Part shown: positions 1 to 64,000 of the stretch, piece by piece
How positions within the stretch are numbered: position 1 is the stretch's first letter
How the letters are laid out: every line of letters starts with the position of its first letter
Assembly (NCBI RefSeq): GCF_036365525.1
Contig: NC_090399.1
Location: 40,332,430-40,396,429, forward strand
Length of the DNA: 64,000 bases
Source of the DNA: Heterodontus francisci
Taxonomy: Eukaryota
Direction: 5' to 3'
Made by a program: the position numbers and the translations under genes
Notes under the pieces: model-generated
The model's database searches: none
What the model was told of the DNA's origin: nothing
The model's input: the letters and a program-made list of their open reading frames with translations, nothing else

Positions 1-430
1 CCCTCTTTCTTCCCCTTCCCCCTCTTTCCTTTTCCCCCTCCCCCTCTTTCCTTCCCCCCTCCCTCTCTTTCTTCCTCCCCTCCCCCTCCCTTCTTTTCTC
101 CCCTCCCCCACCCTCTTTCCTCCTCCACCTCCACTCCCTCTTTCCTCCTCCTCCCTCCCCTCTTTCCTTCCCCCTTTCCTTCCTCCCCCCTTTCCTTCCT
201 CTCCCTTTCCTTCCTCCCCCTCTCTCCTTCCCTCCTCCCCCTCTTTCCTTTCCCTCCTCCCCCTCTTTCCTTTCCCTCCTCCCCCTCTTCCCTTTCCCTC
301 CTCCCCCTCTTCCCTTTCCCTCTTCCCCCTCTTCCCTTTCCCTCCTCCCCCTCTTCGCCGCCGCTGAGCTCTCCTCGCCCCCCGCGCTGCTCTCCCCGCC
401 CCGCTCTCCCAGCCCCGCTCCACTCTCTCA
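1..430. repeat. C/T-rich low-complexity polypyrimidine tract
   Basis: Almost pure C/T over 1-355 with repeated CCTTTCCCTCCTCCCCCTCTT-like units, followed by a C/G-rich tail. Confidence 0.9.
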
Positions 431-640
431 CTCCGGCTATTGTATACTGCCACGTCTTTGTTAGGTTTCCTCTGTGTGATTCTTTGAGCAGTGCCATCTT
501 TAGTCCTGGCAGCTGCTGCAGTCGCAAGCTGTGGACGTTTTGGTGGCACATGCTGTATTTGCGCACGTGCCAAAACAGCGCCACCTACCGTTCGCAGTTG
601 TCAACAAATGCGGTCATGTTTGTTATTTTGTTGGGGCTCC

Positions 641-734
641 TGAGTCAATCTGTCTGGAACTATCTGCTTGGAGCCTGATGATTCATAGTTTGTTTAATTT
701 TGATTAGCTTGACAATAAGTTACTGTCCAATCAG
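641..734 (+). promoter_or_regulatory. MHC class I-type proximal promoter: AP-1 site, X1/X2-like box, degenerate Y box, CCAAT box
   Basis: TGAGTCA at 641-647; CTTGGAGCCTGATGATTCA at 667-685; 17 nt later ATTAG at 703-707 (Y box would be ATTGG); 19 nt later CCAATCAG at 727-734. Order and spacing resemble the X1X2-Y-CCAAT module of classical class I promoters, ~140-200 nt upstream of the leader ATG. Confidence 0.5.
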
Positions 735-870
735 TCTGGAGCAGTCTGAGGAAACCGCAACAGAGTTTATCACCATCAATACAGGGCACAGCTCACAGAC
801 TGAGAAGCAACGGTCTTTTGGAAAGGATTTCCCACAAATTGTTCTTTGCAGCCTGTCGAGAGAAGCAACA

Positions 871-918
871 ATGATTGACTGATAGTGCTGGTCCTTCTGT
901 GTGGAGGGGTCTCTGCAG
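871..918 (+). CDS. MHC class I exon 1 (signal peptide), 1-nt deletion in codon 3
   Basis: ATG ATT GA- CTG ATA GTG CTG GTC CTT CTG TGT GGA GGG GTC TCT GCA G|gtgagt reads MI(G)LIVLVLLCGGVSA if one G is restored. As written it is 48 nt rather than the 49 needed for phase 1, and stops at TGA 880-882. Confidence 0.8.
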
Positions 919-1172
919 GTGAGTAATGGGATGTGAGAGGGGCAGTGCCAGACTGGGTATTGGGCATTAACCCTCAGTCAGTGAGTAATGGGTTGTGAGA
1001 AGGACAGTGCCAAGCTGGATACTTGGGGCATTAACCCTCGGTCAGTGAGGAATGGTTGTGACAGGGATAGTGCCAGACTGGGTACTGGGGCATTAACCCT
1101 CGGTCAGTGAGGAATGGGTTGTGAGGGGGCAGTGCCAGACTGGGTACTGGGGCATTAATCCTCGCTCAGTGA
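919..1172 (+). repeat. ~60-bp minisatellite, block 1 (starts at the intron 1 donor)
   Basis: About 4 copies of GTGAGTAATGGG(G/T)TGTGAGAGGGACAGTGCCAGACTGGGTACTGGGGCATTAACCCTCAGTCA. Confidence 0.95.
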
Positions 1173-1801
1173 ATAAACTAATTAGTTGGGGGAGGGTTCA
1201 ATTGAAGGGACGTTTAAAAAATCTAAAAGAAACGAGAGAGCAGAGGTGCAGGATAATGAAGAGGTGAATGGTAATCAAAGTGTGACAGGAAGGGGCAGAA
1301 AATATAAGCAGAAGAGTGCAGCAGAAATTAGAACCAGAATGAGTAATAATGGTAAAAAGTCAAAGCTTAAGGCTCTTTATCTGAAATCACACAGCATTTG
1401 TAACAAGATAGATGAGTTGATGGCATGAATAGAAATAAATGAATATGACTTGATAGCAATTACAGAGACGTGGTTGCAGGCTGACAAAGACTGGGAACTC
1501 AATATTCAAGGGTATTCGACGTTCCGGAAAAATAGGTAAAAAGGAAAAGGAGGTAGGGTAGCTTTGTTAATAAAGGAAGGTTTCAGTGCGGTGGTGAGTA
1601 GTGATATAGGTGCAATAGATTGTGATGTGGAATAAGTTTGGGTGGGAATAAGGAATAGCAAGAGGAAGAAGTCATGGGTTGGAGTCGTCTGTAGGCCCCC
1701 TGAAGAGTTGCCTCATTTTAGGACAAAGTATAAATTGGGAAATAATGAAAGCATGTAAGAAGGGCACAGCAATTGTCATGGGTGATTTTAATCTGCATAT
1801 T

Positions 1802-4800
1802 CAAATAATCACAGAATCACAGAATAACACAGTGCAGAAGAGGCCCTTCGGCCCATCGAGTCTGCACCGATGCATTAAAGATACCTCTCTGTCTACCTAA
1901 TCCCATTTGCCAGTACTTGGTCCATAGCCTTGAATGTTATGACATGCCAAGTGCTCATCCAGGAACTTTTTAAAGGATGTGAGGCAACCCGCCTCAACTA
2001 CCCTCCAAGGCAGTGCATTCCAGACTGTCAAAAAAGTTCTTCCTCAAATCCCCCTTAAACCTCCTGCCCCTCACCTTAGCCTTGTGTCGCCTCGTAACTG
2101 ATCCTTCAAGTAGAGAACAGCTGCTCCCTATCCACCCTGTCCATGCCCCTCATAATCCTGTACACCTCAATCAGGTCACCCCTAAGTCTTCTCTGCTCCA
2201 GCGAGAACAACCTAAGCCTATCCAACCTCTCTTAAATGTTCCATCCCAGGCAACATCCTGCTGAATTTCCTCTGAACCCCTGCAGTGCAATCATATCCTT
2301 CCTATAATGTGGCGACCAGAATTGCACACAGTACTCCAGCTGTGGCCTTACCAAAGTTCTATACAACTCCAACATGACCTCTCTGCTTTTGTAATCTATG
2401 CCTCGATTGATAAAGGCAAGTGTCCCATATGCCTTTTTCACCACCCTATTAACCTGCCCTTCTGCCTTCAGAGATCTAGACAAACACGCCAAGTTCCCTT
2501 TATTCCTCGGAACTTCCCAGTGTCAGGCCATTCATTGAATACTTCCGTGTCACATTGCTCCTTCCAAAGTGTATCACCTCACACTTTTCAGGGTTAAATT
2601 CCATCTGTCACTTTTCTGCCCACTTGACCATCTCGTCTATATCTTCCTGTAACCCAAGACACTCAACCTCACTGTTAACCACTCGGCCAATCTTTGTGTC
2701 ATCCGTGAACTTACTGATCCTACCCCCCACATAGTCATCTATGTCGTTTATATAAATGACAAACAATAGGGGACCCAGCACAGATCCCTGTGGTACGCCA
2801 CTGGACACTGGCTTCCAGTCACTAAAACAGTCGTCTGTCATCACTCTCTGTCTCCTACGCTAAGCCAATTTTGAATCCACCTCATCAAGTTACCCTGTAT
2901 CCCATGTGCATTTGCTTTCTTGATAAGTCTCCCATGTGGGACCTTGTCAAAGGCTTTGCTGAAATCCAGGTAAATTACATCAACTGCACTACCCTCATCG
3001 ACACACCTGGTCACATGCTCAAAAAATTCAATCAAATTTGTTAGGCATGACCTCCCTCTGACAAAGCCATGTTAACTATTCCGAATCAAATTTTGCCTCT
3101 CCAAGTGGAGATAGATTCTCTCCTTCAGAATTTTCTCCAATAGTTTCCCGACCACTGACGTGAGACTCACTGGTCTGTAGTTCCCTGGCTTATCTCTACA
3201 ACCTTTCTTAAATAGTGGGACCACTTTAGCTGTTCTCCAGTCCTTTGACACCTCCCCCGTGGCCAAAGAGGAATTCAAAATTAGGGTCAGAGCCCCTGCA
3301 ATCTCCACCCTCGCCTCCCACAGCATCCTGGGACACAAATCGTCTGGACCTGGAGATTTGTCCACTTTTAAGCCTGCCAAAACCTCCAATACTTTGTCAC
3401 TCCCTGTGACAATTTGCTCAAGAACCTCACAGTCTCTCTCTGAGTTCCATATCTACATCCTCATTCTCTTGGGTGAAGACAGATGTGAAATATTCATTCA
3501 ACACCCTACCAATGTCCTCTGGCTCCACCCACAGATTTCCCCCTTGGTCCCTAATGTGTCCTACTCTTTCCCTGGTTATCCTCTTCCCATTGATATGCTT
3601 ATAGAATATCTTGGGATTTTCCCTGCTTTTACCAGCCAGAGCTTTCTCGTATCCCCTCTTTGCTCTCCTAATTGCTTTCTTAAGCTCCATCCTACACTTT
3701 CTGTACTCCACTGATGCTTCCGTTGATTTGCTCTCCTTGTATTTGCTAAAAGCCTCACTTTTCCTTCTCATCGTACCCTGAATGTTTCTGGTCATCCATG
3801 GTTCTCTGGGCTTGTTGCTCCTACCTATTACCCTAGAGGGAACACGTTGGGCCTGTACCCTCCCCATTTCCTTTTCGAATGCCCCCCACTGCTCTTCTGT
3901 AGATTTCCCGACAAGTAACTCTTTCCAGTCTACCTTGGCCAGATCCTGCCTTATTTTACTAAAATTCGTTCTCCCCCAATCCAAAACCTTTTTTTGCAAC
4001 TTGTCCATTTCTTTCTCCATAACAAGCTTAAATTTTACCATGTTGTGGTCGCTATCACCAAAATGCACCCCCACCAACACATCAACCACCTGTACGGCTT
4101 CATTCCCAAGAATTAGCTCCAGCACTGCACCTTCCCTTGTTGCATCCTCTACATATTGAGCTAAAAAGTTCTCCTGTATACATTTTAAGAACTCCAGTCC
4201 ATCTAAGCCCTTAACACGATGACTATCCCAATTAATGTTGGGAAAGTTGAAATCATCTAATATAATTACCCTATTATTATTTTTACACACCTCTGCGGGC
4301 AGCCATAAAGACGGGGCTAAAATGTGGTGAGTCGAAGAGACTTAGTAGTTGGCAGGAAAAAAGACAGAGGCGCAAGGGAAGAGCCAACTGCGCAACAGCC
4401 CAGACAAACAAATTTCTCTGCAGCACCTGTGGAAGAGCCTGTCACTCTAGAATTGGCCTTTATAGCCACTCCAGGCGCTGCTTCACAAACCACTGACCAC
4501 CTCCAGGCGCGTATCCATTGTCTCTCGAGATAAGGAGGCCAAAGAATTATTATTTTTACACACCTCTGCGAATTGTGCACATATTTGCTCCTCAATTTCC
4601 CGCTGACTATCTGGGGGTCTATAATAAACACCTAGCAATGTGGCTGTCCCTTTTTTATTCCTAAACTCTACCCATAAAGCTTCATTTGATGCCCCCTCCA
4701 AGATATCATCTCTCCTTACTGCAGTAACTGACTCCTTAACTAATATTGCAATGCCCCCTCCTCTTTTACCCCTTCCTCTGTCTCGCCTGAAGATTGTATA

Positions 4801-5205
4801 TCCCAGGATATTGAGCTGCCAATCCTGCCCCTCCCTCAGCCATGTCTCCGTGATGGCTACTATATCACAATTCCACGTGTCAATCCTTGCCCTTAACTCA
4901 TCCGCTTTACCGGTAATACTCCTGGCATTAAAGTAGAGGCCATCCATCCTGGTCTTACTCCCTTGAAACTTACTTCCGCTGTATTCCCTCTGACTTGCTT
5001 GCTTTCCTGTGTTTAGCTGTGTCCCTATTCTGCTAGGAGTCTGCGTCACCTCCCCCTGCCAAATTAGTTTAAACTCCTCCCAACAGCACGAGCAAACCTT
5101 CCAGCAAGGATGTTAGTCCCCCTCTGGTTCAGATGCAGACCGTCCCGCTTGTACAGGTCCCAGTGGTCCAGGAATCTAAAACCCTCCCTCCTGCACCAAC
5201 TCTTA
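1802..5205 (-). mobile_element. CR1-type LINE (ORF2 EN+RT, 5'-truncated), ATATT target-site duplication
   Basis: Minus-strand ORFs with YFNARSI, TETWL, DFNFPNINW, NYRPVSLTS, GVPQGSVLGP and PQLEYCVQFWSP. ATATT occurs at 1797-1801 and 5206-5210. Confidence 0.9.
4298..4545 (+). mobile_element. RTE LINE 3' fragment with 25-bp TSD
   Basis: Matches the 3' end of the RTE at ~33475-33725. ATTATTATTTTTACACACCTCTGCG is duplicated at 4273-4297 and 4546-4570. Confidence 0.9.
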
Positions 5206-5700
5206 ATATTGACTGGACAAATCAGATTAGCAGAGATAACATGGGAGAGAAATTTGTCGAGTGCATCAGGGATTGTTACTTTGAGCAATACGTTGCAGAA
5301 CCTACCAAGAAACAGGCTATTTTAGATCTAGTAATGTGTAATGAGGTAGGATTAATAAGAGATATCGTAGTTCAGGATCCTCTAGGGGGTAGCAATCACA
5401 ACATGGTAGAATTTCAAATTCAGTTTCAGGGCAAGCAACTCGGGTCTCAAACCAGTGTCCTCAACTTAAACAAGGGCAATTACGGAGGTATGAAGAAAGA
5501 GTTGCCTAAAGCGGGCTGGGAAAATAGGCTCACAGGAAGGTCAGTGGATGAGCAGTGGCAGACATTTAAGCAAATATTTCATAATGCTCAGCAAAAATTT
5601 ATCGCGGCCAAAAAGAAGGACCTGATGAGAACGATGAACCACTCATGGTTAATAAAGGCAGTCAAGGAGAGTATCCAATCAAAAACTAAGGCAGACAAAG

Positions 5701-8700
5701 ACCCAGGGTCTCTGGGGACATGGGTTCGAATCCCACCACAGCAGAAGGTGGAATTTGAATTTGTTTAATAAATCTGGAATTAAAAGCTAGTCTAATGATG
5801 GCCATGAAACCATTGTCGATTGTTGTAAAAACCCATCTGGTTCGCTAATGTCCTTCAGGGAAGGAAATCTGCTGTCCTTACCTGGTCTGGCCTACATGTG
5901 ACTCAAGACCCACAGCAATGTGGGTAACTCTTACATGCCCTCTGAAATGGCCTAGCAAGCCACTCAGTTGTACCTAATCGCTACGAAGTCATTAAAAAGG
6001 AATGAAACTGGACAGACCACCTGGCATCGACCTAGGCACCGGAAACGACAACGGCAAACCCAGCCCTGTCGACCCTGCAAAGTCCTCCTTACTAACATCT
6101 GGGGGCTTGTTCCAAAGTTGGGAGAGCTGTCCCACAGATTAATCAAGCAACAGCCTGACATAGTCATATTCACAGAATCATACCTTACAGACAATGTCCC
6201 AGACACTGCCGTCACCATCCCCGGGTATGTCCTGTCCCACCGGCAGGACAGACCCACCAGAGGTGGCGGGACAGTGATATACAGTACGGAGGGAGTTGCC
6301 CTGGGAGTCCTCAACATCGACTCCGGACCCCATGAAGTCTCATGGCATCAGGTCAAACATGGGCAAGGTAACCTCCTACTGATTACCACCTACCGCCCTC
6401 CCTCAGCTGATGACTCAGTACTCCTCCATGTTGAACACCATTTGGAGGAAGCACTGAGGGTGGCAAGGGCACAGAATGTACTCTGGGTGGGGGACTTCAA
6501 TGTCCATCACAAAGAGTGGCTCGGTAGCACCACTACTGACCGAGCTGGCCGAGTCCTAAAGAACATAGCTGCTAGACTGGGTCTGTGGCAGGTGGTGGGG
6601 GAAACAACACGAGGGAAAAACATACTTGACCTCGTCCTCACCAATCTGCCTGCTGCAGATGCTTCTGTCCATGACTGCATTGGTAGGAGTGACCACCGCA
6701 CAGTCCTTGTGGAGACGACGTCACGCCTTCACATTGAGGATACCGTCCATCGTGTTGTGTGGCACTATCACCGTGCTAAATGGGATAGATTTCAAACAGA
6801 TCTAGCAATGCAAAACTGGGCATCTATGAGGAGCTGTGGGCCATCAGCAGCAGCAGAATTGTACTGAACCACAATCTGTAACCTCATGGCCCGACATATC
6901 CCCCACTCTACCATTACCATCAAGCCAGGAGACCAACCCTGGTTCAATGAATAGTGCAGCAGGGCATGCCAGGTGCAGCACCAGGCATACCTCAAAATGT
7001 CAACCTGGTGAAGCTACAACACAGGACTATCTGCATGCCAAACTGCGTAAGCAGCATGCGATAGACAGAGCTAAGCGATCCCATAACCAACAGATCAGAT
7101 CTAAGCTCTGCACTCCTGCCACATCCAGCCGTGAATGGTGGTGGACAATGAAACAACCAACTGGAGGAGGTGGCTCCACAAATATCCCCATCCTCAATGA
7201 TGGGGGAGCCCAGCACATCAGTGCGAAAGATAAGGCTGAAGCATTTGCAACAATCTTCAGCCAGAAGTGCCGAGTTGATGATCCATCTCGGCCTCCTCCT
7301 GAAGTCCCCAGCATCATAGATGCCAGACTTCAGCCAATTCGATTCACTCCGCGTGATATCAAGAAACGACTGAAGGCACTGGATACTGCAAAAGCTATGG
7401 GCCCTGACAATATTCCGGCAATAGTACTGAAAAGCTGTGCTCCAGAACTTGTCGCGCCCCTCGCCAAGCTGTTCCTGTACAGCTACAACACTAGCATCTA
7501 CCTTGCAATGTGGAAAATTGCCCAGGTATGTCCTGTACACAAAAAGCAGGACAAGTCCAAACCGGCCAATTACCGCCTCATCAGCCTGCTCTCAATCATC
7601 AGTAAAGTGATGGAAGATGTCATCAACAGTGCTATCAAGCGGCACTTGCTTAGCAATAACCTGCTCAGTGATGCTTAGTTTGGGTTCCGCCAGGATCACT
7701 CAGCTCCTGACCTCATTACAGCCTTGGTTCAAACATGGACAAAAGAGCTGAACTCAAGAGGTGAGGTGAGAGTGACTGCCCTTGACATCAAGACAGCATT
7801 TGACCGAGTATGGCATCAAGGAGCCCTAGCAAAACTGAGGTCAATGGGAATCAGAGGGAAAACCCTCTGCTGGCTGGAGTCATACCTCGCGCAAAGGAAG
7901 ATGGTTGTGGTTGTTGGAGGTCAATCATTTGAGCTCCAGGACATCACTGCAGGAGTTCCTCAGGGTAGTGTCCTGGGCCCAACCATCTTCAGCTGTTTCA
8001 TCAATGACTTTCCTTCAATCATAAGGTCAGAAGTGGGGATGTTCGCTGATGATTGCACAATGTTCAGCACCATTCGTGACTCCTCAGATACTGAAGCAGT
8101 CCGTGTAGACATGCAGCAAAACCTGGACAATATCCAGGCCTGGGCTGATAAGTGGCAAGTAACATTCGCGCCACACAAGTGCCAAGCAATGACCATCTCC
8201 AACAAGAGAGAATCTAGCCATCTCCCCTTGACATTCAACAGCAGTACCATCGCTGAATCCCCCACTATCAACATCCTAGGGGTTACCATTGACCAGAAAC
8301 TGAACTGGAGTAGCAGGTCAGAGGTTAGGAATCCTGAGGCAAGTAACTCACCTCCTGTCTCCCCAAAGCCTGTCCACCATCTACAAGGCACAAGTCAGGA
8401 GAGTGATGGAATACTCTTCACTTGCCTGGATGGGTGCAACTCCAGCAACACTCAAGAAGCTCGACACCATCCAGGACAAAGCAGCCCACTTGATTGGCAC
8501 CCCATCTACAAACATTTACTCCCTCCACCACTGATGCACAGTAGCAGCAGTGTGTACGATCTACAGGATGCACTGCAGCAATGCACCAAGGCTCCTCAGA
8601 CAGCACCTTCCAAACCCGCGACCTCTTCCAACTAGAAGGACATGGGCAGCAAATACATGGGAACACCACCACCTGCAAGTTCCCCTCCAAGTCACACACC

Positions 8701-8910
8701 ATCCTGACTTGGAACTATATTGCTGTTCCTTCACTGTTGCTGGGTCAAAATCCTGGAACAACCTTCCTAACAGCACCGTGGGTGTACCTACCCCAAATGG
8801 ACTGCAGCGGTTCAAGAAGGCAGCTCACCACCACCTTCTAAAAAGCAATTAAGGATGGGCAATAAATGCTGGCCTGGCCAGCGACGCCCACATCCCATGA
8901 ATGAATTTTT
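5701..8910 (+). mobile_element. CR1-group LINE (single EN+RT ORF, disrupted) with tRNA/SINE-like 5' region
   Basis: B-box-like GGGTTCGAATCCC at 5722-5734. ORFs carry FTESYL, GDFNVHH, SDH, GPDNIP, DIKTAFDRVWH, GVPQGSVLGP and FADD. 3' end AATAAA...CACATCCCATGAATGAAT. Confidence 0.9.
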
Positions 8911-10817
8911 AAAAAAGCAGCAAAAACTAATGGTCGGCGAGTCGATAGGGAATTTTTTAGGAACCAGCAGTGGATGACTAAAAAGCTAATAAAGAGGGAG
9001 ACAATTGATTCTGAAAGTAAATAGGCAAAAAATATAAAAGCAAACAGCAAGAGCTTCTACGGATATATAAAAAGAGAGTAGCTAAAGTGAGTGTGGGACC
9101 CTTGGAGGATGCAACTGGAGAATTGATAACGGGGAACAGGGAAATGGCAGATAATTTAAACCAATATTTTGCATCGGTCTTCACGGCGGAGGACACTATA
9201 AACATCCCACAGATATCAGATAAGCAAGGAGCTAATGGGAGGAAAGATCTTGTAACAGTCTCTATCACGATGGACAAAGTATTTGACAAACTAATGGGGC
9301 TAAAGGCAGACAAGTTCCCAGGACCTGATGGCCTACATCCAAGGGTTTTAAAGGAGGTGGCTGCAGAGATAGTGGAGGCATTGGTCGAAATATTCCAGAA
9401 CTCACTGGATTCTGGGAGGGTCCAGCGGATTGGAAAACCACTAATGTGATGCCCCTGTTCAAGAAGGGAGGGAAACAAAAAGCAAGAAACTACAGGCCAG
9501 TCAGCCTAACATCGGTCATTGGAAAAATGCTGGAGTCCATTATTAAGAAAGAAATAGCAGGACATTTAGAAAAGCTTAACGCAATCAAACAGAGTCAACA
9601 TGGTTTTGTGAAAGGGAAATCATGTTTGACAGATTTGCTAGAGTTATTTGGGATAACGGGGAACCGGTAGATGGAGTGTATTTAGATTTCCAGAAGGCAT
9701 TTGATAAGGTGTCACATAAAAGATTATTGCACAAGATAGGAGCTCATGGTATTGGGGGTAATGTATTAGCATGGATTGAGGATTGGTTAACTCACAGAAG
9801 ACAGATTCTGGATTAATGGGTCTTTTTCAGGTTGGAAATACATAACTAATGGAGCGCCATAAGGATCAGGCTTGGGGCCTCAATTATTTACTATCTATAT
9901 TCATGACTTGGAGGAGGGGGCAGAGTGTAATATATCCAAATTTGCTAATGATACAAAATAGGTGGGAGGCCATGTTGTGATGAGGACATAAGGAATCTGA
10001 AAGGGGATATAGATAGGTTGAGTGAGTGGGCAAAAACTTGGCAGATGGAGTTTAATGTGGGGAAGTGTGAGATCAAAAGGCAGACTATTATTTAAATGCA
10101 CAGAGGGATTTGGGTGTTCTTGTGCATGAAACACAAAGTTAACATGCAGGTGCAGCAAATAACTAAGGCGGCAAAAGGAATTTTGGCCTTTATTGCTCGG
10201 GGGTTGGAGTTTAAAAATAGGTAAATCTTATTACAACTGTACCGGGTGTTGGTGAGACCGCACCTGGAGTACTGCGTCTAATTTTGGTCCCCGTATTTAT
10301 GAAAGGATTTACTGGCATTGGAGGCAGTTCAAAAGAGGTTCACGAGGCTGATTCCTGGGATGAAGGGGTTGACTTATCAAGAACGGCTAAACAGATTAGG
10401 CCTTTATTCATTCGAGTTTAGAAGAATGAGGGGTGATCTTATTGAAAGGTACAAGATACTGAGGCGGCTTTACAGGGTAGATGTTGAGAAGATGTTTCAC
10501 TAGTGGGGGAATCTCAAACTAGGAGACATAGTTACAGAATAAGGGGACACTCATTTAAAACTGAGATGCGAAGGAATTTCTTCTCTGAGGGTAGTGAATG
10601 TCTGGAATTCTCTCCCCCAGAAAGTTGTGGAGACTAGATCACTGAAAGTATTTAAAAAAGAGGTAGATTTTTGAAATATTGGGGAGTTGAGGGCTATGAG
10701 GAGCTGGCACGAACGAGGAGTTGAGGTCTTGGGCAGATCAGCCGTGATCTTATTGATTGGCAGGGCAGGCTTGAGGGGCCGAATAGCCTACTCCTGTTCC
10801 TATTTCTGATGTTCTTA

Positions 10818-11430
10818 ATGGGGTGTGAGAGACAGAGCCAACTGGGTACTGGGGCATTAACCCTCAGTCAGTGAATAATGGTGTGTGAGAGAGACAGTGC
10901 TAGACTGGGTACTGGGGCATTAATCCTTGGTCAGTGAGTAATGGATTGTGAGAGGGACAGTTCTAGACTGGGTACTGGGGCATTAACCCTCGGTCAGTGA
11001 GTAATGGGGTGTGAGAGGGATAGTGCTAGACTGGGTACTGGGGCATTAATCCTTGGTCAGTGAGTAATGGGGTGTGAGAGGGATAGTACTAGACTGGGTA
11101 CTGGGGCATTAATCCTTGGTCAGTGAATAATGGGGTGTGAGAGGGATAGTGCTAGACTGGGTACTGGGGCATTAACCCTCAGTCAGTGAGTAATGGGGTG
11201 TGAGAGGGATAGTGCTAGACTGGGTACTGGGGCATTAACCCTCAGTCAGTGAGTAATGGATTGTGAGAGGGACAGTGCCAGACTGGGTACTGGGGCATTA
11301 ACCCTCAGTCAGTGAGTAATGGATTGTGAGAGGGACAGTGCCAGACTGGGTACTGGGGCATTAACCCTCAGTCAGTGAGTAATGGTGTGTGAGAGGGACA
11401 GTTCTAGACTGGGTACTGGGGCTTAACCCT
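10818..11430 (+). repeat. ~60-bp minisatellite, block 2
   Basis: About 10 near-identical copies of the same unit as 919-1172. Confidence 0.95.
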
Positions 11431-11432
11431 TA

Positions 11433-14400
11433 ATAAGTAATTGCTATTGCTGAGACTTGGTTGAGGGAAGGGCATGATTGGCAACTAAATATCCCAGGAT
11501 ATCGTGCTTCAGGCGGGATAGAGAGGGAGGTAAAAGGGGTGGAGGAGTTGCATTACTGGTCAAAGAGGATATCACAGCTGTGCTGAAGGAGGGCACTATG
11601 GAGGACTCGAGCAGTGAGGCAATTTGGGCAGAACTCAGAAATAGGAAGGGTGCGGTAACAATGTTGGGGCTGTACTACAGGCCTCCCAACAGCGAGAGTG
11701 AGATAGAGGTACAAATATGTAAACAGATTATGGAAAGATGTAGGAGATTTTAATTTTCCCAACATTGACTGGGATTCACTTAGTGTTAGAGGTCTAGATG
11801 GAGCAGAATTTGTAAGGAGCATCCAGGAGGATTTTCTAGAGCAGTATGTAAATAGTCCAACTCGGGAAGGGGCCATACTGGACCTGGTGTTGGGGAATGA
11901 GCCCGGCCAGGTGCTTGACGTTTCAGTAGGGGACTACTTTGGGAATAGTGATCACAATTCCGTAAGTTTTAGAATACTCATGGACAAAGACGAGAGTGGT
12001 CCTAAAGGAAGAGTGCTAAATTGGGGGAAGGCCAACTATACCAAAATTCGGCAGGAGCTGGGGAATGTAGATTGGGAGCAGCTGTTTGAAGGTAAATCCA
12101 CATTTGATATGTGGGAGGCTTTTAAAGAGAGGTTGATTAGCGTGCAGGAGAGACATGTTCCTGTGAAAATGAGGGATAGAAATGGCAAGATTAGGGAACC
12201 ATGGATGACAGGTGAAATTGTGAGACTAGCTAAGAGGAAAAAGGAAGCATATATAAGGTCAAGGAGGCTGAAGAAAGACGAAGCTTTGAAATAATATCGG
12301 GAATGTAGGACCAATCTGAAACGAGGAATTAAGAGGGCGAAAAGGGGTCATGAAATATCTTTAGCAAACAGGGTTAAGGAAAATCCCAAAGCCTTTTATT
12401 CATATAGAAGGAGCAAGAGGGTAACTAGAGAAAGGATTGGCCCACTCAAGGACAAAGGAGGAAAGTTATGCGTGGAGTCAGAAAAAATGGGTGAGATTTT
12501 AAACGAGTACTTTGCATCGGTATTCACCAAGGAGAGGGACATGACGGATGTTGAGGTTAGGGACAGATGTTTGATTACTCTAGGTCAAGTCGGCATAAGG
12601 AGGGAGGAAGTGTTGGGTATTCTAAAAGGCATTAAGGTGGACAAGTCCCCAGGTCCGGATGGGATCTATCCCAGGTTATTGAGGGAAGCGAGAGAGGAAA
12701 TAGCTGGGGCCTTAACAGATATCTTTGCAGCATCCTTAAACACGGGTGAGGTCCCGGAGGACTGGAGAATTGCTAATGTTGTCCCCTTGTTTAAGAAGGG
12801 TAGCAGGGAAAATCCAGGTAATTATAGCATTATTATAGTGACCCTGAACTCAGTGGTCGGGAAGCTGCTGGAGAAGATACTGAGGGATAGGATCTATTCC
12901 CATTTGGAAGAAAATGGGCTTATCAGTGATAGGCAACATGGTTTTGTGCAGGGAAGGTCATGTCTTACCAACTTAATAGAATTCTTTGAGGAAGTGACAA
13001 AGTTGATTGATGAGGGAAGGGCTGTAGATGTCATATATATGGACTTCAGTAAGAATTAGAATTAGAATTAGAATTAGAACATTACAGCGCAGTACAGGCC
13101 CTTCGGCCCTCGATGTTGCGCCGACCTGTGAAACCATCTGACCTACACTATTCCATTTTCATCCATATATCTATCCAATGACCACTTAAATGCCCTGAAA
13201 GTTGGCGAATCTACTACTGCTGCAGGCAGGGCGTTCCACGCCCTTACTACTCTCTGAGTAAAGAAACAACCTCTCACATCTGTCCTACATCTATCACCCC
13301 TCAACTTGAAGCTATGTCCCCTCGTGTTTGCCATCACCATCCGAGGAAAAAGACGCTCACTATCCACCCTATCTAACCCTCTGATTATCTTATATGTCTC
13401 TATTAAGTCACCTCTCCTCCTCCTTCTCTCCAACGAAAACAACCTCAAGTCCCTCAGCCTTTCCTTGTAAGACCTTCCCTCCATACCAGGCAACATCCTA
13501 GTAAATCTCCTCTGCACCCTTTCCATAGCTTCCACATCCTTCCTATAATGCGGTGACCAGAACTGCACGCAATACTCTAGGTGCGGTCTCACCAGAGTTT
13601 TGTACAGCTGCAGCTGTAAGGCGTTTGATAAGGTTCCCCATGGTAGGCTGATGGAGAAAGTGAAGTCGCATGGGGTCCAGGGTGTACTAGCTAGATGGAT
13701 AAAGAACTGGCTGGGCAACAGGAGACAGAGAGTAGCAGTGGAAGGGAGTTTCTCAAAATGGAGATGTGTGACCAGTGGTGTTCCACAGGGATCCGTGCTG
13801 GGACCACTGTTGTTTGTGATATACATAAATGATTTGGAGGAAAGTATAGGTGGTCTGATTAGCAAGTTTGCAGACGACACTAAGATTGGTGGAGTAGCAG
13901 ATAGTGAAGGGGACTGTCAGAGAATACAGCAGAATATAGATAGATTGGAGAGTTGGGCAGAGAAATGGCAGATGGAGTTCAATCAGGGCAAATGCAAGGT
14001 GATGCATTTTGGAAGATCCAATTCAAGAGTGAACTATACAGTAAATGGAAAAGTCCTGGGGAAAATTGATGTACAGAGAGATTTGGGTGTTCAGGTCCAT
14101 TGTTCCCTGAAGGTGGCAACGCAGGTCAATAGAGTGGTCAAGAAGGCATACGGCATGCTTTCCTTCATCGGACGGGGTATTGAGTACAAGGGTTGGCAGG
14201 TCATGTTACAGTTGTATAAGACTTTGGTTCGGCCACATTTGGAATACTGCGTGCAGTTCTGGTCGCCACATTACCAAAAGGATGTAGATGCTTTGGAGAG
14301 GAGGTTCACCAGGATGTTGCCTGGTATGGAGGGCGCTAGCTATGAAAAGAGGTTGAGTAGATTAGGATTATTTTCATTAGAAAGACGGAGGTTGAGGGGG

Positions 14401-14782
14401 GGGACCCGATTGAGGTGTACAAAATCATGAGAGGTATAGACAGGGTGGATAGCAAGAAGCTTTTTCCCAGAGTGGGGGATTCAATTACTAGGGGTCACGA
14501 GTTCAAAGTGAGAGGGGAAATGTTTAGGGGGGATATGTGTGGAAAGTTCTTTACGCAGAGGGTGGTGGGTGCCTGGAACGCGCTGCCAGCGGAGGTGGTA
14601 GACGCGGGCACGATAGCTTCTTTTAAGATGTATCTAGACAGATACATGAATGGGCAGGAAGCAAAGAGATACAGACCCTAAGAAAATAGGCGACATGTTT
14701 AGATAGAGGATCTGGATCGGCGCAGGCTTGGAGGGCTGAAGGGCCTGTTCCTGTGCTGTAATTTTCTTTGTTCTTTGTTGTT
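11433..14782 (+). mobile_element. CR1-type LINE ORF2 (EN+RT), 5'-truncated, with nested insertion
   Basis: Motifs ETWL, YYRPP, SDHN, PGPDGIYPR, DFSK|AFDKVPHG (split by the insert), FADDTK and PHLEYCVQFWSP; (TTCTTTG)n-like tail. Confidence 0.9.
13054..13615 (-). mobile_element. CR1 3' fragment with (AATTAG)n tail, GTAAG TSD
   Basis: Minus-strand LYKTLVRPHLEYCVQFWSP. GTAAG occurs at 13049-13053 and 13616-13620. Confidence 0.9.
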
Positions 14783-14966
14783 CTCAGTCAGTGAATAATG
14801 GTGTGTGAGAGGGATAGTGCTAGACTGGGTGCTGGGGCATTAACCCTCGGTCAGTGAGTAATGGGTTGTGAGAGGGACAGTGCCAGACTGGGTACTGGGG
14901 CATTAACCCTCGGTCAGTGAGTAATGGGGTGTGAGAGGGACAGTGCCAGGCTGGATACTGGGGCAT
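14783..14966 (+). repeat. ~60-bp minisatellite, block 3
   Basis: About 3 further copies of the same unit. Confidence 0.95.
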
Positions 14967-14969
14967 CAA

Positions 14970-17050
14970 TACAAGAGCAAAATACTGTGGTTGCTGGAAA
15001 TCTGAATAAAAATAGAAAATGCTGGAAATACTCAACAATTTCTCCACAGATGATGCCAAAACTGCCAACGTTTAAGATCGATGCCCTTTTGTCAGAACTG
15101 GGAAATGTTAGGAATGCAATCGGGTTTAAGCAGGTGGAACGGGGAAGGTTGGAAATAGAGCAAAAGGAAATGTCTGTAATCGGGTGGACGGGAGAAGGGA
15201 TTAAATGAAAAAAAGGGTTGTTGCTGCAAGGCCAAAGGGAGTGGTAATGGGACAAGTAAAGAGGAGGTGTGATTGGCAAAATCATGAAAACCTGCCCTTC
15301 TAAAGCAAAGAAAAGGAATAAAAACAAAAGTAAAACTGAAACCCGCAAAGAAAAAGGAAGGGATTACAATCTGAAATAGTTGACCTCAATGTTGAGTCTG
15401 GAAGGCTGTAAAATGCCTTATTGAAAGATGAGGTTCTGTTCCTCGAGCTTCATTGAAACAGTGTATGAGGCTGAAGACAGAAATGTCAGAGTGGGAGCAA
15501 GGTGGAGAATTAAAATAACGGAACGGGAAGCTTGGGTCACGCATGCAGACTGAATGGAGGTGTTCTGCAAAGCGGTCACCCAATCTGCTTTCTCCACATT
15601 GCAGAGGAGATCACATTCTGAGCAGTGAATACAGTATACTAGATTGAAAGAGGTATAAGTAAATCGCTAAAATAAAAGATAATGTAGATGCTGGAAATCT
15701 GAAATTAAAACAGTTCTGGAAATGCACAGCAGGTCTGGCAGCATCTGTGAAGAGAGAAACAGAGTTAAAGTTTCAGGTCTGTGACCTTTCATCAGTGGAA
15801 ATTGGAAACAAAGTGTATTGGTGCCATTTCCTGATATCACACTGATCTGGAAAATTGCATCAACTTCCAATTTCCACCCTTCACTCACCTTCACATGTTG
15901 CATCTCCAACTCTTCCCTTCCCTGACCTCTCAGCCTACATCCAGGAATGGAGACAATCAGCCAATATTCACAATAGGCCCACTGATTCCTTCAGCTAACT
16001 CGATTACTCTTCCTCACACTCCGACTCCATTTCAATCTCCCAGTTTCTCCGTCTCCATCATATCTGTTCTGATGATGCAACCTTTCATCCCAATGCTTCC
16101 GATATGTCTTCCTTTTTCCTCAACCAGGGAGTCCCCCCACCGTGTCCGTCCCATTTCCTGCACTTCTGCCCTCACCCCTTCCCCTCCCTCCCAGAACCAT
16201 GATGAAGTTCCCCTTGTCCCCACCTTTCACCCCACCAGCCTCCGTATTCAACAGATCATCCTTGGCCATTTGAACCACCTCCAGCATGATACGACCACCA
16301 AATGCATCCCCCCCCTCCGGTTTCAACATTCCAAAGGGACAGTTCCCTCCACGACACCCTGGTCCACTCCTCAATCACCCCCAACCGCCTCTCCCCTTTC
16401 CTGGGCCCCTTTCCGTTGCAAGCACAGGAGATGTAACACCTGTCCATTTAGTTCCTCTCTTCTCACTTTCCAAGGCCACAGAGTCCTTCCAGGTAAAAGA
16501 GCAATTTTTGTGTACTTTCAATATAGTCTCCTGTATTCACTGCTCACGATGTGGTCTGCTCTACATTTGGGAGATGAAATGCAGATTGGGTGATTGCTTT
16601 GCAGAACACCTCTGTTCAATCTGCAAGCAGGATCCCGAGCTTCCAGTAGCCTTCCATTGTAATTTTCCGCTTTGCTCCCACTCTGATCTCTCTGTCTTCG
16701 GCTTCCTGTTCCAATGAAGCTCAATTGAATCTCGAGGAACTGAACCTCATCTTTCATTGAGGCACTTGACAGCCTTCTGGACTCAACATTGAGTTCAACA
16801 ATTTCAGATTGTCATCTCTGGCCCCTTTTTTGTTTCCTTTTTTTTGTTGCAGATTTTGATTTTAACTCGTTTTTCTATTGTTTTTGCTTTCGGAAGCAGC
16901 TGTTCATGATTCCGTCATTTACACCTCCAGACTCAACTTTTGTTTCTTTACTTGTCCCATTGCCACTCCCTTTGGCTTTCCACCATCAACCCTTTTGTCA
17001 TTTAATCTCCCCTACCCTTCACCTTCCCTGTTATTCTTTTTACCGGAGCA
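14970..17050. mobile_element. Penelope-like element remnants in both orientations (GIY-YIG tail, pLTR-like repeats)
   Basis: Plus strand CIHCSRCGLLYIWEMKCRLGDCFAEHL (16286-16717); minus strand GDRFAEHLHSV (15386-15583); hammerhead-core relics at ~15770-15795 and ~15068-15100. Confidence 0.8.
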
Positions 17051-17199
17051 TTTCCCCTTGCTCAGTGGGTAATGGAGTCTGAGGGAGACGGGAGCAGGCT
17101 CGGTACTGGGGCTGGAGAAGGAGAGACCATGGTGGGAGCAGGGTGTGGACAGCGGACTGAGGGACAGGGATATGGGGCAGGAGAGATGGAGAGAGAGGA

Positions 17200-18095
17200 A
17201 CATAAGAACAGGAGTAGAGTATTCAGCCCCTTGAGCCTGTTCCATTATTCAATTAGATCATGGTTGATCTATGTCTCAACTCTATTTTCCTACGTTTGCT
17301 CCCTCTCCGTCGAGACACTGACCCAACAAAAGTCTATCTCAGCTCTGAAAGCATCAATTGATCCCGTGTATCCACAGCCTTTTGGGGGAAGAGAGTTCCA
17401 GGTTTCCACTGCTCTTTGTGTGAAGAAGTGCTTCCTGATTTCACTCCGGAACAGTCTGGCTCGAATTTTAAGATTATGTCTCCTCGTTCTTGATTCCTTC
17501 ACTAAGGGAAATCGTTTCTTCATATTGATTCTATCAAATCCTTGTAACATTTTAAACACCTCGATCACATCACCTTCAATCTTCCATAATGGAGAGAATA
17601 CAAGCTGAGTCTAAACAACATGGCCTCATAATTTAACCCTCTAACTCCCAGGATCATTCTGGTGAATCTGTGTTGCTCTCTCCCCAAGACCAATCTATCC
17701 TTCCTGAGGTCCGGGGCCCAGAACTGAACACAGTTACTCCAAATGGAGTCTGACCAGAGCTTTATATAAACTGGAACATAACTTCCACCCCTTTGTATTG
17801 CAGTCCCCCCAAGATAAAGGCCAGCTTTCCAAATCCTTATTGTCCCTGTCCACAGGTCTGTAATGATTTCTCCATTTGCTCTCCCCAGGTTCAAGTTTCC
17901 CACCGGATGGAAAATATACCCATTTATCTTTCTTAGACCCAAAGTGGATGATCTCATATTCCCCACAGTGAACTCCATCTTCCATAGTTTTGCCCATTCA
18001 TTTAATCTGTCAGTGTCTCTTTGTAACTTCCTGCCTCCTGTCCACACAATTTACTGAGCCACCCGACTTAGTGTCGACAGCAAACTTCGATATAA
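17200..18095 (-). mobile_element. Degenerate CR1 3' region
   Basis: Minus-strand CVQFWAP, RFTRMI and FFTQRAVETWNSLP. Confidence 0.85.
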
Positions 18096-18312
18096 AATTC
18101 TCTGGGGTTATATTCAAGAGCTCCCCCACCTCACATGGTGTTAACAGTCCGCACTCCAATGCTGAGCTCCAAGAAGCTGCAGATTTTGGGTCTCAGAGCT
18201 CATCATATTGTAGATGATGCTGCAGGAGGAGGCCACACAGATTATAACAATAATTTATATTTATATATCACCTTTAATGTATTGAAAGGTTAGTGCACCA
18301 AGTTCCAGGTAA

Positions 18313-18613
18313 TTTTATTTATTTAGAGATACAGCACTGAAACAGGCCCTTCGGCCCACCGAGTCTGTGCCGACCAATTTACACTAACCCTACAGTAATC
18401 CCATATTCCCTATCAGCTCCCTACACTAGGGGCAATTTACAACGGCCAATTTACCTATCACCTGAAAGTCTTTGGATGTGGGATGAAACCGGAGCACCCA
18501 GTGAAATCCCACACAGACACAGGGAGAACTTGCAAACTCCGCACAGGCAGTACCCAGAATCGAATCCGGATCCCTGGAGCTGTGAGGCTGCGGTGCTAAC
18601 CACTGCGCCGCCC
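18313..18613 (-). mobile_element. HE1-like tRNA-derived V-SINE
   Basis: Reverse complement of a GGGCGGCGCAGTGGTTAGCACCGCAGCCTCACAGCTCCAGGGA head, V-domain GGGTGCTCCGGTTTC and a CR1-derived tail GGGCCGAAGGGCCTGTTTCAGTGCTGTATCTCTAAA. Confidence 0.9.
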
Positions 18614-18617
18614 ATCA

Positions 18618-19157
18618 CTACTCAACTCTTCTGAATAATCTGTTACTCATAATCAAATCTTACACAATCATCAAAGAGAGTTCAGAGCATAAACTCCAAA
18701 ACACCAACCCCATACAGAGAGACACATCAGGACATGACCCCCAAATTGGGTTAGATTGTGGGGGGACTGGAGGAGGAACAGGTGAGACATGAGTTCACAG
18801 AGTCTCTGATGGGGAGGCCAGTGAGATTTTGGGGAGGGAGATCACAGGCTTAGAGAGCACGGTCGGAGGTTGGGGAGGGAGATTGTGGGGTATGGACACC
18901 TCTTTCTCTCTTTGTGGGTTTGGAGGTGTGGCATTGATGTTTTAGGGTTCATGCCCTGATGTTTCTTTTTCTGTGGGGCTGGTGTTTTGGGGTTCATGCC
19001 CGGATACCTGTCTCTCTGTGAGGTTGGTATTTGGGGGTCATGTTCTGATGTGTCTCTCTGTGTGGGGTTGGTGTTTTGGAGTTCATGCTCTGAACTCTCT
19101 TTGATGATTGTGTAAGATTTGATTACGAGTAACAGATTATTCAGAAGAGTTGAGCAG
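18618..19157. repeat. 129-bp inverted repeat (arms 18618-18746 and 19029-19157)
   Basis: The arms are near-perfect reverse complements separated by a ~280-nt spacer. Confidence 0.9.
18935..19100 (+). repeat. ~43-bp tandem repeat homologous to the alpha1 acceptor region
   Basis: About 4 copies of TTGGTGTTTTGGGGTTCATG(T/C)CCTGATGT(G/T)TCTCTCTGTGTGGGG. The same unit appears at 22962-23000 directly before the alpha1 AG. Confidence 0.75.
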
Positions 19158-19715
19158 TCACAAGTGGTTCAGTTTAAAGGTTTAAATGCAGTTTATTGAG
19201 AAGTTACAGTTCAAATACAACACATCATCCGAATCGCTATAGTAGACACATGACCCCTGACAGCTGAGAAGGCATACAGTTCGTGGATTGGACAGACAGA
19301 ATGGCTTGGCCACTGCCCCCTACTGTAACGATCTCTTAAACCACTTTCACCCCTTCAGGCTGATCAGGGTGTTAACTGGAAGCGAGCAACCCTAAAGCGC
19401 CTCCTCCCTTCAACCTGTCCTTTTTTTCCTTTTGAACAGCTTGTTTATATACTCTATTTTTAGGGCTGGTGGTTGTCCCATTCCAATCACTCGTTTGGTT
19501 ACATCTTCCCATTCCAATTATCCAGTTGTTCAGAGACAGGTACGTAATGAAAACCCCACCTTTTTCAGTGCCCAGCCCATGAAGTCATCTCATTAGTTTC
19601 ACCAGATAGTCATTTAGATATATGGGTATGAGGCCCCATCTGATTGGGCCAGGTATATTCCACACAAAGGCATGTGCCTGGCAGAGCTATGTCTCTAGCT
19701 AGGTAATTTAGACAA
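19111..19715 (-). mobile_element. Possible LTR (solo or partial), minus orientation
   Basis: Begins TGTAAG and contains TTTATT (~19192) and TTATAT (~19445), consistent with minus-strand polyA and TATA signals. The far boundary and a TSD were not resolved. Confidence 0.35.
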
Positions 19716-20541
19716 CGATCAACTGGCAAATACAATCCATCTTGGCTGTTGATTAAAGGCTGACAAGTCCCCTGGACCTGATGGCCTGCATCTTAGTATC
19801 TCTAAGTAAGTGGCTGCAGAGATAATGGATGCATTGGTTGTAACTTTCCAAAATTCCCTAGATTTTGGAGAAGTCCCAGCGAATTGGAAAACTACAAATG
19901 TAACACCCCTATACAAGAAAGTTTTGGTGGGGGTGGTGTCAGAAAGTGGGAAACTGTAGGCCGGTTAGCCCAACATCTGTTATTGGGAAAATACTAGAAT
20001 CCGGCATTAAGGAAGTAGTTGTAGGACATTTAGAAAATCATAATACAAATCAGGCAGAGTCAACATGGTTTTATGAACCTGAAATTGTGTTTGACATATT
20101 CATTGGAGTTGTTTAAGGATGTACCAGGCAGGGTAGATAAAGGGGAATCAGTAGATCTAGTGTATTTGGATTTCCAAAAGTCATTCCATAAGGTGCCACA
20201 TAAAAGGTTACTAAACAGATAACAGCTGATGGTGTTGAGGGTAATATATTAGCATAGATAGAGGATTTCTAACTAATAAGAAATTGATAGTCGGGATAAA
20301 TGGGGCATTTTCAGACTGCCAAACTGTTACTAGTGGATTGCCACAGGGATCTGTGCTGGGGCCTCAAGTATTTACGATCTATATTAATGACGGATGAAGG
20401 GAGTGAGTGTATTGTAGCCAAATTTACAGACAATTCAAAGATAGCTAGGAAAGTGAGTTGTGAGGAAGACAAAGTGTCTGCAAAGGGATATGGATCAGTT
20501 AAGTAAGTGGACAAAAATTTGGCAGATGGAGTATAATGTGG

Positions 20542-21441
20542 TGTCAGGCAAACCCTACCTGCCAAGAAAGGAGGAAAAATCATTTCATCGCATGAACATT
20601 GATTTTAAACTGCTGATGGTGAAGATAGAACTTACTTTAAAAAACTATTGAAATCTTTGGCTGGAGACATTAACATATCCACAGACAGTACTTCAAAGAA
20701 CAAAGGAGCTGTTCCCTGCTCCAATTTAATCCACTTTTGATTACCAGACATTGAAGCATTCCATAACTACTAAGATGGCCGAATACACAAACAGATGTGG
20801 TCAGAACAGTTTGGTCACATGACTGACTGACTGTTGGAGATTTTTGAATTAGAGTTTCCAACAGAATGTTTGAAAATCAGAAGGCTGTTAGCTCCTGGAC
20901 TGAGAACACCTCTCCTGCCTGCTCTAATCTTGCTCTCACCAGCTTCGGAAGCACTGAAGACATCTGAATCCCAAGATAGAAAAGTCTGTTACAGTGAACA
21001 AGATTTAAGCTCTTACAATGAAAAGTAAGAGCTGTCTACAATCAAGGACTCTACAGCAAGCTGCAGCCACAGAAACAGTAACAAAAAAATACCCTTTAGA
21101 GACTGCCTCAAACCTCTCCATTTTATTTTTCTTCTACTCTTTTCTGTCCCTATTTGCATGTGTGTATCGTGTGTGCATGCTGGCGTGGACACATCGTGTA
21201 TCCATCGGCATTAACCATATTAGAGTTTCAGTTTCAGGTTTAATAAATTACACTTTTCTTCTTTACACCTAAGGAAGCCTGTTTATGCTAATTTCTTTGC
21301 CATATAATTGGAAAACTGTGAACAAGGATTCACAAAGGGAGAAGCTCAAAACACAGTGCGTCTAAAATTAAAGTCTGTTATAATAAGACCAGGTAAAGAC
21401 CGTAAAAAACCCCTAGACACCTTTCTCACCTGGTTGTAACA
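20542..21441 (+). mobile_element. Solo LTR (900 bp), GTGG TSD
   Basis: TGTCAGG...TGTAACA termini. GTGG occurs at 20538-20541 and 21442-21445. The CR1 frame resumes across it. Confidence 0.85.
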
Positions 21442-21504
21442 GTGGGAAAATGTGAGATTAGCCACTTTGGCAGGAAGAATAGAAAAGCAGATTATTTATT
21501 CGGA

Positions 21505-21865
21505 GCAGTGTGCACCATCTAAAAGATGCATTGCAGCAAATCACCAAGGCTCTTTCAACAGCACCTTCCAAACCCGTGACCTCTACCACCTAGAAGGACA
21601 AGGGCAACAGATGCATGGGAACACCACCAGCTGCATTTCCCCTCCAAGCCACACAGCATCCTGACTTGGAAATATATTGTCAATCCTTCTCTGTCGCTGG
21701 GTCAGAATCTTGGAACGTCCTTCCTAACAGCACTATTGGCATACCTACACTCCAAGGACTGCAGCGATTCAAGAAGGCAGCTCACCACCGCCTTCTCAAG
21801 GGCAATTAGGGATACGCAATAAATGCTGGTCTAGCCAGCAATACCCACATCCTGTGAATGAAAAA
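21505..21865 (+). mobile_element. 3' fragment of the CR1-group LINE family seen at 5701-8910
   Basis: Homologous to 8545-8905. Confidence 0.85.
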
Positions 21866-22680
21866 ACAGAGAATGCAGAAAGCTGCGGTACAGAGGGAGC
21901 TGGGTGTTCTTGTACATGAATCCCAAAAAGTTAGCATGTAAGTAGTAAGTAAGTAATTAGGAAGGCAACTGGAATTTTGCTATTTATTGAAAGGAGGATG
22001 GAATATATAGGGCAATCTTGCTACAATTGTACAGGCCATTGCTGAGACTGCACCTAGATTACTCAGTATAATTTTGCCCTCCTTGCTGAGGGAGTGATAT
22101 ACCTCCATCCTTCAGAGAAGGTTCACTAGGTTGATTCCTGGGATGAGGGGTTTGTCTTCCGAGCAAAGGTTGAGCAGGTTGTGCCTATACTTATTGCAGT
22201 TAGATGATTTAGGTGATCTTATTGAAACATATGTTTCTGAGGGACTTGACAGGGCTGATGCTCAAAGGATGTTTCTCCTCATGGGGGAATCTAGAACTAG
22301 AGGACACGTATTCAAAATAAAGGGTCTCCCTTTTAGGATGGAGATGAGGTGGAATTTCTTCTCTCGGAGGATTGTTAATCTTTGGAATTCTCTTCCCCAG
22401 ACAGCAGTGGAGGCTGAGTGAAATAGATTTTTGATCCTCCAGGGAGTCAAAAGGTTACTGGGGTGGTGGTGGCAAGAAAGTGGAGTTAAAGCCACAGTCG
22501 GATCAGCCATGATCTTAATAAATGGTGGAGCAGGCTCGAGGGGCCGAATGGCCTACTCCTGCTCCTATTTCTTATGTTCTTACCTTGAGCATATAGTTGG
22601 AGAATTGCTTGAAGTGAGAGAGAAAGAAAGAACCTTTGCTAAGAAGACAAAGTCCCAGCATTTCTCCTACAACTAAATTG

Positions 22681-22917
22681 ACAGGGCTAAATTGTGGCGA
22701 GTCGAAGAGACTTAGTAGTTGGCAGGAAAAAAGACAGAGGCGCAAGGGGAGAGCCAACTGTGCAACAGCCCCAACAAACAAATTTCTCTGCAGCACCTGT
22801 GGAAGAGCCTGTCACTCCAGAATTGGCCTTTATAGCCACTCCAGGCGCTGCTTCACAAACCACTGACCACCTCCAGGCGCGTATCCATTGTCTCTCGAGA
22901 TAAGGAGGCCCAAAAGA
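22681..22917 (+). mobile_element. RTE 3' fragment ~90 nt upstream of the alpha1 exon
   Basis: Near-identical to 33490-33725 ([21 protein letters not shown] zinc finger). Confidence 0.9.
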
Positions 22918-23007
22918 TTTCTAGTAATTTAATAATATCCTTAAAACTACAATTTCTTATATTGGTGTTTTGGGGTTTGTGTCCTGATGTTTCTCTTTGT
23001 TTTTCAG

Positions 23008-23250
23008 GCTCTCACTCTCTCCGGTATTTCGCTACCCGCATGACTCCGATTCCCGGTTTCCCGGAGTTTGTGGGTGTTGGTTCTGTTGACGATGTCCAGT
23101 TTGTTATGTACGACAGCGATCGGAAGCAGTTGATTCCCCGGGAGCAGTGGATGTTGGAAAGCGAGGGGCCTGAGTCCTGGATGCAGAGGCAGGAGCTGCA
23201 TTCTAAAATCTACCTTCCAATACTCACATCCCAGTCCAACCAGTCGGAAG
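23008..23250 (+). CDS. MHC class I exon 2 (alpha1 domain)
   Basis: ttttcag|GC TCT CAC...GAA G|gtgagt; 243 nt; (G)[57 protein letters not shown]...NQSE; NQS glycosylation sequon retained. Confidence 0.95.
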
Positions 23251-23577
23251 GTGAGTCTTCACCCTTCCGCCTCACTCTGCCTCTTTCTGTGGGATGAGGG
23301 ATCCGGGCGGGGATGGGGAAAAGTCGGGAATAGTGCGGGAGCCAGGATAACAAGAAACGTGGCTCCGTCTCCCAGAGCAGAGCAGAGCCGGCAGTCAAAG
23401 CGAGCGGGGATGGGGCAATGGCTCCGTCTCCCAGAGCAGAGCAGAGCAGAGCCGGCAGTCAAAGCGAGCGGCCTCACATCACTTCATGAACATTTATCCA
23501 AAGACTGGCAAACGCGATGTCCTTAAAATACAAAGGGGCCCTTTAAATAGCCGCAGCTCCCCAGGAGATGTGGGACA

Positions 23578-23762
23578 GGCAGTGTGGGCGTGGTCTCCCA
23601 GTGAGGCCAGTTTTCATTGGCTGAGGTAGTGGGCGGGGTCTCCCACTGAGACGAGTTTGATTGGCTGTGAGGTAGTGGGCGGGGTCTCCCGGTGGGACCG
23701 CTTTTGATTGGTTGTTAGGTAGTGGGCGTGGCCTCCCAGGCGGATCTGCTTTATTGGCTGTG
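23578..23762 (+). repeat. ~46-bp tandem repeat in intron 2, each unit with a GC box and ATTGG
   Basis: Four units of AGGTAGTGGGCG(G/T)GG(T/C)CTCCC...ATTGG(C/T)TG, ending next to the alpha2 acceptor. Confidence 0.85.
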
Positions 23763-23778
23763 TGCGCCTGATTGACAG

Positions 23779-24051
23779 GGATCCACACGTACCAGATGCA
23801 ACTCGGCTGTGAGCTGCGGGATGATGGGACCAGGACTGCGTTTGCTCAGACGAGATGGGACGGACGAGAATTCATGACATTTGACAAGGATCACGTAGTG
23901 TGGGAGACTCCGGTCCATTGGGGGAAGGGCATCCAAAGCAAGTGCAACCAGAACAGCGCTGACAAACTGCAATGCAAACACAGCCTGGAGGTTATGTGTT
24001 TTGAATGGCTGAAGAAATTTCTGCAGTACGGACAGCGAGAACTGAGTGTTG
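23779..24051 (+). CDS. MHC class I exon 3 (alpha2 domain)
   Basis: gacag|GG ATC CAC...GTT G|gtgagt; 273 nt; GIHTYQMQLGCELRDDG...WDGREFMTFDKDHVVWETPVHWG...CFEWLKKFLQYGQRELSV, with the conserved C101/C164 pair. Confidence 0.95.
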
Positions 24052-27000
24052 GTGAGTGGAGGTGGTGGCCGAGGGAGTGAGGGGAGGTGGTGGCCGAGGG
24101 AGTGAGGGGAGGTGGTGGCCGAGGGAGTGAGGGGAGGTGGTGGCCGAGGGAGTGGGGGGAGGCGGTGGGGGGGGCGAGGGAGTGGGGGGAGGCGGTGGGG
24201 GTGGGGCGAGGAAGTGGGAGGAGGCGGTGGGGGTGGGGCGAGGGAGTAGGGGGTGGGGGTGGGGCAAGGGAGTGGGGGGAGGGAGTGGGGGGAGGCGGTG
24301 GGGGGGGCGAGGGAGTGGGGGGAGGCGATGGGGGGGGCGTGGGGGTGGGGGCGAGGGAGTGTGGTGGGGGGGAGGGAGTGGGGGGAGGCGATGGGGGGGG
24401 TGTGGGGGTGGGGGCGAGGGAGTGTGGTGGGGGGGAGGGAGTGGGGGGAGGCGATGGGGGGGGCGTGGGGGTGGGGGCGAGGGAGTGTGGTGGGGGGGAG
24501 GGAGTGGGGGGAGGCGATGGGGGGGGTGTGGGGGTGGGGGCGAGGGAGTGTGGTGGGGGGGAGGGAGTGGGGGGAGGCGATGGGGGGGGTGTGGGGGTGG
24601 GGGCGAGGGAGTGTGGTGGGGGGGAGGGAGTGGGGGGAGGCGATGGGGGGGGTGTGGGGGTGGGGGCGAGGGAGTGTGGTGGGGGGGAGGGAGTGGGGGG
24701 AGGCGATGGGGGGGGTGTGGGGGTGGGGGCGAGGGAGTGTGGTGGGGGGGAGGGAGTGGGGGGAGGCGATGGGGGGGGCGTGGGGGTGGGGGCGAGGGAG
24801 TGTGGTGGGGGGGAGGCGGTGGGGGGGGGAGGGAGTGGGGGGAGGCAGTGGGGGGGGAGGGAGTGGGGGGAGGCGGTGGGGGGGGAGGGAGTGTGGGGAG
24901 GCGGTGGGGGGAGGAGGGAGAGTGGGGGGGGAGGGAGTGTGGGGAGGCGGTGGGGGGGGGAGGGAGTGGGGGGAGGCGGTGGGGGGGGAGGGAGTGGGGG
25001 GAGGCGGTGGGGGGGGAGGGAGTGTGGGGAGGCGGTGGGGGGGGGAGGGAGAGTGGGGGGGGGAGGGAGTGTGGGGAGGCGGTGGGGGGGGGGAGGGAGT
25101 GTGGGGAGGCGGTGGGGGGGGGGAGGGAGTGTGGGGAGGCGGTGGGGGGGGAGGGAGTGGGGGGAGGCGGTGGGGGGGAGGCGAGGGAGTGGGGGGGAGG
25201 CGGTGGGGGGGCGAGGGAGTGGGGGGGAGGCGGTGGGGGGGCGAGGGAGTGGGGGGGAGGCGGTGGGGGGGGCGAGGGAGTGGGGGGGAGGCGGTGGGGG
25301 GGGGCGAGGGAGTGGGGGGGAGGCGGTGGGGGGGGCGAGGGAGTGGGGGGAGGCTTTGGGGGGGGCGAGGGAGTGGGGGGAGGCGGTGGGGGGGGCGAGG
25401 GAGTGGGGGGAGGCGGTGGGGGGGGCGAGGGAGTGGGGGGAGGCGGGTGGGGGGGGTGCGAGTGAGTGGGGGGAGGCGGGTGGGGGGGGTGCGAGTGAGT
25501 GGGGGGAGGTGGTTGGGGGGGGTGCGAGGGAGTGGGGGGAGGTGGTTGGGGGGGGTGCGAGGGAGTGGGGGGAGGTGGTGGGGGGGGGTGCGAGGGAGTG
25601 GGGGGAGGTGGTGGGGGGGGTGCGAGGGAGTGGGGGGAGGTGGTGGGGGGGGTGCGAGGGAGTGGGGGGGAGGTGGTGGGGGGGGTCGAGGGAGTGGGGG
25701 GAGGTGGTGGGGGGGGGGTCGAGGGAGTGGGGGGAGGTGGTGGGGGGGGGGTCGAGGGAGCGGGGGGAGGTGGTGGGGGGGGGGTCGAGGGAGCGGGGGG
25801 AGGTGGTGGGGGGGGGGTCGAGGGAGCGGGGGGAGGTGGTGGGGGGGGGGTCGAGGGAGCGGGGGGAGGTGGTGGGGGGGGGTCGAGGGAGCGGGGGGAG
25901 GTGGTGGGGGGGGGTCGAGGGAGCGGGGGGAGGTGGTGGGGGGGGGTCGAGGGAGCGGGGGGAGGTGGTGGGGGGGGTCGAGGGAGCGGGGGGAGGTGGT
26001 GGGGGGGGGTCGAGGGAGCGGGGGGAGGTGGTGGGGGGGGGGTCGAGGGAGCGGGGGGAGGTGGTGGGGGGGGGGTCGAGGGAGCGGGGGGAGGTGGTGG
26101 GGGGGGGTCGAGGGAGTGGGGGGGGGTCGAGGGAGCGGGGGGAGGTGGTGGGGGGGGGTCGAGGGAGCGGGGGGAGGTGGGGGGGGTCGAGGGAGCGGGG
26201 GGAGGTGGTGGGGGGGGGTCGAGGGAGCGGGGGGAGGTGGGGGGGGTCGAGGGAGCGGGGGGAGGTGGTGGGGGGGGGTCGAGGGAGCGGGGGGAGGTGG
26301 GGGGGGTCGAGGGAGCGGGGGGGAGGTGGGGCGGGTCGAGGGAGCGGGGGGGAGGTGGGGGGGGGGTCGAGGGAGCGGGGGGAGGTGGGGGGGGGGCGAG
26401 GGAGCGAGGGGAAGTGGTGGGGGCGAGGGAGCGAGGGGAAGTGGTGGGAGCGAGGGGAAGTGGTGGGGGCGAGGGAGCGAGGGGAAGTGGTGGGGGCGAG
26501 GGAGCGAGGGGAAGTGGTGGGGGCGAGGGAGCGAGGTGAAGTGGTGGGGGCGAGGGTGCGAAGGGAGGTGGGACCGGGGGGAGGCGGTGGGGGCGAGGGA
26601 CCGGGGGGAGGCGGTGGGGGCGAGGGACCGGGGGGAGGCGGTGGGGGCGAGGGAGTGAGGGGAGGTGGTGGGAGTGAGGGGAGGTGGTGGGGGCGAGGGT
26701 GCGAGGGGAGGTGGGGTGGGCGAGGGAGCGAGGGGAGGTGGGCGAGGGAGCGAGGGGAAATGGTGGGGGCGAGGGAGCGAGGGGAAATGGTGGGGGCGAG
26801 GGAGCGAGGGGAAATGGTGGGGGCGAGGGAGTGAGGGGAAATGGTGGGGGCGAGGGAGTGAGGGGAAATGGTGGGGGCGAGGGAGTGAGGGGAAATGGTG
26901 GGGGCGAGGGAGTGAGGGGAAATGGTGGGGGCGAGGGAGTGAGGGGAAATGGTGGGGGCGAGGGAGTGAGGGGAAATGGTGGGGGCGAGGGAGTGAGGGG

Positions 27001-28258
27001 AAATGGTGGGGGCGAGGGAGTGAGGGGAAATGGTGGGGGCGAGGGAGTGAGGGGAAATGGTGGGGGCGAGGGAGTGAGGGGAAATGGTGGGGGCGAGGGA
27101 GTGAGGGGAGATGGTGGGGCGAGTGAGTGAGTGGAGGTGGCGGGGGCGAGGGTTTGTGGGGTTGAGGGTCGGTGAGGGAGTGAGGGGCGGTGGGGATGCG
27201 AGGGAGTGAGGGGCGGTGGGGATGCGAGGGAGTGAGGGTCGGTGGGGGGGGCGAGAGAGTGAGGGCGACGAGGGAGTGAGGGGCGGCGTGGGAGTGAGGG
27301 GTGGTGGGGGCGTGTGAGGGAGGGGAGGTGGTGGGGGCGATGGTCGGCGAGGGAGCGAGGGGTGGTGGTGGGGCGATGGTCGGCGAGGGAGCGAGGGGAG
27401 GTGGTGGGGGGGGCGAGGGGAGGTGGGGCGAGGGGAGGAGAGGGGGTGAGGGGAGGTGGGGGGCACGAGGGAAGGATGTGGGGGGGGAGGGAGCGAGGGA
27501 AGGAAGTGGGGGGGGAGGGAGCGAGGGGAGGATGTGGGGGGGAGCGAGGGGAGGTGGTGGGGGTGCGCGAGGGTACGAGGGGATGTGGATGAGGAGGGCG
27601 AGGGGTGGTGGTGGGGGGGCGAGGGAGCGAGGGGTGGTGGGGGGGCGAGGGAGCGAGGGGGGGTGGTGGGGGGGCGAGGGAGCGAGGGGAGGTGGTGGGG
27701 GGGCGAGGGTGCGAGGGGATGAGGGGCTGAGCGTCGGCGAGGGAGTGAGGGGAGGTGGTGGGGGGGCGAGGGAGTGAGGGGAGGCGAGGGGGCGAGGGGA
27801 GGTGGTGGGGGGGCGCGAGGGTACGAGGGGAGGTGATGAGGGGGGCGAGGGAGTGAGGGGAGGTGGTGGGGGGGCGAGGGAGTGAGGGGAGGCGAGGGGA
27901 GGGGGTGGAGGGGTGAGGGAGCGAGGGGAGGTGGTTGGGCGAGGGTCAGCGAGGGAGCGAGGGGTGGTGGTGGGGCGAGGGTCAGCGAGGGAGCGAGGGG
28001 AGGTGGGGGCGCGAGTGTCGGCGAGGGGAGGTGGGGCGCGAGGGTCGACGAGGTAGTGAGGGGAGTCGGGGGGCGAGGGAGTGAGGGGAGGCGGGGGCCG
28101 AGCGTCGGCGAGGGAATGTGGGGCATTGGGGGCTGGGGGTCGGCGAGGGAGTGAGGGGGAGGTGGGTGGCGAGGGAGTGAGGGGAGGTGGGGGGGGGCGA
28201 GGGTCGGCGAGGGAGTGAGGGAAGGTGGGGGGCGAGGGTCGGTGAATGGGGAGCCGGG
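24052..28258 (+). repeat. 4.2-kb extremely G-rich compound minisatellite filling intron 3
   Basis: Successive variant blocks built on a GAGGGAG(T/C)G core, including a 63-bp unit (~8 copies, ~24310-24810) and a 27-bp unit GGGGGCGAGGGAGTGAGGGGAAATGGT (~13 copies, ~26750-27115). Confidence 0.95.
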
Positions 28259-28310
28259 GCACAGTACCTCAAGGTTCTTGTACTGATTCCTCTTTTTTTC
28301 TCTCTCTCAG

Positions 28311-28574
28311 TGACTCCCGTCGTGTCCTTTACCCGTCCGGGTGGTTCTAACCGGCTGTCCTGTGTCGTCACTGGGTTTTACCCTCAGGCCATCGAGGTGA
28401 CTCTGTGGAGAGATGGAGTGATGATCGATGAGACCCTGTCCTCTGGGATTTTACCCAATCACGACAGAACCTACCAGATCCGGAAATGGATAGAGTTTGA
28501 TCCGGAAGACCAGGCTGAGTATTCCTGTCGGGTGGAGCACAGCGGGCTGACGGAGACGATGGTGATGATTTACG
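28311..28574 (+). CDS. MHC class I exon 4 (alpha3, Ig C1 domain)
   Basis: ctctctcag|TG ACT CCC...TAC G|gtaaga; 264 nt; RLSCVVTGFYPQAIEVTLWRDG...ILPNHDRTYQIRKW...YSCRVEHSGL. Confidence 0.95.
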
Positions 28575-28773
28575 GTAAGACTGTCTCTCACTGTTAGAGG
28601 GAACCCAGCCTCGGAGCTGGAGCATCGGAGGGAGGGTTAGTGCTGAGCTACCAACCCGGGACAGGCTGAGGCCCAGGATACACAGTGTTTCCACCTCAGT
28701 GAGACCGTTTATGGTAAAACACAAGATATGATCTTCCCAGAGCAATTTCAAGAAATACACCACAAAATTTAAC

Positions 28774-29103
28774 GTTTAGTTTAGAGATACAGCACTGAAA
28801 CAGGCCCTTCGGCCCACCGAGTCTGTGCCGACCATCAACCACCCATTTATACTAATCCCACATTAATCCCATATTCCCTACCACATCCCCACCTTCCCGC
28901 AATTCTCCTACCACCTCCCCACACTAGGGGCAATTTACAATGGCCAATTTACCTATCAACATGCAAGTCGTTGGCTGTGGGAGGAAACCGGAGCACCCGG
29001 CGGAAACCCACACCGTCACGGAGAACTTACAAACTCCACACAGGCAGTATCCAGAATCGAACCTGGGTCGCTGGAGCTGTGAGGCTGCTGTGCTAACCAC
29101 TGC
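28774..29103 (-). mobile_element. HE1-like V-SINE
   Basis: Same family as 18313-18613 and 62185-62539. Confidence 0.9.
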
Positions 29104-29164
29104 TGTACAAAATAAGGGTGAATAATTTAAAAATTAATTCAAGCTGCAAGTACACCTGGCAAGA

Positions 29165-29479
29165 CCATATTAATTGCCACCTCTGAGTTGCTCTGAGGTG
29201 GTGATTGGTTGCCATCTTGAACTACTGCAATCCATGTGCTGAATGTGCTCCACCAGTGCTATTAGGGAGCGAGTTCCTGGACTAACGGATGGCAATGCAA
29301 TCCAAATCAGGATAGTTTGTAACTTGGAGGGGAACTTTGGAGGTGATTGTGTTCCTATGTACCTACTGCCCTTATCCTTCTCGGTAGTGGAGGTTGAGAC
29401 TTTGGTACGAGCTGTAGACGTAGCTTCAGTGTGCTGCTGCAGTGCATCACGTAGATAGTATACTCTGCAGCCATGGTGG
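29165..29479 (-). mobile_element. Degenerate 3' fragment of the CR1-group LINE family of 5701-8910
   Basis: The reverse complement resembles 8520-8860 (AAGTTCCCCTCCAAGT and related segments). Confidence 0.7.
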
Positions 29480-29625
29480 TGTAATACACATCCATTTCCC
29501 AGACATAATAGTAATTGGGAATGGAAATCCTGATAGACTTTCTCCCCCAGCTTCATAATTCAAGGAAGTCAAGATAACTAGCACACTCATCACCATTCCA
29601 ATGAGATCAGATCACAGATCAAAAA

Positions 29626-32600
29626 GATATATTGGGGATCTTCCTGGTCCTTTTGGCTCTAAGTCTGCCAAATGATGCTTCACCTCCCGAAGGACGTGGA
29701 TGAGCTTTCCGGACGTCGATGGTGGGCACTGAGGAAATGGCTTATTACCTGCACCAGCTTCCGCCCCCCCTCCCCCCCTTTTTACCCCCCTTCCACCCCC
29801 CTTCCACTTCCCTGCTCCACCCTCTCAGCTCACCCCCTCACAACCCCGTCCCAGCCCGCCCCCCCCTCGCACCATCTTCACCCCCTTCCCCCCGCAACCC
29901 CCCCCCCCCCCCCACCCACCGGCACCATCCTACACCTGTGTAGGGGCCCCAACAACCCCACTGCCTTGTGGGCGTCTCGGGAGAGACCAAGGCTAAGGGA
30001 GTAAACCCTAACAGAAAATCCGGAGCGGAACTCCATAGGCAGTCATGTGTCACCTTTGGCATGTTTCCGGCAGTTCCTGCAGCCATACTGGTGCCAAACG
30101 TCATGCTCTGCACTCCTTTGGACCCCACCAGAAAGGCCGAGAGGGGGGTTTTGACGACTGGGCAACTCTCAACCTCCATAAATTTGCCCAGGCATGCGCC
30201 ATGGAGAGGTCACTCCATAGTTGCCTCACAGCGACTAAAACAACACGGAAGGCAGCAGTTACGGGTTATAAGTCCAGATAAATTGGCGTAGAAACTGGGC
30301 GCCACGGGTTGCCTTTGTCGGTGGGAGAAGTCATTGCACCTCACTGGACAGCTACCGTCCGCCTCAAACCGGGCAGCCCCCGGTCAATAAGGTTCTGTCC
30401 CGCCACAGTCTGCCTGCTTCAATGGGTGCTTGGAGCTCAGGGTCATTGCCCGAAAGGTGGACTGATGCACCGCACCAAACAACATGAAAAAAGGAAAGAA
30501 CGTACCAGCCTTCGCTTTGCAAGCTGGAACGTCAGAACTATGTGTCCTGGCCTGTCGGAAGACCTTACACAAATCAACGATTCTCGGAAGACCGCCATCA
30601 TTAACAACGAGCTCAGTAGATTCAATGTGGACATTGCAGCACTTCAGGAGACTCGCTTCCCCGCGAGTGGCTCTCTAGCAGAGCAAGACTACACCTTCTT
30701 CTGGCAGGGCAGGGATCCTGAAGAACCAAGACAGCATGGAGTGGGCTTCGCCATCAGAAACTCCTTGCTCAGCATGATAGAGCCTCCCTCAAATGGCTCG
30801 GAACGCATACTGTCCATCCGACTGCTCACCACCTCTGGTCCAGTACACCTACTCAGCATCTATGCTCCAACACTCTGCTCCCCACCTGAAGCTTAAGACC
30901 AGTTCTATGAACAACTCCATAACATCATTAGCAGCATCCCCAACACCGAACACCTATTCCTGCTGGGGGACTTTAATACCAGGGTTGGGGCCGACCATGA
31001 CTCATGGCCCTCCTGCCTTGGGCGCTATGGCGTTGGAAGGATGAATGAGAACGGGCAGAGACTGCTTGAGTTGTGTACCTATCATAACCTCTGCATCACC
31101 AACTCGTTCTTTCACACTAAACCCTGTCACCAGGTTTCATGGAGGCACCCAAGATCACGTCATTGGCACCAGCTAGACCTCATTGTCACAAGGCGAGCCG
31201 CCTTAAACAGTGTTCAAATCACACGCAGCTTCCACAGTGCGGACTGCGACACCGACCACTCCCTGGTGTGCAGCAAGGTTAGACTCAGACCAAAGAAGTT
31301 GCATCATTCCAAGCAGAAGGGCCACCCGCGCATCAACACGAGCAGAATTTCTCACCCACAGCTGTTACAAAAATTTCTAAATTCACTTGTAACAGCCCTT
31401 CCAAACACTCCCACAGGGGATGCTGAGACCAAGTGGGCCCACATCAGAGACGCCATCTATGAGTCAGCTTTGACCACCTACGGCAAAAGTGCGAAGAGAA
31501 ATGCAGACTGGTTTCAATCTCATAATGAAGAGCTGGAACCTGTCATAGCCGCTAAGCGCATTGCACTGTTGAACTACAAGAAAGCCCCCAGCGATTTAAC
31601 ATCCGCAGCACTTAAAGCAGCCAGAAGTACTGCACAAAGAACAGCTAGGCGTTGCGCAAACGACTACTGGCAACACCTATGCAGTCATATTCAGCTGGCC
31701 TCAGACACCGGAAACATCAGAAGAATGTATGATGGCATGAAGAGAGCTCTTGGGCCAACCATCAAGAAGATAGCCCCCCTCAAATCTAAATCGGGGGACA
31801 TAATCACTGACCAACGCAAACAGATGGACCGCTGGGTTGAGCACTACCTAGAACTGTACTCCAGGGAGAATGCTGTCACTGAGACTGCCCTCAATGCAGC
31901 CCAGCCTCTACCAGTCATGGATGAGCTGGACATACAGCCAACCAAATCGGAACTCAGTGATGCCATTGATTCCCTAGCCAGCGGAAAAGCCCCTGGGAAG
32001 GACAGCATTACCCCTTTAAATAATCAAGAGTGCTAAGCCTGCTATACTCTCAGCACTACATGAACTGCTATGCCTGTGCTGGGACGAGGGAGCAGTACCC
32101 CAGGACATGCGCGATGCCAACATCATCAGCCTCTATAAAAACAAAGGTGACCGCGGTGACTGCAACAACTACCGTGGAATCTCCCTGCTCAGCATAGTGG
32201 GGAAAGTCTTTGCTCGAGTCGCTCTGAACAGGCTCCAGAAGCTGGCCGAGCGCGTCTACCCTGAGGCACAGTGTGGCTTTCGTGCAGAGAGATCGACCAT
32301 TGACATGCTGTTCTCCCTTCATCAGATACAGGAGAAATGCCGTGAACAACAGATGCCCCTCTACATTGCTTTCATTGATCTCACCAAAGCCTTTGACCTC
32401 ATCAGCAGACGTGGTCTCTTCAGACTACTAGAAAAGATCGGATGTCCACCAAAGCTACTAAGTATCATCACCTCATTCCATGACAATATGAAAGGCACAA
32501 TTCAACATGGTGGCTCCTCATCAGAGCCCTTTCCTATCCTGAGTGGTGTGAAACAGGGCTGTGTTCTCGCACCCACACTTTTTGGGATTTTCTTCTCCCT

Positions 32601-33740
32601 GCTGCTTTCACATGCGTTCAAATCCTCTGAAGAAGGAATTTTCCTCCACACAAGATCAGGGGGCAGGTTGTTCAACCTTGCCCATCTAAGAGCGAAGTCC
32701 AAAGTACGGAAAGTCCTCATCAGAGAACTCCTCTTTGCTGACGATGCTGCTTTAACATCTCACACTGAAGAGTGCCTGCAGAGTCTCATCGACAGGTTTG
32801 CGTCTGCCTGCAATGAATTTGGCCTAACCATCAGCCTCAAGAAAACGAACATCATGGGGCAGGACGTCAGAAATGCTCCATCCATCAATATTGGCGACCA
32901 CGCTCTGGAAGTGGTTCAAGAGTTCACCTACCTAGGCTCAACTATCACCAGTAACCTGTCTCTAGATGCAGAAATCAACAAGCGCATGGGTAAGGCTTCC
33001 ACTGCTATGTCCAGACTGGCCAAGAGAGTGTGGGAAAATGGCGCACTGACACGGAACACAAAAGTCCGAGTGTATCAGGCCTGTGTCCTCAGTACCTTGC
33101 TCTACGGCAGCGAGGCCTGGACAACGTATGCCAGCCAAGAGTGACGTCTCAATTCATTCCATCTTCGCTGCCTTCGGAGAATACTTGGCATCAGGTGGCA
33201 GGACTATATCTCCAACACAGAAGTCCTTGAAGCGGCCAACACCCCCAGCTTATACACACTACTGAGTCAGCGGCGCTTGAGATGGCTTGACCATGTGAGC
33301 CGCATGGAAGATGGCAAGATCCCCAAAGACACATTGTACAGCGAGCTCGCCACTGGTATCAGACCCACCGGCCGTCCATGTCTCCGCTATAAAGGCGTCT
33401 GCAAACGCGACATGAAATCGTGTGACATTGATCACAAGTTGTGGGAGTCAGTTGCCAGCATTCGCCAGAGCTGGCGGGCAGCCATAAAGACAGGGCTAAA
33501 TTGTGGCGAGTCGAAGAGACTTAGTAGTTGGCAGGAAAAAAGACAGAGGCGCAAGGGGAGAGCCAACTGTGCAACAGCCCCGACAAACAAATTTCTCTGC
33601 AGCACCTGTGGAAGAGCCTGTCACTCCAGAATTGGCCTTTATAGCCACTCCAGGCGCTGCTTCACAAACCACTGACCACCTCCAGGCGCGTATCCATTGT
33701 CTCTCGAGATAAGGAGGCCCAAAAGAAAAAAAAAGAAAAA
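29626..33740 (+). mobile_element. Near full-length RTE-clade LINE (EN, RT, C2H2 zinc finger), inactivated
   Basis: Motifs FASWNVRTM, ALQETR, GDFN, TDHSLV, NYRGISLLS, FIDLTKAFD, GVKQGC, LFADD and [17 protein letters not shown]. Stops at 30894-30896 and 33142-33144, frameshift near 32015. A-rich tail at 33721-33740. The 5' boundary is approximate. Confidence 0.92.
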
Positions 33741-34974
33741 CACCATCAACTGATATGATATCAGCTCTTCTCAGTTCCAATCTGAACCACTGATTTGAAG
33801 TATACCCTTACGAGTGAATTTGAGGGAAGTCACACCTAAGCAGTCTTCACTGCTGTTCAGCAGAAGACTTTTATTATCACACCAAACTTAAAAGAAATCC
33901 CCATTAACCAAACAATATTTTGTAAGTAGCTGATATCCCAAATTACAGATAAAGGTATTTTCTTCACTTATTAAAATATTTGAAAACCTCACACCACACT
34001 TGTACATTACGCAGCCCTCCTTGACAGTGAAATGTGTGCAGCTAAAACTCCTGCCTGTTGCAATGGATTGGATCTCCCAGACCTTTCTCAAAGTCAATGT
34101 CCTCTTTGCTCACTTCTTCCGAGCACTTTCCACCTGGACATCTGTGAATAAGGCGATTTCTGGTGATCATATTGGTCTTTTACTTCTCTGCAAACCTCAG
34201 CTTTCAAAATGGCTTCAATTCTTCGCAGCCTTTCACTGTATCAGTCTTCTGAGAGCAGATGTTCTCTCTGTTTCTCCTTCTGAGGCTGTCACCGTTGGTC
34301 GTCTTCCTTACTGCCTGCCTTCAGAAGATCTGTTGAATTTATCTGGAATCAATAGTCAATAGCCAGTCGTCTCTTAGAATATGCAAAGTCCACAAGTCTG
34401 GCTGCAGCAGAGCCACCCAGGCTTTCCATTGTTTACATTCAGAGTCACTGGCTTCTTGTTTATGATCTGAAAGTCTGGGAGGGTGAAACCCATTGTTCTT
34501 CAGGTGTTATACCCCCTGCAATCTTTGTTTTTCAGAAAGGTCTTTGATCTGATTTTTTTGTTGTCCTGGTAACCAAGATCCCTGTCTTTAAGCAGTGTTG
34601 ATGTGAGGTCACCTGACTTCTGACTCCATCTTAAAATTTGGAAAATTCCAATTTTTAAAAAACTTAATCATGTTACAAAGTCTAGTGTTCACAATATCTC
34701 TCCCAAAAATAGAAAACTAATTGCTGTAGTAATGATTTCTCAACATTATCAGCATATAGCATTGTAAATATTTCTATTAATACTTTATACAGGTAACAAT
34801 ATTTTATATCTGAGTTACTTTCCTCCATTATACCTTTTCCTTAAATTCTGACTGGAGTATCACCAGTTACATTGCTCTTTCCTGTAACATGTACAATGTT
34901 TAGGGTAAATTGTTGCAGGATTAAACTCCACTGAAATAATCTGGTATTCTTGGTTTTAAATTTCTCGAGGATTA

Positions 34975-35462
34975 TATTCGCTGGAGTTCAGAAGAGTGAG
35001 GGGGGGATCTCATAGAAACCTATAAAATTCTAACAGGACTTGACAGGGTAGATGCAGGAAGGATGTTCCCGATGATGGGGGAGTCCAGAACCAGGGGTCA
35101 TAGTCTAAGGATGCGAGGTAAACCTTTCAGGACTGAGATGAGGAGAAATTTCTTCACCCAGAGAGTGGTGAGCCTGTGGAATTCGCTACCACAGAAAGCA
35201 GTTGAGGCCAAAACACTATGTTTTCAAGAAGGAATGAGAAAAGCTCTTGGGTTTAAAGGGATCAAAGGATTTTTTTTTTAATTCATTCACGGGATGTGGG
35301 CGTCGCTGGCCAGGCCAGCATTTATTGCCCATCCCTAATTGCCCTTGAGAAGGTGGTGGTGAGCTGCCTTCTTGAACCGCTGCAGTCCATGTGGGGTAGG
35401 TACACCCACAGTGCTGTTAGGAAGGGAGTTCCAGGATTTTGACCCAACGACAGTGAAGGAAC
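34975..35462. mobile_element. Two abutting LINE 3' fragments (CR1, + strand, 34975-35270; CR1-group family of 5701, - strand, 35280-35462)
   Basis: FFTQRVVSLWNSLP on +; reverse complement of the 8720-8905 tail on -. Confidence 0.85.
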
Positions 35463-35927
35463 AGCTTTTGGCTCGGGTCGGATTGGGCCGGACGCACACG
35501 GTTAGTGCTCTGCTGGGATGTGTTGAAATTAAAAAAAAACTTATCTGAGCCTGGACTCTGGGACGAAACTGAGTCCATGCAGTGAACGAGTGACATCACT
35601 ATAATGTCATCATGTGTGTGCTGCAGCTTCTTGCGGGTTTGGTGTCAGGAAGGTAAGTAAACGGATGCTCGGGTCGGGTCAGGCTCGGGGCAAAATGGGA
35701 GGGACTAGAGCCGGGTCGGTCTCGTGTCTGCTGTGGTTCGGTCGGGTTCTTTTTTCCTGACCCGAGCAGGCCTCTACTTCAGATTGTTGAAGAGCCAGTA
35801 TGAGACCTAAAGCTCCCTTTCCAATAGTGGAGTACTTCTGGTACGTGGTGAGTTTTCTAGAGAAATAAATGGTCTTTCAATACCAGTATCGTCATCCTGG
35901 AGTAACACTGCTCCTACTCCTGCATCA

Positions 35928-37088
35928 TCTACTTTGGCCTCCTTATCTCGAGAGACAATGGGTAAGCACCTAGAGGTGGTCAGTGGTTTGTGGAGCAGTG
36001 CCTGGAGTGGCTATGAAGGCCAATTCTAGAGTGACAGACTCTTCCACAGGCGCTGCAGATAAAATTGGTTGTTGGGGCTGTTATACAGTTGGCTCTCTCC
36101 TTGCACTTTCTGTCTCTTTTCCTGCCAACTGCTAAGTCTCTTCGACTCGCCTCTCTTTAGCCCCGCCTTGTGGTCAGTGTCGCAGGACTTCATGTCACAT
36201 TTGTCGAGGTCTTTAAAGCGGAGACATGGATGGCAGTTGGGTCTGATACCAGTGACTAGCTCACTGTATAATGCATCCTTGGGGATCCTGCCATCTTCCA
36301 TGCGGCTCACATGTCCAAGCCATCTCGAGTGCTGCTGGCTCAGTATGGCGTACGTGCTGGGGATGTTGGCTGCCTCAAGGACTTCTGCATTGGTGATACG
36401 GTCCTACTTTCTGATGCCAAGAATTCTCCGGAGACAGCATAGATGGAATGTGTTGAGACGTCACTCTTGGCTGACATACGTTGTCCAGGCCTCGCTGCCG
36501 TTGAGCAAGGTACTGAGACGCAGGCTTGAAACACTCGGACTTTTGTGTTCCGTGTCAGTGCTCCATTTTCCCACACCCTCTTGGTCAGTCTGGACATAGC
36601 AGCAGACGTCTTTCCCATGTGCTTTTTGATTTCTGCATCGAGAGACAGTTTACTGGTGATGTTGAGCCTAGGTAGGTGAACTCTTGAACCACTTCCAGAG
36701 CGTGGTCGCCAATATTTCTGACGTCCTGCCCCATGATTTTGATTTTCTTGAGGCTGATGGTTAGGCCAAATTCATTGAAGGCAGCTGCAATCCTGTCGAT
36801 GAGTCTGTGCAGACAGTCTTTCGTGTGGGATGTTCATGCAGCATCGTCAGAAAAGAGGAGTTCCCTGATGAACACCTTCCGTACTTTGGTCTTCGCTCTA
36901 AGATGGGCAAAGTTGAACAACCTGCCATCTGATCTTATGTGGAGGAAAATTCCTTCTTCTGAAGACTTGAACATGTGAGAGAGCAACAGTGAGAAGATCC
37001 CAAACAGTGTAGGTGCGAGAACACTGCTCTGTTTCACATCACTCAGGATGGGAAAGGGGTCTGATGAGGCACCGCTCTGCTGAATTGT
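35928..37088 (-). mobile_element. RTE 3' fragment with ~37-bp TSD
   Basis: Minus-strand RTE RT/3' motifs. GTCATCCT(G/A)GAGTAACACTGCTCCTACTC(C/G)T(G/A)CATCA occurs at 35891-35927 and 37089-37125. Confidence 0.9.
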
Positions 37089-39118
37089 GTCATCCTAGAG
37101 TAACACTGCTCCTACTCGTACATCACTGGCATCAATAGTTACCTTCAAGAGCTTGCCTAAATTTGGTGCCACTAGAATGGGCTCATTTTATTAAAATGGC
37201 CTTTAACTTTTCAAACACTATTTGACAGGATTCTGTCCACTGATCCTTCGCACCCTTTATTTTAAACAAAATCTTCAGTGAGGTAGCTACGTGCTGAAGT
37301 TGGGAATGAACTTCTGGTAGAACCCACACATCCCGAGGAATCGCAGTATCTCTGTTTTGTCTTGGGACTGGGAAGTCTATTATCGACTGAAGCTTAGCTT
37401 CTATAGACAACACTTGACCTTGACCCACAAACTTAGCCTTGGCAAACTTACTCTTTGCTAAGTTCACTACCAAATTGGCTTACTGTAACCTGTCGTACAG
37501 AACCTTAAGCATTCAACATGATCCTCCCAAGTGTCACTGTCTACCAACAGATCATCCAGGTATACAATGCATTTGCTCAGTCCAGCAATCATCTGGTTAG
37601 TCAACCTTTGAAATATGGCCAGTCCATTTTTCATACCAAAAGGCATGACCTTACCCTGAAATAGGCCATCTGGGGTCACAAAGACGGAAACACCTTTAGC
37701 TTGGGCGGTCAAGGGGATTTGCCAATAACCTTTTCAGCAAGTAATCTTGTTAATAAAGATGGAATTCCCCACTCTGTCAATATTATCCTCGAGTCATAGT
37801 TCTGGATAAGAGTCTGTTTTAGTTATGCACTGACTTTCTGATAATCAATACAAAATCTTTTGGAACCATCTGATTTTGGTACCAGCACAACTGGAGAACT
37901 CCAGCTACATTGACCGGGTTCATTTATATCATTCTTGAGCATTTATTGAATCTACTGTCCGGCCTGAGCCAATGTATGAGGATTGAGTCGATAAGGGTTC
38001 TGTTTAATGGGTGTAGCTGTCCCTACATCAACCTCATGAATAGCCAGAGTTCATCTGCACATACTGCTTTAAATGCTTAACAGCTCAACTGTATCATTTT
38101 TATGTTGTTCGGAAAGATAGTGTCGAACTGTATCTAAGCTTTCTAACACTTCTGTGTTTGCCAGTTTTACCGCAGGAGGTTCAATCTGAGAGTTCTCAGT
38201 GTCTGCCCCTTCATCCAGTTCATTAAAAATAACACTACCCTTATCCTCCTCTTCCGTCATTTGACATTCATTTACTGGCTGACAAGGTTCATGATCTTAG
38301 TATTTTTTACAACATATTCATGTGACACACCGTTTTACCTTTCCATCTATCTGGGGTACTAACTAGTTCACCTCATTGAGTTTCCTCTTCATGAAGTAAG
38401 GTCCACTGAACCTAGTTTTATTCACTTTGCCTGGGGAACCATTGAAAGCAAACAGCTTGTCTCCAGGCTGCAAACTTTATGCCTCAGCTATTCTATCTGC
38501 TTGGGTTTTCATCACTTGCTGACAAATCTTTATGTTCTCTGGCCATCTCTCAAACTTTTGTGAGTCTTTGTTGAAATTCTGACACATAGGCAGGGATTTT
38601 ACCCTAGGCGGACGGAATCGTCCACTGACTGAAAAGTCGGTGGCGAACCCACTTCCTCCTGGCCTGGGGATCCGTCCCGTATTTTGCGGGTCCCCGGGCT
38701 TTAATTAGTTTGAGGCGGGACTTCCACCCACTTGAAGTAGGAAGTCCCGCCTAATGGAGCTGCCGGCCAATCAGAGGACAGGCAGATCTCTGTCCTAATA
38801 TCGCAAAGATGATATGGGTGAACACTGGAACGCAAGTAAGTTTTTTGTTGCCACACCGGGGTGATTGTTCGGCCCCCGGTGAGGCCAGGGTGGTTGAATG
38901 AGGGGACGAGGGGCAGGTTGGGGCTGGTTGGGACATCAGGGGTGGCCTTTCATTGGGCACAGGGTGCCTGATCATGAGGGCCTCCCCACCCCCACCCCCC
39001 ACAGGCCATCAGAAAGCCACCTGCTTTTGTCATGTGGCTTTTCTCTGGTCTAGGACGCCCGCTTGCCACATGTAAAATCCACGTGGAGGCAGGCGAAGGC
39101 CCTTAAGTGGCTGTTAAC

Positions 39119-40155
39119 AAAGGAAGATGGTTGTGGTTGTTGAAGGTCAATCATCTGAGCTCCAGGACATCACTGCAGGAGTTCCTCAGGGTAGTGTCCT
39201 AGGCCCAACCATCTTCAGCTGCTTCATCAATGACCTTCCTTCAATCATAAGGTATGACGTGGGGATGTGCGCTGATGATTGCACAATGTTCTGCACCATT
39301 CGCGACTCCTCAGATACTGAAGCAGTCTGTGTAGAAATGCAGCAAGACCTGGACAATATCCAGGCTTGGGCTGATAAGTAGCAAGTACCATTTGTGCCAC
39401 ACAAGTGCCAGGTAATGACCATCTCCGGCAGGAGAGAATCTAACCATCTCCCCTTGACATTCAATGGCATTACCATCGCTGAATCCTCCACTATCACCAT
39501 TTTGGGGGTTACCATTGACCAGAAACTGAACTGGAGTAGCCATATAAATACCATGGCTGCAAGAGCATGTCAGAGGCTAGGAACTCTGCAGCGAGTAACT
39601 CACCTCCTGACTCACCAAAGCCTGTTCACCATCCACAAGGCACACGTCAGGAGTGTGATGGAATACTCTCCACTTGCCTGGATGGGTGCAGCTCCAACAA
39701 CACTCAAACTCGACACCATCCAAGACAAAGCAGCCCGCTTGATTGGCACCCCATCTACAAACATTCACTCCCTCCACCACTGACACACAGCAGCAGCTGT
39801 GTGTGCCATCTACAAGATGCACTGCAGCAACGCACCAACGCTCCTTAGACAGCACCTTCCAAACCTGTGACCTCTACCACCTAGAAGGACAAGGGCAGCA
39901 AATGCATGGGAACACCACCACCTGCAAGTTCCCCTCCAAGCCACACACCATCCAGACTTGGAACTATATTGCCGTTCCTTCACTGTTGCTGGGTCAAAAT
40001 CCTGGAACTCCCTTCCTAACAGCACTGTGGGTACAGCTATCTTTTATGGACTGCAGCGGTTCAAGAAGGCAGTTCACCACCTTGAGAGCAATTAGGAATG
40101 GGCAATAAATGCGGGCCGAGCCAGCGACGCCCACATCCCATGAATGAATAAAAAA
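39119..40155 (+). mobile_element. 5'-truncated copy of the CR1-group LINE family of 5701-8910
   Basis: GVPQGSVLGPTIFSCFIND, CADD and the same 3' tail. Confidence 0.9.
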
Positions 40156-40257
40156 ATACTTAAGGGCCTTGATTGGCCCGGGGCTGGCGGGCTTTTTTTC
40201 ACCGCGACTGCCCTGTGTATAGTGACGGTAGAGGGGGAAGGGGGTCGGTAAGGGTCC

Positions 40258-43021
40258 CACAGAATCACAGATTACAGAATAATACAGTGCAGAAGAGGCC
40301 CTTCAGCCCGTCGAGTCTGCACCAATGCATTAAAACACCTGACCTGTCTACCTAATCCCATTTGCCAGCACTTGGCCCATAGCCTTGAAAGTTATGACGT
40401 GCCAAGTGCTCATCCAGGTACCACCCTCCGAACAGGGCATTCCAGACCATCACCACCCTCTGGGTAAAAAAGTTCTTCCTCAAATCCCCCTTAAACCTCC
40501 CGCCCCTCACCTTAAACTTGTGATCCTTCGTAACAGACCTTTCAACTAAGGGGAACAGCTTCTCCCTATCCACCCTGTCCATGCCCCTCATAATCTTGTA
40601 CACCTCGATCAGGTCACCCCTCAGTCTTCTCTGCCCCAGTGAACAACCCAAGCCTATCCAACCTCTCTTCATAACTTAAATGTTCCATCCCAGGCACCAT
40701 CCTGGTGAATCGCCTCTGCACCCCCTCCAATGCAATCATATCCTTCCGAAAATGTGGCGACCAGAATTGCACACAGTACTCCAGCTGTGGCCTTACCAAA
40801 GTTCTATACAACTCCAACATAACCTCCCTGATTTTGTAATCTATGCCTCGATTGATAAAGGCAAGTTTCCCATATGCCTTTTTCACCACCCTATTAAACT
40901 GCCCTTCTGCCTTCAGAAGATCTATGGACAAACACGCCAAGGTCCCTTTGTTGCTCGGAACTTCCCACTGTCAGGCCATTCATTGAATACTTCCATGTCA
41001 CATTACTCCTTCCAAAGTGTATCACCTCACACTTTTCAGCGTTCAATTCCATCTGCCACTTTTCTGCCCATGTGACCATCCTGTCTATATCTTCCTGTAA
41101 CCTAAGACACTCCACCTCACTGTTAACCACTCGGCCAATCTTTGTGTCATCCGCGAACTTACTGATCCTACCCTCCACATAGTCATCTATGTTGTTTATA
41201 TAAATGACAAACAATAGGGGACCCAGCACAGATCCCTGTGTCACGCCACTGGACACTGGCTTCCAGTCACGAAAACAGCCGTCTGTCATCACTCTCTGTC
41301 TCCTACAGCTAAGCCAATTTGGAATCCACCTTATCAAGTTACCTTGTAACCCATGTGCATTTGCTTTCTTGATAAGTCTCCCATGTGGGACCTTGTCAAA
41401 GGCTTTGCTGAAATCCAGGTAAACTACATCAACTGCACTACCTTCATCTACACACCTGGTCACCTGCTGAAAAAATTCAATCAAATTTGATGGGCATGAC
41501 CTCCCTCTGACAAAGCCATGCTGACTATTCCTAATCAAATTATGCCTCTCCAAGTGGAGATAGATTCTCTCCTTCAGAATTTTCTCCAATAGTTTCCCTA
41601 CCACTGACATGAGACTCACTGGTCTATAGTTCCCTGGCTTATCTCTACAACCTTTCTTAAATAGTGGGTCCTCATTAGCTATTCTCCAGCTCTCTGGCAC
41701 CTCCCCCGTGGCCAGAGAGGAATTAAAAATTAGGGTCAGAGCCCCTGCAATCGTCACCCTCACCTCCCACAGCATCCTGGGACACAAATCGTCCGGACCT
41801 GGAGATTTGTCCACTTTTAAGCCTGCCAAAACCTCCAATACCTTGTCACTCCCTATGACAATTTGCTCAAGAACCTCACAGCCTCTCTCTCTAAGTTCCA
41901 TATCTGCATCCTCTTTCTCTTGGGTGAAGACAGATGTCAAGTATTCGTTCAACACCCTACCAATGTCGTCTGGCTCCACCCACAAATTTTCCTCTTGGTC
42001 CCTAACGGGTCCTACTCTTTCCCTGGTTATCCTCTTCCCATTGATATACTTATAGAATATCTTGGGATTTTCCCTACTTTTACCAGCCAGAGCTTTCTCG
42101 TATCCCCTCTTTGCTCTCCTAATTGCTTTCTTAAGCTCCATCCTACACTTTCTGTACTCCACTAATGCTTCCATTGATTTGCTCTCCTTGTATTTGCTAA
42201 AAGCCTCACTTTTCCTTCTCATCGTACCCTGAATGTTTCTGGTCATCCATGGTTCTCTGGTCTTGTTGCTTCCCTAGAGGGACATGTTGGGCCTGTACCC
42301 TCCCCATTTCCTTTTTGAATGCACCCCACTGTTCTTCTGTAGATTTCCCGACAAGTAACTCTTTCCAGTCTACCTTGGCCAGATCCTGCCTTATTTTACT
42401 AAAATTCGCTCTTCCCCCAATCCAAAACCTTTTTTTGCAACTTGTCCATTTCTTTCTCCATAAAAAGATTAAATTGTACCATGTTGTGGTCGCTATCACC
42501 AAAATGCACCCCCACCAACACATCAACCACCTGTCCGGCTTCATTCCCCAGAATTAGGTCCAGCACTGCACCCTCCCTTGTTGGATCCTCTACATATTGA
42601 GCTAAAAAGTTCTCCTGTATACATTTTAAGAACTCCATTCCATCTAAGCCCTTAACACGATGACTATCCCAATTAATGTTGGGAAAGTTGAAATCACCTA
42701 ATATTATTACCCTATTATTTTTACACACCTCTGCAAATTGTGCACATATTTGCTCCTCAATTTCCCGCTGACTATCTGGGGGTCTATAATAAACACCTAG
42801 CAATGTGGCTGTCCCTTTTTTATTCCTAAACTCTACCCATAAAGCTTCATTTGATGCCCCCTCCAAGATATCATCTCTCCTTACTGCATTAACTGACTCC
42901 TTAACTAATATTGCAATGCCCCCTCCTCTTTTACCCCCTCCTCTGTCTTGCCTGAAGATTCTATATCCTGGGATATTGAGCTGCCAATCCTGCCCCTCCC
43001 TCAACCATGTCTCCGTGATGG
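40258..43021 (-). mobile_element. CR1-type LINE ORF2, same family as 1802-5205
   Basis: 450-aa RT ORF at 40894-42246 plus EN segment, highly similar to 1802-5205; (CACAGAAT)n tail. Confidence 0.92.
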
Positions 43022-43548
43022 CCCCCCGACACCTTCCCACTCTTTGGGGTGTAAAATTCAGCCCATATTCTAAGAGGGTAGTTTCCTCTTCCTGTGCTAC
43101 AAATCTCCCCTTAATGAGTTTAAGGGGACCCCTAACTTCATGCCCATTGACCAATTCAGATGGACTGAAACCAGTGGATTCATTGTCCCTGGAGGCAAAT
43201 AATAAAAATGATATCCCTTTTATACCAATCATGAGGATACGCAAAAATTTAGGTCTTTATCGTACTTTTTATGGTTTGGTGATGCCTTTCCAAAGCACCT
43301 TGGAACTGCAGACGATTTGAGTTGTTTCACTCCCAAATTACTGTGATCTCTTGAAATACCCTGACATGAAATTTGACCCCTGATCCGATTGAATTTCTTT
43401 TGGCAATCCATGTCTAGTGAAAAACTGAATTAACTCATTAATCACAACTTTCACAGTGATCTTTTTCAAAGCAATTGCCTGTGGAAACCTAGTGGGCAAA
43501 TCCATAATGGTTAGGAGAAACTTGTGACCTGACTTAGTTGTAGGTAAG

Positions 43549-46500
43549 TGTTATGACTGCTCAGGACAAAGCCTACAATCAAAATGTGATTCTGATTGCC
43601 GTGGGAGCAACGCACTGTTAATTCAGTCTCATCACTCCGCAGGTCACGTCATAATTCTTAAAGCTTTCCAAATTGGGAAAAATACCCAGCCAAATTGAAC
43701 AATCTAGTAACCCCTAAATGAAGCGAACCAAACCAGGTATCTTTAGATATCAACAAATTCAGATTTTAGTTTTTTTAACAAATAGTAAAACACTACTAAG
43801 ATAAACCAATATCTAAAGACTTTATAACTAATTTAAAAATCTAACTCATGTATTCGCATACATATACTAAAAATTAACAGTGGTTCGAGTTTTAAAAGAA
43901 TGTAGATTTGATAAGTAGCTTTTCTCCGAAATAAAACAAATACACCAGTCTTTGTAAGTTACGTTCCTGATGAATGGTCTTCTAATACAACACGGTCAAA
44001 GTTCACTTGCAGTCTTCCAAGGTCCGATGAAAACAGGGTCCTTCCAAAGATAGAAATTCAGCAGTTCAGTTCTGCAATTGTAACATAAACACAGCAATAC
44101 TGATACTAAAAGAAAGAAAAGTTTTTCTTATTTTTCTTAGGGAATTAATTATCTTGACTTTGTAGAATCTTGAGAGAGAAATAACACAGCTTTTTTCCCT
44201 TCAGTTTAAATTGGCTGAGAGCACTCCTCCTCCCTTCAATTGCTGAAACAGTCTGTCTCTGCCAGCCAGTTTTCAAAAGTCAAATTGCAATATTGACTCT
44301 CATGTCTTCTCTCTCTCTCTGGCTGTTGCTTGGCAACCAGAATGCACCCTGGCTCACTGTGCCTCTGTGAAGAGCTCTTAAAGGTGCACTGTTCCTCTTA
44401 CAGTCTGAAAGGCGCACCACAATATTTCCGAGGAGAAAAAAAAACACAGGACCGTGACACCTCTGCCCTTGGCGAAATGAAACGCCATTCCCAAAATGCA
44501 TTTCATTACAATGCAAAAAATAGAAATTGGAAAAACACCAATTTTTTTCCCACATTTACGCACCATTCACTCTACTAATAATTTACAGCATTTGCTTTAT
44601 ACCATCACCATCTATGAGCTAATATGGTTAAATCCGTGTCAAAGCATTGGCGATAACATTTTTCCTCAAAATATGTAAACAATTCTCTAAAATGATCAGA
44701 CTGCAGCAATAAGTTCCATCAAAACATTTTTGGCTTTAAATCTTACAAGGAGTTTCCCAATTATCCCATTTCAGCCTTCCAAACACAGTCTCCCAGGTGT
44801 TTGGTGTTTTCCTTCCAAGTGTCCCTATTGTCCATCACCTCAGCCAGGTGAGCTGCACAGCCAGCAGCACTGATCGCTACTGGGTTCACTATTCTCTGAG
44901 AAGTTTCCTGAATACCCCTTAACCTGTGTGACATCACTTGATACTGGAAAACCCATCGGTGTAACAGAAGCTGACTTTTCCTTATCTTGGGTTGTCAAAG
45001 GAATTTGACAATATCCCTCCAACACATCTGTCTCTTTAAGACACATGGTGTTGCCCACTCTGTTCGTACAATCTTTAAATGAGAATTCGGGTAGGAGTCT
45101 GCCGGCTTTACCGCAATTACTTTTCTATAGTCTATGCAAGTTTGAGCCGACCTACAAACTCTTTTAAATGTTGTGAAAAGCCTGGTTAGGTTTTCACGCC
45201 GTTTTGCCTCTATGTATAAAAGGATATTGTCTAATTTTCCTAGCCATTCTGTATTCACTAATCTGATAGTTGAAGGTACAATCTGAGAATTTCCTAGGCC
45301 TGCTTCTGCCTCATCCTCACTATCCGTTTCCTTCTGAACAGTCCCGATTACCTGACATACCTGTACTGGCTTATCCTCCTCCCTGAGATAATATTGCTTC
45401 AGCATGTTGATGTGACACAACCGGTTCTTCTGGCAATCAGGGGTGTCAATCAAGTAATCTACTTTATCCGCTCTTTTGATCACTCTATATGGGCCGCTAA
45501 CCCATGCTTCTAATGGTTTTCCCTGCAACGGTAACACTGATACTTCATCCCCTAGTTGAAAATCACAGGCTCTTGCATTCTTGTCTGCCTATTCTTATTA
45601 GCTTGGAATGCTTTCTGGTGTTCCTGAGCTACACCACAAACTTCCATGACCCTTTCCAGGAACACAGATGCATAGTCCAGTATCAAAGATTCATTCTTTT
45701 GTTTCAAGAATCAGTCTTTTATAAGTTTTAGCAGACCTCTTCATCTCGGTAAACCGCTGAGTCTCTGGTGGCAAATAAAATAAAATCTTGTCCTTTATCC
45801 CAGTCACGTGGATATTTATGACAGTATGTTCCAATCATTGTTTTAAGAGTTTGGTGAAATCTCTGGAAAGCTCCCTGTGACTGTGGGTGATATGCTGAAG
45901 ATCTCAACTGTCTAATCCCCAAATTGCCAGTGACTTCTTGAAATATCTTTGACATGAAATTAGAACCTTGATGTGATTGAACTTCAAATGGTAACACATA
46001 ATCTTATAAAGAATTGGGTTAACTTTTCTACTACTGTTCTAGCAGTTAATTGTCCTCAAAGGACTGGCCTCTGGAAATCGGACAGCCATATCTGTGATGG
46101 GAAGTATGTATTGATGCCCCGCTTATGTTTTTGGCAAGGGTCGTACATAGTCTACTAAAATCCTGATAAATGGCCCCTCAATCACTGGTTGGGAACTAAT
46201 GGTGCTGGTTTTATGGTGGATTGTGATTTTCCCACCATTTGACATGTATGGCGTGTCCTACAAAATTGTCTAACATTCTTTGTAAGAACTTGCCAGTAGT
46301 AATGTTGGCTTATGATGATTTGGTCTTCCGAATTCCCCCATATCCTGCAAAAGGATTGTCATATGCTACCTTTAATAATCCTTGGTGATATTTAGATGGT
46401 ACCACTATCTGTGGCTCAACAACTGTCCAGTCTTCGTCTGCAGGTCTGTGAGGTGGTCTCCATTTCCTCCTCAAAACCCCATTTGCCATATAATAGCCTT

Positions 46501-49500
46501 CCGGAACTCCTTTCCCCTCAGCTTCTGTCAGACTGTCTGTGCCATTCGGTATATCTCTGGATCAGCTTGCTGTACTGCAATGATAGAGAATCTGTTAAAC
46601 ATCTCATTTGGATTATCTAAATCCCCAATAAGGTTTCAGATACTTGGCTATCTGTTTGTGGTGCACCTTTTACGTCTGTTTAGCCATTGCTCTGATGACT
46701 ACAGACGCAGGAAATATTCCTGGAACTTGTTCCTGTAATTGTTCAGTTTCCTTAATTTCACTCGGTTCCTCTGTAATTATAGGAGGAACTGATACTTTTG
46801 ATCCAGCCAAATCATTTCCTAAGAGTAGATCAATTCCCTTTTCTGGCAAACTGTGGACAACTCCTACCGTTATTATCCAGATACTAAGTCACTGTCTAGG
46901 TGTACTTTATATAAAGATACGGGTATATAGTCCCTGCCAATTCCATTAACTGAAACTTTAGCATTCAAGGCGCTCTCTGGCGGAAGCATTATATCTTTCT
47001 CCAGCAAGAATGTTTTCCTGCCTCACCTACAGGATATGGAGTTACTTTCCCCTTTGACAAAAATTCATTATAACTCCTGGATGTTTTATTCTTAACCTCT
47101 ACACTTTTAGTTTTACTATCTAGTTTCACAACTGTTGTTAAGCTATAGTTTGATCTGCTCTACACTCAGTCAGAGTCTTTTCCTCTGCACTAGCTTTGCA
47201 TACCCCAACAAGTCCTATGAGTTTACCTCTCTCTTTCCAGCATTCTGAATGAAGATGACCCGTTTTGTGGCAATGATAACACTTTGGCTTGCGAACCTCA
47301 TTTCTACCCTCAGCACCTTCCTTTCTTACCTGAGGAGGTGATCCTGGGGCATTCCCAGCTGTTCCTTCTTGTCCCCGGCTATTTGCCTTCCTTTCGCTCT
47401 CCCACATTCTATCCTTCTCGGGGTTATGGGGGTGACAGACAAAAGGTTTTGGCTTATTCACAAGCTCAAAATCATCACTTTCTGCTGTTTGCCTAGCTTT
47501 TAAAACTTTCAGGTTATCTACATGAGTTCTCACGACTGAAGGAATGGAGTTTTTAAACGCTTCTCAATGAATCCACTCCCGAAGGTTCTCATATGTGGTT
47601 TCCATCTTTAACACATACCCAACGGTCAAAAGTAATTTGTTTCACCCTCTCAAATTCTGCCTATGTCTGCCCAGCCAGTCTCCATTAGTTCAAAACTTGT
47701 GATGGTAAGCTTTAGGGACTAACTCATATACAGCGAGAATAGCCTTTTTTGCCATCTCATAATCTGTAGAAGCCTCTTCAGGAAACATGGCATAAACTTC
47801 ATGAGCTCTGCCCATCATCCTGCTTTGCATAAGCAGTGTTCGGCTTTCCTTCGGCCATTTCAGCTGTTTGGCTATTTTTTCAGAAGATATGAAAAAAGCT
47901 TCTACGTCCCTTTCCTCGAACTTAGGAAGAGCCTGTATAAATTTAAACAGCTTTTTGCTGGGTCCTGAGCTGAATTCAGATTCTTCCTGAACCGAATTTT
48001 CCTTGGATTCAAGACTACTCCTTTGTCTTAGTTCCATCTCTTTTAACTTAAATTCCCTCTCTTCTCTTTCACTTTTTCTCTGAAGTTCACGTTTTCTTCT
48101 TGCTATTGCTTTTTTCTGTTTCCTGTTGGAACTCCAATTTTTTCATTTCTAACTGAGTCGTAGCCAATTCCAGTGCATTACCCTCTGACTTGCCACCTTC
48201 TTGTATTTCATCTTCTCCTCCTTCTAATTCCAGATGTTCGGCTATTAAGTCAATTATCTCTGCTTTTTTGGTACCTGATTTCAATTCTAACCCAATTTTG
48301 CGGCCGTTCTTTTAATTTATTCTTGGATAATGTTATCAAGTCACTGAGGGAAGCATTCTGCTTTCCCAAAAACTCTTCTGCAACCGTTAATGCCATTACT
48401 ATGGTAAGAGACCTTGCTCTTTATATTTCTTCATAATTGCCGTTAGATTTAGATCACAACAATCGAGTTTCCAATTGATATGTTCCCAGACGCGAGAACA
48501 ATTAATATGATTCCAAAAGCAAGTCCTCCAAATAAGTCTGATTCTAATCCCAGGCGCAAGCCGCCTAATTAAAATATGATTTGATCGCGGATGAGCCTGC
48601 AGTTAAAATATATAACGACCGTTCAGGACAAAGCCCCCAATCAAAATATATGATTCTGATTGTGCTGGGAGCTATGCACTGTCAATTCAGTCCCAACACT
48701 CCACAGGTTGCATCATACTTCAAGCTTTCCAAATGGGGGAAAAAACAGCCAAATTGAACAATCTAGTAACCCCCAAATGAAGCGAACCAAACCAGGTATC
48801 TTTAGATATCAACAAATTAACTATTAATTTAAAAAAAAACTAAAATCTTAAACGCTAAGATAAACCAATATCCAAAGACCTTAGACCTTATTTAAATATC
48901 TAACTCCCACAATCGCATACATATATTAAAAATTAACAGTGGTTCAGGTTTTAAAAGAATTTTATAAGTAGCTTTTCTCAGAAATAAAACAAATAAGTCT
49001 TTGTAAGTTACGTTCCTGACGAATGGTCTTCTACTGCAACACGGTCAAAGTTCGCTTGCAGTCTTCCAAGATCCGATGAAAAAAGGGTCCTTGCAAAGAT
49101 AGGAACTCAGTTCAGTTCAGCAGTTGTAGCATAAACTGTCCTTTCAGTGATAAACAGAGCAATGCTGATACTTTGTTAAGAAATAAAAGCTTTTCTTACT
49201 TTTTTTAGGGAATTAATTTGGCTTGACTTTGTCGAATTTTCTTGAGATAAATAACACTGCTCTTTTCGCTTCAGTTGGAATAATCTCAGAGAGCTGTCCT
49301 CCATTCAATTGCTGAAATAGTCTGTCTCTGCAAACCATTGTTAGCCAGCCAGTTTCAAAAATCAAAGTACAATATTGAATCTCGTGTCTTCTTTCTCTGT
49401 GTGGCTGTTGCTTGGCAAACAGAATGCATCCTGGCTCACTGTGCCTCTGTGGACAGTTCTTAAAGGTGCACTGTTCCTTTTACAGTCTGAAAGGTGGACC

Positions 49501-49547
49501 GCAATATTTCCGAGGAGAGAAGAAAAAAATAACACAGGACCTTGATA
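43549..49547 (-). mobile_element. Gmr1-like Gypsy element with both LTRs (43549-44459 and 48611-49547), TAAG TSD, nested in the integrase of the outer Gypsy
   Basis: Two ~0.9-kb similar LTRs; TAAG at 43545-43548 and 49548-49551; PPT-like CCTCTGCCC beside 44459. Gag (LPKFEERDVEAFF, CYHCHKTGHLHSEC), integrase (QSHQGSNF, SSAYHPQSQG, GPY) and a partial RT downstream of the integrase. Confidence 0.9.
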
Positions 49548-51099
49548 TAAGGGTTTGACACAATCCATAAGAAGCGGTTCATCAGCAGCATGTATCGGTA
49601 TCAATGGGGCTGGCTTAATCGGCAGCTGTGTCTTCCCTGATACCTAACATGTATGACAAGTTCTGCGAATTTCAACCACACCTTTATACAAACCCGGTCA
49701 ATAAAAATGCTGTCTTATCCTGGCCAGAGTTTTTCGAATAACCACATGACCTGCCGCTGGGATCTCATGGGCAATTCTTAAAGTTTGAACAACAGCCTGA
49801 TGAACTATAGCCAAATTCTTAAGAGCAGACCTCTAGGCAGCTTTCCACTTTCTCATTAGAATTTCACTCTTGACATAACAACACTCGGGCACCTTTTCAG
49901 CTTCTGCCTCGGTACACACCATTTGAGACAAACTTCTTAAGTCAGGGTCTACCTGTTGTGCCTCAATCAAAGACGATCTGCTAAACAATTCACCATTGCT
50001 AACCTTGAAGTCTTTTCCATCAATATCCCCTTCCGAACCCTTGAAAAAAGTTTCAGCCAAGGAAACATCCGAATTGTCCTCCACAACAGCTGAATGCTTC
50101 TCACCTTGTTTAATTTTATGAGCCTGGGATCTTGTCAGCACTCAATATGGTATTATTCCAGGAAATTCCTACTGCAAAACTTCGGTTTCAGCAACCTCAA
50201 CTGGCTTTTCTGGAACTACTGGAGACACCAATACATTATCCCAGCTAAGTCATTACCTTGCAATAAGTCCACCACTTCAATGTGCAAATCGGGGATGATT
50301 CCCACTGTTACTGGACCGGTGACTAAATGACATTGCAAATTAACCTTATGCAATGGAACAGATAAATAACCCCTTTCAATACCCCGCACTATGACTTTGA
50401 CTTTCATTATGCTACTCGGGGGGGGGGGGGGGGGAAAACTTGCATCCTTTGCTACCATTAATGACTGGGTTACCTTTGTATCAGCATAATCAGTTTGCCT
50501 GCCTCATTGACAAATATGGGGACACCTTACACCTGAACAGAAAACTTCTATAGCCTTCATGGACCTGACTTAATTCCTTAACACACCTCTGTTCACTATC
50601 CAACATCGCCAAAGCTACTGGCTTGTCAGCAGTGCTACCTATTGTGGCATCCTTTTCAGGACAGGCTTTTGATAAACCTACCACAGCTACCAATTTGCCT
50701 TTTAACTTCCAGCATTCTGATTTTATATGCCCTTTTATTACAAAAATATCATATTGGTCTTTTTGCCTCAACCCTAGTCTCCTGAATCTTTTTTAGCACC
50801 TGTTTGCCTGTATCCTCTCCTTTACACTTTCTCACAAAAACCAAATCTCTTCTCATTATCAACCCTCCTATCTTTCTAATTTCTCTGAAGGTTTCAAAAC
50901 TGAGGTCTGTAACTACACCTTTTTTGGGTCAATTCGTAATCATCTGCCATTGCTGCGGTATTCCTTATTTTACCAACTTTATTCCTCAGTGGGACCATAT
51001 TCTTGAAGGGATACTATTTTTAATTCGTTCATTAGGATTACATCCCCAAGGCTTTCTCAATCCTCATGGACCTATACCATCAATCAAATAACATTTTCA

Positions 51100-51299
51100 N
51101 NNNNNNNNNNNNNNNNNNNNNNNNNNNNNNNNNNNNNNNNNNNNNNNNNNNNNNNNNNNNNNNNNNNNNNNNNNNNNNNNNNNNNNNNNNNNNNNNNNNN
51201 NNNNNNNNNNNNNNNNNNNNNNNNNNNNNNNNNNNNNNNNNNNNNNNNNNNNNNNNNNNNNNNNNNNNNNNNNNNNNNNNNNNNNNNNNNNNNNNNNNN
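51100..51299. other. Assembly gap (200 N)
   Basis: Run of N. The flanks belong to different elements (Gypsy gag versus CR1 EN). Confidence 1.
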
Positions 51300-54200
51300 T
51301 TTTAGTAACCTTTTGTTGATCTTGAAAAGTTTCCCAATCTTCCAGCCTGTCACTGGCCTTTGCAATATGGTCTGCCTTAGTTTTTGTCTTTATGATATCC
51401 TTAACTTCCTGGCTGAACCATAGATGCTTTTTCCCCCTCTTAGAATCTTTCTTCCTCTCTGGAATATATTTTAGTTGGGAGGAATTGAATATCTCCTTAA
51501 ATATCTGCCACTGCTCATGAACTGTCCTATCTTGTAGTCTTCCTGCCCAGTCAACTGGGGCCAAATCTGTCCTCATGCCTATATAATTAGCTTTGTTTAA
51601 CTCCAGAACGCTCGTGTGGGAGTCCAGCTTCTCGCCCTCAAACTGAATTTGAAATTCTAGCGTGCTATGATCACTTTTCCCTCGAGGATCCTTAACAATG
51701 AGATCATCATGTAGGAGACAGAGAGTGATGACAGACTGCTGTTTTAGTGACTGGAAGCCATTGTCCAGTGGCTTACCACAGGGATCTGTGCTGGGTCCCC
51801 TATTGTTTGTCATTTATATAAACGATATAGATGACTATATGGGGGGTAGGATCAGTAAGTTCGCGGATGACACAAAGATTGGCCGAGTGGTTAATAGTGA
51901 GGTGGAGTGTCTTAGGTTACAGGAAGATATAGACGGGATGGTCAAATGGCAGAAAAGTGGCAGATGGAATTTAACCCTGAAAAGTGTGAGGTGATACACT
52001 TTGGAAGGAGTAATGTGACACGGAAGTATTTAATGAATGGCCTGACACTGGGAAGTTCCGAGGAACAAAGGGAACTTGGCGTGTTTGTCCATAGATCTCT
52101 GAAGGCAGAAGGGCAGGTTAATAGGGTGGTGAAAAAGGCATATGGGACACTTGCCTTTATCAATCGAGGCATAGATTACAAAAGCAGGGAGGTCATGTTG
52201 GAGTTGTACAGAACTTTGGTAAGGCCACAGCTGGAGTACTGTGTGCAATTCTGGTCACCACATTATAGGAAGGATGTGCTTGCATTGGAGGGGATGCAGA
52301 GGCGATTCACCAGGATGTTGCCTGGGATGGAACATTTAAGCTATGAAGAGAGGTTGGATAGGCTTGGGTTGTTTTCACTGGAGCAGAGAAGACTGAGGGG
52401 TGACCTGATCGAGGTGTACAAGATTATGAGGGGCATGGACAGGGTGGATAGGGAGCAGCTGTTCCCCTTAGTTGAAGGGTCAGTTACGAGGGGTCACAAG
52501 TTTAAGGTGAGGGGCGGGAGGTTTAAGGGGGACTTGAAGAAGAACTTTTTTACCCAGAGGGTGGTGACGGTCTGGAACGCCCTGGCTGTGAGGGTGGTAG
52601 AGGCGGGTTGCCTCACATCCTTTAAAAAGTACCTGGATGAGCACTTGGCACGTCATAACATTCAAGGCTATGGGCCAAATGCTGGCAAATGGGATTAGGT
52701 AGACAGGTCAGGTGTTTTAATGCATCGGTGCAGACTCGATGGGCTGAAGGGCCTCTTCTGCACTGTATTATTCTGTGATTTATTAATCCCACCTCATTGC
52801 ACAATACCAAATCTAGAATAGCCTGCTCCCTGGTTGGTTCCACAACATATTGCTCCAAAAAACAATCTCTAATACATTCAATGGACTCTCCCTTGAGGCT
52901 ACCCTTGCTAATTTGACTAATCCAGTCTATATGCATATTAAAATCCCCCACGTTTATTGCCGTACCTTTCTTAAAGCCCCCATTTTTTCCTGGTTTATGC
53001 TGTGCCCTACTGCGGAACTACTGTTTGGGGACCTATAGATTACTACCACCAGTGACTTCTTTCCCTTGCTATTTCTTATTTCTACCCAGACTGATTCTAC
53101 ACCTTGATCTCCAGTGCCTATATCGTTTTTCACTGCAGCACTGATCTCTTCTTTCACTAACAAAGCTATGCCCTCTCCTTTTCCTTCCTGTCTATCCTTC
53201 TAAAATACTGCGCACCCTTAGATATTCAATTCTCAAGCTTGGTTTCCCTGCAACCATGTCTCAGTAATCGCCACTAATCATGCCCATTCGTCTCTATTTG
53301 CACTGTTAACTCATTTATTTTATTCCGAATGCTTCGTGAATTCAGATACAAAGCCTTTAAGTTTGTTCTGTTATTAAATTTCCCTACTCTTGTATGATTC
53401 CTTGGTGCAATATGATGTTCACACGTTCTGTCCCTTCCTTATATTTTCTGGTAACAATCAGCCTCACCACTAACCTGCACTCCTACCTTCTCCTTTAACT
53501 TCCTGTTTTTCCATGTAACTGAACCCTCTTTCCCTCCCCCCCCCCCCCCCCCCCCCCAACTATTTAGTTTAAAGCCCTATCTACAGCCCTAGTTATATGA
53601 TTCGCCAGGACTCTGGTTTCAGCATGATTTAGGTGGAGCCTGTCCCATCAGAACAGCTCCCTCCTTCCCCAGTACTGGTGCCAATGTCCTACAAATTCGA
53701 ACCCATTTCTTCCACACCAGTCTTTGAGCCACGCATTTAGCTCTTTAATCTTATTGACCCTTTGCCAATTTGCTCGTGGCTCAGGTAGTAATCCGGAGAT
53801 TATTACCTTTTTGGTTCTGCGTTTTAATTTAACACCTAGCTGTTCATATTCCCTCAGCAGAACCTCTATCCTCGTTCTACCTATATTGTTGGTACCTACG
53901 TGGACCACGACAACTGGACCTTTCCCCTCCCACTCCAAGTTCCTCTGCAGCGCAGATGAGATATCCCGAACCCTGGCACCAAGTAGGCAACAGAGTCTTC
54001 GGGACTCTCGATCCTGGCCAGAGAGAACAGTGTCTATTCCTCTAACTATACTATCCCTGATTACGACTACATTTTTCTTTTCTCCCCCCAATTGAATGGC
54101 TCCCTGTACCACGGTGCTGTGGTCAGTTTGCTCATCCTTCCAACAGTCCCTGCTCTAGTCCACACGGGGAGCAAGAATCTCGAACCTGTTGGACAAGGAC

Positions 54201-54750
54201 AATGGCTGAGGTTCCTGGAGCACTGCCTCCTGGATCCCTTTACCTGTCTCATTCATAGTCATACCCTCCTGTCGCTGACAACTGGCCAAATTCAAGGTAG
54301 TTAATCTAAGGGGTGTGACTGTCTCCTGAAACACAGCGTCCAGGTAACTCTCCCCCTCCCTGATGTGTTGCAGTGTCTGAAGCTCAGACTCCAGCTCATC
54401 AACTCTGAGCCGGAGTTCCTCGAACAGCCAACATTTGCTACAGATGTGGTCACCAGGAATCACAATGGGGGTCCACCAGCTCCCATATCATGCAGGTACA
54501 ACACATCACCTGCTCCTGCATCACTGTTTTATATAATTAGATTTTAATTTGTCATTTAATTTTCCAACTTGTCTTTAGTTTTTTTTAATCTGCTTTATTC
54601 TTTAGTTTATATACTTATAAATCAATCAAGTCTTACTCTATGTTGATTTGATTAAATTAAATTAAAAACTTAACTGAATACTCTTCCCAGCTGCTTTCTG
54701 TTTCTCTGCTCTCACCGTTCAATGTGATGTCACTCTGATGTCACTTTGAT
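51300..54750 (-). mobile_element. CR1 LINE 5' half including ORF1 (zinc finger/leucine zipper plus SGNH esterase-like domain)
   Basis: CSKCWLFEELRLRVDELESELQTL (54155-54463); VVVIRDSIVRGID...VVVVHVGTNNIG (53648-54112); EN motifs GDFNMHIDW and SDH. Confidence 0.88.
51710..52780 (+). mobile_element. CR1 3' fragment nested in the previous element (family of 1802-5205)
   Basis: GLPQGSVLGP, FADDTK and PQLEYCVQFWSP; ATTCTGTGATT tail. Confidence 0.9.
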
Positions 54751-54760
54751 TTTTCCCCGG

Positions 54761-54940
54761 CTCCTCGGGCTCTGCTCCTCTCTGTCTCTCTCCCACACAG
54801 ATTTTGGCATGCTTTTTCAAACCTCCGGTCCTGTTGCTCCTCAGGCTCTGCTCCTCTCTGTCTCTCTCCCACACAGATTTTGGCATGCTTTTTCAAACCT
54901 CCGGTCCTGTTGCTCCTCGGGCTCCGCTCCTCTCTGTCTC
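54761..54940 (+). repeat. 76-bp tandem repeat (~2.4 copies) at the CR1 5' end
   Basis: CTCCTC.GGCTCTGCTCCTCTCTGTCTCTCTCCCACACAG... restarts at 54761, 54837 and 54913. Confidence 0.85.
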
Positions 54941-55789
54941 TTAATTTCAACACTGAGCTTTGAGACTGGCCCTCTGGAGATGGCTGCTCCTTAGCTGTCG
55001 GAGGCTGGAGATATCCTGGGGGAGGGGGTTAAAGACCCCTGGAAACATCTCACCCTGGACATGGACTCCTGTCAGCTGTTCAGTTTCCTTAAGGGAATCG
55101 AAATAGCCGGAGTTTTCCCTGAATTTGGTCATTGGGGTTTCGAGTTGTTGCTTCCCCAGGATCAGTATTGTGGTGTTTGGGAAGGGGGACTGATGGGTTT
55201 TGCTGGTGTTTGTGGGGCTGTGCTGGGTCTGGTGTAATTTCCTTGCTCTGTAACCATTTATTTATTTCTCTTTCCCCAGCGGCCTCCGTGTCCCGGCTGG
55301 TATTCCAGAGACTTCAGTTCCCCGACATTAGCGGGAGCAGTGGATGAGAGTATCAGGCAGTGTGTGATTTCATTGCGGTGACAGCAAGTGACTGATGGTG
55401 GCTCCAAATCTGAGACTCGGGGTGGGGGGGGGGTGGCTGCAGGGGGGTGGTGGGTGGGCGTGGGAGGTGGTGTTTGTGTCTAGAGTGGGAGGGGGGTGCA
55501 TGGGAGTGGGGGGTGTTTGAGTGTCTAGAGTGTGCTGTCTGCTCCTCCAGTCTGTCCCACAGACTGAGATCAGGAGGGGTTGGCTTATCACTGCGGGATC
55601 AGATAATTTTGCAGGGGGAAGGGGTGGGTTGGGTTGTGCTTTGCAAACCAGGATCTGTTCCTGTAATTTTGTCTTCCTTGCAATTTCCACAATAAATGAG
55701 GCTGATTTCCCACTTTCTGTCTCTGTCTGTCCTCAGTTCAAAACTAACTTTTTTTTATTTGTTCTTGGGATATGGGTGTTGCTGGCTAG

Positions 55790-56165
55790 GTAGATAATGT
55801 GGTTCAGAAGGCATATGGGGTACTTGCCTTTATTAGCCAAGGCATAGAATATAAGAGCAGGGAGGTTATGATGGAGCTGTATAAAATGCTAGTGTACAGT
55901 TCTGGGCACCACATTCTAGGAAGGGTGTGATTGCACTGGAGAGGGTGCAGAGGAGATTCACCAGGATGTTGCCTGGACTGGAGCATTTCAGCTATGAAGA
56001 GAGACTGAAAAGGCTAAGGTTGTTTTCCTTAGAACAGAGAAGGATGAGGGGGGACATGATTGAGGTATACAAAATTATGAGGGGCATTGATAGATTAGAT
56101 AAGAAGAGACTTTCTCCCTTAGCGGAGAGGTCAATAACCAGGGAGCATAGATTTAAGGTAAGGTT
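55790..56165 (+). mobile_element. CR1 3' fragment
   Basis: ALERVQRRFTRMLPG and RGDMIEVYKIMRG. Confidence 0.85.
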
Positions 56166-56192
56166 TTCTGTGCTGTATAACTCTTGACAACT

Positions 56193-56540
56193 TTTATTGC
56201 CCATCCCTAATTGCCCTTGAACTGAGTGGCTTGCTAGGCCATTTCAAAGGGCATTTAAGAGTCAACCACATTGCTGTGGGTCTGGAGTCACATGTAGGCC
56301 AGACCAGGTAATGCCAGCAGATTTCCTTCTCTAAAGGACATTAGTGAACCAGATGGGTTTTTATAACAATAGTTTCATGGCCATCGTTGAACTCTCTCTC
56401 TTTTAATTCCAGATTTTTGTTAATTGAATTCAAATTCCACCTTCTGTTGTTGTGGGATTTGAACCCATGTCCCCAAAGCAATACCCCGAATCTCTGGGTT
56501 ACTAATCTAGTGACAATACCAGTATGCCACCACCTCCCCA
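56193..56540 (-). mobile_element. tRNA-derived SINE sharing both ends with the LINE at 5701-8910
   Basis: Minus strand: A-box-like GGTGGCATACTGGT, B-box GGGTTCAAATCCC, a body matching 5701-5970, then AAGGGCAATTAGGGATGGGCAATAAA matching the LINE 3' end. Confidence 0.85.
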
Positions 56541-57187
56541 TAACCAGTGTACCTGAGATGGGAAACCTTTTGTGTCTTTTAAGGATGAAATTGCCAGCAA
56601 TCCACATCAAAAGGAAATAATAAATAAGAAGCCAGCACTGATTTCAAAAGGGAAGATGGTTTTGGCTAAAGTGCCGAGCATTCTCTGAGGAGCTCACAGA
56701 CATAGTGATGGGGAAATGGGGAGGATGTCGTGCACATGGACTTTAACAAGGCCTTTGACAAGTTACCACACAGGGAAGTATTAGAGAGGAGTAAATGAGC
56801 ATTTTACATCTATCTTCACAAAGGAAGACTTTAGCCGGATCACAATGTCTGTGCAACGTACCAGCCCATCATTCCAGGTTAGGACCTGGAATGCAGGAAG
56901 CTGACAAGTAACCTTCGAGACCCTGTCCAGCTCCACCTCCCCAAGCAGTGATTCCTGACTTTGACAACCCACAACAGATCGGGTTGGTGGGACATTTCAG
57001 GCACTTCCATGTGGAAGTGAATCACTCTGGATGCTTGGATGAGGTAAGGCAATATAAACAAAATGGCCCCATTTTAAAGTGGGTGCAGGAATGGAGAGAC
57101 CTGAGGCTGTCTGTACACAAATCTGTGAAGGTGTCAGGACAAGTTAAGAACGGCTCTTAGAAATGCATCAGGCTCCTGGGCTTTACA

Positions 57188-57830
57188 GAGTCAGCTGTGG
57201 ATCAGTGGGTAACCCACTCACTGCTGAGTCAGAAGGTAGTGGTTTGTAGAAATTCCAGTGACTGGAGCACAAAGATGTCGGCTGACAAGGGAGCGGTGGG
57301 AGGGTCAGCGCCGAGGGAGTGCTGCGCGGTGGGAGAGTGAGCGCTGCACGGTGGGTGGGTCTGTGCCGAGAGTGCACTGCACGGTGGGTGGGTCTATGCC
57401 GAGGATGCACTGCGCGGTGGGAGGGTCTGTGCCGAGGGTGCACTGCATGGTGGGAGGTTCAGTGCTGCACGGTGGGAGGGTCAGGGCTGAGGGAGCGCCG
57501 CACAATGCAAGGGTCAGAGCTGCATGGTGGGAGGGTCCGTGCTGCAAGGTGGGAGATGCTGTCTTCAGATGGGACATTAAACCAAGGTCCTGTCTGCCCC
57601 TACAGGCAGATGTAAAAGATCCCATGGCACTATTTCGTGGAAGAATTGTCTCCTGGCCAATATTTGTCCTTCAATCAGCATCACTAAAAATAAACAGGTG
57701 ATCTGGTCAGTATCACATTGTTGTTTGTGGGATCTTCTGTACACAATGGGATGTTGTGTTTCCCACATTACAACATTGACTACACTAAAAAAGTACTTTA
57801 TTGGCTGTGCCTATGTGGTGAGGTCACTTC
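57188..57830 (+). mobile_element. SacSINE1/Deu-domain-type SINE with an internal ~33-bp minisatellite (57295-57555)
   Basis: Deu-domain-like GATCCCATGGCACTATTTCG...CCTGGCCAATATTT...ATCACATTG.TGTTTGTGGGA...CATTACAACA.TGACTACACT. Confidence 0.75.
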
Positions 57831-58589
57831 TGGACATTGACAAGATGGCAGCTGAAGAGGGTAGTGATGGTCATATTACTTACCAATTTAAAATTAAATA
57901 ACAGTAAATTCTTCCACTGTGTTTTGCTTGTATGTGATTTTTTTTATAATTAATGGCCTTAACCTGTGTTTTAGTTATCATGTCCTATTTAACAATTAAC
58001 CACAGCTATGCACCTCATGCACTCCTTAACCACAACCAATTAAACAATTAAGTTATTTCATTAGCCAGTGTCTTTGTTATTTTCAGTTTAACAAATCAAA
58101 ATAAAAGTATTCCCAACATATTGCTTATCAGGTCAAATTTAACAATTAACTGAAACTTTATGGCCCTATGCATAAGTTAACATGTGCAAAAATTAATTGG
58201 TATGTTATACCCTATGTATTTAACAGGTCTAGTTTAATAATTAACTTTATTTGCTCATGTATTGATTATGATCAAATAACTTACTGAACTTGATTGTCAA
58301 GTGCATTAGTTATAAGGTCCAATTAAATTAGTATCTGTAACTTTATTCCCCTGTGTATTGATTATCAAGCCCAATATAACAAACTACAACATTATTCTAC
58401 TGTATATTGGTATCAAGTCTGGTTTAACAATTAACTGCAGCATTACATCCTTGTGTGTTAGTTATCAGGTACAATTTCACAATTAACTGTAACTTCATTC
58501 CCTTGTGTATTGGTTATGAAGACCAATTTAACAATTAACTGTAACCTTATTCCCAGGTGCATTTTAGCAAGCTCAATGCAAGGTAAATA

Positions 58590-58915
58590 TAAGTTTTCTG
58601 TGTTAGTTTTTTTGAAAAGTATCCACTGGTTTTTGTATGCCTGATTCATCATCTTGTAACAGGACTGCACTGACTCCAAGGTCACTATCATCAATCACTA
58701 CCTTGAAGGACTTAGTGAAATTTGGAGAAGCTAACACTGGTTCATTAGTCAAAATGGCTTGAAGCTTTTCAAAAGATGCTTGGCACTCCACTGACCACAT
58801 TATCTTGGTTGTCCTTTTCTGTAGTAGATCTGTTAGTGGAGCATCTACAGTACTGATATTTGGTACAAACTTTCTGTAGAAACCACACATCCCAAAAAAA
58901 CTCATGATTTCGTCT
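58590..58915 (-). mobile_element. Gypsy RT-connection/RNase H fragment
   Basis: FFGMCGFYRKFVPN...EPVLASPNFTKSFKVVIDDSDLGVSAVLLQ. Confidence 0.85.
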
Positions 58916-59296
58916 TATGGGTAAGGAACTGCATCAAGGTCATAATGTCCAATTAAACAATGAATTGTAGCCATTTTTTTCCTGTAAGTTGCTATCAAAT
59001 GCAATATAACAACTAACTTCACACCCCATATATGAGTTATCATGCCCAATATAACAACAACTGGATCTTTATTCCACTGGGTCTCAGTTATCAATCCCAA
59101 ATTGGAAATTATCTATAAATTTATTCTCCTGTGCTATATTTGGTTTAATACTAATACAATTAGATCTAACTTTTTGAGATGAGTTAGTTATGAGGCACAA
59201 TTTAAAAATTAAATGTAACTTTAATCTTTAGGCATTGGATATCATGTCCAGTTGTGCAATTCAATGTAACCATATTCTCCTGTGTATTGTTTGTTG

Positions 59297-60065
59297 TCTC
59301 TCGATGCAGAAATCGACAAGTGCATGGGAAAGGCTTCCTCTGCTATGTCCAGACTGGCCAAGAGGGTGTGGGAAAATGGCGCACTGACACAGAACACAAA
59401 AGTCCGAGTGTATCAAGTCTGTGTCCTCAATACCTTGCTGTACGGCAACGAGGCCTGGACAACGTATGTCAGCCAAGAGAGACGTCTCAATTCATTCCAT
59501 CTTCACTGCCTCCACAGAATCCTTGGCATCAGGTGGCAGGACGATATCTCCAACACAGAAGTCCTCGAGGCAGCCAACATCCCTAGCATATACATCCCAC
59601 TGAGCCAGCGGCGCTTGAGATGGCTTGGCCATGTGAGCCGCATGGAAGATGGCAGGATCCCCAAGGACACATTGTACAGCGAGCTCCTCACTAATATCAG
59701 ACCCACCGGACGTCCATGTCTCCGCTTTAAAGACGTCTGCAAATGTGACATGAAGTCCTGTGACATTGGTCACAAGACGTGGGAGTCAGTTGCCAGTGAT
59801 CGCCAGAGCTGGCGGGCAGCCTTAAAGGCGGGGCTAAAGTGTGGCGAGTCGAAGAGACTTAGCAGTTGGAAGGAAAAAAGACAGAAGCACAAGGAGAGAG
59901 CCAACTGTGTAACAGCCCTGACAACCAATTTTATCCGCAGCCCCTGTGGAAGAGCCTGTCACTCCAGAATTGGCCTTTATAGCCACTCCAGGCGCTGCTT
60001 CACAAACCAATGACCACCTCCAGGCACTTACCCATTGTCTCTCGAGACAAAGAGGCCAAAGAAGA
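59297..60065 (+). mobile_element. RTE 3' fragment, ATTGTTTGTTG TSD
   Basis: RTE C-terminal ORF 59282-60013. The 11-bp duplication is at 59286-59296 and 60066-60076. Confidence 0.92.
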
Positions 60066-62184
60066 ATTGTTTGTTGAGCTCAAATAAATAATTAAACTGT
60101 ACCTCATTCCCAATTCCCTTGTATGAAGCCCAATATAACAATCAACGGTACTTTATTTCCTGTGTTTTAGTTATCAAGCACAATAAGCAATTAATTGTAA
60201 CCTTACACCCTGTGCATTTGTTATTAGGACTGATTTAATAATGAATAGCAACTTTTCTCCCTTGCACAATAATGTAACATTGTTACATTATTTCCCTGTT
60301 TATTGGTTATCATGCCCAATTTAACAATTGACTTTAACTGTCTTTTTATCAAGTCCAGTGGAACAATTAACTGTACCATTTTGTCCTGTGTACTAATTAT
60401 AAACTCCAATTTTACAGTAAACTTACATCTATTCCCTTGTGCATTGGTTGCCATGTCCAATTAAACAATTATTTGTAACCTTACTCTCCTATGAATGGTT
60501 ATCAAACACAATATAACCGATTAACAGTAACTTTATCCACCATTTCTGAGTTACCAAGCCCAATTTAAGAATTGGAACTTTATTTCACTGTGTGTCACTT
60601 ATCAAGCCTAATTTGACAATTAAAAGTATTTTTATTCCCCTGTTGCACTGTTTTCAAGCCCAATAAAACAATTAGAACTAACTTTGTCATGTTAGGACAG
60701 ATTTTAAAATGAAGTTTCAATTTGTTATTCTATTTGTTGTTATCAGGTCCAATTAAACTATTAACTGCAACCTTATTCCTGTGCATTTTGTTAACAAGAC
60801 CAATTTAACAATTACACCGATTTATTCCTTTCAATCGTGGTTATTATGCCCAGTGAGGAAATTAAGTGACTTGTTTTTTTTCTGAGTATTGGTTGTTCAG
60901 ACCAATTCAACAATTAATTGTAGCTTTCTACCAACATGCACTCGTATTCACAATCTATCAATCAACTCAATATTAAGAGATTTCTTTTTATGCAACTGAA
61001 CAATGAGCTAACTGTAACTTTCTGTCCCTACATACTGTTTATCCTAATTTAATATAACAAATGCAATTTTATGCATATCAAAGATAACTATCTTTTCCCA
61101 CATGTAACGCTTACCCTGACCAATTTTCTAGTTAACTGCAATGTTCTTAACCTGTGTATTATTTATCCTGTTCAATTTAACAATCAACTGTGGCTATTTT
61201 CACTATGCAGTCATTATTGTAACCAATTTAAGAATTAACAAATTTGATTAGCCTGTTCTGTTCAATTGAACAATTAACCTAAATTTTATTCCCTTGCATA
61301 TTGTTTATCATGTCCAATTTAGCAATTGACAGCTTTAACCTGTGTGTTGGTTATTAATCCCAATTTAGCAAGAACTTGAACTTTATTCCACAGTTACCAA
61401 GCTGAAACTTGCATTTAACTGTAACCTTATTCCCCGTGTATTGTTATCCAGATCAATTTTGCAATTAACTGGAAACTTATACCCCTGTGTATAGTTATCA
61501 AGACCAATATAACAATTAGCTCTAACTTTATTATATTGCTTATTCATTATTCTTGGTAATTAAACAATCAACAGTGACTTTCTCAACTGTGTATTGGTTT
61601 TTAAGTACAGTTTAACAATTAACTATAACTTTTTCTCCGAAATGCTAGTTATCACATCCAATTTTACAATTAACTGCACCTTAATTCTCTTGTCCATGGT
61701 AATCATCTTAAATTAAAGAATTAATTGTAAACTTATTCTCCTATGAATTGTTATCAGTGCCAATTTGACAATTAACTGTAACCATATTCACCTGTTTCTT
61801 GTTTATCAAGCTCAAATAAACAATCAACTGTAATTTTATTCTCACACGTATTGTACCAAACCCAATATTTCAACTAACTGTAACTTTATTTCCTGTGAAT
61901 TAGTTATCAAGCACAATAAACAATTGTGGCCTTATACACTGTTCATTTGTTGCTAGATACTATTTAATAATTAACAGTAACTGTATTCAGTTATGTATTG
62001 GTTATCATGTCCAATTGAACCATTAACTGTGACCTTATTCTGTTGTGTATGAGTTATCAATCCCAATGGAACAGCACCTGTAAATATTGATGAAAATAGA
62101 GACATGTTGTCCATGCTTTTCGTCTTGCACTCATCAGGATAATCGCAAGAAGAAACAATGGAAGGGAAAACAACAACTTATACT

Positions 62185-62539
62185 GGGGCGGCACAGTGGC
62201 GCAGTGGTTAGCACCGCAGCCTCACAGCTCCAGGGACCCGGGTTCGATTCCGGGTACTGCCTGTGTGGAGTTTGCAAGTTCTCCCTGTGTCTGCGTGGGT
62301 TTCCTCCGGGTGCTCCGGTTTCCTCCCACAAGCCAAAAGACTTGCAGGTTGGTAGGTAAATTGGCCATTATAAATTGTCACTAGTATAGGTAGGTGGTAG
62401 GGAAATATAGGGACAGGTGGGGATGTTTGGTAGGAATATGGGATCAGTGTAGGATTAGTAAAAATGGGTGGTTGATGGTTGGCACAGACTTGGTGGGCCG
62501 AAGGGCCTGTTTCAGTGCTGTATCTCTAAACTAAACTAA
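62185..62539 (+). mobile_element. Full-length HE1-like V-SINE, ATACT TSD
   Basis: A box TGGCGCAGTGG, B box GGTTCGATTCC, V-domain, (AAACT)n tail; ATACT at 62180-62184 and 62542-62546. Confidence 0.93.
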
Positions 62540-62889
62540 TCATACTGCATGAGAAGGGAGTGCTGACTGGTTGGCAAGTAAACTCTGATTGGTAGTGGCG
62601 TTGCCATGGTGAATGCACCAGTTTATGGTGATTCACAGTCAACTGCCAAGCTCTGTTTAAAATTTAAACCAGGCAGCTTGACTGGTCAAGGCATTGCCCT
62701 GAGGAATGAACCAGCGAATGCTGTCATTTATTTTGTTCAGCTGAAACAGGGACAATGTTTGTACATATTCTTTCTGTCTGCAAAGAATAGGGCCCTGGGT
62801 ATTAATATATGTAGCTTCCAGTACACGCAAATGCGCCGCACTGTGAGCCCGACTGACAACCTTAAATTGGTCGACAGTGTAATTCTTAG

Positions 62890-63252
62890 TCTTCTTCTTT
62901 GGCCTCCTTGTCTCGAGAGACAATGGGTAAGCACCTGGAGGTGGTTAGTGGTTTGTGAAGCAGTGCCTGGAGTGGCTGTAAAGGCCAATTCAAAGTGACA
63001 GACTCTTCCACAGGTGCTGCAGATAAAATTGGTTGTCAGGGCTGTTACACAGTTGGCTCTCCCCTTGCAGTTCTGTCTAATTCCTGCCAACTGCTAAGTC
63101 TCTTCGACTCGCCACACTTTAGCCCCGCCTTTATGGCTGCCTGCCAGCTCTGGCGATCGCTGGCAACTGATTCCCACGACTTGTGATCAATGTCACAGGA
63201 CTTCATGTCACATTTGCAGACGTCTTTAAAGCGGAGACATGGACGTCCGGTG
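62890..63252 (-). mobile_element. RTE 3' fragment
   Basis: Minus-strand TGRPCLRFKDVCKCDMKSC and CSTCGRVCH. Confidence 0.88.
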
Positions 63253-63555
63253 AGTTTTGTAAGCTCAGACTTTGCAGCAACACTTGTGGTGTTCGCCACT
63301 AACAGGATGCTGCCATCAAGCCAAAAAGACATCTTGAGTAATGTGATATAGGAATTTCTATTCCAGTGTGATGCTAGGTATATAGGCTGTATGCCCCAAA
63401 GACTGGCTGATCATATCAAACAACATCTCCCTTCTGCTGTTTGCAACAGGCAAGTTACAGGCCGTACCCAACCATGCTTGCAAAATATCAAAACATCAAC
63501 CAATCAGCACTCTCTTCTCATGCACTATCAGTTGTTGTTTTCCCTTACGTTGGTT

Positions 63556-64000
63556 ATTCTGGAGATTGTGTCGTATCTGTCCTACCATCCACAAGCCATA
63601 AGCGTGACTGAGTTGTCCCTGCCTTAGCTTTGCGGCATCTTCCCGTTCTCTATCTATGAGGTGGTTGACGGTTCTGGCAAGTGCCTCTAATATCGTAATT
63701 ATCGTCTAATTGTATCTCCGTGCCCTCTTCTCCCAGATTGGTCTGATCCTCCTGATTTTTCTCTGCTCTCTTCAAGAGTCCCTTCATTACTCCTTTAAGG
63801 TGTTCCATCTTTTCATTCAGACCTTGTATATCTAATGAGTTTACTATGGAGGCACCGGTATTGAATCCGGTAGCAACGTCATTAACTATCCCCCTCTTTG
63901 TTCTATAAAGCTGATCCTGGCCTCTAAATCTAGTGGCACCCATGGCATCGGCAGCCTGCTGCATTACAATCTTACTTAATACACTATACATATTTCTTGC
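63556..64000 (-). pseudogene. Endogenous viral envelope/fusion-protein-like fragment (open at the window edge, frameshifted near 63705)
   Basis: RTKR|GIVNDVATGFNTGASIVNSLDIQGLNEKMEHLKGVMKGL shows a furin motif, a Gly/Ala-rich fusion-peptide-like segment and a heptad repeat. After a frameshift it continues TIITILEALARTVNHLIDRERE...AYGLWMVGQIRHNL. Confidence 0.65.

What the first reader, a model, noticed from the sequence alone, without database searches (positions are those of the whole stretch)
919..28310. Every intron of this MHC gene has a tandem repeat anchored on a splice site
Seen: intron 1 5' end has a 60-bp donor-containing unit. Intron 1 3' end has a 43-bp unit (18935-19100) whose last copy forms the alpha1 polypyrimidine tract (22962-23007), now separated by ~3.8 kb of insertions. 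Intron 2 3' end has a 46-bp unit running into the alpha2 acceptor. Intron 3 5' end has a G-rich unit starting at GTGAGTGGAGG and reusing GAGTGAG. Inference: exon-flanking VNTRs shared among paralogues could act as homology handles for exon-scale gene conversion or domain shuffling in a multigene class I family. I know of no description of this arrangement, but could not search.
Basis: partly seen in the sequence, partly recalled or inferred. Interest (0 to 1): 0.7.

Follow-up and report, generated by a model that had tools for sequence, protein, structure and literature searches.

The report
Shared splice-edge repeats in shark MHC
Short DNA repeats start or end right at several splice signals of a likely broken shark immune (MHC class I) gene, and the same repeats sit at the same places in its sister genes and in front of the unrelated TAP2 gene; they likely grew from exon edges and likely get copied between genes, but exon swapping also appears where no repeat lies, so they are probably passengers rather than drivers.

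Summary
The four arrays are real, but 'every intron' is too wide. They touch 4 of 7 splice sites (introns 1-3), with none in intron 4. The gene is a likely pseudogene of a shark class Ib cluster: leader one base short, alpha1 18 bases short, no transmembrane exon. Paralogues share the arrays. Only 5 of 416 control splice sites are anchored this way, though neighbouring genes hold many intronic arrays further in. The type is known (human F7, amphioxus 'mirages', DRB-STR), and this scan noted such arrays before elsewhere in this genome. Three results go beyond that. The 43-bp unit differs by 0-4 of 39 bases between lineages about 20-50% diverged at silent sites. The same unit forms a 98.7-kb array in front of the first coding exon of TAP2. 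TAP1 and TAP2 share one exon (4 of 174 bases differ) together with its donor array. So exon-scale exchange happens and arrays likely travel between genes. Exchange signs also appear without arrays, and tree conflict is modest, so a causal 'handle' role is unproven.

The parts
871..918 (+). Leader exon, coding part; one base shorter than in paralogues, which shifts the frame
   Evidence: 48 coding bases against 49 in 7 of 7 paralogues
919..1176 (+). 62/63-bp array starting at the leader donor; internal copies are weak donors
   Evidence: heuristic donor scores 3.7-5.0 against 12.1 for the true site; same array in 8 of 8 leader loci
1177..10815 (.). Intron 1 sequence with LINE-type inserts that split the 63-bp array
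   Evidence: reverse-transcriptase motifs on both strands (motifs recalled)
10816..11430 (+). 63-bp array remnant, 9.8 copies
14783..14966 (+). 63-bp array remnant, 2.9 copies
18927..19100 (+). 43-45-bp array, 3.9 copies, cut off from the alpha1 acceptor
   Evidence: 51 kb long in paralogue g42.46
19101..22960 (.). About 3.9 kb of inserts between the array and its last copy
   Evidence: LINE motifs; a 242-bp part is absent from g42.73
22961..23007 (+). Last copy of the 43-bp unit, running into the polypyrimidine tract and acceptor of alpha1
   Evidence: 32 of 38 match, 0 of 1000 shuffles
23008..23250 (+). Alpha1 exon, 243 bases (261 in most paralogues; short form shared with g42.33)
23584..23762 (+). 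46-47-bp array ending 16 bp before the alpha2 acceptor; the unit holds a GC-box-like and a CCAAT-like motif (labels recalled)
23779..24051 (+). Alpha2 exon
   Evidence: best PDB match is MHC class I chain 6lup_A, E 1e-22
24052..28244 (+). G-rich array filling intron 3, starting at the alpha2 donor; in several paralogues the unit begins 11 bases inside the exon
28311..28574 (+). Alpha3 exon; no array at its donor
54946..55412 (+). Block that lies behind the transmembrane exon in paralogue g32.88; no transmembrane exon precedes it here

Best explanation
These are splice-edge minisatellites that likely arose by slippage at exon boundaries in an ancestral shark class I gene, were likely inherited through gene duplication, and are likely kept alike between loci by ectopic gene conversion, riding along with exchange rather than causing it. 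Shown: the arrays, their sharing among paralogues, their length range (4 copies to tens of kb), their splitting by inserts in this copy, use of the first donor in assembled likely-RNA, near-identity of the 43-bp unit across old lineages and in front of TAP2, and a shared exon plus array in TAP1/TAP2. Inferred: birth by slippage in a repeat-prone region; one end pinned because growth into the exon or loss of the true site is selected against; conversion as the cause of unit identity; transfer of the 43-bp array from a class I intron to TAP2 by a non-allelic event. The window copy is likely a pseudogene.
For: Region effect: 39 of 120 non-class-I sites on C29 have an array within 300 bp, against 2 of 288 on other chromosomes; the stretches fetched around TAP2 and a PSMB exon are 71% and 99% tandem repeat. 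Donor-anchored arrays with other units occur in two non-class-I places on C29 (L333, L334). Inheritance: leader donor 8 of 8, alpha1 acceptor 18 of 28, alpha2 donor 15 of 27 loci. Likely-RNA contigs leave at the first donor and continue in alpha1 sequence; no joint at an internal copy was listed, as reported for F7 (PMC1557585). Homogenisation: unit consensus 0-4 of 39 differences where alpha1 four-fold sites differ at 5 of 24 to 11 of 21 between lineages. Exchange without arrays: g32.21 and g32.88 alpha3; protein P0178 is closest to g67.04 in alpha1 (74% vs 48%) but to g66.35 in alpha2 (86% vs 71%), across an intron 2 that has no array in g66.35.
Against: Anchoring in class I is far above the regional rate (3 of 120 within 30 bp), which plain regional instability does not explain; only three or four independent origins are involved, though. 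Between the window gene and g42.46/g32.77, intron 1 (7.6-8.0% different) and the alpha3 flank (7.5%) are younger than intron 2 (21-25%, only about 70 bp alignable), so both steps fall at or next to arrays, as handles predict. The TAP1/TAP2 tract ends in a shared array. Unit identity could reflect selection rather than conversion, and the consensus method anchored on an 8-base motif favours similar units.
Confidence: 0.58

Rival explanations
1. The arrays are working recombination handles: shared units on both sides of the alpha1-alpha2 block start or resolve exchange between paralogues and can carry a splice site to an unrelated gene.
For: Units nearly identical across old lineages. A 98.7-kb array of the class I unit ends in an acceptor-like site in front of TAP2, with the same 39-base consensus as class I genes g66.53/g66.84 in 10 of 10 ten-kb blocks. 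TAP1/TAP2 homology starts 8-16 bases before the acceptor and runs into a shared donor array. Silent divergence among five sub-lineages is 19-40% in alpha1 and 14-44% in alpha2 against 3-17% in alpha3. Alpha2 rejects the tree favoured by the flanks (AU p 0.005), and intron 4 rejects all three trees that alpha2 allows (p 0.017-0.030).
Against: Alpha3 prefers the same tree as alpha2, so no topology break maps to the intron-3 array; pooled flanks do not reject the alpha2 tree (p 0.077). Four-fold differences are significant in 6 of 10 non-independent pairs, and alpha3 is also slower against outgroups. Arrays fill most of intron 3, so breaks there are expected by length. Homogenised alpha3 without adjacent arrays. 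The TAP exon is homogenised in sturgeon and paddlefish too, array status unknown. Teleost alpha1/alpha2 shuffling is ascribed to intron length (PMC6523485).
Confidence: 0.25
2. The units are kept by selection as splicing or transcription elements: G-runs and pyrimidine tracts that help define exons next to very long introns, and GC-box/CCAAT-like motifs in the intron-2 unit.
For: Unit sequence conserved far beyond silent sites. The alpha2 acceptor has a weak pyrimidine tract (heuristic score 5-6). All four arrays have the G/T-rich strand as sense.
Against: Copy number runs from 1-4 to about 1,200. Genes lack given arrays: g46.14 and g52.27 at alpha1, g32.21 in intron 3, and g66.35/g66.72/g67.04 use other units at alpha1. 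No functional data.
Confidence: 0.14
3. The arrays, or their sharing, are assembly artefacts.
For: One apparent inversion at the intron-3 array of g42.33 has a 200-N gap beside it. Lengths of 50-100 kb arrays are hard to assemble.
Against: Units match contigs of short-read runs (one sample only, possibly the source of the assembly). Arrays recur at homologous sites in many diverged paralogues with locus-specific variants. No N in the TAP2 stretch.
Confidence: 0.03

Closest known systems
Human F7 intron 7 37-bp VNTR and the like cases in 6-16, CBS, lamin B2 and PDGF (PMC1557585; passages read)
   Same: Minisatellite whose first unit sits on an exon-intron boundary and repeats the donor motif; the first site is used.
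   Different: Those are single arrays of 5-25 units in single genes. Here three or four boundaries of one gene family carry arrays, up to tens of kb, shared across old paralogues; in the window gene the internal donors are degenerate.
Amphioxus 'mirage' minisatellites (PMC3087553; passages read)
   Same: Tandem copies of 5' or 3' exon-intron boundaries, unstable in length, no harm to splicing. The paralogue alpha2-donor unit that starts 11 bases inside the exon fits this.
   Different: The 63-, 43- and 46-bp units hold little or no exon sequence. Sharing of one unit between unrelated genes was not in the passages read.
Primate DRB-STR at the start of DRB intron 2 (PMC4629986; passages read)
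   Same: Repeat beside the peptide-binding exon, shared by most paralogues, proposed to promote recombination; one crossover mapped inside it.
   Different: A dinucleotide microsatellite near, not on, the splice site; class II; one site only.
Alpha1/alpha2 shuffling through intron 2 in teleost class I genes (PMC6523485; passages read)
   Same: Domain-scale mosaic class I sequences.
   Different: Ascribed to long introns and mostly allelic exchange; no repeat anchors named in the passages read.
Elasmobranch multicopy class Ib UBA cluster (PMC10751288; parts 1-3 of 7 read)
   Same: Multicopy class I cluster away from the TAP/PSMB class Ia region and next to the col11a2/rxrb block.
   Different: No intron repeats in the parts read; lineage assigned here by position, not by a labelled reference.

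Membership tests
Splice-boundary minisatellite (F7 type / mirage) | Head-to-tail array whose end unit overlaps or abuts a true splice site | tested here: met
   919, 23007, 23762 (16 bp short), 24052
Splice-boundary minisatellite (F7 type / mirage) | Units repeat exon end plus splice signal | tested here: inconclusive
   Met for the alpha2-donor unit in 6 of 27 loci, where the array starts 11-39 bases inside the exon. In the window gene the units repeat the intron-side motif only, with weak scores; in the 51-kb array only 3 of 173 AG sites score as acceptors.
Splice-boundary minisatellite (F7 type / mirage) | The authentic site is the one used | tested here: met
   Likely-RNA contigs leave at 916-919 into alpha1 sequence of paralogues; no internal joint listed. 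Leader donor only; one sample; contigs drop rare forms.
Splice-boundary minisatellite (F7 type / mirage) | Copy number varies between alleles | not tested
   Varies between paralogues; no second haplotype examined
MHC class I heavy-chain gene | Leader, alpha1, alpha2, alpha3 exons in phase 1 | tested here: met
MHC class I heavy-chain gene | Intact leader frame and transmembrane exon (functional membrane-bound gene) | tested here: not met
   Leader one base short; no match to five paralogue transmembrane exons anywhere in the window
Elasmobranch UBA class Ib lineage | Multicopy cluster apart from the class Ia region, beside the rxrb/col11a2 block | tested here: met
   Eight close alpha3 copies at 32-43 Mb; a fibrillar collagen taken as COL11A2 at 43.2 Mb; TAP/PSMB at 65-66 Mb. 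rxrb and c4 were not located.
Elasmobranch UBA class Ib lineage | Groups with reference UBA sequences | tested here: inconclusive
   Alpha3 79% to nurse shark protein P0169 and 69% to the class-Ia-region type P0178; no record was labelled UBA
Repeat-mediated recombination hotspot | Breakpoints enriched inside the array per base | tested here: inconclusive
   Steps at arrays for the window lineage, none needed for g32.21/g32.88; trees conflict only in part
Repeat-mediated recombination hotspot | Raised crossover or conversion rate measured in meioses | not testable with these tools
   Needs pedigrees, sperm typing or population haplotypes

The most novel reading that the evidence does not exclude
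In the shark MHC, splice-edge minisatellites are mobile splice-site cassettes and recombination handles: one acceptor-forming unit is held nearly identical across class I lineages hundreds of millions of years apart, was grafted in front of TAP2, and a donor array closes the exon-sized tract that TAP1 and TAP2 keep exchanging, so the arrays set the boundaries of exon-scale exchange among antigen-presentation genes.
Probability: 0.22. Interest if true: 0.78.

Novelty: new variant of a known kind. Interest (0 to 1): 0.47.

Why it matters
How MHC genes swap peptide-binding exons while keeping their flanks alike is a long-standing question, and repeats next to those exons have been suspected without proof. 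This genome offers a natural experiment: paralogues with and without each array, array lengths from 4 to over 2,000 copies, one unit shared with an unrelated gene, and a sharply bounded TAP1/TAP2 conversion tract. If breakpoints concentrate in arrays, it would show a cis element that steers exon shuffling in the oldest adaptive immune system. If not, it is still a clear case of repeats hitch-hiking on gene conversion, and a caution that giant arrays break assemblies and annotation of the shark MHC.

Tried and rejected
Generic feature of shark introns: rejected; 0 of 126 sites on C1-C28, 0 of 68 on C30-C51 and 0 of 74 in next-door COL11A2 are anchored within 30 bp. Generic feature of tandem gene families: rejected; 0 of 94 sites in two myosin heavy-chain genes. 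Rows dropped before that count: four loci with weak predicted splice sites (L101, L126, L139, L143), L043-L045, the TAP loci L096-L098 (TAP2 was counted from its contiguous stretch; the two TAP1 donors at +3 are not in the tally), and hits left out beforehand as multi-exon, single-exon or duplicate. Splice sites were predicted with a heuristic matrix of my own, not from annotation. Capture of a class I promoter and leader by TAP2: no match to the leader, 63-bp unit or class I exons in the 110 kb up to the array start, nor to the leader, 63-bp unit or alpha1 in the 100 kb below it. Use of the TAP2 acceptor-like site: contigs reach within 5 bases of it but show no upstream exon, so no verdict. 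Reality of the leader deletion: the DNA run has no cover there and transcripts with the extra base may come from paralogues, so no verdict. No holder was on record as RNA; X5-X8 are guessed RNA. Inversion at an array in g42.33: set aside, assembly gap. Human TAP1/TAP2 sequences could not be displayed; that they are near-identical over the same exon is recalled, not checked. Genome-wide spread of the 43-bp unit: 1,540 exact matches, the first 100 listed all at class I places on C29, the rest not shown. Paper searches showed no description of these shark arrays or of TAP1/TAP2 exon conversion in their listings; one search returned 0 papers. Passages of PMC7883663 and PMC10620051 held nothing on splice-edge arrays. 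Subscription papers and supplements were not seen.
Full report
Setting. The window is G000:C29:40,332,430-40,396,429 in a 6-Gb genome. The exons match an MHC class I chain best (6lup_A) and shark class I proteins. C29 carries class-I-like alpha3 exons from 32 to 67 Mb, a fibrillar collagen taken as COL11A2 at 43.2 Mb, and TAP and PSMB genes at 65-66 Mb. By position this is likely the multicopy UBA class Ib cluster of PMC10751288 (parts 1-3 of 7 read). Paralogues are named by Mb position (g42.46 and so on).

The gene. Leader 871-918, alpha1 23008-23250, alpha2 23779-24051, alpha3 28311-28574. The leader is one base shorter than in 7 of 7 paralogues, and alpha1 is 18 bases short, as in g42.33. 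No transmembrane exon was found in the window, although the block that follows it in g32.88 is present at 54946-55412. It is likely a pseudogene. The single-base loss could not be checked with reads.

The observation. TRF finds all four arrays. The 62/63-bp unit starts on the leader donor and continues in two remnants split off by LINE-type inserts. The 43-45-bp array is 3.9 kb from the acceptor, but its last copy forms the acceptor region (32 of 38 match, 0 of 1000 shuffles). The 46-47-bp array ends 16 bp before alpha2. The G-rich array starts on the alpha2 donor and ends 66 bp before alpha3. The alpha1 donor and alpha3 donor have none. So 4 of 7 sites are anchored, and 'every intron' holds for introns 1-3 only.

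Sharing among paralogues. Within 30 bp of the site: leader donor 8 of 8, alpha1 acceptor 18 of 28, alpha1 donor 1 of 28, alpha2 acceptor 4 of 27, alpha2 donor 15 of 27, alpha3 acceptor 0 of 19, alpha3 donor 3 of 19, transmembrane exon 0 of 5 on either side. These are inherited copies, not independent events. Lengths vary widely: the 43-bp array is 51 kb in g42.46. In several genes the alpha2-donor unit starts 11 bases inside the exon, a true copy of the junction. All 93 matches of the leader plus 63-bp query lie on C29 or on three unplaced contigs (40 of 44 candidates scored).

Controls. Arrays of at least 100 bp within 30/100/300 bp of a predicted splice site: C1-C28 0/0/0 of 126; C30-C51 0/2/2 of 68; myosin cluster 0/0/0 of 94; COL11A2 0/7/22 of 74; other C29 genes 1/4/7 of 26; TAP2 2/5/10 of 20; unplaced 2/5/6 of 8. 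So C29 is rich in intronic minisatellites (39 of 120 within 300 bp against 2 of 288 elsewhere), but strict anchoring is rare outside class I (5 of 416). It is not unique to class I: two donor arrays that earlier notes placed in other C29 genes are there (L333, L334).

Splicing. Likely-RNA contigs leave the leader at the first donor and go on in alpha1 sequence of paralogues; no joint at an internal copy was listed (one sample, contigs only). Internal copies score as weak donors. This matches F7, where only the most upstream site is used (PMC1557585, passages), and amphioxus mirages (PMC3087553, passages).

Is there exon-scale exchange in class I? Among five sub-lineages, silent divergence is 19-40% in alpha1 and 14-44% in alpha2, but 3-17% in alpha3; the same contrast holds in the 46-Mb and 66-67-Mb clusters. 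Unique intron sequence differs by 6.7-8.0% in intron 1 among the window gene, g42.46 and g32.77, and by 11-25% in intron 2. Alpha2 rejects the tree favoured by the flanks (AU p 0.005), and intron 4 rejects the three trees alpha2 allows (p 0.017-0.030). Against this: alpha3 prefers the alpha2 tree, pooled flanks do not reject it (p 0.077), four-fold sites give p below 0.05 in 6 of 10 non-independent pairs, and alpha3 is slower against outgroups too. The family is mosaic, but modestly shown. For the window lineage both steps lie at or beside arrays. For g32.21 (no intron-3 array) and g32.88 (array 1.35 kb from alpha3) alpha3 is as close to the others, with short flanks. Protein P0178 mixes a g67.04-like alpha1 with a g66.35-like alpha2 across an intron that has no array in g66.35. 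Alpha1/alpha2 shuffling in teleosts is ascribed to long introns (PMC6523485, passages).

Are the arrays themselves exchanged? The 39-base consensus of the 43-bp unit differs by 0-4 bases among the eight genes with 9 or more units counted other than g32.88, and g32.88 falls in the same range (nine genes in all, plus the four-unit window array). Alpha1 four-fold sites differ at 10 of 20 (g32.21 vs g60.11, unit 1 difference), 11 of 21 (g42.46 vs g66.53, 4 differences) and 5 of 24 (g60.11 vs g66.53, 2 differences). Neutral arrays evolving alone should drift further, so conversion between loci or selection is needed. The consensus method favours similar units, and the unit is of low complexity.

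Two findings outside the window. First, the same unit forms an array from 65,681,500 to 65,780,178 (98.7 kb, no N) that ends in an acceptor-like site directly before the first coding exon of a TAP2-type gene. Its consensus equals that of g66.53 and g66.84 in 10 of 10 blocks. No class I leader or exon was found upstream. Transfer from a class I intron is the likely origin; use of the site is not shown. Second, the Walker-A exon of that TAP2 and of two TAP1-type genes differs at 4 of 174 bases. Homology starts 8-16 bases before the acceptor and runs into a shared 27-28-bp donor array, while the preceding exon is 56% identical. But the exon is 91-100% identical between TAP1 and TAP2 in 14 of 16 same-species or same-genus pairs from sharks, rays, paddlefish and sturgeon, against 33-78% for neighbouring exons; the two exceptions are Albula (83%) and Polypterus (74%). 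The conversion is therefore old and recurrent, the 174-bp exon can serve as its own handle, and whether those species have the array is untested.

Mechanism. Most likely (0.58): slippage at exon edges in a repeat-prone region made the arrays; selection on the true splice site pinned one end; duplication spread them; ectopic conversion keeps them alike and now and then carries them, while exon exchange does not depend on them. Handles that drive exchange: 0.25. Selected splicing or transcription elements: 0.14. Artefact: 0.03.

Comparison and novelty. Splice-edge minisatellites (F7 type, mirages) and repeats beside MHC exons with a suspected role in recombination (DRB-STR, PMC4629986, passages) are known. 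Earlier notes of this scan reached a similar 'by-product' reading for other class I genes of this genome; they are not independent support. Not seen in my ten paper searches or in two look-ups of the scan's notes: family-wide conservation of the unit, its presence before TAP2, and the TAP1/TAP2 exon-plus-array tract. The library lacks most subscription papers and no supplements were read. Verdict: new variant of a known kind, interest 0.47.

Noticed in passing
G000:C29:65,681,500-65,780,178 (L278, L285-L292, L305): 98.7-kb array of the class I 43-bp unit ends at an acceptor-like site before the first coding exon of a TAP2-type gene; it starts abruptly behind a different G-rich 43-bp array.
   Followed up: yes
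L096, L097, L098 (TAP genes at C29 65.15, 65.32, 65.65 Mb): Walker-A exon near-identical between TAP1 and TAP2 with a shared donor array; the exon evolves in concert within species across sharks, rays, sturgeon and paddlefish.
   Followed up: yes
G000:C29 65.15 and 65.32 Mb: Two TAP1-type genes and one TAP2-type gene were found in the class Ia region.
   Followed up: partly
L279-L284, L310-L315 (C29 65.83-65.94 Mb): A 205-bp PSMB exon sits between arrays of at least 38 kb (37-bp unit) and about 71 kb (51-bp unit).
   Followed up: no
L214 and L195 (g42.33): Alpha3 lies on the opposite strand to alpha1/alpha2; a 200-N gap at the end of the G-rich array points to a flipped contig.
   Followed up: yes
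L306-L309 (C29 about 65.78 and 65.81 Mb): A unique stretch with two kappaB-like motifs (label recalled) occurs twice upstream of the TAP2 array, each copy followed by a related G-rich array; possible duplicated promoter.
   Followed up: no
L338, L339, L341 (g66.84, g66.35, g66.72 intron 1): Intron 1 of the class-Ia-region genes is a string of different arrays (64-65, 40, 51, 39, 32, 137 bp); the 137-bp unit of g66.35/g66.72 repeats the alpha1 acceptor itself.
   Followed up: no
L157-L164 (C29 43.28-43.36 Mb): About 77 kb of merged tandem repeat (40-bp unit reported) inside the COL11A2 region.
   Followed up: no
window 57900-62100: Degenerate AT-rich array of about 51-52-bp units, interrupted by a LINE fragment.
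   Followed up: no
window 54760-54941 and 57293-57555: A 76-bp near-perfect duplication and a 33/22-bp array related to a unit seen at several other loci.
   Followed up: no
L006 (C29 32.07 Mb): Another copy of the cluster with a frameshifted alpha2 exon.
   Followed up: no
P0121-P0130: Some ray and shark records hold several alpha3-like domains in one protein; may be fusions or annotation errors.
   Followed up: no

What the first reader, a model, noticed from the sequence alone, without database searches (positions are those of the whole stretch)
23008..24051. Remodelled, non-classical binding groove: short alpha1 helix, lost anchors, two new cysteines
Seen: the alpha1 exon is 81 codons versus the usual ~88-90, with the in-frame shortfall in the helix after GPESW. 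By manual alignment to HLA numbering, Y7, K146 and W167 are kept, while Y59>S, R/Y84>Q, T143>I, W147>C, Y159>S and Y171>F; there is another Cys near position 156. N86 glycan, C101-C164 and the alpha3 disulfide are intact. Established: those anchor residues fix peptide termini in classical class I. Inference: a divergent lineage with a non-peptide or absent ligand. The extra Cys could form a second alpha2 disulfide or an interchain bond. Decay after pseudogenisation is the alternative, but the open frames argue that constraint was recent.
Basis: partly seen in the sequence, partly recalled or inferred. Interest (0 to 1): 0.7.

Follow-up and report, generated by a model that had tools for sequence, protein, structure and literature searches.

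The report
Shark UBA gene with shortened groove
This horn shark immune-display gene belongs to an already described non-classical MHC class I family (UBA); it and one sister copy lack six residues of the groove wall and most peptide-gripping residues, so they likely hold a small non-peptide or loosely held cargo, and this copy's broken first exon and missing membrane anchor are likely assembly errors.

Summary
Observation confirmed; lineage already known. The gene is a horn shark MHC class Ib gene of the UBA family (tree 99/95 with O19479/O19480; cluster between C4-like and RXR genes). Y59 loss (42/42) and T143I (35/42) are UBA-wide. What is new sits in a young trio of copies (window, 42.33 Mb, 42.73 Mb): R84Q, W156C, Y159S/N, E163M, Y171F, and in two of them an 18-nt alpha1 deletion between 7-nt repeats (2 of 77 sequences) that removes the family's K63. 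The deleted form is in 4 of 4 RNA-like runs (one sample). The two cysteines do not co-occur elsewhere, so a second disulfide is unlikely. Alpha2 of the trio differs about 7 times faster than its introns, which neutral decay does not give; dN>dS alone is not significant (P=0.12). The scan found UBA grooves before in other sharks (8 notes). Ligand untested.

The parts
871..918 (+). Leader exon, 48 nt as assembled; one G missing after 876 gives M-I-D-stop
   Evidence: 14 of 15 leader exons are 49 nt; 4 single-base indels in 364 bp here vs 7 in 32.3 kb of introns
23008..23250 (+). Alpha1 exon, 81 codons (Y27S, Y59S, R84Q, N86 glycan site kept)
23180..23187 (+). Junction of the 18-nt in-frame deletion (about residues 61-66, including UBA K63); one copy of a 7-nt direct repeat remains
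   Evidence: alignment with the 42.33 and 42.73 Mb copies
23779..24051 (+). Alpha2 exon (G117R, D122E, T143I, K146, W147C, W156C, Y159S, E163M, W167, Y171F; C101-C164 kept)
23943..23945 (+). Codon for C147 (TGC; TGG in the 42.33 Mb copy, TTG in the 42.73 Mb copy), private to this copy
   Evidence: read in run X5 piece 23916-23997 with no difference
23973..23975 (+). Codon for C156, shared with three horn shark paralogues
24052..28221 (+). G-rich minisatellite filling intron 3
28311..28574 (+). Alpha3 exon, Ig C1 disulfide intact, 93-98% identical to the other cluster members
51100..51299 (.). Assembly gap (N); collinearity with the 42.73 Mb copy ends here, about 1.9 kb before where its transmembrane exon lies

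Best explanation
This is a member of the shark UBA non-classical class I family, one of a young trio of horn shark copies whose groove has lost six alpha1-helix residues (in two copies) and most end-anchoring and bulky groove residues, so it likely forms a shorter but roomier cavity that would hold a small non-peptide or end-unanchored cargo for innate-type receptors. Shown: family, trio, deletion, residue changes, transcription of the deleted form. Inferred order: the trio's stem lost E163 (the likely cross-groove partner of UBA K63), Y159, W156, R84 and Y171; substitutions created a 7-nt direct repeat; slippage between the repeats then removed residues ~61-66 with the now unpaired K63 (about 9 A of helix at the peptide N-terminal end). 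Small residues at 9 (A), 24 (G), 114 (A/V), 156 (C) and 159 (S/N) would deepen the centre. Alpha2 variants are shuffled among the copies and kept divergent while introns stay near-identical, as diversifying selection plus conversion would give. C147 is a private one-base Trp change, likely unpaired. The window copy is likely a low-expressed, intact-in-life member whose frameshift and missing transmembrane exon are assembly faults.
For: Tree: nested in a 41-row clade with O19479 and O19480, 99/95; horn shark subclade 99/92. Cluster 32.07-42.92 Mb lies between a C4-like exon at 31.86 Mb and an RXR exon at 44.48 Mb, as published for UBA (PMC10751288 section 9). K63 with E/D163 in 34 of 42 UBA rows; trio has M163. 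Deletion junction bridged in 4 of 4 RNA-like runs by the 42.33 Mb type; full-length type seen as a loose end in X5; window-specific pieces in X5 (alpha2) and X6 (alpha1) at depth 640 and 170-194 against intron pieces 111 and 81. Alpha2: 23 differences in 273 nt among the trio vs 3.4 expected from 32.3 kb of introns; 42.33 vs 42.73 copies 13 vs 0.7 expected and above all 149 intron bins (max 7); 7 of 19 variable residues at recalled groove positions (P=0.045). AlphaFold2 with 101 sequences keeps the class I fold, alpha1 helix continuous over 22 residues, alpha2 pLDDT 90-97; best Foldseek match shark 6LUP. Leader lies in a patch with 4 one-base indels in 364 bp (expected 0.08); such indels also pile up towards the contig end at the gap (8 in the last 5 kb).
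Against: No ligand or receptor data; cavity shape is reasoned from recalled HLA positions, no coordinates were measurable. Synonymous share in alpha2 (2 of 23) is not significantly below neutral (P=0.12); alpha1 dN/dS in the trio is 0.4-1.2 on 4-5 changes; 1 of 149 intron bins (a simple repeat) also reaches 23 trio differences; variant patterns are mosaic, so patchy gene conversion without selection can inflate the exon-intron contrast, and alpha1 and alpha3 also exceed the intron rate between the two sisters (P=0.0004, 0.004). The window copy alone carries Y27S (3 of 42 UBA rows), G117R (1 of 42) and D122E (1 of 42) at otherwise fixed underside positions, which looks like decay. No contig showing the window's leader, with or without the G, was listed. 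The model lacks the first beta strand and dips to pLDDT 75-78 next to the deletion. RNA status of the runs is the tool's guess; one sample, one study.
Confidence: 0.5

Rival explanations
1. The window copy is a young pseudogene or null copy: the leader frameshift is real, and W147C, Y27S, G117R and D122E are decay on top of a groove design inherited from its working sister. This concerns this copy only; the deletion would still be carried by the expressed 42.33 Mb copy.
For: Frameshift in 1 of 15 leaders; the only one of 9 cluster loci without a transmembrane match; three private changes at positions fixed in 38-40 of 42 UBA rows; window-specific RNA pieces in only 2 of 4 runs and far below the sister type (640 vs 4197 in X5); a broken family copy exists at 32.07 Mb.
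Against: Indel cluster around the leader and gap at the expected transmembrane position point to assembly faults; no stops or frameshifts in alpha1-3; splice sites intact.
Confidence: 0.3
2. The deleted forms are ligand-free: the groove collapses and the molecule is itself a stress or self ligand, as mouse T10/T22 (3- and 12-residue deletions, folds with beta2m without peptide, seen by a gamma-delta T cell).
For: Only 3 of 9 end anchors kept here, 4 in the sister; helix shortened by 6 residues; precedent in PMC2196254 (passages).
Against: Variation falls on floor positions 97, 99, 114, 116 and wall positions 147, 152, 159, which matter mainly if something lies in the groove; bulky residues were removed rather than added.
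Confidence: 0.2
3. One reading: C147 and C156 form a second alpha2 bond or an interchain bond that stabilises an empty groove.
For: Both cysteines are in this copy and C147 is read in RNA-like run X5.
Against: No co-occurrence: C156 alone in 4 rows (two of them its closest sisters), C147 alone in 4 rows (Mustelus, Pristis; two identical), both only here; from recalled class I geometry they lie across the alpha2 kink, over 10 A apart, facing the groove.
Confidence: 0.07
4. It is a new, separate class I lineage.
For: Long stem (0.23 changes per column) to the trio; no relative outside horn shark above 61% over alpha1-2.
Against: Nested inside the horn shark UBA subclade with 100/94 and 99/92 support; alpha3 93-98% identical to other UBA copies; UBA synteny.
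Confidence: 0.03

Closest known systems
Elasmobranch MHC class Ib UBA family (O19480_HETFR, O19479_GINCI; PMC12562908, PMC10751288)
   Same: Same clade, same C4-RXR-flanked multicopy cluster, Y59 loss, T143I, alpha3 near-identical; O19480's tail matches the copies at 42.45/42.84 Mb, about 120 kb from the sister copies.
   Different: Six-residue alpha1 deletion removing K63; E163M, W156C, Y159S, R84Q, Y171F, A9/R11; private W147C; fast alpha2 divergence among near-identical copies.
Nurse shark classical UAA*01 (PDB 6LUP)
   Same: Best sequence and fold match in the PDB; same domain layout and disulfides.
   Different: UAA keeps Y7/Y59/E63/R84/T143/K146/W147/Y159/W167/Y171; this copy keeps 3 of the 9 end anchors.
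Mouse H2-T10/T22 (works-like comparison only)
   Same: Class Ib with in-frame deletions in the groove domains, arisen by recent duplication (PMC2196254 passages).
   Different: Unrelated origin; their larger deletion is in alpha2 at the F-pocket end, here it is the alpha1 helix at the A-pocket end; ligand-free folding is shown there, untested here.
Shark CD1-like UFA/UGA and mammalian MR1
   Same: Non-peptide cargo is the inferred parallel; NCBI's automatic name for this gene is 'class I-related'.
   Different: UFA/UGA are single or low copy in the other class Ib cluster (PMC12562908, PMC10751288 passages); no reference sequences were at hand, and this gene groups with UBA. MR1 hits reflect general similarity and rank below 6LUP.

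Membership tests
Elasmobranch UBA class Ib | Groups with the founding nurse and horn shark sequences, apart from classical UAA | tested here: met
   41-row clade 99/95 with O19479 and O19480; Triakis and 6LUP UAA outside. That these two accessions are the Bartl 1997 clones is recalled; PMC12562908 ties UBA to Bartl 1997.
Elasmobranch UBA class Ib | Multicopy cluster flanked by c4 and rxrb | tested here: met
   9 loci at 32.07-42.92 Mb; C4-like exon 31.86 Mb, RXR exon 44.48 Mb (subtype not resolved); criterion.
Elasmobranch UBA class Ib | Loss of peptide-end anchors typical of the clade (Y59, T143) | tested here: met
   Y59 absent in 42 of 42, I143 in 35 of 42; window S59, I143. Feature derived here from the alignment, not from a paper.
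Elasmobranch UBA class Ib | K63 with acidic 163 and W156 (clade hallmarks found in the alignment) | tested here: not met
   63 deleted, M163, C156; derived losses inside the clade, not part of the published definition I could read.
Elasmobranch UBA class Ib | Intact membrane-bound heavy chain (leader to tail) | tested here: inconclusive
   Leader frameshift and missing transmembrane exon, both at low-quality or gapped assembly.
Classical class Ia (UAA) | Conserved end anchors Y7, Y59, R84, T143, K146, W147, Y159, W167, Y171 | tested here: not met
   3 of 9 kept; anchors as described in PMC8236899 passages.
Shark UEA / UDA / UFA / UGA | Clade membership and place in the brd2/beta2m-linked class Ib cluster | not tested
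   No named references in the tree; defining papers not held.
T10/T22-like ligand-free class Ib | Folds with beta2m without ligand and is seen by gamma-delta T cells | not testable with these tools
   Needs refolding and binding assays.

The most novel reading that the evidence does not exclude
A young horn shark UBA subfamily is in an arms race like a classical locus: the 42.33 and 42.73 Mb copies are two alleles (both haplotypes assembled in tandem) or fresh duplicates with 99.75% identical introns but 12-13 amino-acid-changing differences in alpha2 and a segregating six-residue alpha1-helix deletion, all transcribed. That would be a highly variable non-peptide-presenting class I molecule with a natural short-groove form.
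Probability: 0.3. Interest if true: 0.62.

Novelty: new variant of a known kind. Interest (0 to 1): 0.38.

Why it matters
UBA function is unknown (PMC10751288). The trio is a natural stepwise series: ordinary UBA (K63-E163), then M163 with a full helix (42.73 Mb), then the helix deleted (42.33 Mb and window). Comparing these three proteins would test directly what the UBA groove holds and how much alpha1 helix a class I molecule can lose. If the alpha2 variation proves allelic, it blurs the rule that non-classical genes are oligomorphic. The lineage itself is in print, so this is a specialist-level addition; it also flags that the public gene model for this locus (internal start, intronic last exon) is wrong.

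Tried and rejected
Single-sequence AlphaFold2 of the full-length sister P0004 failed (pLDDT 45.6). The alignment-based model used P0003, which lacks the first strand and has a false tail; no coordinates were available, so Cys distances were not measured. No complex with beta2m was folded: a pass would follow from likeness to solved structures. Reads on the leader were inconclusive: listed contigs carry the G but belong to or cannot be told from paralogues, DNA cover has holes; in X6 all 7 laid contigs lack the window's leader type, which is absence in contigs and no evidence. No listed holder is on record as RNA. IQ-TREE codon runs printed no omega; counting methods were used instead. Three of 7 sampled stretches (42.60-42.69 Mb) found no partner in the sampled second copy, so the duplication's far end and allele-versus-duplicate status are open. 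Papers not held: PMC8454915, PMC7002201 (also by DOI), PMC7039333, PMC18298. Supplement of PMC10751288 searched for UBA, UEA, Heterodontus, horn shark: 2 of 12 'uba' places shown, both ubiquitin genes; no horn shark. CpG hypermutation as cause of alpha2 divergence rejected by eye: 16 of 23 changes are transversions (one search list). New lineage and structural C147-C156 bond rejected as above.

Full report
Observation. The alpha1 exon (23008-23250) has 81 codons, alpha2 is 23779-24051 and alpha3 28311-28574; splice sites and frames are sound. A public protein identical over alpha2 is labelled Heterodontus francisci (P0003, XP_067865917.1). The shark norm is 87 codons, so six are missing.

Family. 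I built a tree from 76 of the 121 proteins P0003-P0123 (one search listed the best 120 of 177 hits; I left out fused or fragmentary records, one isoform, and most ray and lizard or newt near-duplicates). The gene sits in a 41-row shark and ray clade (99/95) with O19479_GINCI and O19480_HETFR, inside a horn shark subclade (99/92), apart from Triakis and 6LUP classical UAA. PMC12562908 (passages) names UBA as an expanded class Ib family derived from UAA, citing Bartl 1997; that the two accessions are those clones is recalled. PMC10751288 (passages and section 9) places UBA in its own cluster flanked by c4 and rxrb. Here 9 related loci lie at 32.07-42.92 Mb of the same contig, between a C4-like exon at 31.86 Mb and an RXR exon at 44.48 Mb. 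No named UEA, UDA, UFA or UGA sequence was in the tree.

What is family-wide and what is new. The window copy (W) has two close sisters, A at 42.33 Mb and B at 42.73 Mb (P0004). All three share A9, R11, S59, Q84, C156, S or N159, M163 and F171. W and A lack 18 nt that B has; the lost piece lies between two copies of a 7-nt repeat, which points to slippage, and it contains K63. Only these 2 of 77 aligned rows have a short helix; a further search with alpha1-2 found nothing closer than 61% outside horn shark among 25 hits. Position 147 is C, W and L in W, A and B. C147 occurs in 5 of 42 UBA rows and C156 in 4 of 42 plus one outside; only W has both. A structural C147-C156 bond therefore has no evolutionary support.

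Expression. Four runs that the tool guesses to be RNA (one sample, one study; exon depth far above intron depth, alpha1-alpha2 joint GT..AG in 4 of 4) contain contigs that bridge the deletion junction in A's form in 4 of 4; B's extra bases show as a loose end in X5; pieces identical to W at W-only sites occur in X5 (23916-23997, includes C147) and X6 (23054-23113, 23158-23241), 2 of 4 runs. Contig depth cannot rank genes; 178 pieces were not shown.

Selection. Over 32.3 kb of aligned introns the trio differs at 1.25% of sites and A from B at 0.25%. Alpha2 has 23 variable sites in 273 nt (3.4 expected) and 13 between A and B (0.7 expected), 12.5 of them amino-acid-changing. Among 149 intron bins of equal size the A-B maximum is 7, and one simple-repeat bin reaches 23 for the trio. 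Neutral decay would give the intron rate, so it does not explain this. Against: 2 synonymous of 23 is not significantly below neutral (P=0.12); groove enrichment is marginal (7 of 19, P=0.045, recalled position set); the variants form a mosaic, many matching older paralogues, so conversion contributes; alpha1 and alpha3 also exceed the A-B intron rate. A and B lie in a duplication of at least 270 kb at 99-99.9% identity that starts at assembly gaps; the other UBA pair inside it (42.45, 42.84 Mb) is identical over alpha1-2. A and B may be alleles; this was not resolved.

Is this copy alive? The leader exon at 871-918 lacks one G and stops at codon 4; the other 14 of 15 leaders read are 49 nt. 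But it lies among 4 one-base indels in 364 bp, against 7 in 32.3 kb elsewhere (expected 0.08), next to a long purine-pyrimidine repeat, and similar indels pile up near the contig end: the pattern of consensus errors. Reads did not settle it. No transmembrane exon matches near the window (8 matches elsewhere), but the window is collinear with B up to the N gap at 51100, about 1.9 kb short of where B's exon lies. For decay: W alone has Y27S, G117R and D122E at near-fixed positions, of which only Y27S was seen in a listed RNA piece. I put 30% on W being a null copy. The public model P0003 starts at an internal Met and ends in an intronic frame at 34027-34362, which is likely an artefact.

Structure and mechanism. 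AlphaFold2 on a 101-row alignment gives the class I fold with a continuous 22-residue alpha1 helix, pLDDT 75-78 beside the deletion and 90-97 over most of alpha2; the model lacks the first strand. Foldseek ranks shark 6LUP first. PMC8236899 (passages) describes Y7, Y59, 63, Y159, Y171 as the peptide N-end network and 84, T143, K146, W147 at the C-end. W keeps Y7, K146 and W167 only. Six residues are about 9 A and not a whole number of turns (established helix geometry), so the N-end pocket would be shortened and reshaped, while A9, G24, A114, C156 and S159 replace larger residues in the centre. The most likely reading (50%) is a shorter, roomier cavity for a small non-peptide or end-unanchored cargo; a ligand-free T10/T22-like form (PMC2196254, passages) gets 20%. 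No step of ligand or receptor binding is shown.

Novelty. The lineage is known, and this scan noted UBA grooves in other sharks (nothing near this place). I found no paper describing an alpha1-helix deletion or fast alpha2 variation in UBA in ten searches, but the main lineage papers (Bartl 1997, Almeida 2020 and 2021, Ohta 2000 and 2002) and their supplements could not be read, so this is weak. Also seen: PMC6523485 (passages, nothing on shark UBA), PMC9138301 (passages, irrelevant), PMC6769792 (abstract and section 1.2). Verdict: new variant of a known kind, interest 0.38.

Noticed in passing
G000:C29:42.30-42.57 Mb vs 42.70-42.96 Mb: Tandem duplication of at least 270 kb at 99-99.9% identity beginning at assembly gaps; may be both haplotypes placed in tandem.
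   Followed up: partly
G000:C29:42299487-42328475: Gap-bounded piece holding alpha3 and the transmembrane exon of the 42.33 Mb copy is in the opposite orientation to its leader-alpha2, likely a scaffolding flip at the G-rich repeat.
   Followed up: partly
window 34027-34362: Last exon of the public model P0003 is an intronic frame inside a repeat (81% like DNA after the 42.73 Mb copy's transmembrane exon); likely a false exon.
   Followed up: partly
window 30282-32036 and beyond: Endonuclease- and reverse-transcriptase-like frames of a LINE in intron 4, split by a stop near 30894; judged by eye only.
   Followed up: no
L006, G000:C29:32.07 Mb: Broken UBA copy with frameshifts in alpha1 and near the end of alpha2, close to the 32.21 Mb gene.
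   Followed up: partly
G000:C29:46.03-46.56 Mb: A third C4-like exon beside several long-branch class I genes (P0043, P0092) that the tree places with weak support beside horn shark UBA; they also lack K63 and E163.
   Followed up: partly
G000:C29:57.4-62.8 Mb, C815, C1290, C1655: About ten near-identical class I copies (P0073 type) whose alpha2 keeps T143, K146, W147, Y159, W167 and Y171.
   Followed up: no
G000:C49:13.13-13.21 Mb: Six weak matches to the alpha3 exon (32-41%) clustered on another contig; an Ig C1-domain gene cluster of unknown kind.
   Followed up: no
L099 and window 1-355: A 45-bp tandem array of at least 7.5 kb and a purine-pyrimidine mirror tract lie just upstream of the leader in all three sister copies.
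   Followed up: no
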